This document shows, one piece after another, positions 1 to 64,000 of a stretch of 64,000 bases of DNA. The notes beneath the pieces are model-generated. The model ran no database searches, was not told the DNA's origin, and saw only the letters and a list, made by a program, of their open reading frames with translations. This stretch comes from an uncultured virus (IMG/VR IMGVR_UViG_3300032132_000750) (taxonomy: Duplodnaviria; Heunggongvirae; Uroviricota; Caudoviricetes). The stretch is taken from the IMG/VR virus record IMGVR_UViG_3300032132_000750; one strand, written 5' to 3'. The number at the start of each line of letters is the position of its first letter. Position 1 is the stretch's first letter. The translations under genes and the position numbers were made by a program.

Positions 1-91
1 AACTATCGAAAAAACCATAGATTTTATTGAACGATTAGCTCGTGAAGGCAATCGTCAAGCTGCGCAATATTTAACCCAGGCTGTTGATGAG

Positions 92-883
92 ATGGCTCAA
101 CTTATTGGCTTGCCTAGTGGTGGGTATCAACGCCTAAGAAACGCAGGTACTGAGACAATATTAGATGCTGGTTTAGAGACTTGGAATGATGCTAAGTATG
201 ACGAACTAAACAATTCAGCAGGTTGGATAGAGATGTCCAAGTACATGTATTATAGTGTGGGCAACCGCGATAGTGGTGGAGCCCTTAAATTTGTAGTATT
301 AGCTAGAGATTCTATCCACTTCATGCGTAATATCACCCCAGCCGAAGATGCGCGTAGAGCAACCACTATCAAGCAGCTAATTGATGTAGGTAGGCGAGAC
401 GCAGGCCAACTAGGCGTTGCACGAGCTACCTTACAAAAAGCCTGGATTACTGAAGCTACCCGCAAGGCATTGCAAACCCAACTTGATGACGCCTATAAGG
501 GTGCGAAAGTTAAAAACCCAGATGCGAGCACTTTTTCACTTATCGGATCTGCTGTCTTTTCAATGTTTGCGCCGGAAGGTCAAGAAGATATTTTCATGGA
601 AGCCGGGGGTCAAGCCGCCGACGACATAGCAGCCGGTGACCCATTGCGCTCAAAACGGGTGCAGAATATGTCCTGGTCGGACGTATATGATCCCGACACT
701 ATTGACTACGGCGTTACCGGTGATCCTAAAGCGGCGGCAGCTCGCGGTAGAAAATTACGCGGTGAAGATTGCTTTACCTTTGACGTGAAATGCCAATATT
801 CACGGAACAAGTTCAAGGTTTGGGCGGCTGCTATTGGTGTGGCTGGTTTAGCAGGATTATTACTCTACGGATGGGTAAAGTAA
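92..883 (+). CDS. Hypothetical protein with C-terminal membrane anchor (possible virion/membrane protein)
   Basis: 263-aa ORF ending in hydrophobic VWAAAIGVAGLAGLLLYGWVK; no recognisable domain. Confidence 0.6.
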   Translation: MAQLIGLPSGGYQRLRNAGTETILDAGLETWNDAKYDELNNSAGWIEMSKYMYYSVGNRDSGGALKFVVLARDSIHFMRNITPAEDARRATTIKQLIDVGRRDAGQLGVARATLQKAWITEATRKALQTQLDDAYKGAKVKNPDASTFSLIGSAVFSMFAPEGQEDIFMEAGGQAADDIAAGDPLRSKRVQNMSWSDVYDPDTIDYGVTGDPKAAAARGRKLRGEDCFTFDVKCQYSRNKFKVWAAAIGVAGLAGLLLYGWVK

Positions 884-1251
884 TGAGAAGACCTGGATAT
901 TTAGGTGATTTAGAAGATACATGGTTTGGCAATTTTAGTGGCCGAGGTCGTGCAAGAGGTAAATCAAGACGTATAGCAGGCAAGGGACCTACAACGGCAG
1001 AACACAAACAGCGGTGTTTGAAATGTTGTAAAGGTAACTCAAACAGAGGAATTCATTCGTGCCTTAATGTGAACAAGTGCCGTGCAAATGCTAAATACTG
1101 GTGTCAGGATTACAGTAAGAATAAGTGTAAGTCGTGTTGCAAGAAAAATACTCGCCGCAAAGTCAAACGATGCCTTGCGAAAAACGACTGTAAAAAAGGT
1201 CACAAAAAACACTGTGATCGGGCCAAGTATAAGGCCCTCCCTAAACGCTAG
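883..1251 (+). CDS. Cys/Lys/Arg-rich small protein with internal duplication
   Basis: ATG at 883 overlaps the previous stop (TAATG); two CxxCCK..CL..N.C units. Confidence 0.6.
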   Translation: MRRPGYLGDLEDTWFGNFSGRGRARGKSRRIAGKGPTTAEHKQRCLKCCKGNSNRGIHSCLNVNKCRANAKYWCQDYSKNKCKSCCKKNTRRKVKRCLAKNDCKKGHKKHCDRAKYKALPKR

Positions 1252-1282
1252 CAACCCCTAGACTTACGGCTTAAATTGGTCC

Positions 1283-1311
1283 TTGCTAGTCTCCGGCCAG
1301 CGTGATACCTT
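1283..1311 (+). promoter_or_regulatory. Sigma70-type promoter; 20-bp core repeated at 62816
   Basis: TTGCTA-17 nt-TACCTT with extended TG; CTTGCTAGTCTCCGGCCAGC is identical at 1282 and 62816. Confidence 0.6.
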
Positions 1312-1332
1312 GTAAGCTGTCAAGGGGAGTAT

Positions 1333-1812
1333 GTGGATAGGAGATTGCGAGAGGCTGAGCGTTTAGCTGTACAGGGAGATTTTACAGCTATTACCTTGCT
1401 TCGAGCAATGTACACAAAAACTGGCATCATCAGTAAAGCAATACACGTTAAATGCGCCTACAGCGGTCGCGGAGAAAAAGGATCTCTCCACGCTGTTGAT
1501 CCGTTTATGCCAGAAAATTATTCAAAACACCTATGTCATGGTCTCAACACAGTAGGAAATCCTTTTCTAGGCTTTCCTACCTGTAAACCTTGTATAAAGT
1601 TAGTTATTGCGGGACGGGTAGAGTTTCCAAACAAAAAAGCTACTATCAGGTTTCACGGAACAACGGGTCCTAAAATGCGGTTTAATGAGGAAACCCAAAA
1701 ATGGGGATGTCCTTGTAATGTCTGCGAAAATGTTCGTAAAACATGGAAACCTGCCATAGCTAAACTGCGCCTCACCTCAATGATGAGATTTCCGAGAGAG
1801 TGGAGAACGTAG
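1333..1812 (+). CDS. Hypothetical protein, N-terminal DxxLRxLER module, Cys motifs
   Basis: GTG start after GGGGAG; begins MDRRLREAER; CxxC motifs. Confidence 0.65.
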   Translation: MDRRLREAERLAVQGDFTAITLLRAMYTKTGIISKAIHVKCAYSGRGEKGSLHAVDPFMPENYSKHLCHGLNTVGNPFLGFPTCKPCIKLVIAGRVEFPNKKATIRFHGTTGPKMRFNEETQKWGCPCNVCENVRKTWKPAIAKLRLTSMMRFPREWRT

Positions 1813-1915
1813 AGCGTTGAACATTGGGCTTAGTCTACCGAGATGCAGGTCTTGGTCTTCGTTCTTGCTTAGTGTGTTGCTAGGTGCTAAGCTCAATGTT
1901 CAACGTTCTGCGTTC
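1805..1915 (+). ncRNA. Long hairpin with 30-bp heptad-repeat stem (family member 1)
   Basis: 1805-1834 pairs with 1886-1915 with only G-U deviations. Confidence 0.6.
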
Positions 1916-1925
1916 GGGAGCCTTA

Positions 1926-2255
1926 ATGAGTCGAACTAATAGCCCTTGTTCCAACTGTAATTACAGCGTTTATTCTGATGACGACCACGACTGTATTGTC
2001 GCAGATCGGGCTGTAGAGCACCCGAATCAATTTCCTTCCAAGGCTCATTGGGTGATTCTTACCTTTGATAAGAACCCAGCCACCGGATACCATAATAAAC
2101 CGGAATACAGAGCTTATTTTTCTGAGCCAAGCTGGAAGCAGAAAATAGCAGAGCTTACTGAGCAAGAAGCTCTCTTTACTGCGTTCAAAGCGTCTAAAGC
2201 AGCTAAAATCACTACCCAAGTTTCAATTGACATTGACATAGAGGAACCTCAATGA
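1926..2255 (+). CDS. Hypothetical protein
   Basis: ATG after GGGAG, in frame with ORF 1884. Confidence 0.6.
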   Translation: MSRTNSPCSNCNYSVYSDDDHDCIVADRAVEHPNQFPSKAHWVILTFDKNPATGYHNKPEYRAYFSEPSWKQKIAELTEQEALFTAFKASKAAKITTQVSIDIDIEEPQ

Positions 2256-2403
2256 ACACGCCTTCTCCCTGCGATACTTGCCAGCACTGCTACACTGACC
2301 CCCTTCAGAAGAACAACCCGGATAATGAATCCGAGTGCAAGAAGGATGTCAAGGACCAACACTGGGGCGACGAAAACTGTCCGCTCTTTGAAGTCAAGAA
2401 TTA

Positions 2404-2631
2404 GTGCCGAGGCCCGTTAAAGCGCCTACATCTGAACTTGACCCCCGTGGAGCGGAAGTAAATGCGACTGTCATTCTTCCTATCTACTTGCAAGGTGTTC
2501 AGTTTGAGCCTGGTATGACGAATCAGGAAAAACAAGAAAAGCTTGCACAGCTAGCTCTCAAAGTATTACGGGAGCATGGAACACCAGAACCCATCATTCA
2601 CGAATGTAGTGATGAGGATCTTGTCGAATAA
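2404..2631 (+). CDS. Hypothetical protein
   Basis: 75-aa ORF in a co-directional run. Confidence 0.5.
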   Translation: MPRPVKAPTSELDPRGAEVNATVILPIYLQGVQFEPGMTNQEKQEKLAQLALKVLREHGTPEPIIHECSDEDLVE

Positions 2632-2679
2632 AACAAGTAGGCCCTAATTAGGGTCCATTCTCGTTTATCGAGGATGGTT

Positions 2680-2750
2680 TGAGCACTGGTCTAACAGAAA
2701 GATGGTGTGCTTCTAACACGTCGATGTAGGTGCAAATCCTACGTGCTCAT
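2680..2750 (+). tRNA. tRNA-Arg(TCT), atypical (TGCAAAT T-loop)
   Basis: Acceptor TGAGCAC/GTGCTCA, D stem GTCT/AGAT, anticodon loop CTTCTAA, T arm GTAGG-TGCAAAT-CCTAC; no encoded CCA. Confidence 0.7.
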
Positions 2751-2754
2751 TTTA

Positions 2755-2951
2755 GAAGGTACTTTTGGTGGCTGGAATATTAACCATTCATTAATGAATT
2801 CATTAATACAATAAGTATACTCCAATCGAACTATCGGCTTATTTTATAATAAGATATCACATAAAATAGCCCTATGATACTTTTCGACGTGGAAACACGA
2901 GGGTTGCGTTTATGGAAATATCTAGTGTAGGTTCAAATCCTGCTACCTTCA
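2755..2951 (+). ncRNA. tRNA-like RNA: acceptor stem plus T arm enclosing ~165 nt
   Basis: GAAGGTA/TACCTTC-A and GTAGG-TTCAAAT-CCTGC. Confidence 0.5.
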
Positions 2952-2955
2952 TCTG

Positions 2956-3546
2956 ATGGCTAAAAACAAACACGACAAACAAAAGCGTTCTTGGGGTGGT
3001 GCAATAAAGCGAACCAACCCCAGCGCTCCCAGCGTAATAATTGATCGTGAAATACGATCTGCAATTTTGGGTAAGTTTTGTCCCGAGCAACCGAAGATTC
3101 TGGATTACGGTTGTGGTCACGGGTTTGACGCGGATCATTATGGTTGGGATAGTTATGATCCGTATTACCGACCAAATAACAAAGTTGAAGGCCCCTACGA
3201 CTTTGTAGTTTGCACTAACGTTTTGAACGTATTAAGCAGAAACAACAGAAGTAAGCTGCTTACTAAAATAAAAAGCCTTCTCACAGAAAACGGTTTGGCA
3301 TATCTGACGGTGCCTCGTAATATTCCTGTGACCGGAAAGCTAGGGATACATCACAGCCTGCTGAATTACGTAGTTTTTTCTACACCAAAGCCGGGAATCA
3401 TGGAAGATGAAATGTGGCGCAAACACATGTTTCGCTACATTGAAGAACCCGGAGAATTTGTTATCTATCAGATGTCCAAAACAAGTAAGTTCAAAGACAA
3501 AACTAAAGAATTTATGACAGCACGAGACAAGCGGGCCGCTAAATAA
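2956..3546 (+). CDS. Class I SAM-dependent methyltransferase
   Basis: ILDYGCGHG motif I; YDFVVCTNVLNV. Confidence 0.8.
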   Translation: MAKNKHDKQKRSWGGAIKRTNPSAPSVIIDREIRSAILGKFCPEQPKILDYGCGHGFDADHYGWDSYDPYYRPNNKVEGPYDFVVCTNVLNVLSRNNRSKLLTKIKSLLTENGLAYLTVPRNIPVTGKLGIHHSLLNYVVFSTPKPGIMEDEMWRKHMFRYIEEPGEFVIYQMSKTSKFKDKTKEFMTARDKRAAK

Positions 3547-4250
3547 TGGATCAACAAGCGTATACAGACCATCTTTATGATCGGCTTCAACAACATGCAG
3601 GGCCTCTGGCTTTGCGTCAGCTCGCAAAGCGTATCCAAACTTCAGTTAAATTAAAGCTGGCGGTTGTTTCTGTTTCGATACTTAAAATCGAAGACGCGCC
3701 TCAGTATTCAGCTCTCGCGGGAATCGTGTCACCGCAAACTCTGCGTTTTACTACTTTTCTTGAAGAAGGCTCTCCAATAGAGTCAGCTTTGGATCAAATT
3801 CCTGCTGAAGATAGGGTAGGAGCGGTAATAACAAATTGCATGTATGCTGACCCCAACTTCTGTGGAAATGTCAGTGTAGCAAGAAACACTCCCGCTAAAA
3901 TAGCTCCGGTTACTGACTTTAGAGGGGATAAGCATCCACAACACTATCAACTTCATCTCCAAATAGGTGGGGATATTGCGAAAGCGTCTAAGTATCTGGA
4001 GAAGGTGGTTGTTGAGGTCCACATACCGACGCTTACAAGAGTCTACAATGAAGTTCTTACTCCGGGAGAACATCTAAACGTAGCCTTACAAAATGTGCTT
4101 GTAAGTCTTGTTGCTTCTGGCGATCTTCTCGTTTATCACAAAATAATAACCATCAAGGACCAAACAACTAAGGCTTGCGTAAATCTGGAAGATCCAGTAG
4201 TTCTTGGTCATTATTATGATATGACAATTTCACCTGAAGGTGCGGTATGA
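3546..4250 (+). CDS. Hypothetical protein (N-terminus paralogous to 4247)
   Basis: Coupled start; shared Y.xH.Y..L...A.P..L..LA.R motif. Confidence 0.6.
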   Translation: MDQQAYTDHLYDRLQQHAGPLALRQLAKRIQTSVKLKLAVVSVSILKIEDAPQYSALAGIVSPQTLRFTTFLEEGSPIESALDQIPAEDRVGAVITNCMYADPNFCGNVSVARNTPAKIAPVTDFRGDKHPQHYQLHLQIGGDIAKASKYLEKVVVEVHIPTLTRVYNEVLTPGEHLNVALQNVLVSLVASGDLLVYHKIITIKDQTTKACVNLEDPVVLGHYYDMTISPEGAV

Positions 4251-4684
4251 ACGACGAAATCTATCTTGAACACCAGTATGAGTCGTTGATTAAAAACGCA
4301 ACTCCGCAAGGATTGGCGGTTTTGGCGGCTAGGCTTAAAGCTTTTGCTAAAACTAAAATAGCTACAGTTCACGTTGATATAACCTTTATTAGAGATCATG
4401 ATGGCTTATGTCGGCAGACTGTGGGATGCCAATACATTACGGTCGAACTTCCGGCTGCTGCGAATTGGAAGAATAACGTTTCGAAAGGCTCTCGTGTTTC
4501 TGACGCTCTTGACTCCATTAAAGAGGTATATTGTGGCAGAAATATACTTCTTAAAGAAGCTAAACGGATCGAACCACTCAAAGCATATCAACAACACCCA
4601 GCAACCAATGAAAAGCTTTGCCCCGGAACGTGGGTAATACCAGAATACGTCTATACGTTGTATTTAGATGTTCTAGTGGATTAA
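4247..4684 (+). CDS. Hypothetical protein (paralogous to 3546)
   Basis: ATGA overlap; shared N-terminal motif. Confidence 0.6.
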   Translation: MNDEIYLEHQYESLIKNATPQGLAVLAARLKAFAKTKIATVHVDITFIRDHDGLCRQTVGCQYITVELPAAANWKNNVSKGSRVSDALDSIKEVYCGRNILLKEAKRIEPLKAYQQHPATNEKLCPGTWVIPEYVYTLYLDVLVD

Positions 4685-6217
4685 ATGCCAAAAACACCCA
4701 AACATTGCGTTCGAACAGGACCCAACACTCTTGAGATTGAGGGTGTTGAGGTCAAAAACCGCATCTACGCTAATGAAGATGTGCCTGTTGAAGATGACGC
4801 CGTCGAAGAACTCAGATCCTTGCTCGAAGTTCAGAAAACGGCTGACGCTATGTACAAAGCTAAGCCAAATTGGTTTACTAAGAAGCCTAAGATTCTTCAG
4901 GTAAACCTTTCACCGGACTTTCATAAAGGTGCGGGAATTCCTATCGGAACCACTTTGGTCACAGAAGGAATGGTTATACCGCAAGCAGTTGGAAACGACG
5001 TTAACTGCGGAGTCCGTCTTCTTCGACTTGGAATTCGTGCTGATGCCTTGATTGGTGGACTAGACAATTTAGAGCCTGTTTTACGGAAAATTTTCTTCGA
5101 GGGGGGTCGTAATATCGCGCTCTCTCAGGAACAAAGAAAATCTATAATCGGCTCTGGGGTGATGCATCTAACCAAAGAAGTCCGAGAAAACGAAGATGCC
5201 AACAGCATCTGGAAATACTTTAATCAACGAAGACACAACCTAGAACTAAGTAAAACCCGCCATAACGGGGGTTTCAATACAAACGGAAACTCTTTTGGGT
5301 TGGAGGATTACCTCACCCGGAGAGGTATTAGCCGTGACTCCCAAATAGGAAGTATAGGAGGCGGTAATCACTTTGTTGAACTACAGGTAGTGAAGAAAAT
5401 TCACAACAGGACTATGGCTCATCACTGGGGTCTCCGAAAAGGCCGAGTGGTAGCGATGATCCACAGTGGGTCTGTAGGAATCGGACACCTGTGCGGAGGG
5501 CTCTACAATACAGTTGTTCGTGATATCTATAAAAAAACAGGGCTTAAGTTTCCAGATAACGGTATTTTTCCGCTTCCCGATGCTATTCCTGAATTCAAAC
5601 GTTTTTGGACGATGCTCCATAATGCTGCGAACTTTGCATTTGCCAATAGGATGTTTCTGGGGCTCATGTTACAACAGGCTATCGCAGAAGCCTATGAGTT
5701 CGCCCCCTCCCTAAATCTACTCTACGATACTCCTCATAATCTGGCCTGGCCTGCAAACAACGAAGGTCACATTGTTCATCGTAAAGGTACAAGCCCGGCC
5801 TGCGGAAATGAGTGGAGCTTTAACCGAGGATTTGAGCGTCCTTGCGGAGAACCAGTCCTGATTCCAGGATCTATGGGCTCATCAAGCTTTATTATGCAAG
5901 GATTGGGTAATTCAGACGCGCTCTACTCTGCCTCTCATGGTGCGGGCCGTTCTTTGAGTAGGGGTAAGGCTCTGAAATTTGATGATGAAGCCTTTCAGGC
6001 ATTTCTGAGAGACTTCCGCATCATTACTCCCATTGATCCTAACAGAAAAGATATAAAGAGTAGAAAGGACATTCTCAAAAAATATCACGAATCACTGAAG
6101 AAAGAGGCTCCGTTCGCCTACAAGGATGTCTATCCGGTTGTAAACACTTTGCGAGATGCTAAGATCGCTGATCCCGTAGCAGAGTTAAGTCCCATCCTAA
6201 CTCTCAAAGGAAACTAG
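4685..6217 (+). CDS. rtcB: RtcB family RNA ligase (3'-phosphate/5'-OH)
   Basis: PDFHKG, GNDVNCG, GGGNHFVE, HSGS, HRKG, PGSMG, SHGAGR, EAPFAYK motifs. Confidence 0.95.
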   Translation: MPKTPKHCVRTGPNTLEIEGVEVKNRIYANEDVPVEDDAVEELRSLLEVQKTADAMYKAKPNWFTKKPKILQVNLSPDFHKGAGIPIGTTLVTEGMVIPQAVGNDVNCGVRLLRLGIRADALIGGLDNLEPVLRKIFFEGGRNIALSQEQRKSIIGSGVMHLTKEVRENEDANSIWKYFNQRRHNLELSKTRHNGGFNTNGNSFGLEDYLTRRGISRDSQIGSIGGGNHFVELQVVKKIHNRTMAHHWGLRKGRVVAMIHSGSVGIGHLCGGLYNTVVRDIYKKTGLKFPDNGIFPLPDAIPEFKRFWTMLHNAANFAFANRMFLGLMLQQAIAEAYEFAPSLNLLYDTPHNLAWPANNEGHIVHRKGTSPACGNEWSFNRGFERPCGEPVLIPGSMGSSSFIMQGLGNSDALYSASHGAGRSLSRGKALKFDDEAFQAFLRDFRIITPIDPNRKDIKSRKDILKKYHESLKKEAPFAYKDVYPVVNTLRDAKIADPVAELSPILTLKGN

Positions 6218-6999
6218 TGGCACGCAAAGAAAGATTAGATCGATATATGGATAGTTTTGTCGAAACCTTTGACAAATTTTGTAAAAAAAGGGCTATTAAG
6301 TCTTTAGATGAAGAAGCTAAAATACTACTTTTCCAGATTTTTATGGATACCTTTGATGACACCCCTCCCAACAAACGTAGCAGAAAACGCTAACAATGGT
6401 TCCTGAGTGTCTTTCTTGCCATCACAACATCTGGCTTCTTAAACGCCTTTATGCAAGAAAAAAAGACGCAGCCGAAAAGCAGTTACTAGCTTTGGAAAAA
6501 GCAATTAACAGAGTTATTGTCTATACTCGTGCTTGTGATAGGCACCCAAGATTTTCGCTTCTTGACGCGGTAGCCCCCACCCAAATTGACCATGAGAAAA
6601 TCTTTCTCGTCCCGCATTCAAGAGTATGACATGGCCAGCTTTGGGCCACATCACAACGAATTTGATAGAACCTGGCTTTTGTGGAAAGATTATTTCACAA
6701 TAGCTATTTTTGACTTTCCGTTATTCATGATTCGTATATATAAATGGCCGGATAAAAAGAAATCAACTTTGGTATTAGCTCTTTTGGGCTTCACTCTTAC
6801 TTTTGTAAGCACCCGCGAAAGAACTCTATGATTGACACTGACTGGATCATGACATCGTCCCTCAAGCACGATGATTTTTGTCTTAGAGTAATGGCGAAAT
6901 ACGCACCTTCACATAACGGGCCACTACAGCGCTGGGAAAAATTCCTAGATATCAGACGATTGGTTAGCAAAGTAAAAGCTTTTGCTAAGAATCGTCCAA

Positions 7000-8289
7000 A
7001 TGGCTAGCATAGCAGAAGTTCTTCCTGCTATCATCGCTGCTTTAGAAGCAGACACGTCACTGTCTATGCAGGGAGCATCGAGACAGTTTGGGGTTAATTT
7101 CTCTACTTTGCGAAACGCTCTTATGCGTGGTGGTCGCGAAGACCTCGTTAAAAGAAAACGAACGGCCATTATCCCCGAGGAGAAGCAGAAGAAACTTGCT
7201 GCGCTAATCTCGCTTCTCGATTCCGATTCTAGCTTGTGCATCACACCTGCGGCAAAACGTCTAGGGATTCTGCCCAAAACAGCGCTTAACTGGTTGGAGC
7301 GGGCCGGGATCAAGGACGAGTATCTCCTTAGAACAGAAAAGAGAAAGAAAAAAAGCAGGTCATTTGCTTACAATAAGCTAGTAAAGGACCTTCGGGCGAA
7401 CCCAACCACTAATGCAAAAACCCTCTGCAAAGAAAAAGGACTTTGCTATGACACTTTTCTAAAGTGGGCTAGGGTCAACGCATCAGAACTACTTAAGAAA
7501 AAGAAACGTCACCCCAAAGAACTTAAAACTAAGGTTTTAGCTGAAGTCCGTGCAGAAATGGTCGCTCAGGGCAAATGCAATCTAGCAGTTCTTTGTAGAA
7601 AGCATAAGCTCAACACTAGAACTGTAGGAGATTGGATCAAAAAGTCCGACATTGAATACGTCGGAGCCCGGACAATCATCACAGATGAGCAAAAAAGAGA
7701 TTATTTTGAGCGGGCAGTAGTAGTTCTAGATGCGGATCCAAAACTAACTATTGATAAAGCATCAGAAATGATTAGCGTAGGGGTAACTACTTTACGGAAT
7801 ATCTTAAATGCTAGGGGGAGAAGCGATCTACTTCAGCGACATTTAACCGCTAAACATAGTTGGAAGAAATACAAGCTACAGAAAAAGGTAATCAGAGAGC
7901 TTGAAACTACAAACTTTCCTATAAGTGTTGTTGCTCTCAAATACAATATTACTACAGAGACTTTGAAGCGATGGCTTAATGCTGCTGATCGCCTGCAGGA
8001 ATTTCTTGGAAGAAGACTAGCAAAATCTGATTACACTTCCTTTGAAATAGGAAACTGCTATCTTCTAGGTAAAAAGGCTTATCTTGCTACACCTGTTTGT
8101 TTAATATCAAGAGACCCTAAAAATGGTAGGGTCGGGCAAGGCTATCCAGTTCCCGGCCTTTACAAACGAGCAAAGGATGACTTTACCTCCAGGGATCTTG
8201 CTAATGCATGGGGTCTGGAAACCCTTTCTGAATTAGACGATGTTGTTTACCCATATTTTGACTACATTCGTTTGCTGCGGGCCGCCTAG
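7000..8289 (+). CDS. Basic protein with about six tandem helix-turn-helix-like repeats
   Basis: Repeated units such as ASRQFGVNFSTLRN, AAKRLGILPKTALNW, ALKYNITTETLKRW; start chosen at ATG 7000. Confidence 0.65.
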   Translation: MASIAEVLPAIIAALEADTSLSMQGASRQFGVNFSTLRNALMRGGREDLVKRKRTAIIPEEKQKKLAALISLLDSDSSLCITPAAKRLGILPKTALNWLERAGIKDEYLLRTEKRKKKSRSFAYNKLVKDLRANPTTNAKTLCKEKGLCYDTFLKWARVNASELLKKKKRHPKELKTKVLAEVRAEMVAQGKCNLAVLCRKHKLNTRTVGDWIKKSDIEYVGARTIITDEQKRDYFERAVVVLDADPKLTIDKASEMISVGVTTLRNILNARGRSDLLQRHLTAKHSWKKYKLQKKVIRELETTNFPISVVALKYNITTETLKRWLNAADRLQEFLGRRLAKSDYTSFEIGNCYLLGKKAYLATPVCLISRDPKNGRVGQGYPVPGLYKRAKDDFTSRDLANAWGLETLSELDDVVYPYFDYIRLLRAA

Positions 8290-8387
8290 TCTGTAAGTCT
8301 ATATTTTTTCGTCAAACTAAAGCTTGAAACTTCTCCTCTGGTCGGGATACTTGGGGTAGAGAGTTCCGATTCCATAGAAAGTTTAAT

Positions 8388-9686
8388 GTGACTCAGGTTG
8401 AGCCTATCCACGACATATCGTTCCTAGAACGAACCATCGAGCAAGTTGTTTCTCGCAAAGAGCTTGTAGAACGTCTTGCTAGCGGTAAACAGCTCCGTAT
8501 CAAGTACGGAGTGGATGTGACCGCTGCTTTCCTGCATACAGGACACGCAGTTAATCTCTGGATGATGCGTTGGCTTCAAGAGCGAGGCCATAAAGTAGTT
8601 TTTCTGGTCGGGAACTTCACTACTCGAATAGGTGATCCTACAGGAAAAGACAAAACCCGAGCCATCATCGATCCTGAAACAATCGAAAAGAATGCAGAAG
8701 AGTTTATTAAGCAAGTAAGCACTATTTTGCTTACTGATCCCGAGGTCTTTGAGATTCGTCGTAATGGTGACTGGTATGACCAGATGCCACTAGATGATTT
8801 TTTCAAGCTCATCGGTCGGATTACTCATGGGCACCTCGTGTCTCGTGATATGTTTAGGAAAAGAATTGCCGAGGGTAGTTCAATCCACATGCACGAATTC
8901 CTCTATCCTGTGCTTCAGGGTTGGGATAGCGTTGTCCTTAAGAGTGATCTAACCATTGTTGGTAGTGACCAGCTATTTAATGAGATGATGGGACGAACCT
9001 TCCAACAGCAAGAAGGTCAGGACCCTCAGATCATTATCACAACCAAAATTACTCCGGGTCTTTGTGGAAAGAAGAAACAAAGCAAGAGCTTGGGCAACTA
9101 CATAGCTCTGGCCGACACCCCACGAGATAAGTTTGGGAAGATAATGAGTATTCCTGACTCGTTAATCGTCCCCTATTTCAAAGTCTATACCGACGTTCCG
9201 ATGCACGCGGTAGAGGCCGCAGAGAAGCTCCTAAAGCCTCTGGGAGATATTCCTGCCTGCAACCCCATGCCCATAAAGAAGGATCTTGCTGCAAAACTAG
9301 TTGAACGATATCACGGAAAAGAAGCTGCGCAGCAAGAGCGTGATTGGTTTGAAGAGACTTTCAGTAAAAAGAAGATTCCTGACGATATTCCAGTTATCAG
9401 AATAGAGCATATGACTACGGTCATGGAGCTTCTTAAAATCTGCAAGCCAGATAGTAGCAATAGTGCTATTCGTAAGCTAGTTGAGGCTGGCGCTGTTAGG
9501 CTTGATAATCAAAAACTACAAATAGAAGCCCTCAAGCACGGGTATGCGCTAGCTTTGTTAGCCATAAAACGTGATACTCACGCAAACGACTTTAATTGTG
9601 AGACTGAAACCGAAGCGATACTTAAGATCGGAAAGCGGTCCTGGTTTAAGGTTATTATGCCTGCGGCTCCTGAAAAATCCGAGTAA
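8388..9686 (+). CDS. tyrS: Tyrosyl-tRNA synthetase
   Basis: KYGVDVT..LHTGH, YPVLQGWD, GSDQLFN, KQSKSLGN, C-terminal S4-like domain. Confidence 0.95.
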   Translation: MTQVEPIHDISFLERTIEQVVSRKELVERLASGKQLRIKYGVDVTAAFLHTGHAVNLWMMRWLQERGHKVVFLVGNFTTRIGDPTGKDKTRAIIDPETIEKNAEEFIKQVSTILLTDPEVFEIRRNGDWYDQMPLDDFFKLIGRITHGHLVSRDMFRKRIAEGSSIHMHEFLYPVLQGWDSVVLKSDLTIVGSDQLFNEMMGRTFQQQEGQDPQIIITTKITPGLCGKKKQSKSLGNYIALADTPRDKFGKIMSIPDSLIVPYFKVYTDVPMHAVEAAEKLLKPLGDIPACNPMPIKKDLAAKLVERYHGKEAAQQERDWFEETFSKKKIPDDIPVIRIEHMTTVMELLKICKPDSSNSAIRKLVEAGAVRLDNQKLQIEALKHGYALALLAIKRDTHANDFNCETETEAILKIGKRSWFKVIMPAAPEKSE

Positions 9687-9688
9687 AT

Positions 9689-10645
9689 ATGTTTGAATCT
9701 ACTCTGAAATCTATTCTTGATTCCTTCGGAGGGAAAAAGTTTCAGCTTTCTCCCGAAGTCCAAAATGCCCGCATTGCTAATCTCTACACAAAAGCAAAGC
9801 GTGATCAATGGAATCTTGACGATCAAGATTATTTTCCAGAAACAGATACCGGCGATCTTAACGAGTGGTTAGGAATTACAGATGAGGTGCGGATAGCCGC
9901 TGCTCGCACTTTTTCCTCCTTTTATTATGGAGAGCAGGGAGCTAAGATCATCTCTGCCCAGCTTTCTACTATGGCTCCTACGGCAGAGGCATCTAAGTTT
10001 TTAGCTACGCAAACGATGGACGAAGCACGTCACGTTGAAACCTTTGAACGGATCCTACTTCTAATCGGCGGTATTCAACCCATCAACCCCTTTCTTAACG
10101 CGCTGCTCAGCGATATTGATCGCTCCTCGTCACTGGCAGAAAAGTTATTGGGGATGAATCTTCTTATTGAGGGATTAGCCTTATCTGCGTTTAAGGCTAC
10201 CATTGCGGCGCTGAGACCTGGGGTTAATATCTCAGAACAAGGTTATCGCGCTTTAGTAGCCCCAATCGAAAACATTATTCGGGATGAATCCCGTCATGTA
10301 GGCTTTGGGGTGCTTTTTCTTCCTGAAGTTCTTTCAAAACTCAACCGATTGCAAAAAACAAAGCTTCGGATGCGGCAAGCCTTTTGGCTCGCACTTCTTT
10401 ATGGAAGTGTTAAGTACCATCAAGCAGATCAAGAGTTGATTGGAATCAACTATCTGAAGCTTCTTAAAGAAGTGATCGAAGATCATGAGAGGCGGCTCCG
10501 TGACTGCGGAGGAGACGCTTTCATCTCTACTGATTTAATGAAAACTATGGTCCCTAAGATGGACAAGGTTTTCGATACTGTGCGTAGTCGTTTCGGCGGG
10601 CCTGAGCTTAATACAAAAGAGTTATTGGAGGTTCTAGACCAGTGA
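9689..10645 (+). CDS. Ferritin-like diiron protein (AurF/desaturase-like fold)
   Basis: Two E...DExRH motifs (GEQGA..DEARH; IEGLA..DESRH). Confidence 0.75.
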   Translation: MFESTLKSILDSFGGKKFQLSPEVQNARIANLYTKAKRDQWNLDDQDYFPETDTGDLNEWLGITDEVRIAAARTFSSFYYGEQGAKIISAQLSTMAPTAEASKFLATQTMDEARHVETFERILLLIGGIQPINPFLNALLSDIDRSSSLAEKLLGMNLLIEGLALSAFKATIAALRPGVNISEQGYRALVAPIENIIRDESRHVGFGVLFLPEVLSKLNRLQKTKLRMRQAFWLALLYGSVKYHQADQELIGINYLKLLKEVIEDHERRLRDCGGDAFISTDLMKTMVPKMDKVFDTVRSRFGGPELNTKELLEVLDQ

Positions 10646-11262
10646 AATTGTTGATGGTGGGAGCACCCGGAGTTGGTAAAGGCACCCAGGCTAAAAAATT
10701 GAGTGCTCGGCTCAATATCCCACACGTCTCAACCGGTGATCTGCTTCGATGGCATGTTGCTAAAGAAACTTCCCTGGGTTTGCGCGCAAAAGAGTATATG
10801 GATCGAGGAGAGCTTGTTCCACACATTATCGGTATGGTTCAATATCGCCTAGACAGGGCTGATTGTGGGTCTGGGTTCATCCTAGATGGATATCCACGCC
10901 GCCTACGTCAAGCTAAGGCGATGGAAGATATTACGGAATTTGACAGAGTAATATCCTTGAGTGCTCCGGCCAGTATTATCGTAGAAAGGCTTTCTGGACG
11001 ACGACTTTGTAAGTGTAGTGCAGTCTACCATCTCGCAGATCAACCACCCCAAATTGAAGGTGTGTGCGATAAATGTGGAGAAGCCCTATACCAACGTGAA
11101 GATGACAAGCCAGAAGCAGTTCAAACACGACTAGAGCTTTTCAAAGAAGTTACCCATCCACTAGTTGAGCACTATTCAGGACGAGGGATAATACTAGAAA
11201 TTGACGGATCCGGTAGCCCAGAAGAAGTAGAAGCATTAATTACAGAGGGCCTAGATGTCTGA
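10642..11262 (+). CDS. adk: Adenylate kinase
   Basis: GAPGVGKGTQ, STGDLLR, GFILDGYPR, Cys-containing LID, QREDD. Confidence 0.95.
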   Translation: MKLLMVGAPGVGKGTQAKKLSARLNIPHVSTGDLLRWHVAKETSLGLRAKEYMDRGELVPHIIGMVQYRLDRADCGSGFILDGYPRRLRQAKAMEDITEFDRVISLSAPASIIVERLSGRRLCKCSAVYHLADQPPQIEGVCDKCGEALYQREDDKPEAVQTRLELFKEVTHPLVEHYSGRGIILEIDGSGSPEEVEALITEGLDV

Positions 11263-11713
11263 ACAACCGCCGTTTATTATTCCTAGCATATTTCTAGTTA
11301 AAGCTCACCTCTACGGAAGTGATGTTCAAGATATAGAGTGGATAAGCCCTACTAATTGTAGTGTTAGAACTACATCAGGTCATGAATTTTCCATCGACAA
11401 TGATCTTTTCATGAAAATACTCACAAAAACAATAGAAGATGTTGCAATAGCGGAAAAAGATGAAACTTGGGGTCCGTGGGGTTGGCAAAACAAGCCCGAA
11501 ACTATTTCCAAACAGGCCGCAGATTTCTCTGAAATACTTTTTAATCTTTCAAAACTAAAGGGCATCCCCGAAGAAGCACGAACACAGCTAACCGAAGCGG
11601 CTTTACTTTGCAGCGAAGCGTCTTATACTGTGGTTGGTGAAGACCCCGCTAAAGACGGGCTCCTTACAGAAGTTCGTGTTGCGATGGAGGAAAAAAATGG
11701 ATCTTCGGTTTAA
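11255..11713 (+). CDS. Hypothetical protein
   Basis: 152-aa ORF coupled to adk. Confidence 0.55.
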   Translation: MSEQPPFIIPSIFLVKAHLYGSDVQDIEWISPTNCSVRTTSGHEFSIDNDLFMKILTKTIEDVAIAEKDETWGPWGWQNKPETISKQAADFSEILFNLSKLKGIPEEARTQLTEAALLCSEASYTVVGEDPAKDGLLTEVRVAMEEKNGSSV

Positions 11714-12221
11714 GTTAGAGAAGCACTCTCCCGCCATAGAGTACATTGCTAAGCGTATTGCGGGATTGATTAGTTCGGATACCAGTAAGGCTCCGCAAAT
11801 TTTTGATCGTTCAGCGTCGCCTGATGAAGCACTGCACAGTTCGGATTCTTACCAACTAGGGGAATCAAACGATTGGTGGCTTCGATATTACCCGAATGAC
11901 AATGAAATCGCTGTCATCTATCGATATGGCGGCAGTCACGTCTCCGAGATGGAAGCCCTAGCTGAGTTCATTGTTAAGTTTCTGCAATTGGGCTGGCTCA
12001 ATAGACCGGTAACACCAAATCGACGCATCCAAGAGATTCAGGGCGGAGATGTAAAACTAACCCAGAAAAGTAGTTTCTCCTATTCCTGGGAGCAGGGATA
12101 CGAGAAGCTCGACTCCAAACATAACGAAAAAAGCGGAGGATTCTCCTTTAGTGGTTCCTACCATCCTAATGGAACTTGCGAGGGTGGGGGTGTCTGCAAA
12201 CACTGCGGGAAAACGCTATGA
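11697..12221 (+). CDS. Hypothetical protein
   Basis: ATG after GGAGG; C-terminal CxxC. Confidence 0.55.
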   Translation: MDLRFKLEKHSPAIEYIAKRIAGLISSDTSKAPQIFDRSASPDEALHSSDSYQLGESNDWWLRYYPNDNEIAVIYRYGGSHVSEMEALAEFIVKFLQLGWLNRPVTPNRRIQEIQGGDVKLTQKSSFSYSWEQGYEKLDSKHNEKSGGFSFSGSYHPNGTCEGGGVCKHCGKTL

Positions 12222-13963
12222 GCCTAAAAGAAGAACTACAAGAATACATTACAGAAATACTCGGCCAATCGGTTGAGATTAGTGCTCCGCCTAAGCCCGA
12301 AATGGGTGATGTGGCGTTGCCGTGCTTTCAATTTGCAAAGGTGCTTAAGAAGAGTCCTGTTGCTATAGCTACAGAGCTAGCGCTAAAGCTTCAAGAAGCT
12401 GCCCCACGTAATGACATTATTACCAAGGCCGAAGCTAGCGGTCCTTATGTAAACATTACATTGAGCAGCACGTTTGTTGCGGATTTTGTGATGGGTGAGG
12501 ACAGCCTTGCAGCGCAGGCATTTGAAGCGAAAACTGAAGGAGAAACACAAACAATCGTTGTCGATTATTCATCTCCCAACATTGCTAAAAACCTTGGGAT
12601 TCATCATCTTCGTTCTACAATGATTGGCAACGCCATCTGCAATATGCACGAACAACAGGGCAATAAGGTTGTTCGACTCAATTACCTAGGTGATTGGGGC
12701 ACCCAGTTTGGTGTATTGCTTGCTGCTTGTGATAAATACGGGCAACAATTCGACGAACAGGTCACAGTAGACGATCTTGTTCAGCTATACGTTCTATATA
12801 GCAAAGAGTCCAAAGATAATCCTGAAATGCAGGAAGCGGCCCGAAAAGAGTTTAAAGCTCTTGAGGAAGAAACTCGTTTTGATGGTATGATGTACGGTAC
12901 CAGCCACTATTTGGAAGGACATTCAACCCATCGGCTTGATAAGTGGAAAGAATTTAGAAAAATCAGTCTCGAAGAGTTTAAAAGCATTTACAAACGGCTT
13001 GGTGTTGGACCTAAAGGAATGATTTTTCAGGGAGAAAGTGCTTTCTCCGAAGCCGCTGACCGTATCGTAACGGAAGCTTTGGAAAAGGGGGTTGCAATCG
13101 AAAGTGAAGGAGCCATTGTTATCCCAATCGGGAAAGACAAATCTCCCTGTATGCTCCGTAAGAGCGATGGAGCTACAACCTACGAAAGTCGTGATATTGC
13201 CTGCGCTATTGCTCATTACAACAAATATGAGTTCGATCAAAAACTCTATGTTGTAGGTCACGGGCAGGCACATCACTTTGATCAAGTATTTACTGCCTTG
13301 AAGCTTCTTGGTTACGAATGGGCTGACCGCTGTAAGCATATTCCCTTCGGTTTGCTTCGGTTTGGGGAGAGTAAATTCTCATCAAGAACAGGTAATATAG
13401 TTCGTCTAGATGACGCACTTGATGTTGCCTTCAAAGAGGTTACAGAAAAGGTCAAGGAAAACGATTTCGGTATCTCTCATGAAGACACTGATTTGATCGG
13501 TATGGCGGCTGTAATTTTCGCAGACCTCTCTGCGAAGCGAATTAAAGACAGTAGCTTTAAGTGGGAAGATATTCTTCGGTTCGAAGGAAATACAGGTCCT
13601 TACCTACAGTACACTGCGGTACGTTGTGGTAGCATCTTGAAGAAGGCTTTCAAAGATGTATACAAAGCAACACAAACAGACTTCGAGTTGCTAGCCACCC
13701 CAGAAGAAAAACAGATTATGCTTGAGATTGCTCGATGGCCCGAAGCCATTGAGTTTGCTGTTGAGCAAAATGAACCTTCTTTGATATCTCATTATCTGCT
13801 GAAGCTCGCAAAAACAACTAATCACTATTTGCATAAGCACAAAGTTCTCAACCCGGATAACATTGATCTACAGGTAGTTCGATGTGCTCTGATTTCGATC
13901 ATTCAAGAACATATTATAACAGGATTAAAAATCTTGGGGATTCGTATTCCGGCTGCAATGTAG
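12218..13963 (+). CDS. argS: Arginyl-tRNA synthetase
   Basis: GPYVNI, DYSSPNIAK..HHLRST, NYLGDWGTQFG, KFSSRTG, GNTGPYLQY. Confidence 0.95.
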   Translation: MSLKEELQEYITEILGQSVEISAPPKPEMGDVALPCFQFAKVLKKSPVAIATELALKLQEAAPRNDIITKAEASGPYVNITLSSTFVADFVMGEDSLAAQAFEAKTEGETQTIVVDYSSPNIAKNLGIHHLRSTMIGNAICNMHEQQGNKVVRLNYLGDWGTQFGVLLAACDKYGQQFDEQVTVDDLVQLYVLYSKESKDNPEMQEAARKEFKALEEETRFDGMMYGTSHYLEGHSTHRLDKWKEFRKISLEEFKSIYKRLGVGPKGMIFQGESAFSEAADRIVTEALEKGVAIESEGAIVIPIGKDKSPCMLRKSDGATTYESRDIACAIAHYNKYEFDQKLYVVGHGQAHHFDQVFTALKLLGYEWADRCKHIPFGLLRFGESKFSSRTGNIVRLDDALDVAFKEVTEKVKENDFGISHEDTDLIGMAAVIFADLSAKRIKDSSFKWEDILRFEGNTGPYLQYTAVRCGSILKKAFKDVYKATQTDFELLATPEEKQIMLEIARWPEAIEFAVEQNEPSLISHYLLKLAKTTNHYLHKHKVLNPDNIDLQVVRCALISIIQEHIITGLKILGIRIPAAM

Positions 13964-13974
13964 TAAAATACATT

Positions 13975-14814
13975 GTGGATAGAAAACTTAGAGACTTGCA
14001 AAGAAGATTCGCAGAGTCAGGATTAGTATCTGATGAAGCGGCGATGCTCCGAGAAGCGGCTCGCGCAGGAAGAATAACCCAGGATCAACTTGTGCTAGCG
14101 GCACAAATGGAACATCCAGCATCTTTGCTTATTGTTCCTCCGACAATGTCGCCCTTTCGTCCTTTTCAGGGTGGCGGGGCTCCCCAATATGAAGCTTTAG
14201 AGGATTTTCTTTTTTCTCTATTCATGATTCAAAGAGATCTTCCTTATCGTCTCGGGCTTGCCTACTTAAAACTTACTCTTCCGGTTTTTGACCATAATCC
14301 CGATGAAGTATTACTTAGATACAATGAAGTTACTCATTATGGTCTGAATAGAACCTTTTCTGTTTTGATTCGTGAATACCTAGACATTTTCCAACAATGG
14401 ATTGATGCCGCTTTTTGTAGCGTCTTTGAACCTGTCAGTGATGAAGAGTGGGAACGATTAGCTTCAGAAGTTAGAACTCAACATTTTGGTGTCTGGTTTG
14501 AAGCCGGTGCTTATCATAACTACGAAGTAACTGCATCTTTTCATAATGCTTGCGATGCTGTTCACAACTTTACTCGTGCCTTAACTAATAGTTATGATGA
14601 ACGTAGACGTGTAACTCCCGGAGAAATTAAAGCCTCTTTGCAACATCTTAGATTAAGTATCAATAGTGTTGTTGATGCTATAACTGAAACCCATCCCTCG
14701 GATGCGGGAGAGCCCCTCCTTACTCGGGATGGGGTGGTTCCGGCAGAAATCTACATCCAACAAACCTTATTGCGCCGTGTAAGGCCAGAAATAATCCCAC
14801 ATCTGTTAGGATAA
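13975..14814 (+). CDS. Hypothetical protein, N-terminal DxxLRxLER-like module
   Basis: GTG start gives MDRKLRDLQRR; TAAAAT 5 nt upstream. Confidence 0.6.
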   Translation: MDRKLRDLQRRFAESGLVSDEAAMLREAARAGRITQDQLVLAAQMEHPASLLIVPPTMSPFRPFQGGGAPQYEALEDFLFSLFMIQRDLPYRLGLAYLKLTLPVFDHNPDEVLLRYNEVTHYGLNRTFSVLIREYLDIFQQWIDAAFCSVFEPVSDEEWERLASEVRTQHFGVWFEAGAYHNYEVTASFHNACDAVHNFTRALTNSYDERRRVTPGEIKASLQHLRLSINSVVDAITETHPSDAGEPLLTRDGVVPAEIYIQQTLLRRVRPEIIPHLLG

Positions 14815-14816
14815 AC

Positions 14817-15686
14817 ATGGATCGCGAACAATTTGAGAAACTCGGTAGTCGAGTTATCTCTGATTTTCAGGTAGCTTATGGAACTACTGTAGGCACAGAG
14901 CACCTTCGGCTCAAAAAGAACAACCAAGACGGTTACGCTGTATGCGAGGGCCTCATTAGAGGAAAATTTGCTCGCGTAGGTGTTGTTTGTGACGGCTGCG
15001 GTAGCCAACAAAGCAGCGAGGTCGGGGCAAAGCTTGCCGCCCCTTTACTGGCTCATTCTATTATGGACTACGCAACTCTTGCTAAGGGAGATATTAAGCG
15101 AGCGCTGTATCTTGCAGAAGAAGACTTGCTGGCTGATCTTAGAAAACTTTCACGAGGAATGGCCGGAGCTAATCCTGGCTGGACTGGAACAGTTAGTCAA
15201 ACCTTCCTCTTCACTATTATCGGTTTCATAATGACCCCAGAATGGACCTGGATCTTTTCTCTAGGTGACGGGGTTTATGGACTAAACAACAATTTTAACA
15301 CCAAGGAATATGAAGGTAACGCACCCCCTTATCTTGGCTATCGCCTTGTTGATTCCAAGTTCAAGAATCTCTCTTTGGACATCGATGAGCGTGTTCCTAC
15401 AGAAGAAGTGCAAAACCTTCTAATTGGTAGTGATGGTGTTGCTCAGCTCGCGGAGCTTGGGGAACACAATATGCCCGGCAAAGAAAAACAAGTCGGCCCC
15501 ATTAGTCAATTTTGGGAAGAAGATCGATATTTCAAAAATCCAGATATGGTTCGAAGAAAACTTTTCTTGATGAACCGAGAAACAGTAAGTCCTGACTGGG
15601 AAAACAAGATTCTTAGGCGACATCCAGGGCTGCTTGAGGACGACACAACTCTTATTGTGATTAGAAGGAACCCACATGAGCAGTGA
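14817..15686 (+). CDS. PP2C-family protein phosphatase (TerY-associated type)
   Basis: G..H....NNQD, VVCDGCGS, LGDG, IGSDG, DDTT motifs. Confidence 0.85.
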   Translation: MDREQFEKLGSRVISDFQVAYGTTVGTEHLRLKKNNQDGYAVCEGLIRGKFARVGVVCDGCGSQQSSEVGAKLAAPLLAHSIMDYATLAKGDIKRALYLAEEDLLADLRKLSRGMAGANPGWTGTVSQTFLFTIIGFIMTPEWTWIFSLGDGVYGLNNNFNTKEYEGNAPPYLGYRLVDSKFKNLSLDIDERVPTEEVQNLLIGSDGVAQLAELGEHNMPGKEKQVGPISQFWEEDRYFKNPDMVRRKLFLMNRETVSPDWENKILRRHPGLLEDDTTLIVIRRNPHEQ

Positions 15687-16002
15687 AACAGATTTTAACG
15701 AGATGTTCGGTGATACTGGTAAGTTTGATCTCACCAAGATAATGGGTGAGGATACCTCGCCACCGGAAAAAATCGCCCGAACTAAGTCAATGAGTGGGAT
15801 GAACTCGTTGGGAGCTACCGCTACCGGTGGTTTCATGCTTGGAAATGCCCTTAATCTCAAAGCAGAGGTTACTACTCTACGAGAATTTGCTCTTAAGTTT
15901 GTCGATAACGTAGAGCGGATGTTCGATATCGAGCCCCACAAGCGAGATTGGCAGACGGCGATGATTCGTCTTAAGCAAGATGCAGAAACACTTCTGGAGT
16001 AA
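15676..16002 (+). CDS. Hypothetical protein
   Basis: 108-aa ORF in a co-directional run. Confidence 0.55.
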   Translation: MSSETDFNEMFGDTGKFDLTKIMGEDTSPPEKIARTKSMSGMNSLGATATGGFMLGNALNLKAEVTTLREFALKFVDNVERMFDIEPHKRDWQTAMIRLKQDAETLLE

Positions 16003-16005
16003 GTA

Positions 16006-16416
16006 ATGATTGTCGGTCTTACAAGCGGTTGCTGGGATCTGTTCCATTACAGCCATCTTCATTACCTGCAGCGCTGTAAAGCCGAGTGCGATAAGTTGCT
16101 TGTTGGGGTTGACAGCGATACTATGGTCCGGGGTGCTAAGGGCAACAAACGTCCTATCATCCCGGAGCATGAACGCTTCAACCTAATCAATTCGCTAGAG
16201 ATTGTAGACGCCACATTTATCCTACACCAGCTAATAGATTTGGAAACTATCTCCAAGTCTTTTTTGGTAGATAAAGTTTTTAAGCATCAAGGATTTAAAG
16301 GGATAGATAACGTCATTGGTGTGGATAATACCCAAGCCAAGCTAGTTATTGTGGCTGACATCGAAGATATGGTCAGCACTACCGCAATCATCCAGAGAAT
16401 TGTAGAGAGGCATTGA
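16006..16416 (+). CDS. Cytidylyl/adenylyltransferase family protein (TagD/RfaE-like)
   Basis: GCWDLFHYSH (HxGH variant), LLVGVDSD, KG..RPII, STTAII. Confidence 0.85.
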   Translation: MIVGLTSGCWDLFHYSHLHYLQRCKAECDKLLVGVDSDTMVRGAKGNKRPIIPEHERFNLINSLEIVDATFILHQLIDLETISKSFLVDKVFKHQGFKGIDNVIGVDNTQAKLVIVADIEDMVSTTAIIQRIVERH

Positions 16417-16417
16417 A

Positions 16418-18295
16418 ATGCCCCAAGTTTATATTGATGGCAAGCGTGTCCGCATTAACACCAATAACAGTATTGGCAAAGGCGGGGAGGCTGAAATCTT
16501 TGAACTTTCTAATGGTCAAGCATTAAAGCTGTTCAAACAGCCCGGCCATCCGGACTTCCTCACTACCGATGAAAGTATGGCGGCAGAAGCTAGACTAACT
16601 GAGCATCAAAAGAAACTTCCGTCTTTTCCAAAAGGGCTTCCGCGCAGAGTTATTACTCCTATGTCGCTGGCTCGTGCAGGTAAAGGAAAAAATAGCCCTA
16701 TTGTTGGGTATACCATGCCCTTTTTGAAGGGAGCGGATCTTTTATATGATTATTCTCGGAAGAAGTTCCGTGCTGGTATTTCTAATCAAGTAGTCGTTGA
16801 TATCTTTAAGGATCTACACCAAACTGTTCGCGGGACACACCGAGCGCATGTTGTTATTGGTGATTTTAACGATCTTAATATTCTTGTTGTTTCGGGGAAA
16901 TCTGCAGCGTATCTGATTGACGCAGATAGTTTCCAATTCGGGGCCTTTCAATCTCGAATGTTTACACAACGATTTGTGGATCCGATTTTGTGTGAAGCTT
17001 CTGAACTACAACTAGCTCAACCGCACAACGAAGACAGTGATTGGTATGCCTATAACGTCATGCTGATGCAGTCATTGCTTTTTGTGGGTCCGTATGGTGG
17101 TATTCATCGACCTAAAGATAAAACCAAGAAAGTGCCTCATGACGCGCGGCCCTTGCATCGTGTGACAGTATTTGATACTGATGTCAGATACCCGAAACCC
17201 GCGATCCCCTATAAAGTTTTGTCTGACGACGTTCTACATTATTTCCACCAAGTCTTCCAAAAAGACGTTAGAGGGATCTTCCCTCTGCGTTTGCTGGAGG
17301 AAATGCACTGGACTACCTGTAAGAAGTGCAATCTAGAGCACGCCCGCAATATCTGTCCCGACTGTTCCACAATGGTTACTGGAGTCGTTAAACAGATCGT
17401 CATTATTCGTGGAAAAGTCAAAGCCACCCGAATCTTTGAAACAAAAGGGCCTATTCTTCACGCGGCTTCCCAAAAAGGTAAGTTGTCTTGGATTCATCAT
17501 GGTGATGACAAGTATGTTCGCAGTGCCCAAGGTGAGCGAGATCAAAACCTTCTCAACGGAAAACTAGACCCGAAGATTCGATATAGAGTTTCTGGTGATA
17601 GATCCTTCATCGCTAAAACTGGTGTTGTAATCGAGATGGCGAACAGCAAGAGAACAGGAGTGGATAACTTCCGAACTCTTCCGATTTTCGACACTAATAG
17701 TGAGAAACTCTTCTATCTCAGTGGAAGCCAGCTTTTGCGAGAAGACGATATAGGATCTGCCTATATTGGAGATGTTTTACAGGGACAAACACTTCTCTGG
17801 GTTGGAGAAAAGTTTGGATTTGGTTATTACGCTCTCGGATCTGTCTACAATGGCTTTGTTTTTGACACAACAAAGCGCGGATTAACAGAAGTTACCCTCC
17901 CTAAAATCCCCGGCCAGCTAATTGACTCTACTTGTGTCTTCTCAAAGAGCTTGGCCTGGGTTTTCCTGTCTAATCAGGATCGAGGTAAAACATACAATCA
18001 CTGTGTAGTGATTGATAAAGCTGGACAAATCGTAGGAATGACCAAGGCCAGCACAGATGATCCTGGGAAAAATGTCTGGTTGCAGCAAATACGGGGTAAG
18101 TTTGCAGTAGGTAATCAACTTTATTCTCCAACGGACGACGGCATCGTCCGTGCAGAGCTAGTTAATGGCTCCTTTAATCTGAAAGAATTCCCAGATACAG
18201 AACCTTTTGTTGATAGCTCTTGTCAACTATTCCCGGATAGCAGTGGAATTTACGTCGTAAGCACACACGAAATAGTAAAACTCCAGATAGGATAA
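16418..18295 (+). CDS. Ser/Thr protein kinase-like (TerY-P kinase type) with Zn ribbon and beta-rich C-terminus
   Basis: IGKGGEA, ALKLF, VVIGDFNDLNIL, IDADSFQ; CKKC..CPDC. Confidence 0.85.
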   Translation: MPQVYIDGKRVRINTNNSIGKGGEAEIFELSNGQALKLFKQPGHPDFLTTDESMAAEARLTEHQKKLPSFPKGLPRRVITPMSLARAGKGKNSPIVGYTMPFLKGADLLYDYSRKKFRAGISNQVVVDIFKDLHQTVRGTHRAHVVIGDFNDLNILVVSGKSAAYLIDADSFQFGAFQSRMFTQRFVDPILCEASELQLAQPHNEDSDWYAYNVMLMQSLLFVGPYGGIHRPKDKTKKVPHDARPLHRVTVFDTDVRYPKPAIPYKVLSDDVLHYFHQVFQKDVRGIFPLRLLEEMHWTTCKKCNLEHARNICPDCSTMVTGVVKQIVIIRGKVKATRIFETKGPILHAASQKGKLSWIHHGDDKYVRSAQGERDQNLLNGKLDPKIRYRVSGDRSFIAKTGVVIEMANSKRTGVDNFRTLPIFDTNSEKLFYLSGSQLLREDDIGSAYIGDVLQGQTLLWVGEKFGFGYYALGSVYNGFVFDTTKRGLTEVTLPKIPGQLIDSTCVFSKSLAWVFLSNQDRGKTYNHCVVIDKAGQIVGMTKASTDDPGKNVWLQQIRGKFAVGNQLYSPTDDGIVRAELVNGSFNLKEFPDTEPFVDSSCQLFPDSSGIYVVSTHEIVKLQIG

Positions 18296-18297
18296 TC

Positions 18298-19425
18298 ATG
18301 GTTGATACAGATGAGCTTGTTGATAGAATTCATACATCTCCTTATCAAGGGGTAATTGCAGTCACAGGATGTAGTTCTGCAATTGTAGATATTTTGCTGG
18401 GTCGAGGGGGCGGCTCCAAAACTTTACTTGACGCAAGAGTTCCCTATTCGACTAGGGCGTTAACTAGCTTTATCGGTCATACGCCTAAGAAATTTTGTTC
18501 CGATCTTGTGGCTAAGGAGTTGGCCTCTTCTTCTTATAGCCTAGCTACGGAACTTAGGGAACAAGAGGAAACCCCGGTTTTCGGATTGGGGATCACTGCC
18601 ACTCTCAGAAAAAAAGGCCCTGAACGAGAAGGGCGTATACATCAGGTTTTTATTAGTTTTCAAACTTCAGCTTTTACGTTCTCTCATCACATCGTGCTTA
18701 ACCCTAAAAGGAATCGAGAGCAGCAAGACTTTCTTGTTGCCTTATTAGCCCTTGATACGATAAATCAACATCTCGGTGACTGGGCAGGTACCGTGTCCGA
18801 TGATGATATTATCGATGAAACTGTCAGCAAATTACAACATCCGGAGGATCTCCAGAATCTACTGACTGGAAAGATCTCATGTTATGCGCCTCATCTAAAA
18901 AAAGACTGGAACAGAGAGAATAGAATTATTATTCCTGGGTCTTTTAACCCCTTCCATGAAGGACATCGAAAGATGGGTGAAGCGGCTATTAGTGATAGCC
19001 CTCACGAAAATCCAGAACCTCTTTATGAAATTTCTATCTCCAACGCAGATAAGGGGAAACTTTCTGGATTTGAAGTTCAAAAACGACTTAACGCCCTAGC
19101 TGACTTGGGAATAGAAAACGTAGTCGTTACTGATCATCCTACTTTTCTTGAAAAAGCATCTCTTTTTCCTGGTGCCACTTTCGTTATCGGAGCAGACACT
19201 TGGTATAGGATTATTGATCGTAAGTATTACGATCATTCTGAAGAGAAATGTGAAGAAGCCTTAGAGGCTATTCGCAAACAAGGTTGTAAGTTTCTCGTAT
19301 TGTGCCGCTACGTTAACGGGCATTATCACACCCTGCCTACGGATAAAACAACTCGCGGTCTCGCACGCGGTCTTTCAGAAGAGCAGTTCAAAGTTGATAT
19401 TAGTTCTACACAACTGCGGGCTTAG
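18298..19425 (+). CDS. CinA-like N-terminus fused to NadD-like nucleotidyltransferase
   Basis: PGSFNPFHEGH, FVIGADT, ISSTQLR; N-terminal GGSKTLLDARVPYS. Confidence 0.75.
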   Translation: MVDTDELVDRIHTSPYQGVIAVTGCSSAIVDILLGRGGGSKTLLDARVPYSTRALTSFIGHTPKKFCSDLVAKELASSSYSLATELREQEETPVFGLGITATLRKKGPEREGRIHQVFISFQTSAFTFSHHIVLNPKRNREQQDFLVALLALDTINQHLGDWAGTVSDDDIIDETVSKLQHPEDLQNLLTGKISCYAPHLKKDWNRENRIIIPGSFNPFHEGHRKMGEAAISDSPHENPEPLYEISISNADKGKLSGFEVQKRLNALADLGIENVVVTDHPTFLEKASLFPGATFVIGADTWYRIIDRKYYDHSEEKCEEALEAIRKQGCKFLVLCRYVNGHYHTLPTDKTTRGLARGLSEEQFKVDISSTQLRA

Positions 19426-19532
19426 CCGCCCACCAAATGCTCAGAGCTAAGTCTTGCCAGAGCAAGCACTTAGAAAGTTAAAAGAATCCTCGACACTGGC
19501 CTTTCATCTAGGAGAATAGGTTGCGTCGAGAG

Positions 19533-19561
19533 TTGACACAACATTAGTAATAGGGTATTCT
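19533..19561 (+). promoter_or_regulatory. Sigma70-type promoter
   Basis: TTGACA-17 nt-TATTCT upstream of ORF 19600 (SD AGGAG). Confidence 0.65.
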
Positions 19562-19599
19562 CCCTATTGCGCTTCGGCTCGCCCACATAGGAGATTTGA

Positions 19600-20658
19600 A
19601 TGTCGCATACTGCGCACCCCCTTCCATCTTTCTTTGATCGTGTAAACTCCAGCAAGTGGGGTTATCGTCCAGATCAACAACATCTTTTCGAAAGCGCCGA
19701 GAATTGGCGTAAGAAAAACGGAATCTCGGCTGCAGGATCTGACAAGACCAAGATCCATCTTTTGCTGATTGACGTTCAGCGAGATTTCTGCCTCCCAGAA
19801 GGCAGCCTTTTTGTTGGTGGTCGCAGCGGAACCGGAGCAATCGAGGATTCTTCTCGAATTGCGGAGTTTATCTATCGCAATCTTGGTGTTGTCACTGACA
19901 TCACTACGACACTGGATACGCACTTTTCGCAGCAAATCTTTCAGCAGTCTTTCTGGCTTGACGATAACGACAAGCCCGTCGCTCCGATGACAATGATTAC
20001 GTCGGATCAGATTCGTGCTGGAAAATTCCGACCCAATCCGGCTGTTGCTCGCCTGGTTAAGGGCAACTATCCTTGGGTTTTGTCCCAGACACAACACTAC
20101 TGCGACGAGCTGGAAAAGGCTGGCAAGTATCGGTTGATTGTTTGGCCTTTCCACTGCATGTTGGGTAGTGAAGGCCATGCGTTGGTGGGCACAATTCACG
20201 AGGCGCGTCTTTTTCATGCCTTTGTTCGTGGTGCTCAGAATAGCTCTGAGATTAAGGGTGCAAACCCCTTCACAGAGAACTATTCAGTGCTTCGACCCGA
20301 AGTGCTTTCTCGTCACGATGGGAAGGGAAACCTGACCCAGAAGAACACGCAATTCTTCAACAAGTTGCTGGAATCTGACGCGGTCGTTATTGCAGGGCAA
20401 GCGGACAGTCACTGCGTGAAGAGCAGTATCGACGACATTCTCACAGAGCTTGTTGATAATGGCAACCCGGAGCTTGCGAAGAAAATCTACGTAATGACGG
20501 ATTGCATGAGTTCCGTTGTCATTCCTGACGGCCAGGGCGGTTACGTGATGGACTTTACTGCGGAAGCAGAAAAGGCTCACCAGCGCTTTGCAGACGCTGG
20601 AATGAACCTCGTTAAGAGCACCGATCCAATCGAAAGCTGGCCCGGTCTTCAGTTTTAA
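19600..20658 (+). CDS. Nicotinamidase/isochorismatase-family cysteine hydrolase
   Basis: LLIDVQRDFC, TLDTH, WPFHC, AGQADSHCV catalytic motifs. Confidence 0.85.
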   Translation: MSHTAHPLPSFFDRVNSSKWGYRPDQQHLFESAENWRKKNGISAAGSDKTKIHLLLIDVQRDFCLPEGSLFVGGRSGTGAIEDSSRIAEFIYRNLGVVTDITTTLDTHFSQQIFQQSFWLDDNDKPVAPMTMITSDQIRAGKFRPNPAVARLVKGNYPWVLSQTQHYCDELEKAGKYRLIVWPFHCMLGSEGHALVGTIHEARLFHAFVRGAQNSSEIKGANPFTENYSVLRPEVLSRHDGKGNLTQKNTQFFNKLLESDAVVIAGQADSHCVKSSIDDILTELVDNGNPELAKKIYVMTDCMSSVVIPDGQGGYVMDFTAEAEKAHQRFADAGMNLVKSTDPIESWPGLQF

Positions 20659-20665
20659 CTAGTCC

Positions 20666-20697
20666 TTGTGGGTGTCGGCTACGGTCGGCACCCACAA
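20666..20697 (+). terminator. GC-rich hairpin after ORF 19600
   Basis: TTGTGGGTGTCGGC-TACG-GTCGGCACCCACAA; no U-tract, so may be a stabiliser instead. Confidence 0.45.
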
Positions 20698-20720
20698 CCG
20701 ACCACGGATAGTAAGAATTT

Positions 20721-21578
20721 ATGCGTCGAGCAACAAAGAATATTCTTTCTCCCAAAGAGAAACTAGAAGCATCGCTTAAAGCTGCCAAAACTTTTGAAAA
20801 AGAGACTCAGCTAGGGCATGTGATGTTGCTACCCTCTAAGATAGAGGGTCGAGTGATGTTGCGGCATAAAAAATCCGCCTACTCCTCAACTCTTTCCACA
20901 ATATGTGTTTTGCCTCCAGAAGATAGGGTTATTCATCTACGGGGGAACGATGCCGAAAATGATATTTTAAATATCTCTACCCCAAAGCTTATTTATCAAT
21001 ACGATATTCCAATAAACAAAGTCAACAATACGGTATCCTCAGGTAACGGACACCTTTTTAAGGTTGACTCAAAAGCTGGAATGCCTCTTGTTGAGGCCCT
21101 AAAAACAGTTACGCAATTCTTTTTTCCTCACGTTTACTTTGCAGGGTCGAAAGGGGGCCACATGTGTATTACACACGGGGCCACCTACTCACCGCGTGCA
21201 TTGAATACTAAATTCTGGAGTAGCAACTTTACCAAAAATTGGAGACAAACTTACGGTGCTTCTTGGGACTTAGGTACTGACGGAGTGCTTTACCCTGCGA
21301 CAACACCTTCTGAATTCCAAAAACACCAAGAATCAGTCAGTCCAGTAATTGATGGGAAAAATAGAAGAACCCTTAATACGTATTCCGACTACTTTGAGCT
21401 ATTTGAGAAGCCTGTAGGAGTGTTCGCGTCCACAGATGCTGAAGTTCTCGAAAAGGTTGAAGAAAAAATCGACGGGATCGTAACTGGATTTGCGTTTTTA
21501 CGGGATCAAGATTACTGGGTTTGGCTTAAAGATGGGCAGTTCCTTCAAATAACCCCACAACAAGTTAAGGTTCTTTAG
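20721..21578 (+). CDS. Hypothetical protein
   Basis: 285-aa ORF. Confidence 0.6.
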   Translation: MRRATKNILSPKEKLEASLKAAKTFEKETQLGHVMLLPSKIEGRVMLRHKKSAYSSTLSTICVLPPEDRVIHLRGNDAENDILNISTPKLIYQYDIPINKVNNTVSSGNGHLFKVDSKAGMPLVEALKTVTQFFFPHVYFAGSKGGHMCITHGATYSPRALNTKFWSSNFTKNWRQTYGASWDLGTDGVLYPATTPSEFQKHQESVSPVIDGKNRRTLNTYSDYFELFEKPVGVFASTDAEVLEKVEEKIDGIVTGFAFLRDQDYWVWLKDGQFLQITPQQVKVL

Positions 21579-22220
21579 ATGAACATCGACCTTGATTACA
21601 CAGCGAAGGACATCAAGGTAGTTGATGGTCTCTCTCACGTGAGAGCGCGTCCTAAGATGTACGCAGGATCCGTGGATTCAAAAGGAGTCTTTAATCTTCT
21701 CAAGGAAGTGTTGAATAACTCCATCGACGAAGCAGTAAGCGGGCACTGCACAGAGATCAAAATAGAGCTGCACGACGATGATTCCATCTCTATAAGAGAT
21801 AACGGACGCGGAATTCCTATAGAGCGCCACTCTAAGCTCGATATGAGCATTTTGGAGGTGATTTTTACAAAAATAGGAGCTTGTGGTTGCGGTTGTGAAA
21901 AGCCTGCGGGGCATCGCCAAGATGTTAATGGTATGGGTCTTGCGCCAATCAATGCTCTTTCTGAATTTCTTCACGTAGAAACAACCCGAGAAGACCTTGT
22001 TGGATGGCTTTCAACATATCGTGCATCATTCGCCAAAGGTTCTATCGCCTCTTCGCTTGTAGAAGTAGCTCCTACCTTTTCTCGTGGGACAAAAATCACT
22101 TTCAAGCCAGATTCAGAAATCTTTGATGATACTTTTCTCGACGCAAATATTGTCGAAGCCCATATTGACAAACTTCAAGAGACCCTTAAGATACCACTCT
22201 CAATTGAGTTGGAGTATTAG
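21579..22220 (+). CDS. Stand-alone GyrB/ParE N-terminal GHKL ATPase domain
   Basis: GLSHVRARPKMY, EVLNNSIDE, DNGRGIP, GTKITFKPD; ends at 213 aa. Confidence 0.85.
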   Translation: MNIDLDYTAKDIKVVDGLSHVRARPKMYAGSVDSKGVFNLLKEVLNNSIDEAVSGHCTEIKIELHDDDSISIRDNGRGIPIERHSKLDMSILEVIFTKIGACGCGCEKPAGHRQDVNGMGLAPINALSEFLHVETTREDLVGWLSTYRASFAKGSIASSLVEVAPTFSRGTKITFKPDSEIFDDTFLDANIVEAHIDKLQETLKIPLSIELEY

Positions 22221-22819
22221 TGGATCTTAAAATATATTTTGCAGACAGAAAATCACCTTTATGTAATGCCTGGAAAAAAGATTTCAACGACACAGACGTT
22301 GAAATTCATGAGGGAGACATCTTCGATCTTGACGTGGACGCCGTAGTTAGTCCTGCTAATAGCTTTGGCTGGATGGATGGTGGTTTCGATTATCATCTTT
22401 CGGAAAAATTTGGATGGCATATTCAAGAAGAGCTAACACAACAAATCCATGATCGTCCAATGGGTGAATTACTTGTCGGTCAAGCTCTTGTTGTAGAGAC
22501 GGGAGACAAAGAAACCCCCTATCTCGTAATCGCGCCAACCATGCGTGTTCCGATGAATTTTGGAATCCCATCATCGGTTAATGCCTACCTAGCCATGAAA
22601 GCCGCGCTAATTGCCGCCAAAAAGCATGTAGGAATTACCTCCATAGCTTTTACAGGCTTCTGTACTGGAGTTGGGGGAATGCCTCCAAAAATTTGTTCCT
22701 TACAGATGAAAGCCGCCTATGATGAAATCATCCTAGGTATGAAAACCAAATCCAAAGGTTTCCACGACACCCAAACATTCCAATTTGACCTAAACCATTT
22801 GGGTAAAATCTATGGCTAA
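22220..22819 (+). CDS. Macro domain protein (ADP-ribose processing)
   Basis: GDIF, DAVVSPANSFGWMDGG, APTMRVP, GFCTGVGG. Confidence 0.9.
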   Translation: MDLKIYFADRKSPLCNAWKKDFNDTDVEIHEGDIFDLDVDAVVSPANSFGWMDGGFDYHLSEKFGWHIQEELTQQIHDRPMGELLVGQALVVETGDKETPYLVIAPTMRVPMNFGIPSSVNAYLAMKAALIAAKKHVGITSIAFTGFCTGVGGMPPKICSLQMKAAYDEIILGMKTKSKGFHDTQTFQFDLNHLGKIYG

Positions 22820-23342
22820 GGGACATATTTTCAAAATCAATGTTGTAGTTCCAGGTGAAAACGTAGAAGAGGCTTGGAAGAGTCTTCAAGAGAGTCCTTC
22901 TAAATATCTACCAACAGAGATGAGTGAGCGAATTCCCGTCACTATGGGTGATTGCACCTTAAAAGCGGTTCAAACCTACGGCAAAGAGCCTGAACTAACT
23001 AAACAACAACTAGGATATGCAGAACACTTTGGATGGTCTAGAAATCAGCGAGGCTGGTGGATTAAGCCAGAATATGAGTTCCGCCCAGAAGATGCGCGTT
23101 TCTCAGTTATAGCTTGGGGAAACGGCTGGGCTCCCAGACATTCGGCTTCTGGTTTGCTCGATAACGCTGCCTGGGCAGATTTACGTCCCGCGCTAAGAGT
23201 CGCGGATGAGATGTTCTTTAATATAGAACATTTCAAAAAAGATTGTGGTCTTTGTGCTGGATGTTTTGCAGACCTCCCCTATGAAGACATTTTTATGTTT
23301 GAAGGCGATAATTATTGTAGTACCGGCTGTGTTGATTTATGA
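22812..23342 (+). CDS. Hypothetical protein with C-terminal Cys cluster
   Basis: CAGC..YCSTGC. Confidence 0.55.
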   Translation: MAKGHIFKINVVVPGENVEEAWKSLQESPSKYLPTEMSERIPVTMGDCTLKAVQTYGKEPELTKQQLGYAEHFGWSRNQRGWWIKPEYEFRPEDARFSVIAWGNGWAPRHSASGLLDNAAWADLRPALRVADEMFFNIEHFKKDCGLCAGCFADLPYEDIFMFEGDNYCSTGCVDL

Positions 23343-23782
23343 TTTTTACCCTAGAGCGTTCTATTTCCGATCAACTTGTGGAATCTATTCTGGATTGTTC
23401 CGAAGATTGGGAAATTGATGGTACCTACCACACCCACAAAAGTGGCTTAAAGCTGTACGCGAGCGCCAATTATGATCAATTAAGATTAGTTTACCCGGCA
23501 TCGTATAAAGATATACGCTTTAGTTCTGAAGAAAAAAAGCAGCTATACAAAGCAGTTCTTTCTATAAGAAATGAAATTAAAAATACTAAAGAGTTAAAAG
23601 CAAAAGAAGCTCTTGTTGCTTTAATGAATAAAAAAGAAAAACCACCTAGAGGTTGGGGAGTAAACTACCCCAAGGATCACGACCTTGCCGGTGGAGATCC
23701 TATTAATTACTTTCATAAGGTAGCCTGGTTTGGGCTACTTCTTATTTTGGCCTTCATTTACATGTTGGTTAGAATCGCCTAA
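23339..23782 (+). CDS. Hypothetical protein with C-terminal TM helix
   Basis: VAWFGLLLILAFIYMLV. Confidence 0.55.
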   Translation: MIFTLERSISDQLVESILDCSEDWEIDGTYHTHKSGLKLYASANYDQLRLVYPASYKDIRFSSEEKKQLYKAVLSIRNEIKNTKELKAKEALVALMNKKEKPPRGWGVNYPKDHDLAGGDPINYFHKVAWFGLLLILAFIYMLVRIA

Positions 23783-23815
23783 CAAGCTCAAAACACCCGA
23801 CCAGGAGAATTAGCA

Positions 23816-24601
23816 ATGAGCCAGACCGCGAATGTTTCACAGTTGTTTCAAGATGCGCACGATGCTGGGGATCTCTCTCAAACCAGCATGGAGGCATTTA
23901 ATATCGTAGATCCCGGAGCACAGATTCAAAATGCTTTGGGTATTGATGTCGATGACGTTACTGCCAGCGATGTTGTGCTTGTCACAATGATGGTAGACGA
24001 TTCGGGATCAATGGCGGGCAGTAAGGCTGACGTTGCCGCTGAAGGCCACAATGAAGTTCTCTCTGCCTTTGACGGAAGTGCCCAGAAGGATAGCCTTTTG
24101 GTTCACAGTCGGCTGCTCAATGGGCAGTTGATTAGTCCTTTCTGTGCCTTGGATCAGGTTACCAAGTTGGAGCCCAAGGTCAATTACAAGTGCAACAAGG
24201 GTACTCCACTCTACGATCAGAGTGTTGCACTGCTTGCGACGGTGATTGCAAAGACTCAGGAGTTTGCAGACAATGGTGTTCCTGCGCGAAGCGTGACTCT
24301 CATTGTCAGTGACGGCGCTGATATGCACTCCACCTCCAAGGCTTCCGCAGTCAAGAGTGTTGTGGACGATATGCTCCGCACAGAAAATCACATCATCGCC
24401 TTCATGGGCATTGATGACGGTTACACAGATTTCAAGCAAGTTGCTCAGGATATGGGAATCCGCGACGAGTGGATTCTTACTCCGGCAAACTCTGCTAAGG
24501 ACATTCGTGATGCCTTTGCATTGTTCTCTCAGAGTGCTGTGCGGGCTTCGCAGAACGCAGCTAGCTTCAGCAAGGCTGCGATGGGCGGCTTCGGCTCCTA
24601 A
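23816..24601 (+). CDS. vWA domain protein (TerY-like)
   Basis: MIDAS motif DDSGSM, GTPLYD, IVSDG; SD AGGAG. Confidence 0.85.
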   Translation: MSQTANVSQLFQDAHDAGDLSQTSMEAFNIVDPGAQIQNALGIDVDDVTASDVVLVTMMVDDSGSMAGSKADVAAEGHNEVLSAFDGSAQKDSLLVHSRLLNGQLISPFCALDQVTKLEPKVNYKCNKGTPLYDQSVALLATVIAKTQEFADNGVPARSVTLIVSDGADMHSTSKASAVKSVVDDMLRTENHIIAFMGIDDGYTDFKQVAQDMGIRDEWILTPANSAKDIRDAFALFSQSAVRASQNAASFSKAAMGGFGS

Positions 24602-24612
24602 CAGCTAGGGGT

Positions 24613-24683
24613 AGCGCGTTGGTCTAACAGACAAGACGCTTCCTTTGTGGGAAGAAATCTAGGTGCAACTCCTAGACGCGCTA
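24613..24683 (+). tRNA. tRNA-like gene with 6-nt anticodon loop (identity ambiguous, Gln or Thr)
   Basis: AGCGCGT/ACGCGCT-A, GTCT/AGAC, CTTCC-TTTGTG-GGAAG, CTAGG-TGCAACT-CCTAG. Confidence 0.6.
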
Positions 24684-24684
24684 T

Positions 24685-24936
24685 ATGAATACAGTAGAAA
24701 AAATAGTTCAAGAAGCATTGGATAAAAACCTAAATACCGGAGAAGAGCATTTTCTCGGATTATTGCAACCCTTGGCGAAAACCTGTGGAGCAGAAACCGA
24801 AGATGCGATTTTTGAGTGGATGCAACAGCTAGGAACTTCATTGGGACTTTCGGGGCTCATTATGATGTCTGGTCGAGGCAAACCGAGCGAGCTTTGGGCA
24901 GTAAAACGAAAACGTGTTCCACTACAAAATACCTGA
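24685..24936 (+). CDS. Hypothetical protein
   Basis: 83-aa ORF. Confidence 0.45.
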   Translation: MNTVEKIVQEALDKNLNTGEEHFLGLLQPLAKTCGAETEDAIFEWMQQLGTSLGLSGLIMMSGRGKPSELWAVKRKRVPLQNT

Positions 24937-25744
24937 TCCACAATTCGAAGAAACAGTCTGGGAGCTAACCGAAAGGCGTCCCACGCACGCCTATGTACCG
25001 ATTGATGGTAAGTTTCATCTGAAGAAGTGTTCTTTTAGAAATGAGGAGGCTCCTCGTCTTTTAGACGAAGGCTGGCAAGACTGGCGTGTTAAAAAATTAC
25101 AGTGGAGCATTAAAGTCACGGAAGGAGAGGAAGAGTTCGACGGTTGGAAAATTGCGAGATCTTTTACGATTTCTACAGAACGTGTTTCCATTGTTCGAAC
25201 AGATGCTAAAGACGTTGATCACATTATTCTCATTCGAACTGAATCTTTGCAGGAAGTAAAACCAAATTTTATAGAGAACAAATTTAATATACCAATAAAA
25301 CCGTGCAGAGTAGTTAGTAGGGAAGCTCATCCCATTGTTGGTGATACCTTCCCAAACGGAGAGAAAATCCGAGTTTATTGTTGGTGCGAAGTTCATGACG
25401 CCAATGCTGAAGAAGGTCATACGGCTTGCGAGCGGGCTATTCCTCGGGAATACTTACCCTGTGATATAGAAAGTGATCAAGGAGGAACCTACTGCAATAC
25501 GCACGGATCTTCCCTAAATTTTGAGTCTTTTTGCGAGGATTACAAAGGGCCGACTGAACTAGTCGGAAAGGTTATGTGGTTCCGTGGGGAAACTATAATT
25601 CCTTGGGACTACCAGTCTTGCACTTTCCTGCGAGATTACTCTTCTAATACAGAAAAAGACGGATGCTATACTCATGAAAGTAACCGGGAGCCCGGCAAAC
25701 CCTACTGCGGCAAATACGACGGACCCCTCAGAATTATCTTTTGA
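24914..25744 (+). CDS. Hypothetical Cys/His-rich protein
   Basis: 276-aa ORF with repeated CxxH motifs. Confidence 0.55.
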   Translation: MFHYKIPDPQFEETVWELTERRPTHAYVPIDGKFHLKKCSFRNEEAPRLLDEGWQDWRVKKLQWSIKVTEGEEEFDGWKIARSFTISTERVSIVRTDAKDVDHIILIRTESLQEVKPNFIENKFNIPIKPCRVVSREAHPIVGDTFPNGEKIRVYCWCEVHDANAEEGHTACERAIPREYLPCDIESDQGGTYCNTHGSSLNFESFCEDYKGPTELVGKVMWFRGETIIPWDYQSCTFLRDYSSNTEKDGCYTHESNREPGKPYCGKYDGPLRIIF

Positions 25745-26047
25745 GGAGTGGTATGACGAAAACAAAGAACGATTGAGTATTTGCGGTAAAGTATCTGCCC
25801 TCAAAGAGGCGTGGAATGCTGCCAAAAAAACTTTCCAGTGTCACAGACACGTAACAAAAATTAATTTTTTCGAGGAATAATATGACAAATGCGCAAAAAG
25901 AAGCACTCGAAGCCTTAGAGGCTATTGAATGCCAGATGGCCGAGAAAGGCTCTACCTGTAAAGGCCCTTGGTGTAGTGCCAGGAAAAAGGTTCTCGAATC
26001 TTTTACTAGCCTAGAGTGCTTTGAGGTTCAGGTTCCTGAGAAAGACG

Positions 26048-26383
26048 ATGCTTGAGCTACAATCTTTTTTTGAGGCCCAAACATCCATACTAGACAACAT
26101 CGGTAAGCTCATCGGCTATGGTAGTGGTTTGCACGACTACCCTCTAATTGACGAGACTGATAGAAAATGGGCACTGAACGGCTCTTCAGAGATTTATTTA
26201 CTCGATTCTGACAGTGATGATCCTGATGATGGCTACGCCTATAATGTAGATTCTTACTCCGCAAAGGGTGAGAGATATTTCATGGGATCCACAGATGAAC
26301 ATACTATTGTGATGGCAAGCTGCGACAATAGCGGTAATACTTATATCTTTGCACTGAGTAATGAATTGAAAGTCGAACTGTAG
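26048..26383 (+). CDS. Hypothetical protein
   Basis: ATG in frame with ORF 26021. Confidence 0.55.
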   Translation: MLELQSFFEAQTSILDNIGKLIGYGSGLHDYPLIDETDRKWALNGSSEIYLLDSDSDDPDDGYAYNVDSYSAKGERYFMGSTDEHTIVMASCDNSGNTYIFALSNELKVEL

Positions 26384-26384
26384 C

Positions 26385-26884
26385 ATGATTTATTTTCTCG
26401 TAGGGCCGATGGGCGTCGGGAAAAACTATGTCGGGAAACAACTTGCCTCCAACTTGGATTGCGAGTTTGTAGACGGAGATGACTTCGTCCCACAAGCAAT
26501 GGCAAAGAAAGTATCGAGGTTTAAGCGTCTGTCGATGCGGGATTTAAATAACTTCGTCCTAGAACATTTGATCCCCGCTATAGAAACTTTACATTCTGAG
26601 CATGAAAATATAGTCGTTGCCCAGGCTCTTTACCGAAAAGGCCACCGGGCCTTAATAAAAGATAAGTTTGGGGATGATTGTGTTTTTATTCACATCAAAG
26701 TTCCTTTGCTTACTAACATCAAACGATTGTTGAGTAGGGAAAAGGGTCTTAGATGGGCGCTATATGGTCTCATCAATAGGCCCTTTTTTCAGTCCGATGG
26801 TTTGAAATATAGCGCTGACAATGACACTGATAAAGTGTTTACCCTCAAAAGAAGCACGAATGAAATATTCGAACCGGGGAAATA

Positions 26885-26885
<1 letters not shown>
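26385..26885 (+). CDS. P-loop kinase (gluconate/shikimate kinase-like)
   Basis: GPMGVGK, FVDGDDF. Confidence 0.75.
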
Positions 26886-28925
<2,040 letters not shown>

Positions 28926-28936
<11 letters not shown>

Positions 28937-29507
28937 ATGCAAAGAGTGTCGCGGCTATGAGTGGCTATGTAATGGGTCCTGCACAGACCCTGAAAATCAT
29001 GTAGTCCGTAAAGATTGCAAAAATCCCGCTGATTGTGGGACGTGCAAAATAAAACAAGAGGAAAAAGATTTTCTTGTTCTTCTTAGAAGTATTTGTAAGC
29101 GCCCAGCCATGTATGTCGGGATTGCCAAGATTCGTCTAGTCACAACCCTTATACTGGGTCTTTCTTGGGGCCATGACACCGGGAAACGTGGAGGCAGCTA
29201 CGCTTCAATAGGTGGTGGCAAGCTAGTTAACGGCTTTTGGTCTTGGGCGATGTCCCAATACGATACTCCAATTAGCCATCCTGGTTGGGGATTAGATCGA
29301 ATTCTTCTTCATTTTAATGATCACGACCATCTTAAGGCTATCGCAGCTATTGCTCCCCTATACGAGAAATGGCTTGAGGAGAAAGAAACTTTCTTCAAGA
29401 AAACTATGGAAGAACACAAGCAGGAAGATAAAGCTCGCCTACTAGAGAAATACGGTAAGGATTGGGGTGCTCCTGATTGCGATAAATGTGAGGGGTGGCA
29501 GCTTTAA
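28926..29507 (+). CDS. Hypothetical protein with Cys-rich N-terminus
   Basis: CxxC motifs; I.KRPAMY.G motif. Confidence 0.55.
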
Positions 29508-29809
29508 TGACAGAAATGGACCCCGCACTCAGAAAAGAATTTGAAGAGTTTATCGAAGATGACATCCAATTATCGAATGACTTGGATGACGTAAAAGAAT
29601 TGATCTGGCAGGGCTTTCTCTTTGGATTGAATAAAAGTCGAGAATATCCAGAAGCATTTAAGGCAACCTGCGCCCATTGCAATAATTCAATCACTGAAAA
29701 TTCAGAAGGTGTGCTCGTCTGGAAGCATGATATAGCTATAGAAGAGGGCTGGATCTGGGATTTCGATAGTCAGACTTGGTCTTGCCCAGATTGCGCCACT
29801 AGCGGCTAG
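29495..29809 (+). CDS. Hypothetical zinc-finger protein
   Basis: CAHC..GW..CPDC. Confidence 0.55.
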   Translation: MAALMTEMDPALRKEFEEFIEDDIQLSNDLDDVKELIWQGFLFGLNKSREYPEAFKATCAHCNNSITENSEGVLVWKHDIAIEEGWIWDFDSQTWSCPDCATSG

Positions 29810-29839
29810 ACTTTTCGTGCCTTCGTGCTATGCTCAGAC

Positions 29840-30301
29840 ATGAATAATACATTGAATATTGAAAAAATTAGAACCCTTGTTAAATCAATCTGTCCAAAAC
29901 AAGAACATTTGCTTGACGACAAGAAAGTAATTTCTTTCTTTGAAAGTCTCAAACCAGCTTTTGCAGAACTAAACTTAGAGAAAAAATTTACTGCAAAAGG
30001 ACTTTACTCGGGCGTAGATTTTGCTTATCGCCATCCTTTAGTTTTTTGGACTCGCACGGGAATAGACTTCGCCAAGCGATATCCAGATGAGCTTTATGCT
30101 GATTTTTATGTTGAGGGAAATAAGCTCTGCTTTGAAACAAGTAACGTAGAAGAACAAGATTTTATGGATTATTATGACGGAGAGTTGAGCAAACAGTGGC
30201 CTCTAACAAGCCTTCATGAAGATCCAGAAGCACTGAAAAAAGAAGTGATGGCTTGTTTTAAAGCTTTTTACTCCAAATACCACGCCACTAAAAATTGGTA
30301 A
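29840..30301 (+). CDS. Hypothetical protein
   Basis: ATG 5 nt after TG-C-TATGCT. Confidence 0.55.
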   Translation: MNNTLNIEKIRTLVKSICPKQEHLLDDKKVISFFESLKPAFAELNLEKKFTAKGLYSGVDFAYRHPLVFWTRTGIDFAKRYPDELYADFYVEGNKLCFETSNVEEQDFMDYYDGELSKQWPLTSLHEDPEALKKEVMACFKAFYSKYHATKNW

Positions 30302-30314
30302 AGAGGGGGAATTT

Positions 30315-30932
30315 ATGATTATTAAAGTAGGAACCAACAATCCCATTAAAGTAGAGGCTGTTAAAGGCTTGCTCGCAGAGTATCCTGAAATAGCTGATAC
30401 GGGTGCTAGCAAATGGAAAGTTTCTGGTGCTAAAATTCCGTCAGGAGTTAGCGAGCAACCGCTTTCTGTCAGAGAAACATATCTAGGGGCTTTTAATCGG
30501 GCCGTTGGTGCTTTTGAGGATGGAGCTGATTTAGGTATCGGCATCGAAAGCGGTATTACCAAAGGACCTCTGGGGTGGTTCAATTTTACAGCAGCGGTAA
30601 TATGCAATAGTGAGATCCCAGAATGGATTCGTATTGCGCTCTGGGATTCGAGCTACCTTCCTCCTGTAGAAAATCCCTACGGAATTCACTTCGGCCAAAG
30701 CACAGGTTTTCCTTTGCCTCCTAAGATTGTCGATAAAATCGTCCACGAAGGTATGGACCTAGATCAGGCGGCTTATGCTTGTGGCTTTGTCGATGTTCCT
30801 AATATCGGTAAGGTCGAGGGCGGCTTCCTCGGAGTCTTGACTAAGGGTCGGATATCCCGTAAAGTCTATAGTAGACAAGCTCTCCAAATGGCCTTGATTT
30901 CTCTAGAAAACGAGGAAATGTTTTCTGTCTGA
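30315..30932 (+). CDS. yjjX: Inosine/xanthosine triphosphatase (YjjX/DUF84 family)
   Basis: GTNNPIKVEAV, SGVSEQP, ETYLGAFNRA, GIGIESG, LTKGRISR. Confidence 0.88.
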   Translation: MIIKVGTNNPIKVEAVKGLLAEYPEIADTGASKWKVSGAKIPSGVSEQPLSVRETYLGAFNRAVGAFEDGADLGIGIESGITKGPLGWFNFTAAVICNSEIPEWIRIALWDSSYLPPVENPYGIHFGQSTGFPLPPKIVDKIVHEGMDLDQAAYACGFVDVPNIGKVEGGFLGVLTKGRISRKVYSRQALQMALISLENEEMFSV

Positions 30933-31320
30933 TCCCATCCCACAAGAAGTTCTTGACAGAAATAAACGTTATTGGGGAGAGGATTTCGATCCGAAGCGTC
31001 TTGTTTGGTATTCTAAGGCTACCACATCGAAATGTGACGCCTGGATCAAGGCTTTAAAAACGGGTAAGGCAACCCACGGGGAGAAACCTAGTGGTAAGAA
31101 AACTTTTCATATCAACGGTTGGAGAAAATGTCATACAACGAATTACTGGTGTTACTACGCTAAGTATGCACTCGCTAAAGTAGTAAATGAAGCATCCGGA
31201 TCCTGAACTTCTCAAACTCACCGCTGCTGCCGTAGTTTCCTACTCCATCAGATTAGCCTTTAGTGTTCTTGTTTTTGTGCTGTTAGCAGTAGCTAGCAGC
31301 GCCCTCTAGAACGGATAACA

Positions 31321-32772
31321 ATGTCCAAGTTCTACGTTACGACTCCGATTTACTATGTGAATAGTAAACCCCACATTGGTCACGCATATACAACTATTGC
31401 AGCCGATGTGCTGGCTAGAAATGCGTCTCTCGCAAACCAGGAGCCCTTTTTCGTTACCGGGAGTGATGAAAATAGCCTCAAGAACGTAGAAGCTGCTCAA
31501 GCGGCAGATAAGCCTATCAAAGAGTTCATCGATGAATTGGCAGGTGTTTGGGCCAAGGCGTGGGATGATCTTGGTATCAAATACGACACTTTTATTCGAA
31601 CCTCACAACCTCGGCATATTGCTGGGGTGCTTAAGTTTTGGGAGACTGTAAAAGCCTCCGGTGATCTCTATAAAGGTACCTACGAGGGGCTATATTGTCC
31701 CGGCTGTGAAGCTTTTGTCGTAGAATCGGATCTTGAGAACGGTGAATGCCCATCACACCTTCGTCGCCCAGATACCGTGAAAGAGGATAACTACTTCTTC
31801 AAAGCCTCTAAATACAAACAGCAGCTTCTTGACCATATTGAAGCTAATCCTGATTTCATAGAGCCCAAAGCTCGGCGCAACGAAGTAATTGCTTACATCA
31901 AAGAGCACTTCGGAAATATTAGCGTTTCTCGCCAGGCCCTAGAGTGGGGAATCCCAGTTCCTGACGAGCCGGACCAAGTAATTTATGTCTGGTTTGATGC
32001 TCTCATCAACTACCTAACTGCTGTTGGTTATGGGTGGAATGAAGAGCTTTTTGAGAAACAATGGCCAGCCGACCTGCATCTAGTTGGCAAAGATATTATC
32101 AAATTCCACTGCGCTCTCTGGCCTGCGATGCTTATGTCTGCAGGGCTCCCACTACCCAAGAAAGTCTTTGCTCATGGTTTCTTTACTGTAGACGGGCAGA
32201 AAATTGGTAAGTCTTTGGGTAATGCCATTGATCCTTTGCACATTGCAGAAGAATACGGCAACGAAGCTTTTCGTTACTACCTTTTTAGCAGAATACCTTT
32301 TGGGAGTGATGGAGATTTCAGCTTCAAACAATTGAGAGAATGTTATGATGCCGATTTGGCTAATACCCTTGGTAATTTGGCTTCTCGTGTTGCTGGTATG
32401 TCAGTAAAATACTGCAATGGTCGAATTGATACTTCTCCCGAGGACATTAAAACCTACGGACGGGCCTCTGATCAATGGTTAAGCGGTATTCGAGAATTGA
32501 CTGCGGCCTGCCATTTTAAAGCTGCTCTCGGTGATATCCTTGAGCAAGCTCGCAAACTCAACAAAGCCATCGAAGACGCTAAGCCTTGGGTTATGTTTAA
32601 AGAAGGTGATACGCAGCAAGTTCGTGATTTCTTAGGGCTCCTTGCTTACAACCTTGTTTATATTGGCTACGCCATCAACCCATATTTGCCGGAAACAGGG
32701 CGGAAACTGGCAAAGATTTTCTCACAACAGGAAGTCAGCAAACTGGCTCCCCTATTCCCAAAAAAGGTCTAA
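31321..32772 (+). CDS. metG: Methionyl-tRNA synthetase (short, monomeric type)
   Basis: YVTTPIYYVN..PHIGHAY, YVWFDAL, GKDIIKFH, KIGKSLGN; no C-terminal tRNA-binding domain. Confidence 0.96.
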   Translation: MSKFYVTTPIYYVNSKPHIGHAYTTIAADVLARNASLANQEPFFVTGSDENSLKNVEAAQAADKPIKEFIDELAGVWAKAWDDLGIKYDTFIRTSQPRHIAGVLKFWETVKASGDLYKGTYEGLYCPGCEAFVVESDLENGECPSHLRRPDTVKEDNYFFKASKYKQQLLDHIEANPDFIEPKARRNEVIAYIKEHFGNISVSRQALEWGIPVPDEPDQVIYVWFDALINYLTAVGYGWNEELFEKQWPADLHLVGKDIIKFHCALWPAMLMSAGLPLPKKVFAHGFFTVDGQKIGKSLGNAIDPLHIAEEYGNEAFRYYLFSRIPFGSDGDFSFKQLRECYDADLANTLGNLASRVAGMSVKYCNGRIDTSPEDIKTYGRASDQWLSGIRELTAACHFKAALGDILEQARKLNKAIEDAKPWVMFKEGDTQQVRDFLGLLAYNLVYIGYAINPYLPETGRKLAKIFSQQEVSKLAPLFPKKV

Positions 32773-32773
32773 C

Positions 32774-32989
32774 ATGATCGATAACCTCCCCGAGCTTTCC
32801 GAAACTGTTGTTTTTGATATTGTTGATGAGCTTACAGATGAACCAGGGTTTGAAACCTGGTGGCGTAGTCTCTCTGAGACTAAGCGGACTATTCTTTGCA
32901 AAGCAATGGAAGAACATGTGACTTCTAACATTGAGCGACAAGCGGCTGTTGATCTTAAAAAGGCAGGTGTTGTGTGTCAAAAATCTTAG
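32774..32989 (+). CDS. Hypothetical protein
   Basis: ATG directly after the metG stop. Confidence 0.45.
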   Translation: MIDNLPELSETVVFDIVDELTDEPGFETWWRSLSETKRTILCKAMEEHVTSNIERQAAVDLKKAGVVCQKS

Positions 32990-33273
32990 AGGTAGAGGCA
33001 AACATTTCTTCTTATAAAAAGAAACGTCTTAAATTTTCATCATACCCAGCATTAAACGCTGAAGAAATTGCGTGCTGTGATAGAGAACTTGCGTTACTAG
33101 AAAAATCTCATGCAGAGATGCTGTCTAATAGATGTCTTCCATGCTGCGGAACAGGTCGTCATCGGGTTTGGTTTTTCTTCTCACGGCGCTGTGTTGAATG
33201 TTGTGGCGATGGGCATCTAGTCCACGTAAAAGCAACAAAAGCTAATAACCCAGAAGCTTTGATCGAAGACTGA
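32974..33273 (+). CDS. Hypothetical protein with DnaJ-like CxxCxGxG motifs
   Basis: CLPCCGTG, CVECCGDG. Confidence 0.5.
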   Translation: MSKILEVEANISSYKKKRLKFSSYPALNAEEIACCDRELALLEKSHAEMLSNRCLPCCGTGRHRVWFFFSRRCVECCGDGHLVHVKATKANNPEALIED

Positions 33274-33662
33274 TGATTGCGCGATATTTGTGGGCATTGT
33301 TTAGGCGATGGTGGCATTGCTTGATACGTCTTCACCGCTCTGTTGATCTTCGAGGTCAGGGTGTAAGGTGGGTAGGCTGTGAATGTGGAAAAAGATTCTG
33401 GAACGAATAAATACTATCTTCTCTTGAGAAGAATGCTTTTACGTTACAGCGTTAGATTTTTATTTGCTAGTTTGATTGCTAGTATGGTTGTCTGGGACTA
33501 CACTTTCTCAGGCTCTCACATTGCATTCGATGCCACCGCTCTAGATAATAAATGCATCGCAGTAATAACTACTGCATCTGTGTCTATTAAAGTTGGTGAT
33601 AGTCTTGATATGTTAGTGACTGAAACAAGTCACCAGCTTTCCCTGTTTGGTAAGGAATACAA

Positions 33663-34007
33663 GTGAGCGAATTTACCCACGTTACTACTTTTAGGGTTCA
33701 TGATTGCGCGGAATGTGGGATTATTTTCGCAATCCCTGATAGCTACGATAAAAGGCGCGCAGATGATGGTAAGACATTTTACTGCCCCAACCAGCATAGA
33801 ATGAGCTATCCAGGTATTCTTCCTAGAAAAGAACTTAAGATCACCCTTGACGAAGCCAACCAGCGTATTGCTGAATTGAATAGTGATAGAGCTACTTTGA
33901 TCGGGCGGTTAGATCAAGCGGAAGCTATGATGGCCGAAAACGGATTGCTTGAAGATAAAAACGCCCCACCCGCAGCACCACCGCCAGCACCTAGAGATGA
34001 AACATGA
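33663..34007 (+). CDS. Hypothetical Zn-finger/coiled-coil protein
   Basis: CAECG..FYCPNQH followed by coiled coil. Confidence 0.6.
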   Translation: MSEFTHVTTFRVHDCAECGIIFAIPDSYDKRRADDGKTFYCPNQHRMSYPGILPRKELKITLDEANQRIAELNSDRATLIGRLDQAEAMMAENGLLEDKNAPPAAPPPAPRDET

Positions 34008-34171
34008 ATGAATCCGAAAAATTAGCTAAGGCGATGAAAGAAGCGGCGGATAAGCTGTTGAATGACGAGAAATCTATCCTGGCTCCTTGCAAAAATGCAT
34101 ATAAGGATAGTCGTGATGGATTAACTAGCTGCTCCTGTTGGAGATGTCGTCCAGACGACTCAAATAGGTAA

Positions 34172-34936
34172 TTACCAGGGCATTGAAGGTCTATTGTGAC
34201 CCCAACTGCTGTTACGTCTAGGTTTATTGTAGCTATAGCTCAAGCCCATATCCATTAGGCTATTTGCGACCTGGTTTCTTCGGTAGCGAGGATTTCTCTG
34301 CCAGGGTATGCGGCATTCACTACATAAGCAAGCAACCGGTGGTGGGCATAGTGGGCATCCCCCATGCTCATAAATAAATCCTGAATTACAGTTTGTGTGT
34401 TCAAGTGGTTCGGGGTTTCTTCTAGCTGCGTAAAGCATAAGACCGGCTCGATCAAAAATATCAGCTTCAATCTTATCAACCTCTTCCTGGCCTAGAATAG
34501 CTACGCACTCGTCGTAGCGAGGCTTCCACGGGAAAATTTCTACATCTTGAAGAGGTAGTCCTTTCTCCGTGCGATCTGCTTGACGGGTAAAGAAGTTGTA
34601 TAGGTAGTTGCGTGCAGCAGCCGGGCTGACAGCCTCAAAATCTCCGTAATCCTCTGCATCTTTTCTGGGGATGCTTAGTAATGGCTTACGATACATATAG
34701 CTATCAGTAGAGTGTCTTCCTAGCTGTTTATCATAGCGATCCCAATAGTATTTAGCTTCGCTCCAACGGATCTTTTCAAGAGCCCGTTCTTCGTTAGTCA
34801 TATCGAAGCTATTAAAATCGCTTAACTTAGTCACTCCCTGGCCTGCCCACCAGTTAAGATGTTCTTGGCATTTTTCTAGTGTAGGTTGACGAAAGTTGCC
34901 TGGGCTGTAATCTTCGTCTGGATTATATCTGTACAT
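34172..34936 (-). CDS. Hypothetical protein with repeated RxN(P) motifs
   Basis: SD GAGGAG; MYRYNP, RRNP, QRNPRYRRN, RRNSS. Confidence 0.65.
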   Translation of the reverse strand: MYRYNPDEDYSPGNFRQPTLEKCQEHLNWWAGQGVTKLSDFNSFDMTNEERALEKIRWSEAKYYWDRYDKQLGRHSTDSYMYRKPLLSIPRKDAEDYGDFEAVSPAAARNYLYNFFTRQADRTEKGLPLQDVEIFPWKPRYDECVAILGQEEVDKIEADIFDRAGLMLYAARRNPEPLEHTNCNSGFIYEHGGCPLCPPPVACLCSECRIPWQRNPRYRRNQVANSLMDMGLSYSYNKPRRNSSWGHNRPSMPW

Positions 34937-34966
34937 TTTAGCTCCTCAATTCATTATAATATATCT

Positions 34967-35803
34967 ATGCAAGACAGCATAAATGTTTATAAGCAATTTA
35001 TTGTAGCTGCTATCCTAGGGCAAATAAGCGCTGCCGATTCTATCATTAGACAATATCGCTCAGATATATACAGGGTAGCTGCCTACCTACAGCAACTTGA
35101 TCCACAGGCAATTGACGTTGTCTTTAGGGGTCTTCTAATCGAGCCCGGTCAAGTTCGTGGAGGAAAGCCATTACAGCCAGAGATAGGAGAGTTTGCGTCT
35201 TACTCTGAGGATTTACAAGTTGCTTGCTGGTTTGCAATTCCAAACACCTGGATAGCTGGAACTCTTGTTGAGGGCCGACCCAATGTCGTTGGTTGGATCG
35301 GAGAGCATGTTCCAAAAGCAAGTGAGATCATATTTCACCATAATCAGACTAAAACAGTTAACGATTTGCCTGGCCCTTCATTAGTTGATTTCGCAAGAAT
35401 GCTAGCCAGTAATCTAGATCCGGCTAGAACTGCGGCTGAGGGTCCTGATTGGGCTATGGCGCAAATAGGTTGGAGCTTAAACACCCAGCAAGAGGTGATC
35501 TTAAAGAAGGATACGCCACTAAGACTTACGCGCGTAGAAGAATACTCTTGTTCTGCGGTAGAGCCCCTCGATAAACGCTTTAGATATCGACCATCTTTTA
35601 TTCTAGCCCCACCTGGATTGCAGTCTGTAGGTATTCAGCCTGGAGAACGTCTGGACATCGCTGACGTTGATTATCACGAGCCTAATAGGCTTTGCCCTCA
35701 ATGTAGGGGGCCTGGATTGTTTCTAACATACCACTTTGATCAAGCTAATTTATTACTTATGCAATGCGAGCTTTGTCACCAAAATATGTTTGGCCAATCT
35801 TAA
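34967..35803 (+). CDS. Putative ADP-ribosyltransferase (R-S-E type) with C-terminal Zn ribbon
   Basis: VFRGL, FASYS, QQEVIL in the expected order; CPQC..CELC. Confidence 0.55.
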   Translation: MQDSINVYKQFIVAAILGQISAADSIIRQYRSDIYRVAAYLQQLDPQAIDVVFRGLLIEPGQVRGGKPLQPEIGEFASYSEDLQVACWFAIPNTWIAGTLVEGRPNVVGWIGEHVPKASEIIFHHNQTKTVNDLPGPSLVDFARMLASNLDPARTAAEGPDWAMAQIGWSLNTQQEVILKKDTPLRLTRVEEYSCSAVEPLDKRFRYRPSFILAPPGLQSVGIQPGERLDIADVDYHEPNRLCPQCRGPGLFLTYHFDQANLLLMQCELCHQNMFGQS

Positions 35804-36261
35804 TCTCGTAGTTGTTTTTGAAGACTATCCATATTTCTAGAAATAGCTGTTAGTTTAGACATTACTTGCTGTCTTAGCTTTTCATTTTCTAGTTCTAGCT
35901 GAAGTCGCAAGTATCTTTCTCTGGCATACTGGACTGTTCTTCTCAAAGTATCATCGCTGTATTGATCTTTTAAGATATAGTCCTGAACTCCAAACTTTAT
36001 TGCTTTTAAAGCCATTTCAAAATTATCGTTAGACGTTAAGACAACAACAGGTAGTTTCCTACAAATCTCCCTCAAAGAATCTACTCCATCACTGTCCGGT
36101 AATCCCAGATCAAAAATAGCTACATCGAATTTTTGTTCCTCAAGCATAGTAAATCCTGCTTCAGAGGTCCCAACATGTGTTATCGACATCTCATAATTTT
36201 CCAATACCTTGCTGGCAAACAATGCATCATGCGGGTTGTCTTCAACTAAGAGTATATTCAT
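35800..36261 (-). CDS. Response regulator receiver protein
   Basis: LLVEDN, FDLGLPD, VVLTS, DYILK. Confidence 0.9.
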   Translation of the reverse strand: MNILLVEDNPHDALFASKVLENYEMSITHVGTSEAGFTMLEEQKFDVAIFDLGLPDSDGVDSLREICRKLPVVVLTSNDNFEMALKAIKFGVQDYILKDQYSDDTLRRTVQYARERYLRLQLELENEKLRQQVMSKLTAISRNMDSLQKQLRD

Positions 36262-36306
36262 AGATTGATTATACTACATATATTGAATATATGCTAAAGT
36301 ATAACT

Positions 36307-37368
36307 ATGTCGAAGGAACGTTACAACCTTGCGGAAGAGATGTTAGCTTTTTGGGATTGGCATATCCCTTCTGGTGAGGAGTATTGGTCAGCAGCCTTTT
36401 ATCGACTTCTAGGCTACCAGAATAATGAAATAAAGGCTTCGTATGAAGAATGGGAGGCTCGACTTCACCCCGACGACAAAGAACGTGTTTTAGAGGCCGT
36501 TGACGCTCACTTTAAAGATGCCCTTCCCTATAAAATAGACTACCGTCTTCGATTAAAGGATGGTTCCTATAAATGGTTTCGTGCTCAAGGCTCATCAGTA
36601 AGAGATGAAGAAGGCAATCCTCGTCGTATGGCAGGCTCTTTAGAGGATATAAACAATCTCAAAGTACGTACGAAAGCACTTCGTCAAACCAACGAACAAC
36701 TGCGACAATTCGCCTACGCAGCTTCGCACGATCTAAGAGAGCCTCTCCGGGTTATTCAGGGTTATGCGCAATTACTCGAAACTATGGAGCTAGATATAGA
36801 TCCAGAAGCTCAAAGCTATATTGACTGGATGATTGACGGCACCCAGAGAATGTCGGGTATGATCGACGATCTGCTTATATATTCACGGCTTAGCTCTGAC
36901 GAACAAAAACTTACAACGGTAAGTATGTATAGCACATTTGACCATGCTAAATCTAGTTTGCGGCAACAAGCAGGAGAAAGTGGTGCTATTATTAACTGTT
37001 GCAGCAATTTACCTGCTGTTATAGGTATAAAAACTCATTTGCAGAGATTACTACAAAACCTCTTTAGCAATGCGATTAAATTTAGTGATCCTTCCAGACC
37101 TCCTAATATAATGCTTACTGTGGAAAAAGAAAATGGGCTCACTACTTTTGCAGTATCCGATAATGGGATAGGGATTAAGGAGCGACACTATAAAAGAATA
37201 TTTAATCTTTTCAAGAGATTACACCCTCCAGGTAAATTCGAAGGAACCGGAATGGGTTTGGCTATTTGCCAAAAAATTATAGAATACCACGGCGGCCAAA
37301 TTTGGGTCGAATCTGAGTTTGGTAAAGGATCTACTTTTTTCTTTACCCTACCCTCTAACGATAAGTAA
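36307..37368 (+). CDS. PAS-domain sensor histidine kinase (cytoplasmic)
   Basis: PAS (LHPDD), H-box ASHDLREPL, N-box NLFSNAIKF, DNGIG, GTGMGL. Confidence 0.95.
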   Translation: MSKERYNLAEEMLAFWDWHIPSGEEYWSAAFYRLLGYQNNEIKASYEEWEARLHPDDKERVLEAVDAHFKDALPYKIDYRLRLKDGSYKWFRAQGSSVRDEEGNPRRMAGSLEDINNLKVRTKALRQTNEQLRQFAYAASHDLREPLRVIQGYAQLLETMELDIDPEAQSYIDWMIDGTQRMSGMIDDLLIYSRLSSDEQKLTTVSMYSTFDHAKSSLRQQAGESGAIINCCSNLPAVIGIKTHLQRLLQNLFSNAIKFSDPSRPPNIMLTVEKENGLTTFAVSDNGIGIKERHYKRIFNLFKRLHPPGKFEGTGMGLAICQKIIEYHGGQIWVESEFGKGSTFFFTLPSNDK

Positions 37369-37790
37369 TGATTGAGATATTATTAGCTGAAGATAACCCA
37401 CATGATGTCAGATTCGTAGAACAAGCTTTGAAAAGCGGCAAACTTCTACATAATTTACATGTTGTTCGTGATGGAGAAGATGCATTAGACTTTCTCTACA
37501 AAAGAGCCCCTTATGAGAGTGTTCCTCGACCTGATTTAATACTTCTAGACCTCAATATGCCAAATCTTAGCGGGCAAGAAGTATTGGAAGAAATCAAGCA
37601 TGATAAAGACTTACTTAGCATACCTACTGTGGTTTTAACCTCTAGCGATGCTGATGGTGACATAGTGAACGCCTACAAGACGCACGTTAATGCTTACATA
37701 GTGAAGCCCGTAGATTTCAAGAAGTTCTTTGATATAGTGAGAAAGATTGAAGATTTCTGGCTAGTTATTGTCAAAAGGCCCCCCAAGTAG
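37368..37790 (+). CDS. Single-domain response regulator (Rcp1-like)
   Basis: LLAEDN, PDLILLDLNMP, VVLTSS, YIVKP. Confidence 0.92.
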   Translation: MIEILLAEDNPHDVRFVEQALKSGKLLHNLHVVRDGEDALDFLYKRAPYESVPRPDLILLDLNMPNLSGQEVLEEIKHDKDLLSIPTVVLTSSDADGDIVNAYKTHVNAYIVKPVDFKKFFDIVRKIEDFWLVIVKRPPK

Positions 37791-37807
37791 TTTGTTAAAA
37801 TATAAGA

Positions 37808-38737
37808 ATGTCAGACGCCGCTCTTCGTAGGTTAGAACGAATATTTCAATACGACCCCTCTGATAGGGCGCTATTTGAACTTAATGTACATCGCGTTCGA
37901 CAGGGTGTAGTGGATCTCCCCCTTACGTATGATGAAATACAAGAAGTTGAAAGCCAAGGTCGGGGATCATTGCCTATTCTGGAAGCAGCCTTATTACGCT
38001 ATCATCTAGTAGTTATCGGTCAACCCCCGTCATCGTATGACGAACCCAAAAATGATGAAGAAAGGTTAGAGCGTCTTCAAAGAAATGCGGTTCATACCTT
38101 ATTGAGCGCTATCGGTCGTCTAGGTGATATTAATTATTCTCAAATGCTAAATAGTCTTGCGGATTATTTTGACGAACATCATACAGGCTACTATAGTTGT
38201 TATTCTGCGGATAAGGCACGAAATATTATCGCGTGGTTCCAGCTAAAACAACATTATGGGTTCAATGATGAAACAAGTGTTTGGGATCTTGTTGGGGCTA
38301 GCCCCTTGATTGATAGAATCATTGTAATCCCTGATAATACTTATCTATCAAGAACTTGGACTGAACTGCGCTCAGGTTATTGGAAAACAGAAGGCACGCC
38401 CTACTCTGGCAGTGTATACCATGAGGGTAGTTGGGGCCATCAAAGATGGAGACATAGTGTTCCTGGCTACGGGGGTGCGGAATCCACTGCACAATCCGCT
38501 ATGGGTACAGTATTGAGAAAAATATTTAGGCTCAAATATCAAGGGCACAGAGAAGGCAGCAGGGATCCGCTACCTCCGTCTCAAAGACCGGAAGAGGTGG
38601 CTTTCATCATCACACAAGAAGGTGTTGATTTAATCTCTGAAGAGAATCTTTACTATAGGGTTGACTCGCACAGCGGCACAAGGTCATCTAGAGAACCTTG
38701 GAGCTGGAATTTCTTATTTAATTTTGAGGTCAAATGA
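37808..38737 (+). CDS. Hypothetical protein, N-terminal DxxLRxLER module
   Basis: MSDAALRRLER; TG-T-TAAAAT 6 nt upstream. Confidence 0.65.
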   Translation: MSDAALRRLERIFQYDPSDRALFELNVHRVRQGVVDLPLTYDEIQEVESQGRGSLPILEAALLRYHLVVIGQPPSSYDEPKNDEERLERLQRNAVHTLLSAIGRLGDINYSQMLNSLADYFDEHHTGYYSCYSADKARNIIAWFQLKQHYGFNDETSVWDLVGASPLIDRIIVIPDNTYLSRTWTELRSGYWKTEGTPYSGSVYHEGSWGHQRWRHSVPGYGGAESTAQSAMGTVLRKIFRLKYQGHREGSRDPLPPSQRPEEVAFIITQEGVDLISEENLYYRVDSHSGTRSSREPWSWNFLFNFEVK

Positions 38738-38975
38738 GCTTTACACCCGAATACATAGCAACTTTAGAGCAAATCCTTGATGGGTCCTTTACGGGGACTC
38801 CTACAACACAGATGCTTATTGATATGCAACAACTCATGGATTACGACCCGTGGATCGATGCTCCTCTTACATCGGAAGAGATGAAAGCCATTGAACGGGC
38901 TGAGGAAACATTCAACCCCTAGTCAGCCGCCGCGAGGCCCCTAAGTGACGGCCTGGCAACAACTTAACTTGGGCC

Positions 38976-39003
38976 TTGACTCCGGGGCCTGGCAGGCTAT
39001 ACT
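38976..39003 (+). promoter_or_regulatory. Sigma70-type promoter at the start of the RNA island
   Basis: TTGACT-16 nt-TATACT. Confidence 0.6.
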
Positions 39004-39025
39004 AGGAGGACAGTCGAGGGGAACA

Positions 39026-39253
39026 TTGGCTGCGAAGCAACTCACTAACACAGATTTTGGCACTCGTGTCCGTACTCCCAATGGGTTTACAGGCACAACA
39101 CAGGGTCAAACTGAGTACGGTGAAAGCTATGTGGCTGTTTCCCTCGACATTAACAAACTAGATGCACCCTTGAGTGCATTCCCTATCTCACAACTCACCA
39201 TCATTGATGGAGAAGACAAAACGATGAAGAACATAATCGACGACGGAACTTGA
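39026..39253 (+). CDS. Hypothetical small protein
   Basis: TTG start after GAGGGG, in frame with ORF 38945. Confidence 0.45.
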   Translation: MAAKQLTNTDFGTRVRTPNGFTGTTQGQTEYGESYVAVSLDINKLDAPLSAFPISQLTIIDGEDKTMKNIIDDGT

Positions 39254-39259
39254 CCCGTT

Positions 39260-40140
39260 AACAAAGGGCTGCATGACGATGCAAGTCCGCTGTTCCACTG
39301 ACCCCTATCACAGTGAGGATGGCATTCATTACTAATTGATGGGGCGGGTTGTTGTGGCTGGACTGGCACAGCACATAACCTTCCTTCGGGATGACGCTCG
39401 TAAATAACGCTGGAAGGGGTTTTCACTGCTTTGTCGGGGCCTAAGTCACGACGGGATTCGAACAGTGAAGAAGAGTTTCATTGGCGCTGGGCAGCCGAAT
39501 GGACATTAGTTTCTGCGTGAACACTGTTCCCTTATGGGAGTAGCAAACTTGAGTTGCACAGTGGGTCGTGGACGGGTAATCTGGGGCTGTAACCTTGGCG
39601 GAAGCGGATAGGTTGGGCTCATTTGATTCAGGGAAAGGTGCGTTGAGTTAAGGGGGAGGGAAACTTACCCCGGCGAGTCAACAAACTATAACCGCTCGTT
39701 GCAGGGTCACTCCTGCCAGAAGCATTGTTTCTGTGTTGGTGTCGTGAAAGCGGTAACAACTGATAAGTACCCTGAATGACGCGGCCTTGATCCGATAGGC
39801 TAAGGATTCAGACTTAGGGAAATGAAGACGGCCTTCGGATGTTGTGCCTGAAACTATAACCGCTTGTTGCAGGGAAGATCCTTGCCAGAAACATTAAAAC
39901 ACGAACGCTGGGCATTAAGAGGCGAAAGAACATCATAGACCGCCACCAACAGCTAGGTTTCAAAGTTCCTTCGGGAATACAGAAACCACAAACGGCATAG
40001 GTGACAACCCTGTGATGAGACAGAGCGCTTGATGTCCAGTGTTCACCAAACATGCTGCTTGAAGGGCAAAATCCTAGGATTGTTTGCGAGTAAGACGTGG
40101 GAAACTCCGTTTCGCAAGCGGCCCTGATAGCGGCTCCAAC
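39260..40140 (+). ncRNA. Candidate large structured ncRNA(s), boundaries approximate
   Basis: ~880 nt without a convincing ORF; many hairpins with GNRA/UUCG-type loops; ~45-nt internal duplication at 39683 and 39851. Confidence 0.55.
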
Positions 40141-40151
40141 ACGAGGTAACA

Positions 40152-40352
40152 GTGGCAAAGTTGCAAGTCAAGGAACTTCCCAATCACCCCCAGCGTAAAG
40201 CTGAAATCAACACTCGTTTTGCGGGTAAAACGATTTCTCGGGTGGAGATTGCGAGCCTTGATTATTGGATCTTTCACTTTACGGATGGTTCCCAGGTAAC
40301 CGTTGAAACCCAGGCAATGGGTATGGGTATTACGGGGCTGGACGTAGCCTAA
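40152..40352 (+). CDS. Hypothetical small protein
   Basis: GTG start after GAGGT; 66 aa. Confidence 0.55.
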   Translation: MAKLQVKELPNHPQRKAEINTRFAGKTISRVEIASLDYWIFHFTDGSQVTVETQAMGMGITGLDVA

Positions 40353-40359
40353 AAACAAA

Positions 40360-40630
40360 GGGCTGGTAGCTTAGAGATTGGTATAGCACAAAGAAGATTA
40401 GGCACAGAGCGTAAGCTCAACGATACGACCTGAAAACAGGTTATGCTGTATCAGGATGTTTCGGTGCCGAAAGTAGTAAAGTTCTTCCTTTCGAGGCCGA
40501 TAATTACTGCGCCCCACAATACACTTGTGGGGTTAAAGGACTCTTCCCTAGACAAGACCCACATCGCTTTCGGGCGTTACAAGTTGAGTCAGGAAATAGC
40601 GTAATCTCAAGTGGATGAGAATTCCACACT
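40360..40630 (+). ncRNA. Candidate structured ncRNA
   Basis: ORF-free; CTTAGAGATTG near the 5' end can pair with TAATCTCAAG near 40602; several short hairpins. Confidence 0.4.
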
Positions 40631-40631
40631 T

Positions 40632-41026
40632 GGATCAGGCAACACAAGAGAGATTGCAGTAATGCAATCAGGGCGGTGAAGATGCTACGGGTGCAAATCC
40701 TAACTGGTCCTTATCCTTGAAGGTTGGAAAACCTCAGTCATTGATCCTCCCATGTTGGAGGTATGTGGATGAGAGAATGTGGAACCTTACAGTAGGTTGA
40801 AGTCCTACACTTGGATCGGGCAACACAAGAGGTGATTGCTAGTGGCGAGCTTCCAATGGAAGTTAGCAGCGCTAGGGCCTTCGGGCAACAATTACGGTAA
40901 GGTGAATGCTATGGGTGCAAATCCTAACCGATCCTTTGGATCAGACGACATTGGACAAGCCGCAAGGAATTGTGGCGAAAGCCTGCTTGAATGATGTGCG
41001 TTACGGGTGCAAATCCTGACTGGTCC
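40632..41026 (+). ncRNA. Three related tRNA-like units (40632-40710, 40813-40934, 40938-41026)
   Basis: GGATCRG...GGGTGCAAATCCT-RA-CYGRTCC with compensatory changes. Confidence 0.65.
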
Positions 41027-41029
41027 GTG

Positions 41030-41116
41030 TTTCTCGATAGTTATGCAGGATTGAATCGGCATAGCAAAACGACCAGATCGGCTAGTTGACGGTTCCGGTG
41101 AAAGTCCGGCGGGAAG
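41030..41116 (+). ncRNA. tRNA-like RNA, degenerate
   Basis: TTCTCG/CGGGAA closing stem, GTTATGC/GCATAGC hairpin, CCGG-TGAAAGT-CCGG T-like arm. Confidence 0.4.
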
Positions 41117-41318
41117 CTTTGCAGTAGATGTAGGAAAGAACACCTTGAGGTTGAAAGACGATCCCCTCGACTTTCGTTATCCCTCGGTGTTGGGTCAAAA
41201 AAATTGGGTTTGTTATACAGACCTGGTGAAAAAGCAGCATTAAGTTGGCTACAAGACTCCCCTACATCTCTGCGCTACACAACTCAAGACAAGTCTCGGC
41301 ACGAGACAAGGAAAAAAC

Positions 41319-41843
41319 TTGAACAACGACGAGAACAAGAACGAGATTCCCAAGCCTGTTGGCAAACCCTACGAGCAAGCCGAGAAGTCCATCGACCCCG
41401 ATGGCAAGCATCGTGCCGCTCGGGCAGTAAAGGCCGAAACACCTTTGTCCGACGAAGAGCGTGCAGAGCGTGCAAAGCGCGATGAAGAGCGTCGTGCAGA
41501 GCGTGCAAAGCTTCGCGAGGAGCGTCGTGTAGAGCGTGAGAAGCGCGATGCAGAGGAAGAGGCACGGCTTCGTACGCAGTTGCGCGCAGACTGCATTACG
41601 GCCTGCGAGACGTGGCCTGTGCGTCAGCTTCGCACGCTCGAAACCACGGTCTCCAACCTGGCTCTTGCAGGAGTGCTGACTGAGTCAGTTGTAGCTTCTG
41701 TCTCCAAGATCAGCGATGAGAAGAGTGCAACGGCTGTGCTGGCTGAGTTGCTCGCGGAGCGCAAGGTTCGTGAAACGCTTGAGCGTGAGCGTCGTGAAAA
41801 CGACGAGCGTGAGAACACGGACGAGAACCGCGTTCAAGCCTAA
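41319..41843 (+). CDS. Arg/Glu-rich coiled-coil protein
   Basis: TTG start after AAGGA; ERAERAK-type repeats. Confidence 0.65.
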   Translation: MNNDENKNEIPKPVGKPYEQAEKSIDPDGKHRAARAVKAETPLSDEERAERAKRDEERRAERAKLREERRVEREKRDAEEEARLRTQLRADCITACETWPVRQLRTLETTVSNLALAGVLTESVVASVSKISDEKSATAVLAELLAERKVRETLERERRENDERENTDENRVQA

Positions 41844-41849
41844 AATCTT

Positions 41850-41949
41850 AGTCCTATAGTGTTAATGGCAGGGTAGATGAGCCCACCCAGGTTCATTGCT
41901 AGCACGCCGAGTTATATCGGTAGACGGGGTTCGATTCCCCGTAGGACGC
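41850..41949 (+). ncRNA. tRNA-like RNA with enlarged D arm and 6-nt anticodon loop
   Basis: GTCCTA/TAGGAC, GTGT..GCAC enclosing an insert, GCCGA-GTTATA-TCGGT, CGGGG-TTCGATT-CCCCG. Confidence 0.55.
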
Positions 41950-42246
41950 TTTCAGAACATTGAGCGCTGGACGTAGAACAAGGTGGCTGGAGTTATTGGA
42001 CAAACATCCGGAGGCATATAGCACTCGCTTTGAGAGTTGCGAAGTCCTCTCGGCGGTGCTAGAATGGGCGCGCGGCATTGCTCCGTAACGCTACTCTCTG
42101 ATAAAGAGACGTGCGTTGTTGCATGAGCCAAGGCGATAACGGTTCCGTTGTTGTTGGTGCAACGATGTTTTTAGGGGCGGGTAAACCGTTCCGTGTTCGA
42201 CGGCAAAAGTGGCTGCGTTCTACGTTCAGCGCTCAATGTTCTGAAA
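41950..42246 (+). ncRNA. ~297-nt RNA closed by a 30-bp heptad-repeat stem (family member 2)
   Basis: 41950-41979 pairs with 42217-42246 with one G-U. Confidence 0.65.
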
Positions 42247-42407
42247 AGTTCAGGTGATTAGTATGATTCAACTTGCATGTATCTTTGATTTTGGTCTCTG
42301 CTTCGTAGTTGGGGGGCTTGTTCTCGCGGCAACAGGTAAGACCTTTCACTGGTGCTTCAAAAAGAATTGCAGCGATCATCAGCACTGAATAGTTTCAAAA
42401 TAAACTA

Positions 42408-42480
42408 GGGGGCGTAACTCAATTGGTAGAGTACCGGCCTTTTAAGCCGTTTGTTGCGAGTTCAAGTCTCGCCGCCCCTA
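42408..42480 (+). tRNA. tRNA-Lys(TTT)
   Basis: Canonical cloverleaf, anticodon loop CTTTTAA, T loop TTCAAGT. Confidence 0.93.
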
Positions 42481-42509
42481 TTTTTAACCCTCAACCGATT
42501 CCGAATGAA

Positions 42510-42875
42510 ATGCGAAAACCGTCCGTAAAACATTTGACCGATGAGCAGCTTACACAGTGGTATCCTACCCAGTATACCGAAGTGAAAGAGGCTCATCCAG
42601 AAGCAGATGAAGCCACTTTGTTGGTTGAGTTGCGGAAGGTTCTTCTCGCAATGCATGACCCCCTTACCGGGCCAGCATGTAATGCGATTAATGCAAAGGG
42701 TGAATCCGTTAACATCGAAGACCCTGCTGTCAAAGACGCATGGATGAATGGTGGTCCAGGTTTTGAGAACCCTTTCTGTCTTCATTGCGAGAAAGATGAC
42801 TCGACCACCATCACCCGTAAGTCGGGTATCAAGGTCACGCTCCCTCCGGGAATGAAAATCACAAATCCAGACTGA
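42510..42875 (+). CDS. Hypothetical protein
   Basis: ATG 42510 in frame with ORF 42423, downstream of the tRNA. Confidence 0.55.
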   Translation: MRKPSVKHLTDEQLTQWYPTQYTEVKEAHPEADEATLLVELRKVLLAMHDPLTGPACNAINAKGESVNIEDPAVKDAWMNGGPGFENPFCLHCEKDDSTTITRKSGIKVTLPPGMKITNPD

Positions 42876-42879
42876 GTGC

Positions 42880-42907
42880 TTGACACCCAGCCAGGGCGTG
42901 CTAGTAT
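42880..42907 (+). promoter_or_regulatory. Sigma70-type promoter for the repeat-RNA/TROVE-TerD unit
   Basis: TTGACA-16 nt-TAGTAT with extended TG; predicted start coincides with repeat 1 at ~42913. Confidence 0.65.
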
Positions 42908-42989
42908 ATCAAAATGAGGCCATAGCTCAGCTTCCTTCTAACCAACAATGATAAAAACCAGTTGAGCAACTTTCCTCATTAACAATCAA

Positions 42990-43103
42990 GGCCGGATAGT
43001 CTAAAAAGTAGGTGCAATCCCTACCATCTCCATACGCGGAGATGTCCCCGAGGGGGATAAGACGCCAGAAATGGAGATTTAGGTGAAACACCTTCTCCGG
43101 TCA
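42990..43103 (+). ncRNA. tRNA-like RNA with a second permuted tRNA-like module nested in its D loop
   Basis: GGCCGGA/TCCGGTC-A; GTCT..AGAC encloses GTAGG-TGCAATC-CCTAC, CATCTCC/GGAGATG and TCCCC/GGGGA. Confidence 0.5.
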
Positions 43104-43217
43104 TCGTCCTGCCTCTTGTGAATGGCTACGTCCCACGTAGCTGGATGCTAATCAACGTTCCGTTAAACGAACAAGGTTAGATTAGCAAGAGGCGGGACAC
43201 CAACTAGGTAATAAGAT

Positions 43218-43346
43218 ATGAAACTGCGAATCGCTAAAAAGGTCCTCAAAGCTGAGATGCAAGGTCGAACGGTTCGCCGGAAGACCTTGGATGAGGCAAA
43301 GCGTCGAGTAAAAGACAAACCTCGCTGGGATCCGCGAATACAGTAA
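43218..43346 (+). CDS. 42-aa basic peptide (not in ORF track)
   Basis: MKLRIAKKVLKAEMQGRTVRRKTLDEAKRRVKDKPRWDPRIQ, AGGT upstream. Confidence 0.45.
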   Translation: MKLRIAKKVLKAEMQGRTVRRKTLDEAKRRVKDKPRWDPRIQ

Positions 43347-43800
43347 AAACAATACCAAGGCCACAAGACAGCTTCCTTCTAACTTTTCTGATAAAAAAAC
43401 CTAAGTTGTCTAACTTTCCTTGGTTCTCAAACAAAAGAGGCCACAGAAACACTTCCTTCTAACCTACCTGGAAGTTGCGGGTTCGAATCCCGCCCGTGCA
43501 ATGTATGTTGTGCGGTGGAGCAACGGTAGCTCGCCAGGCTCAAAACCAGTGTTTCAACTATCCTTAACAAAACAAGCTAAAGGCCATGAGATGGCTTCCT
43601 TCTACAATATTGGATGTGGGGGTTTTCGGACCCCCTCCTCCCCCTACAAAAACAGCTATCTCACTTTCCTTGGCAACAATCTAACAAACTTTGGCCATCG
43701 AGCGGCATCCTTCTACTAAACGGCCTTGCTTTCTGTAACCTGCGCTAGAGCAGAGCGGCAAGGCTGTTATCAAGCCGCCCCACTTTCCGAGGTAATCTCA

Positions 43801-45933
43801 ATGTCCGTAGCACTGCCTGTTTCTCCGCATCGTGCCAAGCAGAAGATCGCCATCAAGAAGCTCAATGCTCTTGTTTTTGGCCCTGCGCCCGCTGTCGCAT
43901 ACGATAGTGTTCAAGGCGCGTCCACTATCGCCACATCGATGCTCTCATTGGGCTATGTTCCCTCGCGTGAACTTTTCACAGCGATGGCTGCGATGCCCGA
44001 AGAGCAGCTCATCGAAGTACATCGCGATGTGATTGGCATCCTTCAAGAATTGAAGGGTGCTCACGTTAAGCATCAGCCGATGTATCCCAACTTTCCTCAG
44101 CAGGTAATCGATGCATCGCACCTGGAGCTTTTCTCCAACGCGATCTTGCATTACTGGACTGTGGGCGAGTGGCGTCCCACCTACGAAGTTCTTCCTCGTG
44201 AATATTATTCCGAGGAAACCAAGTTCTGGGAAATCGGTTTGACGACCGATGAGCAGTTCCGAGATATTTTCCGCCAACTGCTCGGCTCAAACGATTCCCT
44301 CTCCGATGAGGATAAGGGTTACATCGAGTGGTTCATGCTGAATGAGCCCAACCTGTCCTTCCCCAACGCCATCCCATTCAAAGAGAACATGTGCGTCGTT
44401 GCAGGCATGTTCATCAAGGCTGGAATGCAGCCTGATGAGTTGATGCACACTGCAACTGATGTTCTTCGTGTCATCACCTATCTCAATGACGGTGATGTTT
44501 CTTTGGCGGCCAAGACCAAGTACAAGTCTCTCCCTCGCTCACAGCGCAGGATGTTCGCGAAGCTGCTCAACAAGCACGCCTCCGAGGAAGACGTTCATCG
44601 TCACCGAGGTAAGTGGACTCGCGTTTTCCACTCTCTCCATATTGGAGAGTTCAAGAAGCGTTTTCCTGACATCTGCGCGATTGCGGCAAAGATCCGCAAC
44701 AATGAGACCATCCGCACCTTTAACGGTCGCGTTGATATGGCAATCACAGCACGTCTTGCAGAAAACACAATCGAAATCCTCAAAACCCGTCCCGGTGAGT
44801 TCGCTCGTCGTTTGGATCATCTGTTCCGAATCTTTGGGGACACTGATGACGCCAAGATCATCGGCGGATTCCTTGAGATCGCAGACAAGATTCCTACGCG
44901 AATCCTAATGCAAGTAATGGGTCATCTCCAGACTCGTGATTCCTCTGCTCACAAGGCGTTGAAGGGTCAGGGTCGGGTTGTATTCCCCAAGGGTCACGTT
45001 CAGAAGGCACGTATTCTGCCAGCAGCAGATAAGCCGCTCAATGACGCTAACGTAGCAGCTTTGCGCTCGGGCATTGAAGGGGTTCTGGTAGATCGCTTTG
45101 CAGCCATGCCCACTCTGGGCAAGGTTTACCTCGACCCTGAGTTGATGTTGTGTCCCATCCCGTCGCAGCAACGCTCTGCATCGGAAGGAATGTTCAACGT
45201 CGCTCGTGGAACGCGATTGCCTTTCGGTGACCCCAGCAAGACCACTTTGCGTTTCTTCATCCATTGGGTTAACCCCGGTGTACGAAGTGACCTCGATCTA
45301 AGTGCTACGCTCTATGATGACCAGTTCAACTTTCTGGATGCGGTCACTTACTACACTGGAAAGTCTGATAAGTATCAGGCGCACTTTAGCGGAGATGAAA
45401 CCAATGCGCCTGCTCCGCGCGGTGCTAGCGAATTCATCGACATCACCCTTAGCGCAGCCCAAAAGGGTGTTCGCTATGTAGTAATGGATGTGCGCTGCTA
45501 CACGGGAACCCCTTTTTCCAAGCATGAAGAGTGTTTTGCTGGGTGGATGACGCGCGAAGAGCCCAACAGCAACGAAATCTTCGACGCAAAGACGGTAGAA
45601 GCCAAGGTTGACCTTCGTAACGGGAGTCGCAATGCCATTCCTGCTGTCTTTGACCTCGTAGAGCGCAAGGCTATCTGGTGCGATGTTTCGGGATCATCGC
45701 ACAGCCACCGAAGCGGCAACAATGTTGCTTCCAACAAGGCTAGCATCAAGGAAACCTTGCGTGCAATCGTACAGGCGGCCAATAAGGTTAGCCTCTACAA
45801 GCTCTTTGAGCTTCACGCTAAGGGTCGCGGTGAGATGGTCGAATCTCCCGAAGAAGCGGATACCATCTTCTCGCTCAACCAGGGCATTACGCCTTACGAC
45901 ATCAACACAATCAGCAGCGATTTCCTCGCTTAA
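43801..45933 (+). CDS. ROT/TROVE-like helical protein with C-terminal TerD domain
   Basis: MYPNFPQQV, TATDVLR, RPGEFARRLDHL; C-terminal TerD motifs DLDLSA, FSGD.T.AP...ASEFID; SD GAGGT supports ATG 43801. Confidence 0.75.
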   Translation: MSVALPVSPHRAKQKIAIKKLNALVFGPAPAVAYDSVQGASTIATSMLSLGYVPSRELFTAMAAMPEEQLIEVHRDVIGILQELKGAHVKHQPMYPNFPQQVIDASHLELFSNAILHYWTVGEWRPTYEVLPREYYSEETKFWEIGLTTDEQFRDIFRQLLGSNDSLSDEDKGYIEWFMLNEPNLSFPNAIPFKENMCVVAGMFIKAGMQPDELMHTATDVLRVITYLNDGDVSLAAKTKYKSLPRSQRRMFAKLLNKHASEEDVHRHRGKWTRVFHSLHIGEFKKRFPDICAIAAKIRNNETIRTFNGRVDMAITARLAENTIEILKTRPGEFARRLDHLFRIFGDTDDAKIIGGFLEIADKIPTRILMQVMGHLQTRDSSAHKALKGQGRVVFPKGHVQKARILPAADKPLNDANVAALRSGIEGVLVDRFAAMPTLGKVYLDPELMLCPIPSQQRSASEGMFNVARGTRLPFGDPSKTTLRFFIHWVNPGVRSDLDLSATLYDDQFNFLDAVTYYTGKSDKYQAHFSGDETNAPAPRGASEFIDITLSAAQKGVRYVVMDVRCYTGTPFSKHEECFAGWMTREEPNSNEIFDAKTVEAKVDLRNGSRNAIPAVFDLVERKAIWCDVSGSSHSHRSGNNVASNKASIKETLRAIVQAANKVSLYKLFELHAKGRGEMVESPEEADTIFSLNQGITPYDINTISSDFLA

Positions 45934-45983
45934 TTCAGAAGTTTGGGCTTGTTATTTGATGCCCACGCTAGAAGGACTCTGTA

Positions 45984-46781
45984 ATGTGTATCTTTTCTGG
46001 AGCCGTTGAAAGTGTCAACGCTACCCGTATCTTTGGTCGTATGACCGATGATGGGGTTCAGTATCTCGTCTATCAGATGGATTTTTCCGCTGAGGATGAG
46101 GTAGCAATGATTCTGCCCTTTCCTTGTGACAAGGATCGCGGAGAGCCAGAATTCATCAATCTAGAGGAGTTTCCCGGCTTCTTTAAGGGCTTGGATAAGC
46201 AGTTTCCGAAGCCACGAACGCGCGGCGGGACACGCGGCATGATGAGCAAGGGGATTAGCTTTTCTGCCCCTCTTGCGGTCCACAATGTTGGGGCTTTCGA
46301 AGGCTCTTTCGTGCCGACTATCGAAGACTTTGGTCGTCTTGACAGGCGTTTCCAGCTTCCTACCGCATCCTTAGATGTGATGAAGGTGCTATACGCTGAT
46401 TTCAGCTTTGCTGTGTTCAAGCTAAAAGCTGGTGCGGACCAGAAGGTTCATCCGATGGCCTTCAAGTTTCCATCTGCCCAGCTTGATACGATCTTCTTCC
46501 CGACTGTTCACGTCCATGATGGCGGTTCAGTTCCCGAGAAGGAGACTTTCGATCATGCGCTCTATGTTCAAGTTCCATCTGACAAGCTGGAACGGGATCT
46601 GGCGGCCTACAAAAGGAAGTCCGATTCTCGTGTAGAGATTTCCCCACACAGCTTGACACGCAATATGCCAGAGAAACTGCAACGAGCGCATCAAGGCATT
46701 CTGGCCGATGCTCGTGGTTTCAAGGTCACCTTGAAGGGTCATTATCCTAACCAGGATATGCCCTGGAGTCTGGACGACTAA
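45984..46781 (+). CDS. Conserved hypothetical protein (DUF2330-like N-terminus)
   Basis: MCIFS, AMILPFP, VHNVGAF, HPMAFKF, FFPTVHVHDG. Confidence 0.55.
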   Translation: MCIFSGAVESVNATRIFGRMTDDGVQYLVYQMDFSAEDEVAMILPFPCDKDRGEPEFINLEEFPGFFKGLDKQFPKPRTRGGTRGMMSKGISFSAPLAVHNVGAFEGSFVPTIEDFGRLDRRFQLPTASLDVMKVLYADFSFAVFKLKAGADQKVHPMAFKFPSAQLDTIFFPTVHVHDGGSVPEKETFDHALYVQVPSDKLERDLAAYKRKSDSRVEISPHSLTRNMPEKLQRAHQGILADARGFKVTLKGHYPNQDMPWSLDD

Positions 46782-46873
46782 CAACATGAACGCAGCAACT
46801 CACACCTCTCAGGAAAATACTATGCGGATGAGGAGTCACCCGCCGCCTAGTATTTTAACACTGAGAGACAATA

Positions 46874-47146
46874 ATGAGAGTTCTGCTTCTAAGCAACGAT
46901 GACATCATCGTAGGCGTTGTAGTCTGCGATAACGACACCTTTAAGCGCGTTTGGGTGCTTGAGGAATGGTGGGATGATCCCAACATACCTTGTAATGACC
47001 TTGGTGCGCTAGTTAGCGTTGATACGGTAACGCATGATGATCCAGCCATTCTGGATGAATTCTGTCAAACCATAGTCAACTCTGACGACGGAAACTACAT
47101 CGAAATCGCTCCCTGGTCCTTTAAGACCTGGGGCCTAATCCCATGA
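46874..47146 (+). CDS. Hypothetical protein
   Basis: 90-aa acidic ORF. Confidence 0.5.
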   Translation: MRVLLLSNDDIIVGVVVCDNDTFKRVWVLEEWWDDPNIPCNDLGALVSVDTVTHDDPAILDEFCQTIVNSDDGNYIEIAPWSFKTWGLIP

Positions 47147-47162
47147 TAGAAAAGCGTGAATC

Positions 47163-48068
47163 TTGACCGAGACTGCAACAGCCACATCGCGGGCCGGTGT
47201 TCCTTATCCGATGACAAGTGCGATCCTTGCGTCTAAGGACACCGCAATCGGTGTTGTTCCTGAGTGGAATCCAGTGAACGATGAGCAACGTGCTTTTCTC
47301 GAAAAACACTTTAATCCCACCCGCGAGGAAGTAGGGACTATTGAGGAGATTGAGTCTGTAGCCTCCCCTGATGAAGCGGTAGTAAACGCCTTTCTCAAGG
47401 AACGTGAATTCTCCATTGAACTTGAGCCGCTCGGAGAAGACGAGTACGGAATGGCATCCGTACTCGACTATCCGTGGAAGTGGTTGGAAGAGGGTGATGA
47501 GGACTGCATCAACTACGACAAGGGTGTGGCTGCGGCTACACTTAGTGCTGGCATATCTTTCTTCAAGACCGGAGCTATCTTTGGTGGCGATGATGATCGG
47601 ATCCTGGTTCGTATTCAGACTCAAACTGAAGACGTAATTTGGATGACGATGGAATCCGCCCCCGCTGTGGATTTCGATCTTGTGCTCCAGGCACAGATGC
47701 TTCAAGCGAAAGCGCGAGAAGACGATAGCATCAAGTATGATGCGGTTACTTTCCCGATGATCGACCTTGACCTTGAAACACAGGTTGATTGGTTGATTCA
47801 GATGTGGGGGCTCAACGAGCACGGCCAGAAAGCTACAATCACCCAAGCATTGCAGCAGACTAAGCTGCGGATGAATGAGGTTGGTGGTCGATGTCAGAGC
47901 GCGGCAGCCGTTGCGGCGTGCCTGGAATCTTGTATGGTAGGGCCGGAAAACCCCTTCATTATCGACAAGCCTTTCCTCCTGTGGGTTGAGCGGCCTTCTT
48001 TGAGCCAGCCCTTGTTTGCTCTGCATCTCTGTGAGGATGTTTGGAACAAGCCGGAGGATCTCGAATAA
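47163..48068 (+). CDS. Serpin-like protein (shortened N-terminus)
   Basis: Q.TKLRMNEVG...AAAVA hinge and FIIDKPFLLWV serpin signature. Confidence 0.7.
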   Translation: MTETATATSRAGVPYPMTSAILASKDTAIGVVPEWNPVNDEQRAFLEKHFNPTREEVGTIEEIESVASPDEAVVNAFLKEREFSIELEPLGEDEYGMASVLDYPWKWLEEGDEDCINYDKGVAAATLSAGISFFKTGAIFGGDDDRILVRIQTQTEDVIWMTMESAPAVDFDLVLQAQMLQAKAREDDSIKYDAVTFPMIDLDLETQVDWLIQMWGLNEHGQKATITQALQQTKLRMNEVGGRCQSAAAVAACLESCMVGPENPFIIDKPFLLWVERPSLSQPLFALHLCEDVWNKPEDLE

Positions 48069-48074
48069 CAAAAG

Positions 48075-48225
48075 GCGGTTGTAGTTCCTAGGGAACTCCT
48101 ATTCCAAGCGGAGATCGTTTCTCACTTTAACGCAAGTAGCGTTATCCTCGACGGAGTAGGAATCATAAGTTGTCGGATGACCCGTCATAGGGCTTATGAT
48201 TTAGGTGCAAATCCTTTCAACCGCA
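48075..48225 (+). ncRNA. tRNA-like RNA with expanded anticodon/variable arms
   Basis: GCGGTTG/CAACCGC-A, GTTCC/GGAAC, AGG-TGCAAAT-CCT. Confidence 0.5.
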
Positions 48226-48228
48226 TAA

Positions 48229-48326
48229 GGCAGCCTTGATGGCGTTGGGGTCGTCCCCATTGGTGCTACGGGCTATGAAGCTGTGAAAAGCCAACATCAC
48301 TTGACCAGGCATCGGTCAAGGCTGTC
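48229..48326 (+). ncRNA. Structured RNA closed by a 12-bp stem
   Basis: GGCAGCCTTGAT/GTCAAGGCTGTC. Confidence 0.4.
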
Positions 48327-48335
48327 ACAAAACAC

Positions 48336-48440
48336 GGGCGGATAGTTTAACGAAGGGTGAATGGTTCGACCACGCTCTGACAGGTAAAACGAAGCGCATT
48401 TATCTTTCGCTTCATGCAAGTTCGAATCCTGCTCTGCCCA
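48336..48440 (+). ncRNA. tRNA-like RNA with D-loop insertion and 11-nt anticodon loop
   Basis: GGGCGGA/TCTGCCC-A, GTTT..AAAC, GAAGCG/CGCTTC, GCAAG-TTCGAAT-CCTGC. Confidence 0.55.
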
Positions 48441-48445
48441 TTATT

Positions 48446-48928
48446 ATGACAAAACATCGCGGAATTGGTGGGTTGATTACCAACCCAGACAGAACTCTGT
48501 TCTATCTCCAACAAAAAGATGAGCTATACAGGCATCATCCTCTGGGTTGGAGTTTTTTCGGGGGTGAGCAAGACGGCGATGAGACAGCTAAAGAAGCTTT
48601 ACTCCGGGAGTTTAAAGAAGAGCTTCATGCGGATGCCCGCGATCTTCTTGAAGATCAGATGCGTCGTCGTCGCATAACTGCTGTTTTTGAGGGGGTCGTT
48701 TCAGGGACCAGCAAAGCAACTCAAATATCTTCTGAATTTGAGTTTACACTTTTTGAGATTGTTGTTGCAGATCCGACTTTGTTGGCTCTAACAAAGCTAC
48801 CATCTTACGAGGGTAGGGGCGGGCTCTTGGTTGGTCGAGACGTTGTTTCAAAACTCGATTGGATCTGGGGTTTGGAAGACGTATTCAAGAACTATCTTGA
48901 AACCAGAATCTATCTTGAAAAATGCTAA
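48446..48928 (+). CDS. Nudix hydrolase
   Basis: Nudix box GGEQDGDETAKEALLREFKEEL. Confidence 0.88.
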   Translation: MTKHRGIGGLITNPDRTLFYLQQKDELYRHHPLGWSFFGGEQDGDETAKEALLREFKEELHADARDLLEDQMRRRRITAVFEGVVSGTSKATQISSEFEFTLFEIVVADPTLLALTKLPSYEGRGGLLVGRDVVSKLDWIWGLEDVFKNYLETRIYLEKC

Positions 48929-49689
48929 TCCCATCGCACAAAGATACAGCTACTCTTCGTCGCATGTTGGCGTCTGTTTGGCCGAAGATTAATGCGGCTG
49001 GCTGTAGTATTGCCTCTACACAAGAAACCCATCGCAACTACTTTGCATGGTGTGTACGTAGAAACTATAATCCCCAGGATTGGGTCAGTTTCAATACCTA
49101 TTTTGGTCTCTACAACGAAGACAGGGGCAAGATTCGGACTCGTGGCCTCTCTCTGGCTCTCCTAGAGCAACGATTTGGTCGGGGTTGCGGTGGTGGGCCT
49201 CTTTCTTCTGCGCCCAGCACAGACTCTTGGAGGCTGTCTCTGGTCGCGCAGTGCGTTGACCTTCATGATGTGCCTGCCGAAAAGCAAGAAGAAGCGGTCA
49301 GAGACCGTCACGAACTCTACCCAACAAAACGAACAACAGTTCGCATTGAAGCAACAATACCTGAGCCAGTAAAAATTTATGCGTGGGCTCCACGAGACTT
49401 TAATAAAGTTGACATTACTTTTTCTGCTGCGATAAAGCTTCCTTGGGGATGTCAGCATCAATGTAGATGTGAGATCAAAGTAAACACACACTCTACTCTT
49501 GATACTGTTCTACATGATATTTGTGTTGCGGCTTTGGGACCGGAGTTTGTCTCTCGCCCCGCTAACAAGACAAAAAAAATCTTCACCACCGTTCAGCCTT
49601 ACAAATATCGCCCTAAAAAGCTAATCAAACGCTGCTTAGAGTTTGAACGTGAAGCTGGAAAGTTTCGACGAACGGCGGACTACTTTTAA
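48922..49689 (+). CDS. Hypothetical protein
   Basis: 255-aa ORF. Confidence 0.55.
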   Translation: MLIPSHKDTATLRRMLASVWPKINAAGCSIASTQETHRNYFAWCVRRNYNPQDWVSFNTYFGLYNEDRGKIRTRGLSLALLEQRFGRGCGGGPLSSAPSTDSWRLSLVAQCVDLHDVPAEKQEEAVRDRHELYPTKRTTVRIEATIPEPVKIYAWAPRDFNKVDITFSAAIKLPWGCQHQCRCEIKVNTHSTLDTVLHDICVAALGPEFVSRPANKTKKIFTTVQPYKYRPKKLIKRCLEFEREAGKFRRTADYF

Positions 49690-49698
49690 CCTTGAGGG

Positions 49699-49726
49699 TT
49701 GCCAGCAAGGGTAGCCCAGGTATAAT
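49699..49726 (+). promoter_or_regulatory. Sigma70-type promoter upstream of tRNA-Leu
   Basis: TTGCCA-16 nt-TATAAT. Confidence 0.6.
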
Positions 49727-49787
49727 GACGCAACGAGGGACACATTTCGCTTCACTTGCGACGTGTGCTTCTGCAATCGCCAAACTC

Positions 49788-49871
49788 GCGGGTGTGGCGG
49801 AATCGGCAGACGCGCCGGATTTAAAATCCTGTTCCTTTCGAGGAGTGTGGGTTCAAGTCCCACCACCCGTA
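49788..49871 (+). tRNA. tRNA-Leu(TAA)
   Basis: GCGGGTG/CACCCGT-A, anticodon loop TTTAAAA, long variable arm, T loop TTCAAGT. Confidence 0.93.
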
Positions 49872-50057
49872 TTCTAGCGGGGCGATGATGTTTCGGCATC
49901 ATCGCCCTGCTAGTCTTATTCAAGGAAATAATATGTTGGCATGGACTCTTCCTCTCGTATTTTGGCTCATGCCTATGAACGATATAACTATCGAACGGCC
50001 TATGGAGCCACAACATCTTTGCTGTTGTAGATGCTACGACTGTTGGGGAGATAACTG

Positions 50058-50537
50058 ATGCCTACCTATCCACTGACCTTTTCTGTATCAACAACAGACT
50101 CTGATCCCAAAGCAGATCACTGGAACCACGAAGAAGGCGATGCTTTGTTACAGGTCGCTATTCCAGAAGAGTTTGGCGGCTCAGGAAACGGCTACTCACC
50201 AGAAGATTTTCTGGGGATGGCACTGACGAATTGTTTTCTCGCTACTTTTCGTGTTTATGCGAAGCTTTCTAAGCTCTCCTATGAAGAACTTGAGGTTAGC
50301 GTTTCCTATGACGTTGATTATGGGGAGAAAAAGCAACTTCAAGTAACCAGGGCTCATTTCAACGTTGCTTTGCGCGCAGGTAACGAAGAAAGAATGTCTC
50401 GGTTGTTGAAAAAGGTTTCCACAGGCTGTATCATGCTTAACAGCTTGAAGGTCGAAAAAACCTTTGATTTTAAGGTGAATCCGCTCGAATTTGAGGTCCA
50501 AATTGGACAGACAGATAAGAATGAACCTTCTAGCTGA
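50058..50537 (+). CDS. OsmC/Ohr family protein
   Basis: PEEFGG.G...SPEDFL..AL.NC and second Cys in GCIMLNSL. Confidence 0.85.
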   Translation: MPTYPLTFSVSTTDSDPKADHWNHEEGDALLQVAIPEEFGGSGNGYSPEDFLGMALTNCFLATFRVYAKLSKLSYEELEVSVSYDVDYGEKKQLQVTRAHFNVALRAGNEERMSRLLKKVSTGCIMLNSLKVEKTFDFKVNPLEFEVQIGQTDKNEPSS

Positions 50538-51001
50538 GAAAGCTAAAAAGGCTACCGAACAATCTTGCGCACAATGCGCTGCCAAAAAGGAGACCAAGGC
50601 CGCTGAAAAGGCGATCTTGGTCCCTTTGCATTCTGCGCTTGATGGCCTACCGCAGAGTTTTTGGGATGCTGATTTAGTTGGCTGGATTATTCCTGTTTGT
50701 GAAGACTGTTTCTCCCTCTATGCCATAGAAATGGATTCTTCTTCTCCAGAGGAACGTTTCGGAGTGACCATCAAATGGGTAACGCCACTAATATCCCAAC
50801 AGAACTAGACTATTTCTGGGCTGACAGAAACCAACCACGTCTGCCTGAAAGACCCAACTCCTCGTCTCTTCGGAGAGAAATTTCGAGAACTCGCTCTCGA
50901 ACTATTAAAAGAAAAGATCCTATAACGGGTCGATACAGACGAATAAAAACGGATGGAAAGTCACGACAGGGTCATTACAGTGATTCAGGCGAAATACTAG
51001 A

Positions 51002-51919
51002 ATGACGCTATCAGTTAGTTATGACGCGGCTTTTCACTATGGGACCTACGAGGACGGGTCCTTGCAGCTTCCTGTTAAAACTAAAGATGGCAAGGTTGTT
51101 GAGGCTAGCTTCTTTACGGGTAGAGATAAGAAAAAAGACATCTATGTAGTTTCTACTCAAGCAGGATGCCCCTTGCGATGTCAATTTTGTGAATTGGGAG
51201 AAGAGGCTTTTAGTAGAAATCTCACAAAAGAAGAGATTATAGATCAAACGTATCTTCTTAGCAAAAGAGTAGAAAAAGCGGAGCTTTTAGTATTAGATAA
51301 GCCTCGGAAGCTAACTTTTGCTAATACAGGAGAACCACTTCTTAATCCTGATCTTCCGGTGGCTTTATGGGGAATCGAACTGCAACAACTTTCTGCGGGA
51401 TGGGATAGGCTACCCCGATTTGATTCATACAAGATATCTACAGTGCTTCCTAGAGGTAAGCAAGCAAAGAATAATCTCTCTGACTTAGCCCAAGTGGCGG
51501 GTGTTATAAAAACCAAACCGGTCCAGCTTCAAATCTCTCTCATCTCTCTTAGTGAAGAGGAACGTAATACGCTTACAAAAGGCTGTGGAGCCTCTTTTAA
51601 TGATATAGTCGAAGCCGCAGAACTTTGGCGCAAATACAATCCAGATAGAAAAGTTAATCTCAGTATATTGGGTTGCTCTTATCGCTTACAGGATCTTAAT
51701 CCTTTTTCTCCTGATCTTTTCAGACTTCGAATTCGTCCTTACATCCCCACTGTTAACGGAAAGCTCCACGACCTACGGGTCAGAAGGGCTAACATCTCCG
51801 GCCTCAAAGAGTTGGGTTATGAAATAACTAGAGACGGGCAACCAACCCCTATCGAACAGCGTTTTGGCCTCGCAGCTAATGTCACAAGACGCCGCTACCT
51901 CGAAATGGCTAGTCAATGA
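51002..51919 (+). CDS. Radical SAM protein related to RlmN/Cfr
   Basis: VSTQAGCPLRCQFC, RNLT..EIIDQ, TGEPLLN, LQISL. Confidence 0.75.
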   Translation: MTLSVSYDAAFHYGTYEDGSLQLPVKTKDGKVVEASFFTGRDKKKDIYVVSTQAGCPLRCQFCELGEEAFSRNLTKEEIIDQTYLLSKRVEKAELLVLDKPRKLTFANTGEPLLNPDLPVALWGIELQQLSAGWDRLPRFDSYKISTVLPRGKQAKNNLSDLAQVAGVIKTKPVQLQISLISLSEEERNTLTKGCGASFNDIVEAAELWRKYNPDRKVNLSILGCSYRLQDLNPFSPDLFRLRIRPYIPTVNGKLHDLRVRRANISGLKELGYEITRDGQPTPIEQRFGLAANVTRRRYLEMASQ

Positions 51920-52406
51920 ATGTTTTTGATTCTGAGCCTGAGAAACCCGAAAAACAGGCTCCCGAACCCAATTCTCGCCATCCAACTCCTGAGCAGCAAG
52001 CTCAGCGTGATGTTGATGGTTGTGCAGCTTGCAGCATAATCTTATTTGGGCTGCTAGTCTTTGTCTTAACTTTTAGTTATTTTTGGGATTTCATCAATGG
52101 AGTTACATGATGAGTGAGCGCAGTAAACGTCTTTCTGAGTCTTCGAGATTACTTCAAAGTCGTCTTCGCGAACTTGATAGGAGAAAACCTACCGAGACAC
52201 AACGTCCGATGCATGAAGTCGCTGTTCAAGCAGTTAAAGATGAACTAACTAATGTAGGTCGCCAATTGCGGCAAGAAATGGTATGATTAAGGGATGATGT
52301 TTAATCATACCCTGTCCTAGCAACCATGCCTCCAGTCTTGACTAGACTATTTCGCACCGTATGCTGGGACTTTCACAAAAAACGAAAGGATAAACGATGA
52401 GGAATC

Positions 52407-52625
52407 ATGGCTAAAGAAAAACCTATAACCCTAGAAGCGCAGGTCAAAGAAGCGCTACCCAACGCAACATTTAAAGTAGAACTTGAAAACGGACATATTG
52501 CGATATGTCGTGTCTCTGGAAAAATGAGAAAGTTCTTTATTCGCATCTTACCTGGTGACAAAGTCACGGTAGAGCTTTCCCCTTATGATCTAACTAAGGG
52601 TCGCATTACCTTCCGTGAGCGGTAA
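52407..52625 (+). CDS. infA: Translation initiation factor IF-1
   Basis: [48 protein letters not shown]. Confidence 0.97.
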
Positions 52626-52651
52626 AGACAAGTATCTAGACTTGAATTACT

Positions 52652-53612
52652 ATGATCATTGAAGAAAAAATTTGCAGCTCTCTTCGCGAAGCCGTAGAAG
52701 AACTAGCAGCCGAGGATTTTGAAGAAGCCGTAAAGAGTATTGAATATGCTCAAAGACAAATCCAAGAGCCCCAACAGACGCTCTCCTTGGCTCTTAATCT
52801 AATCAAAGAAGCTATTGATATTAAGAATACTCCTCAAGAGGACAACCCTATTTTTCGAGATTTTGCTCCCCAAATAGCCTTGTCTAAACAATTGGTGGAA
52901 AGAACTTTACACTCTGGTTGGTGGAAGAGTTGGGCTTAAATGCAAATAGACTTTTCTGACCTGGTCAAACGCAAACCACTAACAAATGTTTGGTGGTCTA
53001 GATGGAATCTGCGAGACGCGATAAGTAGTCTACAGGATGAGGATTACGAAGGGGCCATTACAACCCTCGAATACATCAGAAACCAGCAACTAGACGATAA
53101 AAAACTCTCTTTGGCTGTTGATTTGATTGAAGAGGCCCTCAACCTAGAAGACTCCCTAAAAGACGGTTCTGGTTTCTCTAATCGGGTTGTGCGAGCCAGA
53201 CAGTTGATTGTGGAAATTCTAAACTCCACGTTTTCAACAGTAGGTTTGTAATGAAAATTGATTTTTCAAATATAGGTCCTACCCAAGAAACTAGACCTTG
53301 GATTGTAATAAATCCAGGAATTCCTCGACCTGAGTGGTGGTGTAAAGTTAATTACACGCTCAAAGTTATCTACTACAACAAAGGCCCAGAGGGAGTAGCC
53401 GAAGTTGATATACAAGACTACCTACTATGAAAATAGATTTTTTTGATACTAACGAAAAAAAGCCGGTCATCTTTGATGGCTGGCTTTATGAAAATGAACC
53501 ACCGCATTGGTGGAATAAGGTTACACCGACGTTTAGGGCTCTGTACAATGACTATGGCCCGATGGTCTTAGTAACGCATCAGTGGAAAAATTACTTAGCG
53601 CTTACCGAGTAA
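52652..53612 (+). other. Run of four small related ORFs (52652-52939, 52940-53251, 53251-53430, 53427-53612)
   Basis: First two share LR.A...L..ED.E.A...EY..LSLA..LI.EA; last three begin M(Q/K)IDF; last two share P.WW.KV..T....Y...GP. Confidence 0.6.
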
Positions 53613-53795
53613 GTAGCCTACGATTGCTCCCACAACCAAGCCACCAGCGCCAGCCATCATTCTTTGCTTTTTAAGCTCTGCAATTTGGGCTAATTCGGCG
53701 TTACAGGTAGCGGCATGTTGTATTTGCTTCGCTACTCCAGCGCCAATGTCACTTATAGTGGGTATGCTGAACCCCAGTGCTCCGAGTCTATTCAT
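53595..53795 (-). CDS. Small protein with C-terminal membrane anchor
   Basis: AGAGGLVVGAIVGYLLGKR; TAATAT 6 nt upstream of ATG. Confidence 0.6.
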   Translation of the reverse strand: MNRLGALGFSIPTISDIGAGVAKQIQHAATCNAELAQIAELKKQRMMAGAGGLVVGAIVGYLLGKR

Positions 53796-53837
53796 AAACT
53801 AATATTAACTTCTTTTTAAAGAAATGTCCACAAATTT

Positions 53838-54260
53838 ATGGATCAATACCTTCGTGTGCTAGAACGACAGGCGCAGGCGAGTAATAATTGGGAACGTTAC
53901 GCCCACGCCCTATCTCGCATAATAAATAGAGTGAATCCTGACAATACTGCATTGTGGGTTGTTACGATATTACACGGTAAAAATATTCTAACAACACTTT
54001 TTGGGACAGAGATAGAAGCAAAGGTTTATATCCTCAGTAGAGTCTATGAAAAAGCAATATCTTTTTCAATCCCAGAAGATTTAGATGAAGAAAGACTTGA
54101 AACATATCAGAACTTTACAAAATTAATAGAGGCTAATGAATATGATGATGCCTGGGAACTTTATAATGATGAATTCTCAGGATACTTAGATTTTCTTGCT
54201 GAACATATTGCAGAATCATATACGGTTGAGCAGCATGAAATACAGTTAAGTTATGGCTAG
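53838..54260 (+). CDS. Hypothetical protein, N-terminal DxxLRxLER module
   Basis: MDQYLRVLER. Confidence 0.65.
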   Translation: MDQYLRVLERQAQASNNWERYAHALSRIINRVNPDNTALWVVTILHGKNILTTLFGTEIEAKVYILSRVYEKAISFSIPEDLDEERLETYQNFTKLIEANEYDDAWELYNDEFSGYLDFLAEHIAESYTVEQHEIQLSYG

Positions 54261-54275
54261 GCTTTCCATATCAAA

Positions 54276-54971
54276 CTAGGTGCAAGTGCAGTCGTCATTT
54301 TCTTGACCGCAGCCTTCAAAGGGCTCTGTTCCACCGCAATAATCTTCAAGCTCTTCTTGCACAGCGTCCTCTAGATCAAGACCAGCCTGATTTAAGCATC
54401 CCTCGCACATTGCTTGACCTTCATCACCGCGTCCTGTTTGTGCGGTAGTAATAGCAGATGATGCATCAGTTAATATTGCCCACTCTTCGTTTTGGGTATC
54501 TTCAGAAAAAGTATTGCCGCAAGCAGCGCATTCATATAGACCACTTTCATCGTCATCTTCGTCGTCATCTTCATCTTCTTCGTCTGGTTCTGCCGAATTA
54601 TCTAGGATGTGATCTAAAGCTGCTTGATGGGTATCCTGCTCTTCGTGAAAGTCTTCAATACCTTGCATAGTATCCTCGCAACAAGGACAACCAGGAGTTA
54701 AAGAACAGGTTCCGTGATCCTCAACCCGACATTCGGGACAACGACTGTCTGAGACGCCGTCATTACAGCTACGACATAAAGCCTCTTGCCATTCAGTAGG
54801 TAGAAGTTCAAAGGCTTCTGGGTATTGAACTAAAAAAGCAACGCTTAGTGCTGCGCTTCTGACATAGGCGCTTACTAATCTAGCAAAAACAGTTGTGTTG
54901 CCTGCGTAGAATTCTCGTTCTAGAATTCTGAGATCATCATCGGAGTTTCTTCGATATCTTCGATTATTCAT
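54276..54971 (-). CDS. Acidic Cys-rich protein with RRN + DxxLRxLER module
   Basis: Start at 54971 (MNNRRYRRNSDDDLRILER) overlaps the upstream stop. Confidence 0.65.
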   Translation of the reverse strand: MNNRRYRRNSDDDLRILEREFYAGNTTVFARLVSAYVRSAALSVAFLVQYPEAFELLPTEWQEALCRSCNDGVSDSRCPECRVEDHGTCSLTPGCPCCEDTMQGIEDFHEEQDTHQAALDHILDNSAEPDEEDEDDDEDDDESGLYECAACGNTFSEDTQNEEWAILTDASSAITTAQTGRGDEGQAMCEGCLNQAGLDLEDAVQEELEDYCGGTEPFEGCGQENDDCTCT

Positions 54972-55752
54972 AGCAATCATCCTCGTGTTCGCGGAAACAA
55001 TCGTCGTGGCATTGTCTACAGAACCATTTTTCGCACTCATCGCATTTTCTCATGAATTCGTCATCGGCATTACAGTCGCCCTCACATAATATGTGCTTGT
55101 GCTCGCAACCGAAACAAACTCTAGCACATTCTTCACATCTCAACTCCTCACAGTTATTACATCTGAGACCGCAGTTACTACAGATTGGGGTAGCGCAATC
55201 ACATTCTGTTATTGTTTCTTTGTCTACAACTGCTTCGCACTCATCGCATATATCACGGCCTGTTCGATCAAGAGCATTACGGTAAGCACCCCACGCTTCG
55301 TCAGACCTAGTCGAAATCCACTCACGCTCAAGAGCACGTAGTTTATCGTCGGCATTACGACGGTAAGGGCCGGGATTCAGCTCATATTGCTTTCGTAAGT
55401 CTTCTAGTTCATCGAAATTATCAACTCCAGATGATTCTAGAGCGTCCAATAGAATATTAAAGGGAGTCTTTCCTGTAGTGAGTTGCTGTTTTCCACCTAT
55501 TAACCAATCTTTAACACCATTACGTGCTCCCGTATAGGCTGCGAAGTGGATTTCTTTTAATCCTCGAAGCGTTATACGCTCTCCAGCATTTTGTAAGATT
55601 TGAAGGGCGAGATCTCTACCTACATCTTGCAACTCAATTACAGGTATGTGGAAGGCATAACTCAGAAATTCTCGCACCATAGCTATTGGAAATGTTTTTC
55701 CAAGAGTAAGAATATCGGCTGTCATTACTTCGCGAGTTAATCTTTGTGGCAT
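54964..55752 (-). CDS. Protein with internal RRN + DxxLRxLER module and poly-CxxC C-terminus
   Basis: YRRNADDKLRALER followed by many CxxC. Confidence 0.65.
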   Translation of the reverse strand: MPQRLTREVMTADILTLGKTFPIAMVREFLSYAFHIPVIELQDVGRDLALQILQNAGERITLRGLKEIHFAAYTGARNGVKDWLIGGKQQLTTGKTPFNILLDALESSGVDNFDELEDLRKQYELNPGPYRRNADDKLRALEREWISTRSDEAWGAYRNALDRTGRDICDECEAVVDKETITECDCATPICSNCGLRCNNCEELRCEECARVCFGCEHKHILCEGDCNADDEFMRKCDECEKWFCRQCHDDCFREHEDDCYE

Positions 55753-55761
55753 AAGGATATT

Positions 55762-56718
55762 TTACCAATACCCTGGGTTTTCTTCAAAGCCTTCTTGCTC
55801 AAGAGAATCCTGATGGGCCTCTAATGCATCTAAGGCTTCAGGCAAGTTAAACACACTAGCTACGCTATAGGGGCTCTGAAAAATAGTTTCTTGAGGCATT
55901 CTTGTTGGACTTGCAGCTTCGATAATATCATCGTTTCTGATACGGACGTCTCTATCACCGCTTTGTGGTGGGTAAACCACTAGAGGCGCAGATCTTACTG
56001 GATTATTGGGAAATTGGGCTATTGTTAGCCTAAACTGAGAACACAACGCATTAGCTGGATCTCCAGGTAAGATTCTTAATCTATACCAGCCATTACGAGG
56101 ACTAAGCCCACCACCACTGAGTCGTCCGCTTCGATAAAACCAGAACCCCCAACATGGATCATCGTAATCATCTACAATCGATTCATGGTCAGGCCCGCAA
56201 TAAATTTCGGGATAAAACTCCTCAATAGGTCTTTCTGGAAAAGTGTGTAGGATACTGTGTCGTGTTGCTGGATCTTGTTCCCAACCGATCAACTGAGCAT
56301 ATTCGTCGAATGACCACCTACGTCCTCTGATGTTATTTGAGGGGGTAGGTCTTCGAAAATGTCTTATTACTAAAAACCGATAGCCAGCATTGAAGGCTAA
56401 TTCAATGAAGGGATGAACGGCTACATCTTCATTAAGCTCTAATATGATAGATTCAGTAAGCTCTAATATGATAGATTCAGGTTCGTGGCCTAAAGAAAAA
56501 GTGGTTGCACCATAAGCATTAGGCCAAGAGTCAAAATCAACATCGCGATGTTGTCTGGCGTCTATCACTGCCACGTCTGCGTCGCGTAAAGGATCTGGAG
56601 TAAGGGTTTCTGCTCCACCAACAACTCTTTGTAAAGCATTTATGTATGCTTGCACTGAGGAAGGTATCTCAACATTTGTGATTAATCGCTCTAATCTTCG
56701 TAACTCACGATCTGACAT
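55762..56718 (-). CDS. Hypothetical protein, N-terminal DxxLRxLER module
   Basis: MSDRELRRLER; TG-A-TATACT 6 nt upstream. Confidence 0.65.
   Translation of the reverse strand: MSDRELRRLERLITNVEIPSSVQAYINALQRVVGGAETLTPDPLRDADVAVIDARQHRDVDFDSWPNAYGATTFSLGHEPESIILELTESIILELNEDVAVHPFIELAFNAGYRFLVIRHFRRPTPSNNIRGRRWSFDEYAQLIGWEQDPATRHSILHTFPERPIEEFYPEIYCGPDHESIVDDYDDPCWGFWFYRSGRLSGGGLSPRNGWYRLRILPGDPANALCSQFRLTIAQFPNNPVRSAPLVVYPPQSGDRDVRIRNDDIIEAASPTRMPQETIFQSPYSVASVFNLPEALDALEAHQDSLEQEGFEENPGYW
56433..56480. repeat. Perfect 24-bp tandem duplication within CDS
   Basis: TAAGCTCTAATATGATAGATTCAG x2 (ESIILEL twice). Confidence 0.85.
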
Positions 56719-56747
56719 AAACTAAGTATATCATTTTACACCGGGCC

Positions 56748-56775
56748 TTGACTCATCTACTTAGATCTGTATAAT
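56748..56775 (+). promoter_or_regulatory. Sigma70-type promoter for ncRNA at 56785
   Basis: TTGACT-16 nt-TATAAT. Confidence 0.7.
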
Positions 56776-56784
56776 CGAGGGCAT

Positions 56785-57048
56785 AAGAGCGCCGAGCGCT
56801 AGAACTAAAACGGAGAACACAGAATCCGGCCTGAATTTCAAACCCCTGATGTTGGACGACATAGCTTCTTCGGAAGCAACTAACAAAGTAAGCCACCGCT
56901 TACATTCTGAGTTCATCGCTACGTTTTATACTAGCTTTGACGATGCATGTTGCGGGGACAAAGTTCAAATCAGTTCCGAAGACATCGGGTAGGGGCGAGG
57001 CTCCCAGATTCTGTGAGATACGTTCTACGTTCTACGTTCGGCGCTCTT
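56785..57048 (+). ncRNA. ~264-nt RNA closed by a heptad-repeat stem (family member 3)
   Basis: AAGAGCGCCGAGCGCTAGAAC pairs with GTTCTACGTTCGGCGCTCTT, followed by a T-run; own promoter. Confidence 0.65.
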
Positions 57049-57383
57049 TTTCTAATTAGAAAGATACTGATGCTTGGTTGTTATGGTGGTGGTGCTTAGG
57101 TGTGGTTAGCGGTTTTTGGTTTTAGTCTTCTATTACTTATTCAATTCTGGGCTCTTAAAACCTTCTATACGAGAGAAGCGGAGCTAGAGGCTGGCTATAG
57201 TCCTCGCTATTCTCAAGAACTGAGAGACGTTACTAGTGAGTTTTTAGAGATTCTCAGAAAGGCCGAATCAATAGATGATCCCGCTATAAATAAGTTTGTA
57301 GAGGAGAACGAACACAGACATGTTCTTTTTGGGAACGTTGCAGTAGGTTTAGCGCGGCTTAAATTTGATGAAGAATTTAATAA

Positions 57384-57917
57384 ATGATTCATCCTTGGGC
57401 TAAATACATAGAGTTAAAGAGCTTTCTAGTAAGAAGTATCCCCACCCCTGCGTGGGCGCACATGCCCACCAATGATGAGATTATACTTGCTAGCCGAGAT
57501 AGTTCAGAAGTAGCCAAATCGAACTTGGATCTTCTAAAACAAGAAACTGAAGACGCCCATAAACTTTTTCTTGAGAAACGCGATGCCTATGTCAAAATGC
57601 ATAGTTTATACAATGTTTCGGCAAAAATAGATGAAATCTATAAAGGTTCTGCCATCGGAGTTTGTTGGCGTAACCGAACAACAGGCTCAGAATCTATCGA
57701 CATAAAGCCTATCTGTTTTGCCAAAACAAACCCGCGATACGCTAAAATTTACAGAAACCAACATAATAAAGTGACCTGGGGGCTGCAGCTATCTAAATTA
57801 AGAGATGGGCCTGGATCCAATGATAAATTTATGGGCTACAGTTATAAAACGTATGAAGAATGTAAAGCAATAGCCTTGAATTGGGTTGCTTGTGGATCGA
57901 TGAAGAGTGAATCATGA
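57384..57917 (+). CDS. Hypothetical protein
   Basis: 177-aa ORF. Confidence 0.55.
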   Translation: MIHPWAKYIELKSFLVRSIPTPAWAHMPTNDEIILASRDSSEVAKSNLDLLKQETEDAHKLFLEKRDAYVKMHSLYNVSAKIDEIYKGSAIGVCWRNRTTGSESIDIKPICFAKTNPRYAKIYRNQHNKVTWGLQLSKLRDGPGSNDKFMGYSYKTYEECKAIALNWVACGSMKSES

Positions 57918-58038
57918 AGTTTCTGCTTATTCTTTTGGCTTTGCTTGTTGGTTGCGGAGAGCAAGACCCGGATACAAGACGTGTTGTTGATCCACCTAAG
58001 CACTCAAAAACAGGTAAATAATTTTGTATACTTAGTGT

Positions 58039-58473
58039 ATGCAATTTTCTGAAGTAATCGCTAAAATTCAGGCCAAGCCTTCTGTTCAACTTCCTGAAAA
58101 ACCCGTAGAATCAGATGTTAAAGCCGGACTGGCTGATCTAATCCTAATTTCAGGACTCTTGATGTTATACGGAAGACTTGCAGTACCTCAGTTCTTTCCA
58201 AAGCACATTGACAAGTATTTGGCAACACCTGCTATTTTTAGTATGGTTGTTATTGCCCAGGGATTATTAGGTGGTCTGGGATTGCCCCTTCTCCCTCAAC
58301 GGCTTAAAAACCTCCAAAAAAACCCGCTTGCTCGTTTTACTTTTATCAGCGCAATAGCCTACACAGCGACTTCGGATCTAGAGCTTGCTCTGGTTTCCAC
58401 GGCGGTATTTGCTTGTATGATGCACATCCTCAGAACCCCCGAAGAACGAAAAGCTGTCCCCTATCTCGTTTAG
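58039..58473 (+). CDS. Hypothetical multi-pass membrane protein
   Basis: Several hydrophobic segments; TATACT 6 nt upstream of ATG. Confidence 0.6.
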   Translation: MQFSEVIAKIQAKPSVQLPEKPVESDVKAGLADLILISGLLMLYGRLAVPQFFPKHIDKYLATPAIFSMVVIAQGLLGGLGLPLLPQRLKNLQKNPLARFTFISAIAYTATSDLELALVSTAVFACMMHILRTPEERKAVPYLV

Positions 58474-58555
58474 CAAAACCTTCACTGTTGCCTAGAAAGC
58501 AGGCTGTGCTAGTATGTCAGTGTGATGATTTACAATCCTACTTAGGAGTTTACAT

Positions 58556-59674
58556 ATGAAACTAGCAGATGTCGTTACACTAACAAAACAGCCCAGATGG
58601 ACTAAAAAACAAACCGCAGAGAGTGAGAGCGTTCAAACCGCATTAAGTGTCAGAAATAGATACGATAGTGCAGACACTCTTTTTGAGTTTGCGAATCGCG
58701 ATGAAAAGTCTTCTTTGAAAAGTCTTCAGAAGAAGCTAAGCACCAGATTCAACGTTCTACGTTCTGATATTTTACTTAAAGAACACTCATTACCGAAAGT
58801 TCTTTGGAATGAGGAAGCAAAAGACACCTTAACAAAGGCAGCTAAAGCTCCTCGCATTAATCTTTCAGAGGCTCGCGAGATAGCGGACAAACTAGGTTTT
58901 GTCATTGTTCCTTATGAGTACTTGGATAGTCGTTCATACCAAGATGAAAGCCCAGAACTGGTAAGTGCTATCAAAGCTTTTAATAAAAAGCTCTCAGACC
59001 TGTATAGTATATATGTTCTGGCTCCGGTCCATCACTACAGCGTTGAAAATCACGTACGCGCAGTAAGTGATCTTAAAATCTACCCAGGCAAGCCCTGTGA
59101 GCAAGCTTTCTTGGCCATCGATATGGCGGTTCCGGTTTTCAGGACTATCTTCCTGAATCTAGATCAACTGCGAGAGCAGGCAGAAGAAACCGCAGAGCGA
59201 GTAAATAGCAACACTGCTGCTATCAATACTAGCAGACGAGAAATCAAAAACCTTGCTCGCAGAGTTGATACACTGCAAAAACAAGTTGAGCGTCAACGAG
59301 AAGAAGCCGTAATTGAGGCTACCAAGCAGGAAAATCTCCGCAATCAATTAAATGAATTGCGAGCGCAGAATCGTTTTTGGGCTTACGAGCCTATGATGCT
59401 TGCTATCCCAAAGGAGTCCTCCATTGAGGATGACGTTCCTGCTATTGTCGGTCCTTGTTGGGGTCCAGACTTTGAGGACATTGTAGTAACTGCTTTGGGC
59501 ATGAAAAACATTGAAGGCCAGGGTGAGATGCTTGATAAAGCCGCTCTTCAATGGGTTGGTATGGGAGCTGAGGTTAAATCTTCGGGCAGTTTTGTTCCTT
59601 CCTTAGTTGAATTCAGTGATTATGAGGATTTGCCTACCAGCAAATCCAACGGTTACGGCGTCCTCCGAGGCTAA
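58556..59674 (+). CDS. Hypothetical protein with central coiled coil
   Basis: 372 aa, SD AGGAG; upstream TTGCCT..TG-C-TAGTAT. Confidence 0.65.
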   Translation: MKLADVVTLTKQPRWTKKQTAESESVQTALSVRNRYDSADTLFEFANRDEKSSLKSLQKKLSTRFNVLRSDILLKEHSLPKVLWNEEAKDTLTKAAKAPRINLSEAREIADKLGFVIVPYEYLDSRSYQDESPELVSAIKAFNKKLSDLYSIYVLAPVHHYSVENHVRAVSDLKIYPGKPCEQAFLAIDMAVPVFRTIFLNLDQLREQAEETAERVNSNTAAINTSRREIKNLARRVDTLQKQVERQREEAVIEATKQENLRNQLNELRAQNRFWAYEPMMLAIPKESSIEDDVPAIVGPCWGPDFEDIVVTALGMKNIEGQGEMLDKAALQWVGMGAEVKSSGSFVPSLVEFSDYEDLPTSKSNGYGVLRG

Positions 59675-59947
59675 AGAGCAAGGCAATAAAGCTGCTGCTT
59701 AGAAATAGGTAGCAGCTTTGTTGCAAAATGAGGAAATAATGAGAGCTTTTACAATTTGGTTTAGCTATCTTTTGGGTCTCCCCTTTTTATTGATAACATG
59801 CATTTGCATTGTTTTTACATACGTCTTTTACTATCCGTCATCGTTTTTGAGAAATTTTAGTGATGAACTAAGTCAAAACGAATATACCTCTTATAAAAAT
59901 GCGGCTAAACGGGCCTTCAGTGAAATGGGAAAAAAGGATCTATTCTA

Positions 59948-60334
59948 ATGTGGCCATTCTCTAAAAAGACGAAAGACGTAGAAGTTACAACGGAAGACTC
60001 GATACATCCCCTTATTTCTTTAATTCTTGATCTTGTTAGCTCAGGCGAAGATCCGTGGTCCTTCCATACAAATGGGTCTGGCTCGGATGATCCGAGTTGG
60101 TTCTTTTTGACAAGAACTGCATCCGATAAGCTGTATCTTAGTGATTGTGGTGCCCTATTTCTATCACTTAAAATCAAAGATACGTGGATAAGTAATAAAA
60201 TAAATCTCACTCGTGCTGAAAAGCGACTGACATCAAAAGCTTATGATGACATTCTAAGAAATCGAGCTTCAAAAATCTTAGAGTATCGCTCTCCAGAGAT
60301 TAAAGTCGATGAATCTGATACTGTGCATGACTAA
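59948..60334 (+). CDS. Hypothetical protein
   Basis: 128-aa ORF. Confidence 0.5.
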   Translation: MWPFSKKTKDVEVTTEDSIHPLISLILDLVSSGEDPWSFHTNGSGSDDPSWFFLTRTASDKLYLSDCGALFLSLKIKDTWISNKINLTRAEKRLTSKAYDDILRNRASKILEYRSPEIKVDESDTVHD

Positions 60335-60607
60335 GTTAAATATACAGGTCTTCGATTCATACGTCACTTTTGAGGTTGCCAAAGGCACACGAACTTGCAG
60401 GCGTGCTCGCGGAGCAACCCTCTGTGATCGAAAAATTAATCCGAAAGAAACGCATTTAGCGGTCTACAAAGGTGATCCCCCTATGCGGGATAACTATTGT
60501 CTCAATTGTGCAAGTCTCTACTTGATAGAAACTCGTGAAAAATTAGGTGATGCGCTTACTGCTATCGATGATGTCCAAAACCAGCTAGAAGCAGAAGTTC
60601 AAAACAT

Positions 60608-60967
60608 ATGTCAAGATACGTAAGTACCGCAGCCCGGCGCAGTAAAGCAGACTGCCCTATGTGTGAACAAGAAATTACATCTAAAACTACTCTGTGGGGT
60701 ATGCTCACAAAATATTTCTTTCTCTGTAAAAACTGTGATTTGGGTTTTTCTTATGGGTATAGAGATAGTGTTAATGATGATATTAGGGTATTGATTATAC
60801 AATCAATCTGCCCCGTGTGTCATGAAGATCATGAACCCGAGGTTGTCGGAAAACCCTGCACAGATCATATTCCATGCCCAAAATGTTGGGATGAAGCTAA
60901 GGAGAGGGAGACAAAACAACTTCCCCTACTTCTTAGTGATTTTAAACTTCCAAATTTAATTCTATGA
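60608..60967 (+). CDS. Zn-ribbon protein (paralog of 60976)
   Basis: CPMC..WG..CKNC..CPVC...H.P..PCPKCW. Confidence 0.6.
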   Translation: MSRYVSTAARRSKADCPMCEQEITSKTTLWGMLTKYFFLCKNCDLGFSYGYRDSVNDDIRVLIIQSICPVCHEDHEPEVVGKPCTDHIPCPKCWDEAKERETKQLPLLLSDFKLPNLIL

Positions 60968-60975
60968 GAAAATAA

Positions 60976-61467
60976 ATGTCCTTCCTAGATAGAGTTAAGC
61001 ACTATATTCCTGGCCCCATAAGAAATGCGTTCGTAGCACCCTACGAACGTAGAAAAACATCACTATGTCCGCAATGTGACTATGAATGTGATATGGAGAG
61101 TCAAACTTGGGGGGATATGCCGCAGTATATTTACGAGTGTAATCGCTGCACCCTCTGCTTTAGAAAAACGTTCATTACTCCCAGTAATGACAAACAGCAC
61201 ATGCTGCAAATTCTTGCAACTTGTCCTGAGTGTAAGAAAAATCACGCACCACAAATTTATGGTCCCGTAAACTCGGATAAGGTACCCTGCGAGCCTTGTT
61301 GGCTAAAAACCAATAAACCGTTTGATCCAGATGAAACACAGATTATTCTACTACCTGGGTGTGTTCTTTATCCTGATGAAAATGAAGAACCGGTAAAGCT
61401 ACTTTTACCTGGCGATGATGAAGAAGATACTTCGGAGATACTCCTACCCGCCATTTATAGAAAATGA
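60976..61467 (+). CDS. Zn-ribbon protein (paralog of 60608)
   Basis: CPQC..WG..CNRC..CPEC...H.P..PCEPCW. Confidence 0.6.
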   Translation: MSFLDRVKHYIPGPIRNAFVAPYERRKTSLCPQCDYECDMESQTWGDMPQYIYECNRCTLCFRKTFITPSNDKQHMLQILATCPECKKNHAPQIYGPVNSDKVPCEPCWLKTNKPFDPDETQIILLPGCVLYPDENEEPVKLLLPGDDEEDTSEILLPAIYRK

Positions 61468-61479
61468 TCAGACTGGTTT

Positions 61480-62310
61480 ATGGCTTTTATTCGACCTCCC
61501 ATTAATGTCGCTGTATGCCTCTCAGGTGGTGGCAGAACTTTGCAAAATCTAATAGATTTGCAAAATGAAAAAACTCTTCCTATAAGGATTGTTCTGGTTA
61601 TTTCCAGTAATGCAGGTGCTTACGGGGTTGAGCGCGCTAAAAAACACGGAATTACAGTAAAAACGGTAAAACGTCATCAATACCAAAATACAGCTTCTTT
61701 CACTAAAGATATACTAGACGCTTGTAATGCTGCTAGGGTTGATCTTATTTGCTTGGCTGGTTTTGTTAAGAGATTGGCTCCAATCCCTAAGAAGTGGCAA
61801 ACTTCTATTCTTAATATTCATCCATCGCTACTTCCTGCTTTTGGTGGAAAGGGGTTTTATGGAGATAGGATACATAAAGCAGTTATTGAGCAGAAAGCTT
61901 CAGTTACTGGATGTACAGTACACTACGTAGATGATGAATATGATCATGGTCCCATCTTAGCTCAAACGTCTATTATCGTAGAACCTGCGGATACTGCGGA
62001 AACATTAGCAGCAAAAGTTTTCGAACTAGAAAAAATAGTTTATCCAGAGGCAATTCAGGACTGGTATCGCGCTAATCGTTCTTTTTCTTTAGAGAAATTT
62101 TTTGACGCTAATCAGCATTCCATCCATTCAATTGATGCTACTAGTTTTATTGCTATAGGCGATACTTGGGCTTTCCGAGCATTACCTAACGTTAATACCT
62201 TAGATATTGCTTTGAGGAAAGGTTTTGATCGCTGGGCTAATTCAATTTTGAAAACAGTTGAATTTCCTTACACCCAAGATGCTTGGGATCTCATTGAGAA
62301 ATCCTTATAA
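61480..62310 (+). CDS. purN: Phosphoribosylglycinamide formyltransferase with C-terminal extension
   Basis: SGGGRTLQ, LAGF, LNIHPSLLP, GCTVHYV..YDHGPI. Confidence 0.93.
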   Translation: MAFIRPPINVAVCLSGGGRTLQNLIDLQNEKTLPIRIVLVISSNAGAYGVERAKKHGITVKTVKRHQYQNTASFTKDILDACNAARVDLICLAGFVKRLAPIPKKWQTSILNIHPSLLPAFGGKGFYGDRIHKAVIEQKASVTGCTVHYVDDEYDHGPILAQTSIIVEPADTAETLAAKVFELEKIVYPEAIQDWYRANRSFSLEKFFDANQHSIHSIDATSFIAIGDTWAFRALPNVNTLDIALRKGFDRWANSILKTVEFPYTQDAWDLIEKSL

Positions 62311-62816
62311 TGAAGTATGAGATTCAGCCTGCCTCTACTGATTGTTCTTATACTAGGCTGTGTTCCTAAATCTCAGGTAGAGCATTATCCTACTACTCAA
62401 ATTGAGTATACAGCGCCAGCCCCTAAAACATGTTTTAGTTGTGGGGGCGATCATTTTCTACCGATAAGTTATGGGTCCTTGCCTTGCCCTGGCTACCTAC
62501 TTTATGGTTTGCCGGTAAGAAAATGGCGGTATCATTGCACTAAATGCGGTAACCCCACAACTGGAAATCTCGAACTCGATAATCAATCGGAGTAATATGT
62601 CCATTCTCTTTATGGCTCTCATCACAGCCACCCTTCTACTTGCTGTTTCCCTTACGATAGCTTCCTATCCTCTACTGGGTTTGTCTCTTTTTTTATACTT
62701 CATATCGTGGATCATCATTAAGCGAATTACAGATATCAACGATATCGACATAGAAACAACATCGGAAGATCAGCCCACACCCTAAGTCCAGCTACCGCAA
62801 GTATTTAAGATACTTC

Positions 62817-62845
62817 TTGCTAGTCTCCGGCCAGCAGAGTAGAAT
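62817..62845 (+). promoter_or_regulatory. Sigma70-type promoter (shares 20-bp core with 1282)
   Basis: TTGCTA-17 nt-TAGAAT. Confidence 0.6.
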
Positions 62846-62877
62846 GGGCCGACACGGACCATCTATCTAGCCATCAT

Positions 62878-63483
62878 TTGGAGGCTTTGATGACAACACA
62901 TACAATCGAACTTCCAGACCCTAAGTTTCAGAAAAATGACGTTGTTCGATGGAACCGTTTGATCCTTCACGTCAACGCGGTTCAAGCAGAAGGCAGGTGG
63001 GTTTTTCAAAACGGTGAGCACGGCTTGGATTGGGATGGGTCCTTTCGATATGACGTAACCGTGCAGCAAGGTAAGGGATTAGCTAATAACCCAATCCGCC
63101 CAGGCACTAATCTGCGCTTCTCTGAGGTTTACGCTGACGGAGAAACTTCTTCTGCGAGTTTTGGGAGCGCAGAGAAGGTTGCTTGGGATAATCCCATTAT
63201 TGTTGGTGACAGCATCGATAACATCAGTGAGCGGGAACGCTGCTGGGATGCTCGCTCTCTAGTCGAAAAGCATGGGGGCGATGTAACTTACGTATTCCGC
63301 AATCTTGGTTGCAATATAGCCCCGGAAAATAAGCTTTGGTGCGTCACGGGCTGCAACAATCGCCCAGATGGTGGTGTAGGTGTTTTGGAGTGGTGTTATG
63401 ATGAGAAGGACGCAAACAAGCTTCTGAGTAGGATGCAACTTGATCCTACCCTCACGGACCTCAAGGCAGAAAAGCACGTTTGA
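62878..63483 (+). CDS. Hypothetical protein
   Basis: 201-aa ORF after the promoter; true start probably the ATG after GGAGG. Confidence 0.55.
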   Translation: MEALMTTHTIELPDPKFQKNDVVRWNRLILHVNAVQAEGRWVFQNGEHGLDWDGSFRYDVTVQQGKGLANNPIRPGTNLRFSEVYADGETSSASFGSAEKVAWDNPIIVGDSIDNISERERCWDARSLVEKHGGDVTYVFRNLGCNIAPENKLWCVTGCNNRPDGGVGVLEWCYDEKDANKLLSRMQLDPTLTDLKAEKHV

Positions 63484-63484
63484 G

Positions 63485-63817
63485 ATGGATAACAAGCTAA
63501 GAGAACTTGAACGCCTTTTGCAAAGCGATCCTTCTGAGGAAAACGCTATGCGCTACTTCTATGCCTGCCTTCGTATGGGTAAAGTGAGATTTAGAGCTTT
63601 TCCTACGCCCAAGGTAGGGATCCACGTCCGCAGAGACGGATGGAATGGTCCATACTACGTCGCAAACACTAATGTCTCTCCCGAGACACGATGCAAGCAT
63701 CGGCATACCAAAAAGAGTAACGCGGTTAAATGTGCTCGCCGCCACGCTCATCGTCATATGCTGGAAACGCCTGATGCAAAAATTATTGCTCATTACGTTC
63801 GCACAGGAGGGAACTAG
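63485..63817 (+). CDS. Hypothetical protein, N-terminal DxxLRxLER module
   Basis: MDNKLRELER. Confidence 0.6.
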   Translation: MDNKLRELERLLQSDPSEENAMRYFYACLRMGKVRFRAFPTPKVGIHVRRDGWNGPYYVANTNVSPETRCKHRHTKKSNAVKCARRHAHRHMLETPDAKIIAHYVRTGGN

Positions 63818-64000
63818 TGGATGGATGTGCTGATGTTGGGGGTTGCCTTGAGGCACCTTTCCTCATTTTTGAGGCTATAGGCAAAAGCAAAAACCCAGGA
63901 GGAACGACTCTTGCGATTTTTGGAGTTTTCTGCTTCATAGGATTCTTGGCTTATGTTTTTCAGCCAGAGCCTCCGCCCCCTCCTCCGCCTTCGCCAACGC

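Follow-up and report, generated by a model that had tools for sequence, protein, structure and literature searches.

What are several short non-coding segments, each closed by a long stem, doing between the genes of a very large marine phage? The window (the whole stretch of 64,000 nucleotides that was analysed) was scanned for inverted repeats with arms of at least 16 nt lying up to 600 nt apart, which returned 45 pairs. The three inverted repeats built from 7-nt units that a sequence-only reading had picked out are indeed present and are the three longest of these pairs: E1 (arms 1805-1833 and 1887-1915, 29 nt each, 90% identity), E2 (arms 41950-41979 and 42217-42246, 30 nt each, 97% identity) and E3 (arms 56785-56829 and 57004-57048, 45 nt each, 71% identity). 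The same reading had proposed a search for further inverted heptad pairs, and a fourth element, E4 (39903-40044), was found, bringing the number of such segments to at least four. All four are intergenic, have 51-237 nt between inverted arms, and form stems of 30 bp (E1), 30 bp (E2), about 35 bp (E3) and 17 bp (E4). When G·U pairs were tolerated, the + strand contained unbroken 30-bp stems at E1 (4 G·U) and E2 (1 G·U), with a runner-up of 20 bp containing 7 G·U, whereas the longest stem on the - strand was 21 bp; uninterrupted 30-bp helices are thus found on the + strand only. In addition, the fold energies of E1-E3 beat those of every shuffle.

The contexts of the elements differ. E1 occupies the gap from a stop codon to the next Shine-Dalgarno sequence: its 5′ arm (1805..1834, + strand; GAACGTA GAGCGTT GAACATT GGGCTTA G) overlaps the TAG stop codon (1810-1812) of the ORF at 1333-1812, and its 3′ arm (1886..1915, + strand; GCTCAAT GTTCAAC GTTCTGC GTTC) is followed directly by GGGAG (1916-1920) and then by the ATG at 1926 of the next ORF. 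The interior (1835..1885, + strand; 51-53 nt) folds into two small hairpins, and the whole element folds with -67.7 kcal/mol (z -8.29) on the + strand and -39.6 kcal/mol on the - strand. E2 lies beside tRNAs. A non-canonical tRNA-like gene (41851..41948, + strand), called by neither ARAGORN nor Rfam, ends 2 nt before its stem, and a tRNA-Lys(UUU) gene (42408..42480, + strand) stands 161 nt downstream. The arms of E2 (41950..41979, TTTCA GAACATT GAGCGCT GGACGTA GAAC; 42217..42246, GTTC TACGTTC AGCGCTC AATGTTC TGAAA; both + strand) enclose an interior of 237 nt (41980..42216, + strand), which has z-scores of -2.03 (+ strand) and -1.31 (- strand) when folded alone. The complete E2 reaches -145.5 kcal/mol (z -8.55) on the + strand and -111.3 kcal/mol on the - strand. 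E4 is found within a 2-kb non-coding stretch, with a 5′ arm at 39903..39919 (+ strand; GAACGCT GGGCATT AAG) and a 3′ arm at 40028..40044 (+ strand; CTT GAT GTCC AGT GTTC). Its 17-bp stem contains 3 G·U pairs, and its fold of -56.5 (z -5.75) on the + strand falls to -48.7 (z -1.32) on the - strand, where the stem is lost.

E3 resembles an RNA gene complete in itself. As the sequence-only reading had noticed, this element has its own promoter and a T-run: a sigma-70-like sequence, TTGACT-16-TATAAT (56748..56775, + strand; 11/12 match), ends 9 nt before the stem, and TCTTTTTCT (57045..57053, + strand) forms a terminator-like tail at the foot of the stem, directly after it. The promoter is the best promoter-like site in its region, and only one other + strand site in the whole window scores at least 11/12, that preceding tRNA-Leu. 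The 5′ arm (56785..56829, + strand; AA GAGCGCC GAGCGCT a GAACTA AAACGGA GAACACA GAATCCG G) slips in heptad register by +1 and then by -1, and the 3′ arm (57004..57048, + strand) ends in GTTCTAC GTTCTAC GTTCGGC GCTCTT. Aligned without gaps over 45 nt, these arms give 32 Watson-Crick, 2 G·U, 4 A·C and 7 other positions; folded (-97.8 kcal/mol, z -5.38), they form 14+8+4+9 bp with single-base bulges and one 5x5 loop. The arms of E3 are therefore less regular than those of E1 and E2, and are no cleaner than those of the wider heptamer class discussed below. The 174-nt interior (56830..57003, + strand) has little structure of its own (z -0.24), and its 47-aa ORF lacks a Shine-Dalgarno sequence and any homologue that we found.

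What the elements share is the repeat unit of their arms. The arms of E1-E3 consist of 3-6 heptads placed head-to-tail, and in-register triples at a period of 7 number four for GRRC and six for GYYC, while periods of 5, 6 and 8-11 give 0-1 (0.1 expected). Allowing at most one mismatch, the pattern GYTCNNNGYTCNNNGYTC has 17 matches in the window against 1.96 expected, with 12 in E1-E3, one in a doubtful fifth element (E5) and four elsewhere. The heptad words are reshuffled between E1 and E2, yet each element is complementary to itself. The only sequencing run in which the window was present, its source, shows no variant of it. The interiors, which had been described as unrelated, show no similarity in a blastn comparison of five interiors, with self matches only, and contain no supported ORF. 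The Rfam check that had been suggested gave the elements no family: the gathering scan of the window returned four tRNAs only and no rRNA, and E-value scans of the element regions returned nothing better than E = 0.5.

The two arms of each stem are not equally conserved. In E1 and E2 the departures from a perfect inverted repeat had been described as all G-U compatible on the + strand, and this is the case, with 3 G·U in 29 bp and 1 G·U in 30 bp, respectively, and zero other mismatches. Taking E1, E2 and E4 together, all seven non-Watson-Crick positions are G·U on the + strand, compared with 30 of the 171 mismatches counted over 38 stems from the wider class (Fisher p = 1e-5; p = 0.0012 for E1 and E2 alone). 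The cores of the 5′ arms drift from A to G (GGAC, GGGC, GAGC) and those of the 3′ arms stay GYTC; triples of GTTC or GCTC number six, against one of GAAC or GAGC. Kept 3′ cores opposite drifting 5′ cores fit pairing plus wobble and not a symmetric DNA site. Judged from these substitutions, the stems of E1, E2 and E4 look selected to pair as RNA on the + strand, in line with the selection on RNA proposed earlier for E1 and E2. One-sided mutation of the + strand, A to G or C to T, could also have produced all seven G·U positions, as could selection acting on a single-stranded DNA hairpin of that strand.

The sequence-only reading did not recognise the family, but the arms of E1-E4 are GTTC/GAAC-type tandem heptamer arrays, a widespread existing class. 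The pattern GTTCWACGTTCWRCGYTC matches 59 loci in IMG/VR, where the largest arrays have 10 units, and at least 126 loci in GTDB (bacteria of many phyla), and the reversed-pattern control gave 0 matches. Arrays are single in 132 of these 185 pattern-selected loci, and direct orientation also occurs; GTTC-type arrays elsewhere form 43 adjacent opposite-strand pairs, spaced 3-558 nt apart around varied cargo that sometimes includes genes. The class as a whole conserves its tetramer cores; the spacers are often unpaired, and arm mismatches are mostly transversions. Because arrays also occur singly or in direct orientation and their mismatches are mostly transversions, the heptad is not primarily a double-stranded RNA feature, and RNA pairing is not the general function of the class. 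Such arrays have been published before, also in convergent pairs, and their function is left unexplained in the accounts cited here (PMC4692102, PMC2700814). Rehm et al. (2015) describe intergenic heptamers in Xanthomonas (GGGAATC) and Nostoc (GGGGAYT), the majority of the Xanthomonas arrays being transcribed (PMC4692102), and Aklujkar et al. (2009) describe paired octa- and heptanucleotide arrays together with H4 elements in Geobacter metallireducens, labelling the paired arrays 'putative global regulator binding sites' (PMC2700814). The proposals made in these accounts, G-quadruplexes or global regulator sites, are guesses (PMC4692102, PMC2700814). As described there, the published arrays resemble E1-E4 in having about 3-6 units of 7 nt, often as opposite-strand pairs at variable distance, and differ in that those of the window belong to a huge phage genome, pair perfectly between arms save for G·U, and include one copy with a promoter and terminator tail. 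The units also differ, those of Xanthomonas and Nostoc being G-rich and that of the window GAAC/GTTC-type, which makes a G-quadruplex unlikely.

Could the arrays be DNA sites instead? Operator- or centromere-like arrays, in which a small protein binds one heptad per dimer and inverted arrays loop or insulate DNA, have a precedent in the omega ribbon-helix-helix repressor of plasmid pSM19035, which binds heptad repeats. Like those of the window, omega arrays consist of 7-bp units, direct or inverted, dispersed over several sites; they are contiguous and lie at promoters, whereas the window's are split by 51-237 nt, asymmetrically conserved and compatible with RNA pairing. The conserved cores and often unpaired spacers of the class speak for such binding sites, as do the single and direct arrays, some of which closely precede a Shine-Dalgarno sequence or occupy the gap between divergent promoters, and the label given by Aklujkar et al. 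(PMC2700814). One phage genome (G004) carries a second array type, ATAGGAC with a 9-bp period, in which cores are conserved and spacers are non-complementary, and one gene of the window (6982-8289) codes for a 435-aa protein that has several HTH domains. However, the window's 5′ cores drift while its 3′ cores stay GYTC, its spacers pair perfectly with only G·U wobble tolerated, no protein is common to the array-bearing phages, and with a 7-bp period neighbouring sites would not lie on the same face of B-DNA. We therefore regard DNA-binding arrays as a distinctly unlikely account of E1-E4.

A second DNA-level account holds that the elements are selfish or neutral, either foldback- or MITE-like or made by slippage as inverted arrays in non-essential gaps, with the RNA stem incidental. 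The occurrence of the same arrays in unrelated phages without common proteins and in many bacterial phyla would suit this account, and so would the arbitrary cargo, the shuffling of heptad words between self-complementary E1 and E2, and the three array copies with a shared interior in another phage (G005). MITE, REPIN and Correia-type elements are likewise small, non-coding and multi-copy, and their terminal inverted repeats fold into hairpins once transcribed; in the window, by contrast, the interiors are unrelated, and each arm is a series of short tandem repeats where those elements have a unique terminal inverted repeat. Target-site duplications had been named as the mark of DNA MITEs, but none was seen by eye around the window elements, and no flank repeat longer than 2-3 nt is shared. 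No link to a transposase was found. In addition, arms as diverged as those of E1 (87-90% Watson-Crick) change by G·U only, unlike the class, E3 is framed exactly by its promoter and terminator tail, and the window interiors are all different. On balance, selfish or neutral DNA is an unlikely explanation, with some weight.

The class also leads to known RNA-excised elements. The heptamers GTTCTAC and GTTCAAC, the same as units of the window, form inverted arms around PF05635 genes elsewhere. PF05635 was the cargo in 5 of the 185 pattern-selected loci, and in 5 genomes inverted heptamer arms bracket 17 of the 22 PF05635 matches. These cassettes keep the 7-nt period across differing units (AGTC, AAGG, AGGG, GAAC and others), and their G·U positions on the sense strand (12) are not favoured over A·C (24). 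A PF05635-type (S23p) ORF is carried by the 23S-rRNA intervening sequence (IVS) in helix 45 of Coxiella burnetii, which is closed by a 28-bp stem that RNase III cuts in the middle in vitro (PMC4990558). In that account the cut leaves a host transcript that remains functional (PMC4990558). E1-E4 likewise have cargo closed by terminal inverted repeats, which in the IVS and at E1 and E2 form a stem of about 28-30 bp. Unlike the IVS, E1-E4 have no PF05635 ORF, none being present among the 83 window ORFs scanned, and lie outside rRNA, between ORFs, beside tRNAs or as stand-alone units; they enclose 51-237 nt of non-coding sequence, and their cleavage by RNase III is suggested by likeness to the IVS.

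We tentatively favour, at nearly an even chance, the reading that E1-E4 are IVS-like cassettes with non-coding cargo, whose stems serve as RNase III-type processing sites. They would be phage copies of a widespread design in which a GAAC-type 5′ array and a GTTC-type 3′ array surround arbitrary cargo. From the orientation of the genes and from the E3 promoter, we infer that the elements are read within + strand transcripts, where the arrays would pair into a double-stranded stem of 17-35 bp that works in the manner of a 23S-rRNA IVS closing stem or of a T7 or rRNA processing stalk. Host RNase III would then cut inside the stem, freeing the enclosed RNA and separating the RNAs on either side of it, namely two mRNAs at E1 and the tRNA-like gene and tRNA-Lys at E2. 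E3 would be a stand-alone RNA gene, in which the closing stem and T-run may also terminate transcription. Double-stranded RNA of at least 20 bp is an RNase III substrate; E1 and E2, at 30 bp, exceed this length, E3 offers 14+8 bp interrupted by one bulge, and the 17 bp of E4 are borderline. The scan of the 83 window ORFs found no gene for RNase III or a dsRBD protein.

Known phage and ribosomal systems offer a comparison. The early mRNA of phage T7 has RNase III hairpins between its genes, and rRNA has processing stalks. E1 resembles the former as an intergenic stem in a putative polycistronic RNA, and E2, E3 and E4 resemble the latter as long stems flanking what may be a stable RNA. T7 sites and the window elements are each a family of similar sequences within one phage. 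The T7 sites are shorter, contain no tandem heptads and owe their single-strand cuts to internal loops, and cleavage in the window is predicted by analogy. RNase III leaves the heptad period itself without explanation, and in our view the stems inherited the period from the repeat class, where it would reflect the origin of the class or its behaviour as DNA. Of the unexplained repeats in bacterial genomes, tandem heptamers are among the most frequent. Phage copies whose arms seem constrained to pair on one strand turn them into a testable RNA hypothesis, in which RNase III cuts the stem and releases the cargo, and connect the class with the intervening sequences of rRNA. If this is true, the phage makes several small RNAs by means of one simple, portable processing module; if it is refuted, the elements are another case of fast-changing filler DNA.

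Would a dedicated protein read the period? The sequence-only reading had inferred a shared double-stranded RNA handle for a polymerising or processing protein. The processing half is plausible, RNase III being the default for 30-bp double-stranded RNA, and nothing supports the polymerising half. A handle for a binding or polymerising protein, such as a ring-forming PF05635/Avd-like protein, with RNA cargos attached, would accord with the 7-nt period being kept while unit sequences differ between cassettes, a hint of structural rather than sequence reading, with the arms that bracket most PF05635 genes, and with window 3′ cores that are better kept than pairing alone demands. The scanned window ORFs lack PF05635, solitary and direct arrays are left without explanation, and a 7-bp period would be out of step with the roughly 11-bp repeat of the A-form helix, and we consider such a handle very unlikely. 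A broader version makes inverted heptamer arrays a universal RNA-excisable cassette that the phage has domesticated to produce and release stable non-coding RNAs of its own and whose period is read by a dedicated PF05635/Avd-type ring protein. Such a module would be mobile and at home in rRNA, tRNA clusters, operons or any other transcription unit, since the stem formed by its arms lets the host cut it out; we find this version improbable.

The stems also bring 5′ and 3′ ends together, and an RtcB ligase gene (4685-6217) is encoded 2.8 kb from E1. The stems might thus juxtapose cargo ends for circularisation by the phage RtcB after cleavage, as in archaeal bulge-helix-bulge processing. Against this, the perfect stems of E1 and E2 contain no bulge-helix-bulge motif, and no splicing endonuclease was found among the 83 window ORFs scanned. 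RNase III leaves a 5′-phosphate and a 3′-OH, ends that RtcB does not join, and phage RtcB is usually taken to serve tRNA repair. RtcB-dependent circularisation of these RNAs appears extremely unlikely.

Finally, the doubtful element E5 (58617..58766, + strand) has a weak stem (z -2.19) and lies inside the CDS at 58556-59674. Its 3′ side, TTCAACGTTCTACGTTC, is about the same as the 3′ arm of E1 and encodes the conserved peptide STRFNVLRS.

The three longest of the 45 inverted repeats in the window are E1 (1805-1915), E2 (41950-42246) and E3 (56785-57048), each closed by arms of tandem 7-nt units (heptads) that are GAAC-type on the 5′ side and GTTC-type on the 3′ side. As + strand RNA, they fold at -67.7 kcal/mol (z -8.29), -145.5 kcal/mol (z -8.55) and -97.8 kcal/mol (z -5.38), respectively, which bears out the three heptad-stem elements described in the sequence-only reading. 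In a G.U-tolerant scan, E1 and E2 form unbroken 30-bp helices on the + strand, where the runner-up reaches 20 bp; the longest - strand stem has 21 bp. The same scan extended the set by a fourth element, E4 (39903-40044; z -5.75), in which GAACGCT GGGCATT AAG at 39903-39919 pairs with CTT GAT GTCC AGT GTTC at 40028-40044. The 7-nt period is borne out by counting: at period 7, in-register triples number four for GRRC and six for GYYC, compared with zero to one at periods 5, 6 and 8-11 and an expectation of 0.1.

Pairing on the + strand is favored by the nature of the deviations in the arms, by the strand dependence of folding and by an asymmetry between the arm cores. Counted on ungapped alignments with a strand-symmetric score, the arms contain 26 Watson-Crick and 3 G.U pairs in E1, 29 and 1 in E2, and 14 and 3 in E4, with zero other mismatches, so that the earlier claim of exclusively G-U deviations in E1 and E2 holds. 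G.U accounts for only 30 of the 171 mismatches in 38 comparable stems taken from other genomes (Fisher p 1e-5 against E1, E2 and E4), and the excess persists for E1 and E2 alone (p 0.0012), a test that sidesteps the bias of having found E4 by a G.U-tolerant scan. Folding of the - strand is much weaker (-39.6 for E1 and -111.3 for E2), and the closing stem of E4 is lost. In addition, the GYTC cores are clean in the 3′ arms whereas the 5′ arms show A-to-G drift (triples 6 vs 1), which a symmetric DNA site would not give. Together, these observations indicate that the stems probably act as RNA. One-strand A-to-G or C-to-T changes could have produced all of the G.U positions, and a + strand single-stranded DNA hairpin in place of an RNA stem would show the same bias. 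The arms of E3 are less regular: the heptad register slips, bulges and a 5x5 loop interrupt the stem, and the ungapped mismatches are mixed (G.U 2, A.C 4, other 7).

The genomic setting of the elements agrees with + strand RNA pairing. Genes in the window are densely packed and nearly all run in one direction, and E1 exactly occupies the gap between a TAG stop codon (1810-1812) and the GGGAG/ATG of the next ORF. E2 starts 2 nt 3′ of a tRNA-like gene, with tRNA-Lys 161 nt further downstream of the element. The promoter and T-run previously ascribed to the third element are both present: a promoter-like TTGACT-16-TATAAT (11/12 match) ends 9 nt 5′ of the E3 stem, a T-run lies at its foot, and the only other equally good + strand site in the window precedes tRNA-Leu. 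E3 would be an autonomous RNA gene. Its 47-aa ORF lacks a Shine-Dalgarno sequence, and no homologue turned up, the ORF itself being absent from called genes. E5 (58617-58766) resembles these elements, its 3′ side being nearly identical to that of E1. We leave it out of the set because it is coding (CDS 58556-59674), folds weakly (z -2.19) and specifies the peptide STRFNVLRS, which is retained ungapped in homologues at 66-78% identity. This ungapped conservation as protein also rules out E5 as an insertion.

The family had been described as unrecognized, a view that does not survive comparison with other genomes. An earlier exact-arm pattern gave five IMG/VR matches, all without a partner. The degenerate arm pattern GTTCWACGTTCWRCGYTC, which matches E1-E3, occurs at 59 IMG/VR loci and at least 126 bacterial genomic loci, and the bacterial matches listed include Acidobacteriota, Verrucomicrobiota, Geobacter/Geomonas, Planctomycetota, Prevotella, Chloroflexi and others. 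These matches are tandem heptamer arrays (3 to 10 units in the 59 IMG/VR loci), and five viral records are multi-copy, with 6-20 matches each and none for a reversed control pattern. Among the 185 loci listed, 132 hold a lone array within 700 nt and the remainder inverted or direct pairs; the 43 adjacent opposite-strand pairs comprise 29 GTTC-first and 14 GAAC-first, and GAAC comes first in all four elements of the window. The interior, or cargo, between inverted arrays measures 3 to 558 nt. Similar repeats have been published: two reports describe 70-75 convergent heptamer pairs per Xanthomonas genome, mostly transcribed and termed unexplained (PMC4692102), and opposite-strand paired arrays of tandem octa- and heptanucleotides in Geobacter, termed putative global regulator sites (PMC2700814). 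A literature search by repeat strings returned nothing relevant, only one unrelated plant paper. Outside the window, the tetramer cores are conserved but the spacers are often unpaired (G.T 18, A.C 19, other 60), indicating that RNA pairing is not what the class conserves. Reading the window's stems as DNA operator arrays would fit such core conservation, and is nonetheless quite unlikely given the asymmetry of their arm cores. The elements are members of the heptamer-array class, most likely in a phage version with non-coding cargo that is constrained to pair as RNA. The class was already known, if still unexplained, and the elements are a variant of it rather than a new kind of RNA; of the earlier interpretation, selection on RNA stands and a processing role is plausible, while the novelty of the family is lost.

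Several array-bearing phages show arrangements of their own. A complete 42.6-kb phage carries three GAAC...GTTC elements with the window's topology (16931-17149, 17708-17886 and 20373-20550), which have a common conserved interior of 110-170 nt ending in a GGGCGG-TTTA-CCGCCC hairpin beside the 3′ arm; a fourth array pair there encloses a gene of PF05635, the 23S rRNA intervening sequence (IVS) protein family. In another (G004), intergenic nested arrays at 7780-8200 and 11540-11760 combine outer GTTCAAC/GTTGAAC heptamers with inner inverted ATAGGAC boxes of 9-bp period and non-complementary spacers, and the inner boxes look like protein-binding DNA. A third has five same-strand GTTCAAY arrays (5230-11720), each followed by TTTCCCCA-like short tandem repeats up to the next start codon, and an inverted partner is absent across 14 kb. 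No common protein was detected among array-bearing phages (blastp 1e-4) except between G004 and G008, which are overlapping fragments of one phage. A dedicated protein that recognizes a periodic handle, as the sequence-only reading proposed, is improbable.

The link to intervening sequences suggests a function for the stems. PF05635 genes are the cargo in 5 of the 185 loci listed, from four independent genomes, and a protein-first search placed 17 of 22 PF05635 matches, in five genomes, within inverted tandem-array arms of 19-65 nt. These arms mostly have a 7-nt period with diverse units (AGTC, AAGG, AGGG, GAAC and others), and their mismatches show no sense-strand G.U bias (12 G.U, 24 A.C, 38 other). 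The Coxiella IVS has a PF05635-type ORF and a 28-bp closing stem that RNase III cuts mid-stem in vitro (PMC4990558). IVSs, the closest characterized relatives, are excised by RNase III. A perfect 30-bp helix in a bacterial transcript is an RNase III substrate. Because of this and the excision of IVSs, we suggest that the stems may be RNase III-type processing sites, at which the enclosed RNA would be released and neighboring RNAs separated. RNase III does not explain the heptad period, which is probably a product of the origin of the class or of its behavior at the DNA level. The window also encodes RtcB, together with TyrRS, ArgRS, MetRS, an adenylosuccinate-synthetase-like gene, two-component genes and dispersed tRNAs; RtcB-mediated circularization of the elements is highly improbable. 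Encoded between RtcB and TyrRS is a 435-aa protein (6982-8289) that lacks any catalytic domain and matches helix-turn-helix models in at least four separate places (HTH_23, HTH_29, HTH_28, HTH_Tnp_ISL3); it may bind DNA at several sites.

We read the window as part of a huge phage. Its nearest relatives with DNA, found with a 735-aa neighbor as query, are IMG/VR contigs (291 and 344 kb) that share 44-48% protein identity with it; closer relatives, at 66-78%, are known from proteins only. The contig of the source run that spans the window is 196,317 bp, and the window's own protein from ORF 58556-59674 is also on record on an 859,269-bp contig; if phage, the genome is unusually large. The heptad pattern occurs in zero of three records from the 44-48% relatives, with no comparable element in the syntenic region or whole sequences, and related-locus scans of metagenome and viral contigs found nothing. 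A single sequencing run, the probable source, contains the window, and the listing includes no RNA run with it; among contigs of that run, one covers the stretch and no variant was seen at the elements. We consider neutral or mobile foldback DNA an unlikely reading of the elements. In the 344-kb relative, a non-heptad stem of 21-24 bp (GGTTCGAACCCTGGATGTCC...) encloses 104 nt (40960-41111) and a 20-bp stem encloses 107 nt (47046-47192); these could be closed RNAs of an analogous kind or pieces of tRNA in inverted orientation. Against known phages (blastn ‘distant’), 56000-58000 had no match and 41800-42500 matched at the tRNA only. Scanned against Rfam, the whole window (gathering thresholds) and every element region (by E-value) yielded only tRNAs, and 20 inverted-pair loci from other genomes yielded no family. 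Five further comparisons were dropped because the defining partner gene or spacing is absent: tRNA T-loop mimicry, the LexA GTTC-N7-GTTC box, CRISPR-repeat mimics, retron msr/msd and Y RNA/Ro60.

E4 lies inside a 2-kb stretch (39250-41200) without a + strand ORF of at least 80 aa, which is rich in internal direct repeats (ATGCTAYGGGTGCAAATCCTRAC three times, ACACTTGGATCRGGCAACACAAGAG and AAACTATAACCGCTYGTTGCAGGG twice each) and may harbor a group of structured RNAs that are large or novel. An Rfam E-value scan of it was empty, and a motif from it gave 51 single matches that we judged uninformative. Within it are three tandem tRNA-sized modules (40632-40710, 40813-40934 and 40938-41026), called by neither ARAGORN nor Rfam. 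Each has a 7-bp closing stem, GGATCAG/CTGGTCC in two and GGATCGG/CCGATCC in the middle one, a compensatory change, and a small GGGU-GCAA-AUCC hairpin like the T-arm of the window's tRNA-Arg. Further along, an ORF at 41319-41843 with 33-nt (11-aa) tandem repeats of a charged RAERAKRDEER-type motif lies just 5′ of E2 and its tRNA-like neighbor. That neighbor (41851-41948; 98 nt), called by no tool, resembles a cloverleaf; its extra arm is long, and a 7-bp stem capped by a 6-nt loop takes the place of the anticodon arm. Other unusual tRNA-like genes are a 105-nt tRNA match of 31 bits (48336-48440) and an ARAGORN ‘tRNA-???’ with a 2-base anticodon (24612-24684).

What the first reader, a model, noticed from the sequence alone, without database searches (positions are those of the whole stretch)
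43436..43565. Circularly permuted initiator-tRNA-like module inside repeat 3
Seen, in order: CCTGG (43467), AAGTT, T arm GCGGG-TTCGAAT-CCCGC, acceptor-like stem CCGTGCA closed by a loop to TGTGCGG, D arm GAGC-AACGGTA-GCTC, CCAGG (43538), then CTCA. This is T arm, closed acceptor stem, D arm, with the RNA opened at the anticodon. The sequence resembles tRNA-fMet (TGGAGCA..GGTAGCTCG..GGCTCA). Known: this permuted order is the hallmark of YrlA-type bacterial Y RNAs. Inference: a non-chargeable tRNA mimic, perhaps a decoy for anti-tRNA nucleases or an adaptor.
Basis: partly seen in the sequence, partly recalled or inferred. Interest (0 to 1): 0.85.

Follow-up and report, generated by a model that had tools for sequence, protein, structure and literature searches.

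The report
tRNA-mimic RNA with a new protein partner
This stretch is a small RNA gene that carries a tRNA written in rotated order, one of five tandem RNAs sharing a conserved "handle" that is found across bacteria and large phages only beside one uncharacterised 700-residue protein rather than beside Ro60, the known partner of such RNAs.

Summary
Bases 43467-43538 encode a circularly permuted tRNA-like fold: anticodon-stem 3' strand, T arm, loop-closed acceptor stem, D arm, anticodon-stem 5' strand. Rfam YrlA matches it below threshold (34.7 bits, E 3.8e-5). A model built only from 26 relatives finds it at 68.1 bits (E 1.2e-14). All four helices covary across 27 homologues.

The context is new. 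The element is the third of five tandem small-RNA units (42911-43795). They share a basal module: helix P1, GGCYA, helix P2, UUCCUUCUA, a variable insert, YAG, P2', RCUUUCC, P1'. The array lies just upstream of a 710-aa ORF.

This basal module matches no Rfam family. It lies on the same strand next to homologues of that protein in 64 of 70 viral and 65 of 74 bacterial loci. It occurs nowhere else in five whole genomes and never beside Ro60 genes (0 of 12). No TROVE/Ro60 gene was found in any of the 10 relatives' genomes searched.

Best reading: a Ro60-independent, Y-RNA-like ribonucleoprotein system. The tRNA mimic, most like tRNA-Met(CAU), would be an adaptor module. RNA-protein binding is inferred from linkage, not shown. 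The protein's fold could not be tested.

The parts
42880..42907 (+). Sigma-70-type promoter-like site (TTGACA, 16 nt, TG-TAGTAT) just before the first RNA unit
   Evidence: 10 of 12 matches, TG before the -10. It is the only site with 10 or more matches in 42300-46100. A consensus match only; not shown to be used.
42911..42982 (+). Unit R0: basal module with a short apical loop
   Evidence: Model R1, 64.7 bits (a seed member). Fold with P1 and P2, z -3.81.
42990..43199 (+). Two strongly structured elements between R0 and R1 that lack the basal motif (42990-43102 and 43106-43199). It is uncertain whether they belong to the system.
   Evidence: -88.7 kcal/mol, z -6.42, 0 of 200 shuffles as stable; inverted repeat I5. 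Weak DUF3800-VIII match, E 0.69.
43352..43426 (+). Unit R1: basal module with a short apical loop
   Evidence: Model R1, 58.9 bits (a seed member). Fold z -3.68.
43436..43565 (+). Unit R2 (the finding): basal module carrying the permuted tRNA-like domain
   Evidence: 5' motif found by regex at 43439. P1 4 bp and P2 8 bp in the fold. Leave-one-out model R3 aligns 43452-43572 including the flanking UUCCUUCUA and AG..ACU.UCCUU, 68.1 bits. Model R1 alone cannot span the 78-nt insert.
43467..43538 (+). Permuted tRNA-like domain: anticodon-stem 3' strand, variable loop, T arm, acceptor stem closed by an 8-nt loop, D arm, anticodon-stem 5' strand
   Evidence: Closest to tRNA-Met(cat).
43575..43676 (+). 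Unit R3: basal module with a G+C-rich apical hairpin
   Evidence: Model R1, 45.1 bits, E 6.1e-11, not in the seed. Fold z -3.60.
43686..43795 (+). Unit R4: basal module with a long apical hairpin. Its P1 3' strand (CCGAGG) contains the Shine-Dalgarno GAGG of the ORF.
   Evidence: Model R1, 25.7 bits, E 3.7e-5, not in the seed. Fold. Sequence.
43801..45933 (+). 710-aa ORF: proposed protein partner. An uncharacterised family, named 'TerD family protein' by NCBI for bacterial members. It shares its core with the NF041916 SCO0854 family.
   Evidence: Genomic linkage to the RNA.

Best explanation
**Shown.** Bases 43436-43565 are one gene of a rightward array of five small structured RNAs lying between a promoter-like site (42880) and a 710-aa ORF (43801).

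Every unit has the same basal module:
- closing helix P1, ending in an invariant GG:CC
- an asymmetric internal loop (5' CYAY, 3' RCUUU)
- a 9-bp helix P2
- an apical loop that opens with the invariant UUCCUUCUA and closes with YAG

The apical insert varies between units. In this unit it is a rotated tRNA whose acceptor end is closed by a loop and whose anticodon stem runs into the basal module. It can therefore be neither charged nor read a codon.

The basal module is a conserved, covarying RNA motif. It is found on the same strand directly beside homologues of the 710-aa protein in bacteria of several phyla and in large phages, and nowhere else in the five whole genomes searched.

**Inferred.**
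- The basal module is the binding site of the 710-aa protein.
- The RNA-protein particles work like Ro60-Y RNA particles: the constant handle holds the protein, and the variable apical module acts as an adaptor.
- Here the adaptor has the shape of an initiator/Met-type tRNA. It would bring tRNA-recognising factors (elbow, T-loop or acceptor binders, tRNA-modifying or RNA-repair enzymes) to the protein, or aim the protein at tRNA-binding machinery.
- The last unit may also let the protein control its own translation, because its P1 helix sequesters the ORF's Shine-Dalgarno sequence.
For: **tRNA-like domain**
- Rfam YrlA matches over its full length, E 3.8e-5.
- The leave-one-out model gives 68.1 bits, E 1.2e-14.
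- Covariation in 27 units: 96.4% paired against 70.0% in shuffles, 0 of 500. Acceptor stem 98%, D arm 99%, anticodon stem 89%.

**Basal module**
- 56 short units are 93.0% paired against 56.3% in shuffles (0 of 500), and 42-51% when slid. These units were chosen using pairing criteria.
- A test free of pairing criteria used 190 units defined by sequence motifs alone. P1 has 3.53 of 5 pairs and P2 has 6.92 of 9. Partner-swapped controls give 2.00 and 4.57 (maxima of 500: 2.26 and 4.85).

**Linkage to the protein gene**
- Model R1 hits 64 of 70 viral loci (151 hits) and 65 of 74 bacterial loci (99 hits). All 250 hits are on the gene's strand.
- Eight of the 9 bacterial misses have under 200 bases upstream of the gene.
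- In five whole bacterial genomes, 8 of 8 R1 matches lie at the gene.
- In the 64-kb window there are only four hits, all in this array.

**Not the Ro60 system**
- R1 gives 0 hits in 12 rsr (TROVE) loci. The same loci carry YrlA (11 of 12 by Rfam; 12 of 12 by model R2).
- TROVE was not found among 63 window ORFs, in 3 related viral records, two of them at least 90% complete, in 5 bacterial genomes, or in 2 complete cultured-phage genomes.
- The protein profile against a Ro60 profile gives hhalign probability 0.3%.

**Link to RNA repair**
- Clear RNA-repair or tRNA-end neighbours occur in 9 of 53 bacterial loci examined: RtcB directly upstream on the same strand in L142, L143, L144 and L148; RNA ligase in L076 and L089; RlaP twice in L078; Thg1 in L140; a PolyA_pol/CCA-type enzyme in L118.
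- The window itself encodes RtcB at 4685-6217.

**Trans-acting rather than leader only**
- Arrays reach nine units (L001).
- Arrays lie downstream of the gene in many viral loci.
- A second copy lies 2 kb away in Brevibacillus.
Against: - No binding was tested. The protein partner rests on gene linkage alone.
- No RNA data exist; no RNA run holds this DNA.
- Model R1 does not report unit R2 as a whole, even with filters off, and R2's P1 helix has only 4 pairs.
- The tRNA-like module is present in a minority of loci: 13 of 74 bacterial and 15 of 57 viral. It is therefore not essential to the system.
- RtcB is absent from the two near-complete related phage genomes. The four RtcB-linked loci are similar Bacillota assemblies and are not independent.
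- By eye, a Ro60-linked YrlA of Bacilli (L153 611-745) has the same overall layout (P1, internal loop, P2, tRNA-like domain, U-rich 3' side). A very distant relation of the two systems, or of the two proteins, is therefore not excluded.
- Only 64 kb of an 859-kb contig could be read, so a Ro60 gene elsewhere on it cannot be excluded.
Confidence: 0.6

Rival explanations
1. An ordinary YrlA-type Y RNA that works with Ro60. The Ro60 would be encoded elsewhere on the 859-kb contig or supplied by the host. The neighbouring 710-aa gene would be a bystander.
For: - Rfam YrlA matches over its full length.
- Its score of 34.7 bits lies in the same range as true Ro60-linked YrlAs of Bacilli, 31.6-44.1 bits.
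- Model R2, built from this family, detects all 12 Ro60-linked YrlAs.
- The overall layout is similar.
- Only 64 kb of the contig was visible.
Against: - The basal module has its own conserved letters. It is never found at rsr loci (0 of 12) and always found at the 710-aa gene.
- TROVE is absent from all 10 relatives' genomes or records searched.
Confidence: 0.12
2. A cis-acting leader only. The units would be 5'-UTR elements (operator, attenuator or riboswitch-like) that control the 710-aa gene, and the tRNA-like insert would be a ligand or protein platform in cis.
For: - The units mostly lie directly upstream on the same strand.
- R4's P1 helix contains the ORF's Shine-Dalgarno sequence.
- In Brevibacillus the single unit is followed by a run of eight U just before the start codon.
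Against: - Tandem arrays hold 3-9 units, some with promoter-like sites of their own, seen by eye in L001.
- Many arrays lie downstream of the gene (for example L016, L026, L039, L050, L052, L074).
- Extra copies lie 2 kb away (L100, L105, L109, L111, L115).
- In most loci read, the Shine-Dalgarno sequence is not inside the unit (L001, L107).
Confidence: 0.12
3. A free-standing tRNA decoy. The initiator-like mimic would soak up a host anti-tRNA defence or another tRNA-binding protein, independently of the neighbouring protein.
For: - tRNA shape with a closed acceptor end.
- A large-phage-like setting with its own tRNAs, three aminoacyl-tRNA synthetases and RtcB.
- The module is closest to tRNA-Met(cat).
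Against: - There is no anticodon loop, so anticodon nucleases have no target.
- The same framed module occurs in free-living bacteria (11 strong bacterial cases), where a phage counter-defence role does not apply.
- It is always embedded in the basal module.
Confidence: 0.1
4. A circularly permuted tRNA gene that is processed into a working tRNA, as in some algae, or a decayed tandem tRNA duplication.
For: - All four arms are present.
- The 5' half is very like tRNA-Met(cat) 5' halves.
- Tandem tRNAs do give local matches to the permuted model (L161 1525-1623).
Against: - No anticodon loop can form.
- There is no CCA and no sign of a splice-type junction.
- The same permuted order is conserved with covariation in 27 units across phyla, which argues against decay.
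- The known maturation route for permuted tRNA genes uses a eukaryotic/archaeal splicing endonuclease (recalled, not tested).
Confidence: 0.03

Closest known systems
YrlA / bacterial Y RNAs with Ro60 (Rsr), e.g. the Salmonella rsr-yrlBA-rtcBA operon (Rfam RF02553; Chen et al. 2014, PMC4201824, passages read)
   Same: - Permuted tRNA-like domain: T arm, loop-closed acceptor stem, D arm.
- A long basal stem formed by the two ends.
- Several tandem RNAs beside one protein gene on the same strand, only some with a full tRNA-like domain and others with a T arm only.
- Occasional linkage to RtcB.
- Present in bacteria and phages.
   Different: - No TROVE/Ro60 gene; the neighbour is an unrelated-looking 700-aa protein (hhalign probability 0.3%).
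- The basal module has its own invariant letters (GGCYA, UUCCUUCUA, YAG, RCUUUCC) and is not detected at rsr loci.
- Scores are below the Rfam threshold.
- The tRNA-like module is present in only about a fifth of loci.
Deinococcus radiodurans Yrn1/Yrn2 and metazoan Y RNAs
   Same: Modular design: a protein-binding stem plus an effector module. Polycistronic arrays (PMC4201824, passages).
   Different: - The partner is Ro60.
- The binding motif is of the GGUCCGA/GNCGAA type.
- The arm order is different in Yrn1.
Circularly permuted tRNA genes (red alga Cyanidioschyzon) and two-piece, permuted tmRNA genes (recalled; Rfam tmRNA_permuted)
   Same: The 3' half of the tRNA-like part is encoded before the 5' half.
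   Different: - Those are matured into RNAs with a free CCA end.
- Here the acceptor end is closed by a short loop and there is no anticodon loop or tag reading frame.
- Rfam's tmRNA_permuted model gave no match in the window at E up to 10 and only 23.8 bits, E 0.36, in L001.
SPFH/Band-7-associated 'novel tRNA-like molecule' of RNA-repair operons (Burroughs and Aravind 2016, NAR 44:8525; recalled from its abstract; the paper is not held)
   Same: A tRNA-like RNA proposed as the cognate RNA of a scaffold protein other than Ro60, in an RNA-repair context.
   Different: - No Band-7/SPFH domain was seen among the 63 window ORFs or the 134 neighbour ORFs scanned.
- I could not read the paper, so I cannot say whether that RNA or the present protein family is described there.

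Membership tests
YrlA (Rfam RF02553; Ro60-associated Y RNA) | Score at or above the Rfam gathering threshold (69 bits) | tested here: not met
   34.7 bits and no match at gathering threshold. Control: true YrlAs beside rsr in 12 Bacilli loci also score only 31.6-44.1 bits (11 of 12 listed). This failure therefore says little.
YrlA (Rfam RF02553; Ro60-associated Y RNA) | tRNA-like domain in the order T arm, loop-closed acceptor stem, D arm | tested here: met
   Model R2, built from this family, detects 12 of 12 Ro60-linked YrlAs.
YrlA (Rfam RF02553; Ro60-associated Y RNA) | Encoded within about 4 kb of a TROVE/Ro60 gene and on its strand (criterion of Chen et al. 2014) | tested here: not met
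   No TROVE among 63 window ORFs. None in 3 viral records, 5 bacterial genomes or 2 cultured-phage genomes of relatives. The rest of the 859-kb contig was not visible.
YrlA (Rfam RF02553; Ro60-associated Y RNA) | GNCGAAN0-1G motif near the 5' end (proposed Ro60 contact) | tested here: inconclusive
   The regex is absent from 25 of 25 tRNA-like units of this family. It is equally absent from 12 of 12 Ro60-linked control YrlAs, so the test does not discriminate.
YrlA (Rfam RF02553; Ro60-associated Y RNA) | Bound by Ro60/Rsr; carries tRNA-type modifications | not testable with these tools
   Needs immunoprecipitation and modification mapping.
Basal-module RNA defined here (model R1) | P1, GGCYA, P2, UUCCUUCUA ... 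YAG, P2', RCUUUCC, P1' | tested here: met
   Units R0, R1, R3 and R4 score 64.7, 58.9, 45.1 and 25.7 bits. For R2 the letters and both helices are present, but R1 cannot span its 78-nt insert.
Basal-module RNA defined here (model R1) | Lies beside, and on the strand of, a homologue of the 710-aa protein | tested here: met
   The array ends 6 nt before the ORF's start codon. Family-wide linkage.
Canonical tRNA | Cloverleaf in normal order, called by ARAGORN or Rfam tRNA at 29 bits or more | tested here: not met
   No ARAGORN call. Rfam tRNA gives 20.1 bits, E 0.78, for a partial alignment at 43417-43501.
Ro60 / TROVE protein (for the 710-aa ORF) | TROVE domain (PF05731) by sequence or profile | tested here: not met
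   No Pfam match at E up to 10. 0 of 30 family members match at E up to 5. hhalign against 12 Ro60 orthologues gives probability 0.3%. No TROVE cluster among the Atlas structural neighbours listed. A fold comparison was not possible.
TerD domain protein (name given by NCBI to bacterial members) | TerD domain (PF02342) | tested here: not met
   0 of 30 members match at E up to 5. The only trace is an Atlas neighbour cluster in which 22% of members carry PF02342.
NF041916 MXAN_6230/SCO0854 RING-domain family | Score at or above the curated cut-off (600 bits), including the N-terminal RING part | tested here: not met
   395.9 bits. Residues 303-681 align with model positions 385-758 of 842. The core is shared; no RING part was matched.

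The most novel reading that the evidence does not exclude
A second, Ro60-independent class of Y-RNA-like ribonucleoproteins exists.
- A conserved RNA 'handle' (P1-GGCYA-P2-UUCCUUCUA...YAG-P2'-RCUUUCC-P1') is the cognate RNA of a large uncharacterised protein family: 3565 cluster representatives at E up to 0.001.
- The family occurs in bacteria of many phyla and in large phages.
- The handle carries exchangeable adaptor modules, including YrlA-type tRNA mimics.
- The particles act in RNA repair or RNA surveillance.
- Large phages expand the RNA genes into arrays of 5-9 units with different adaptors. In this phage-like contig one adaptor copies an initiator/Met-type tRNA.
Probability: 0.5. Interest if true: 0.85.

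Novelty: new variant of a known kind. Interest (0 to 1): 0.75.

Why it matters
Bacterial Y RNAs have so far been defined by their partner Ro60. They are the main example of a non-coding RNA that adapts a protein to other machines through a tRNA-shaped module. This locus shows the same tRNA-shaped module mounted on a different, strongly conserved handle. That handle travels with a different and very widespread protein of unknown function.

If the linkage reflects binding:
- It assigns a first functional clue (RNA binding, an RNA-repair context) to a protein family with thousands of members.
- It defines an RNA family missing from Rfam 15.
- It may explain the 'orphan' YrlA-like RNAs without Ro60 that this scan noted in other phages.
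- It shows that tRNA-mimic adaptor modules have been exchanged between unrelated RNA-protein systems.

The system occurs in cultured hosts and phages, such as Brevibacillus, Paenibacillus and Rhodococcus phage Weasels2. The idea can therefore be tested directly.

Tried and rejected
- **Structure of the 710-aa protein.** No model was made and no fold search was run, so whether the N-terminal part is a TROVE-like ring stays open.
- **Sequence searches against solved structures.** Nothing useful: best E 0.98 for the single protein and 0.37 for the profile.
- **PADLOC.** No match for the protein or five neighbouring ORFs.
- **ESM Atlas.** Only the protein's own relatives and the SCO0854 RING family appeared.
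- **Representative-library search.** 3565 relatives were found, but only the 150 best are listed, so distant relatives could not be inspected.
- **DNA search against GenBank phages.** The query was window 42800-46000; no match.
- **Expression.** No RNA holder is listed for the locus. One DNA run holds it and may be its source.
- **Whole-genome search.** Not possible for the window; no genome is held.
- **TROVE in 201 genomes of the class of G004.** None found, so no control loci came from there. Controls came from Bacilli instead: 14 of 301 genomes.
- **Deeper Ro60 profile.** The homologue search returned only close relatives, at least 58% identical among the 120 listed. It was not used for a second hhalign.
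- **First two pairing scripts.** They used a wrong register or a too permissive criterion; a shuffled control found a closing helix in 65% of cases. They were replaced by the test.
- **GNCGAA motif test.** Uninformative.
- **Permuted tmRNA and an ordinary tRNA.** Considered and rejected.
- **Re-joining the two halves to run a tRNA finder.** It was not done, since covariation and the leave-one-out model answer the same question.
- **Literature.** No paper in the searched library links TerD or SCO0854 proteins with Y RNA or YrlA. Searches: 'YrlA, Y RNA, phage'; 'TerD, Y RNA'; 'TROVE, TerD'; 'TROVE, RtcB, Y RNA, biological conflicts'; 'SCO0854'; 'TerD, RNA motif, noncoding'; 'YrlA, Ro60' from 2019. 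Burroughs and Aravind 2016 (PMC5062991) is not held. The supplements of Chen et al. 2014 were not opened; their tables of phage YrlAs may bear on the question.
Full report
**1. The observation**

- CCTGG 43467-43471 and AAGTT 43472-43476
- T arm 43477-43493 (GCGGG, TTCGAAT, CCCGC)
- a 7-bp stem, CCGTGCA 43494-43500 with TGTGCGG 43509-43515, closed by an 8-nt loop
- D arm 43518-43532 (GAGC, AACGGTA, GCTC)
- CCAGG 43534-43538, which pairs with the CCTGG
- CTCA 43539-43542

This is a tRNA written in rotated order. The acceptor end is closed and the anticodon end is open.

ARAGORN calls nothing here, and Rfam lists nothing at its gathering thresholds. In an E-value search of 42000-45000, the YrlA model RF02553 aligns over its whole length to 43445-43559. 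The score is 34.7 bits (gathering 69), E 3.8e-5.

The single-sequence MFE fold recovers the T arm, the acceptor hairpin and two outer helices. It pairs the D-arm and anticodon-stem letters in another way.

**2. The element is one of five repeat units**

The repeat finder and folding show five units:
- R0: 42911-42982
- R1: 43352-43426
- R2: 43436-43565 (the finding)
- R3: 43575-43676
- R4: 43686-43795

All share the same frame:
- a closing helix P1 ending in GG:CC
- GGCCAY
- helix P2, whose letters differ in every unit but stay complementary
- the constant UUCCUUCUA
- a variable apical part
- AAAAC(C)AG
- P2'
- (A/C)ACUUUCC and P1'

The apical part differs by unit. It is a short loop in R0 and R1, a G+C-rich hairpin in R3, a long hairpin in R4 and the rotated tRNA in R2.

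A promoter-like site (TTGACA, 16 nt, TG-TAGTAT; 10 of 12 matches) ends 4 nt before R0. R4 ends 6 nt before the ATG at 43801 of a 710-aa ORF, and its P1 3' strand contains that ORF's GAGG. Between R0 and R1 lie two very stable structures (z -6.42) and a 42-codon ORF.

**3. The neighbouring protein**

The ORF 43801-45933 has these properties:
- no Pfam match
- a match to PHROG 33734, of unknown function
- a shared core with NCBIfam NF041916 (SCO0854 RING family), at 395.9 bits, below the 600-bit cut-off and without the RING part
- 1645 relatives among 7999 scored candidates; NCBI names some bacterial ones 'TerD family protein'
- 3565 cluster representatives at E up to 0.001 in the 50%-identity library

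Pfam supports neither TerD nor TROVE in any of 30 members. No solved structure is related by sequence. PADLOC gives nothing. The ESM Atlas holds a confident model (pTM 0.86), but its listed neighbours are only this family and the RING family.

**4. The RNA travels with this protein**

I fetched loci around relatives of the protein: 74 viral-contig loci (70 after dropping four stretches fetched twice) and 74 bacterial loci. A simple pattern for the 5' half of the frame already showed 1-9 copies on the gene's strand beside the gene in most loci.

Covariation in the basal module:
- From 56 short units I built alignment A2 and model R1. The 16 pairs of P1 and P2 are 93.0% paired against 56.3% in column shuffles (0 of 500), and 42-51% when the partner is slid. 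There are 349 double-change cells against 109.
- Those 56 units had been picked with pairing criteria, so I repeated the test on 190 distinct units defined by sequence motifs alone. P1 has 3.53 of 5 pairs and P2 has 6.92 of 9. Partner-swapped controls give 2.00 and 4.57 (maxima of 500 swaps: 2.26 and 4.85).

Where R1 hits:
- 151 matches in 64 of 70 viral loci.
- 99 matches in 65 of 74 bacterial loci, at E up to 0.001.
- All 250 matches are on the gene's strand. Of the nine bacterial loci without a match, eight have under 200 bases upstream.
- In five whole bacterial genomes of 4.5-9.3 Mb, all 8 matches lie at the gene. Only the 150 best first-look candidates per genome were scored.
- In the 64-kb window, the only matches are R0, R1, R3 and R4.
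- R1 cannot bridge R2's 78-nt insert, even with filters off.

No Rfam family other than YrlA and tRNA overlaps the units in the window region or in 14 relatives' loci at E up to 1.

**5. The tRNA-like module is conserved and covaries**

A scan for T arms outside ARAGORN-called tRNAs found the same framed, rotated tRNA in many loci. I aligned 27 of them (A3).

The four helices are 96.4% paired against 70.0% in shuffles (0 of 500), and 34-45% when slid:

| Helix | Cells paired | Pairs with double changes |
|---|---|---|
| Acceptor stem | 98% | 6 of 7 |
| D arm | 99% | 2 of 4 |
| Anticodon stem | 89% | 4 of 5 |
| T arm | 100% (a perfect T stem was a selection criterion) | 4 of 5 |

Model searches:
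- Model R3, built from the 26 relatives without the window, finds 43452-43572 at 68.1 bits, E 1.2e-14, with no non-standard pair.
- Full-length tRNA-like units (model R2, E up to 0.001) occur in 13 of 74 bacterial loci.
- They also occur in 15 of 57 non-redundant viral loci, besides the window.
- Other units carry only a T arm, or plain hairpins.

**6. Relation to YrlA and Ro60**

As a control I collected 12 rsr (TROVE) loci of Bacilli; 14 of 301 genomes had one.
- Rfam YrlA scores 31.6-44.1 bits upstream of rsr in 11 of 12. This is the same sub-threshold range as the window (34.7) and its relatives (37.3-47.1 in L076, L077, L087 and L090; 39.6 in L001).
- Model R2, built only from the new family, detects the Ro60-linked YrlA in 12 of 12. 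The tRNA-like domains of the two systems are therefore of one kind.
- The basal model R1 finds nothing in the 12 rsr loci at E up to 1.

TROVE was absent from:
- the 63 window ORFs scanned
- three related viral records, two of them at least 90% complete
- five bacterial genomes that carry the new system
- the complete genomes of two cultured phages that carry it

A profile of the new protein family does not align with a profile of the 12 Ro60 orthologues: hhalign probability 0.3%, with both profiles shallow.

Two limits apply:
- The GNCGAAN0-1G motif of Chen et al. 2014 is absent from our units, but equally absent from my Ro60-linked controls, so that test is uninformative.
- By eye, a Ro60-linked YrlA (L153 611-745) has a comparable layout with different letters. 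A very old common origin cannot be excluded.

**7. Functional context**

Of 53 bacterial loci whose neighbours I scanned with Pfam (134 ORFs in all, including 8 viral loci), nine have clear RNA-repair or tRNA-end enzymes within 2.5 kb:
- RtcB directly upstream on the same strand in four Bacillota assemblies (L142, L143, L144, L148), giving the order RtcB, RNAs, protein, NUDIX regulator
- RNA ligase in L076, together with RNase T and an HD/AAA_33 protein
- RNA ligase in L089
- two RlaP genes in L078
- Thg1 in L140
- a PolyA_pol/CCA-type enzyme in L118

The window encodes RtcB 39 kb away. It also encodes Tyr-, Arg- and Met-tRNA synthetases and a formyltransferase.

Evidence against a strict link: the two near-complete related phages have no RtcB, most loci have unrelated neighbours, and the four RtcB loci are not independent.

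**8. The window's module is Met-like**

Its D stem is GAGC/GCUC, whereas 25 of the 27 aligned units have C-G at the second D-stem position. The 5' half aligns with phage tRNA-Met 5' halves down to GGCUCA.

That an A11:U24 pair marks bacterial initiator tRNAs is recalled, not tested. The following AAAACCAG is also present in R0, which has no tRNA part, so it belongs to the frame and not to a former anticodon loop.

**9. Cultured examples**

The protein has homologues in 11 GenBank phage records.
- In Xanthomonas phage XacN1, three units (30.4-42.8 bits) fill the unannotated gap upstream of ORF396.
- In Rhodococcus phage Weasels2, three weaker units (13.1-21.7 bits) and one full tRNA-like unit (51.4 bits, E 3.5e-11) fill the unannotated gap downstream of gp266.

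**10. Reading**

Shown:
- a real, conserved, covarying rotated tRNA-like domain of the YrlA kind
- a new conserved basal RNA module
- an exclusive genomic association of that module with one uncharacterised protein family rather than with Ro60

Inferred:
- The protein binds the basal module.
- The variable apical modules act as adaptors, as in Ro60-Y RNA particles.
- The system acts in RNA repair or surveillance.

Rivals are listed separately: Ro60 encoded elsewhere or supplied by the host, a purely cis-acting leader, a free decoy, and a maturable permuted tRNA.

**11. Prior knowledge**

Chen et al. 2014 (PMC4201824; passages read through 'find') define YrlA by its vicinity to TROVE genes. Iyer et al. 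2021 on jumbo phages (PMC7824862; passages) mention Rot/TROVE with a tRNA-like partner and TerD separately, without linking them.

Seven full-text searches found no paper linking TerD or SCO0854 proteins to Y RNAs. Burroughs and Aravind 2016 could not be read. From memory, its abstract mentions a novel tRNA-like RNA with SPFH/Band-7 scaffolds. No Band-7 domain was seen here.

Earlier notes of this scan report 'orphan' YrlA-like RNAs in phages without Ro60. They may belong to this family, but I did not test that.

Noticed in passing
window 42990-43199: Two very stable structured elements (42990-43102 and 43106-43199) lie between units R0 and R1. They fold at -88.7 kcal/mol, z -6.42, and lack the basal motif. 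There is a weak DUF3800-VIII match, E 0.69.
   Followed up: partly
window 43218-43346: A 42-codon ORF for a basic peptide lies inside the RNA array, between the structured elements and R1. It has no PADLOC match. Whether it is a gene is unknown.
   Followed up: partly
window 41851-41947: A tRNA-like stretch with a perfect T arm (CGGGG-TTCGATT-CCCCG) and acceptor-like ends (GTCCTA / TAGGAC) about 96 nt apart. ARAGORN does not call it and no Rfam family matches at E up to 1. It may be a tRNA with a long insert.
   Followed up: partly
window 48336-48440: An Rfam tRNA match of 105 nt at 31.1 bits, just over threshold, that ARAGORN does not call. It may be an intron-containing or long-arm tRNA.
   Followed up: no
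window 24612-24684: ARAGORN reports a tRNA of undetermined type with a two-base anticodon 'tg'. Rfam does not list it at gathering threshold.
   Followed up: no
window 1-64000: The gene content looks like a huge phage.
- It encodes Tyr-, Arg- and Met-tRNA synthetases, RtcB, an adenylosuccinate synthetase that PHROGs files with 2-aminoadenine (PurZ-type) enzymes, adenylate kinase, two macro domains, a histidine kinase with two response regulators, a formyltransferase and scattered tRNAs.
- The protein collection records an 859,269-base contig for the 710-aa protein.
- No phage structural gene was looked for, so the phage nature is not shown.
   Followed up: partly
L011 2158-2290: One unit of a related viral locus carries a tRNA-like insert in the normal order (D arm, a stem-loop, then the T arm) instead of the rotated order. 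This was seen in the printout.
   Followed up: no
L001 2216-2320; L077 2206; L117 2049; L009 427: Units whose apical module is a T arm alone, followed by a small hairpin and with no D arm. They recall the YrlB-type RNAs described beside Ro60.
   Followed up: no
L161 4909-5296 (Rhodococcus phage Weasels2, record 85472-85859); L162 2398-2892 (Xanthomonas phage XacN1): The gaps left unannotated in these two GenBank phage genomes are filled by arrays of the RNA units described here.
   Followed up: yes
L142, L143, L144, L148: Bacillota assemblies have the gene order RtcB, two RNA units, the 700-aa protein, then a NUDIX/NrtR-type regulator, all on one strand.
   Followed up: partly
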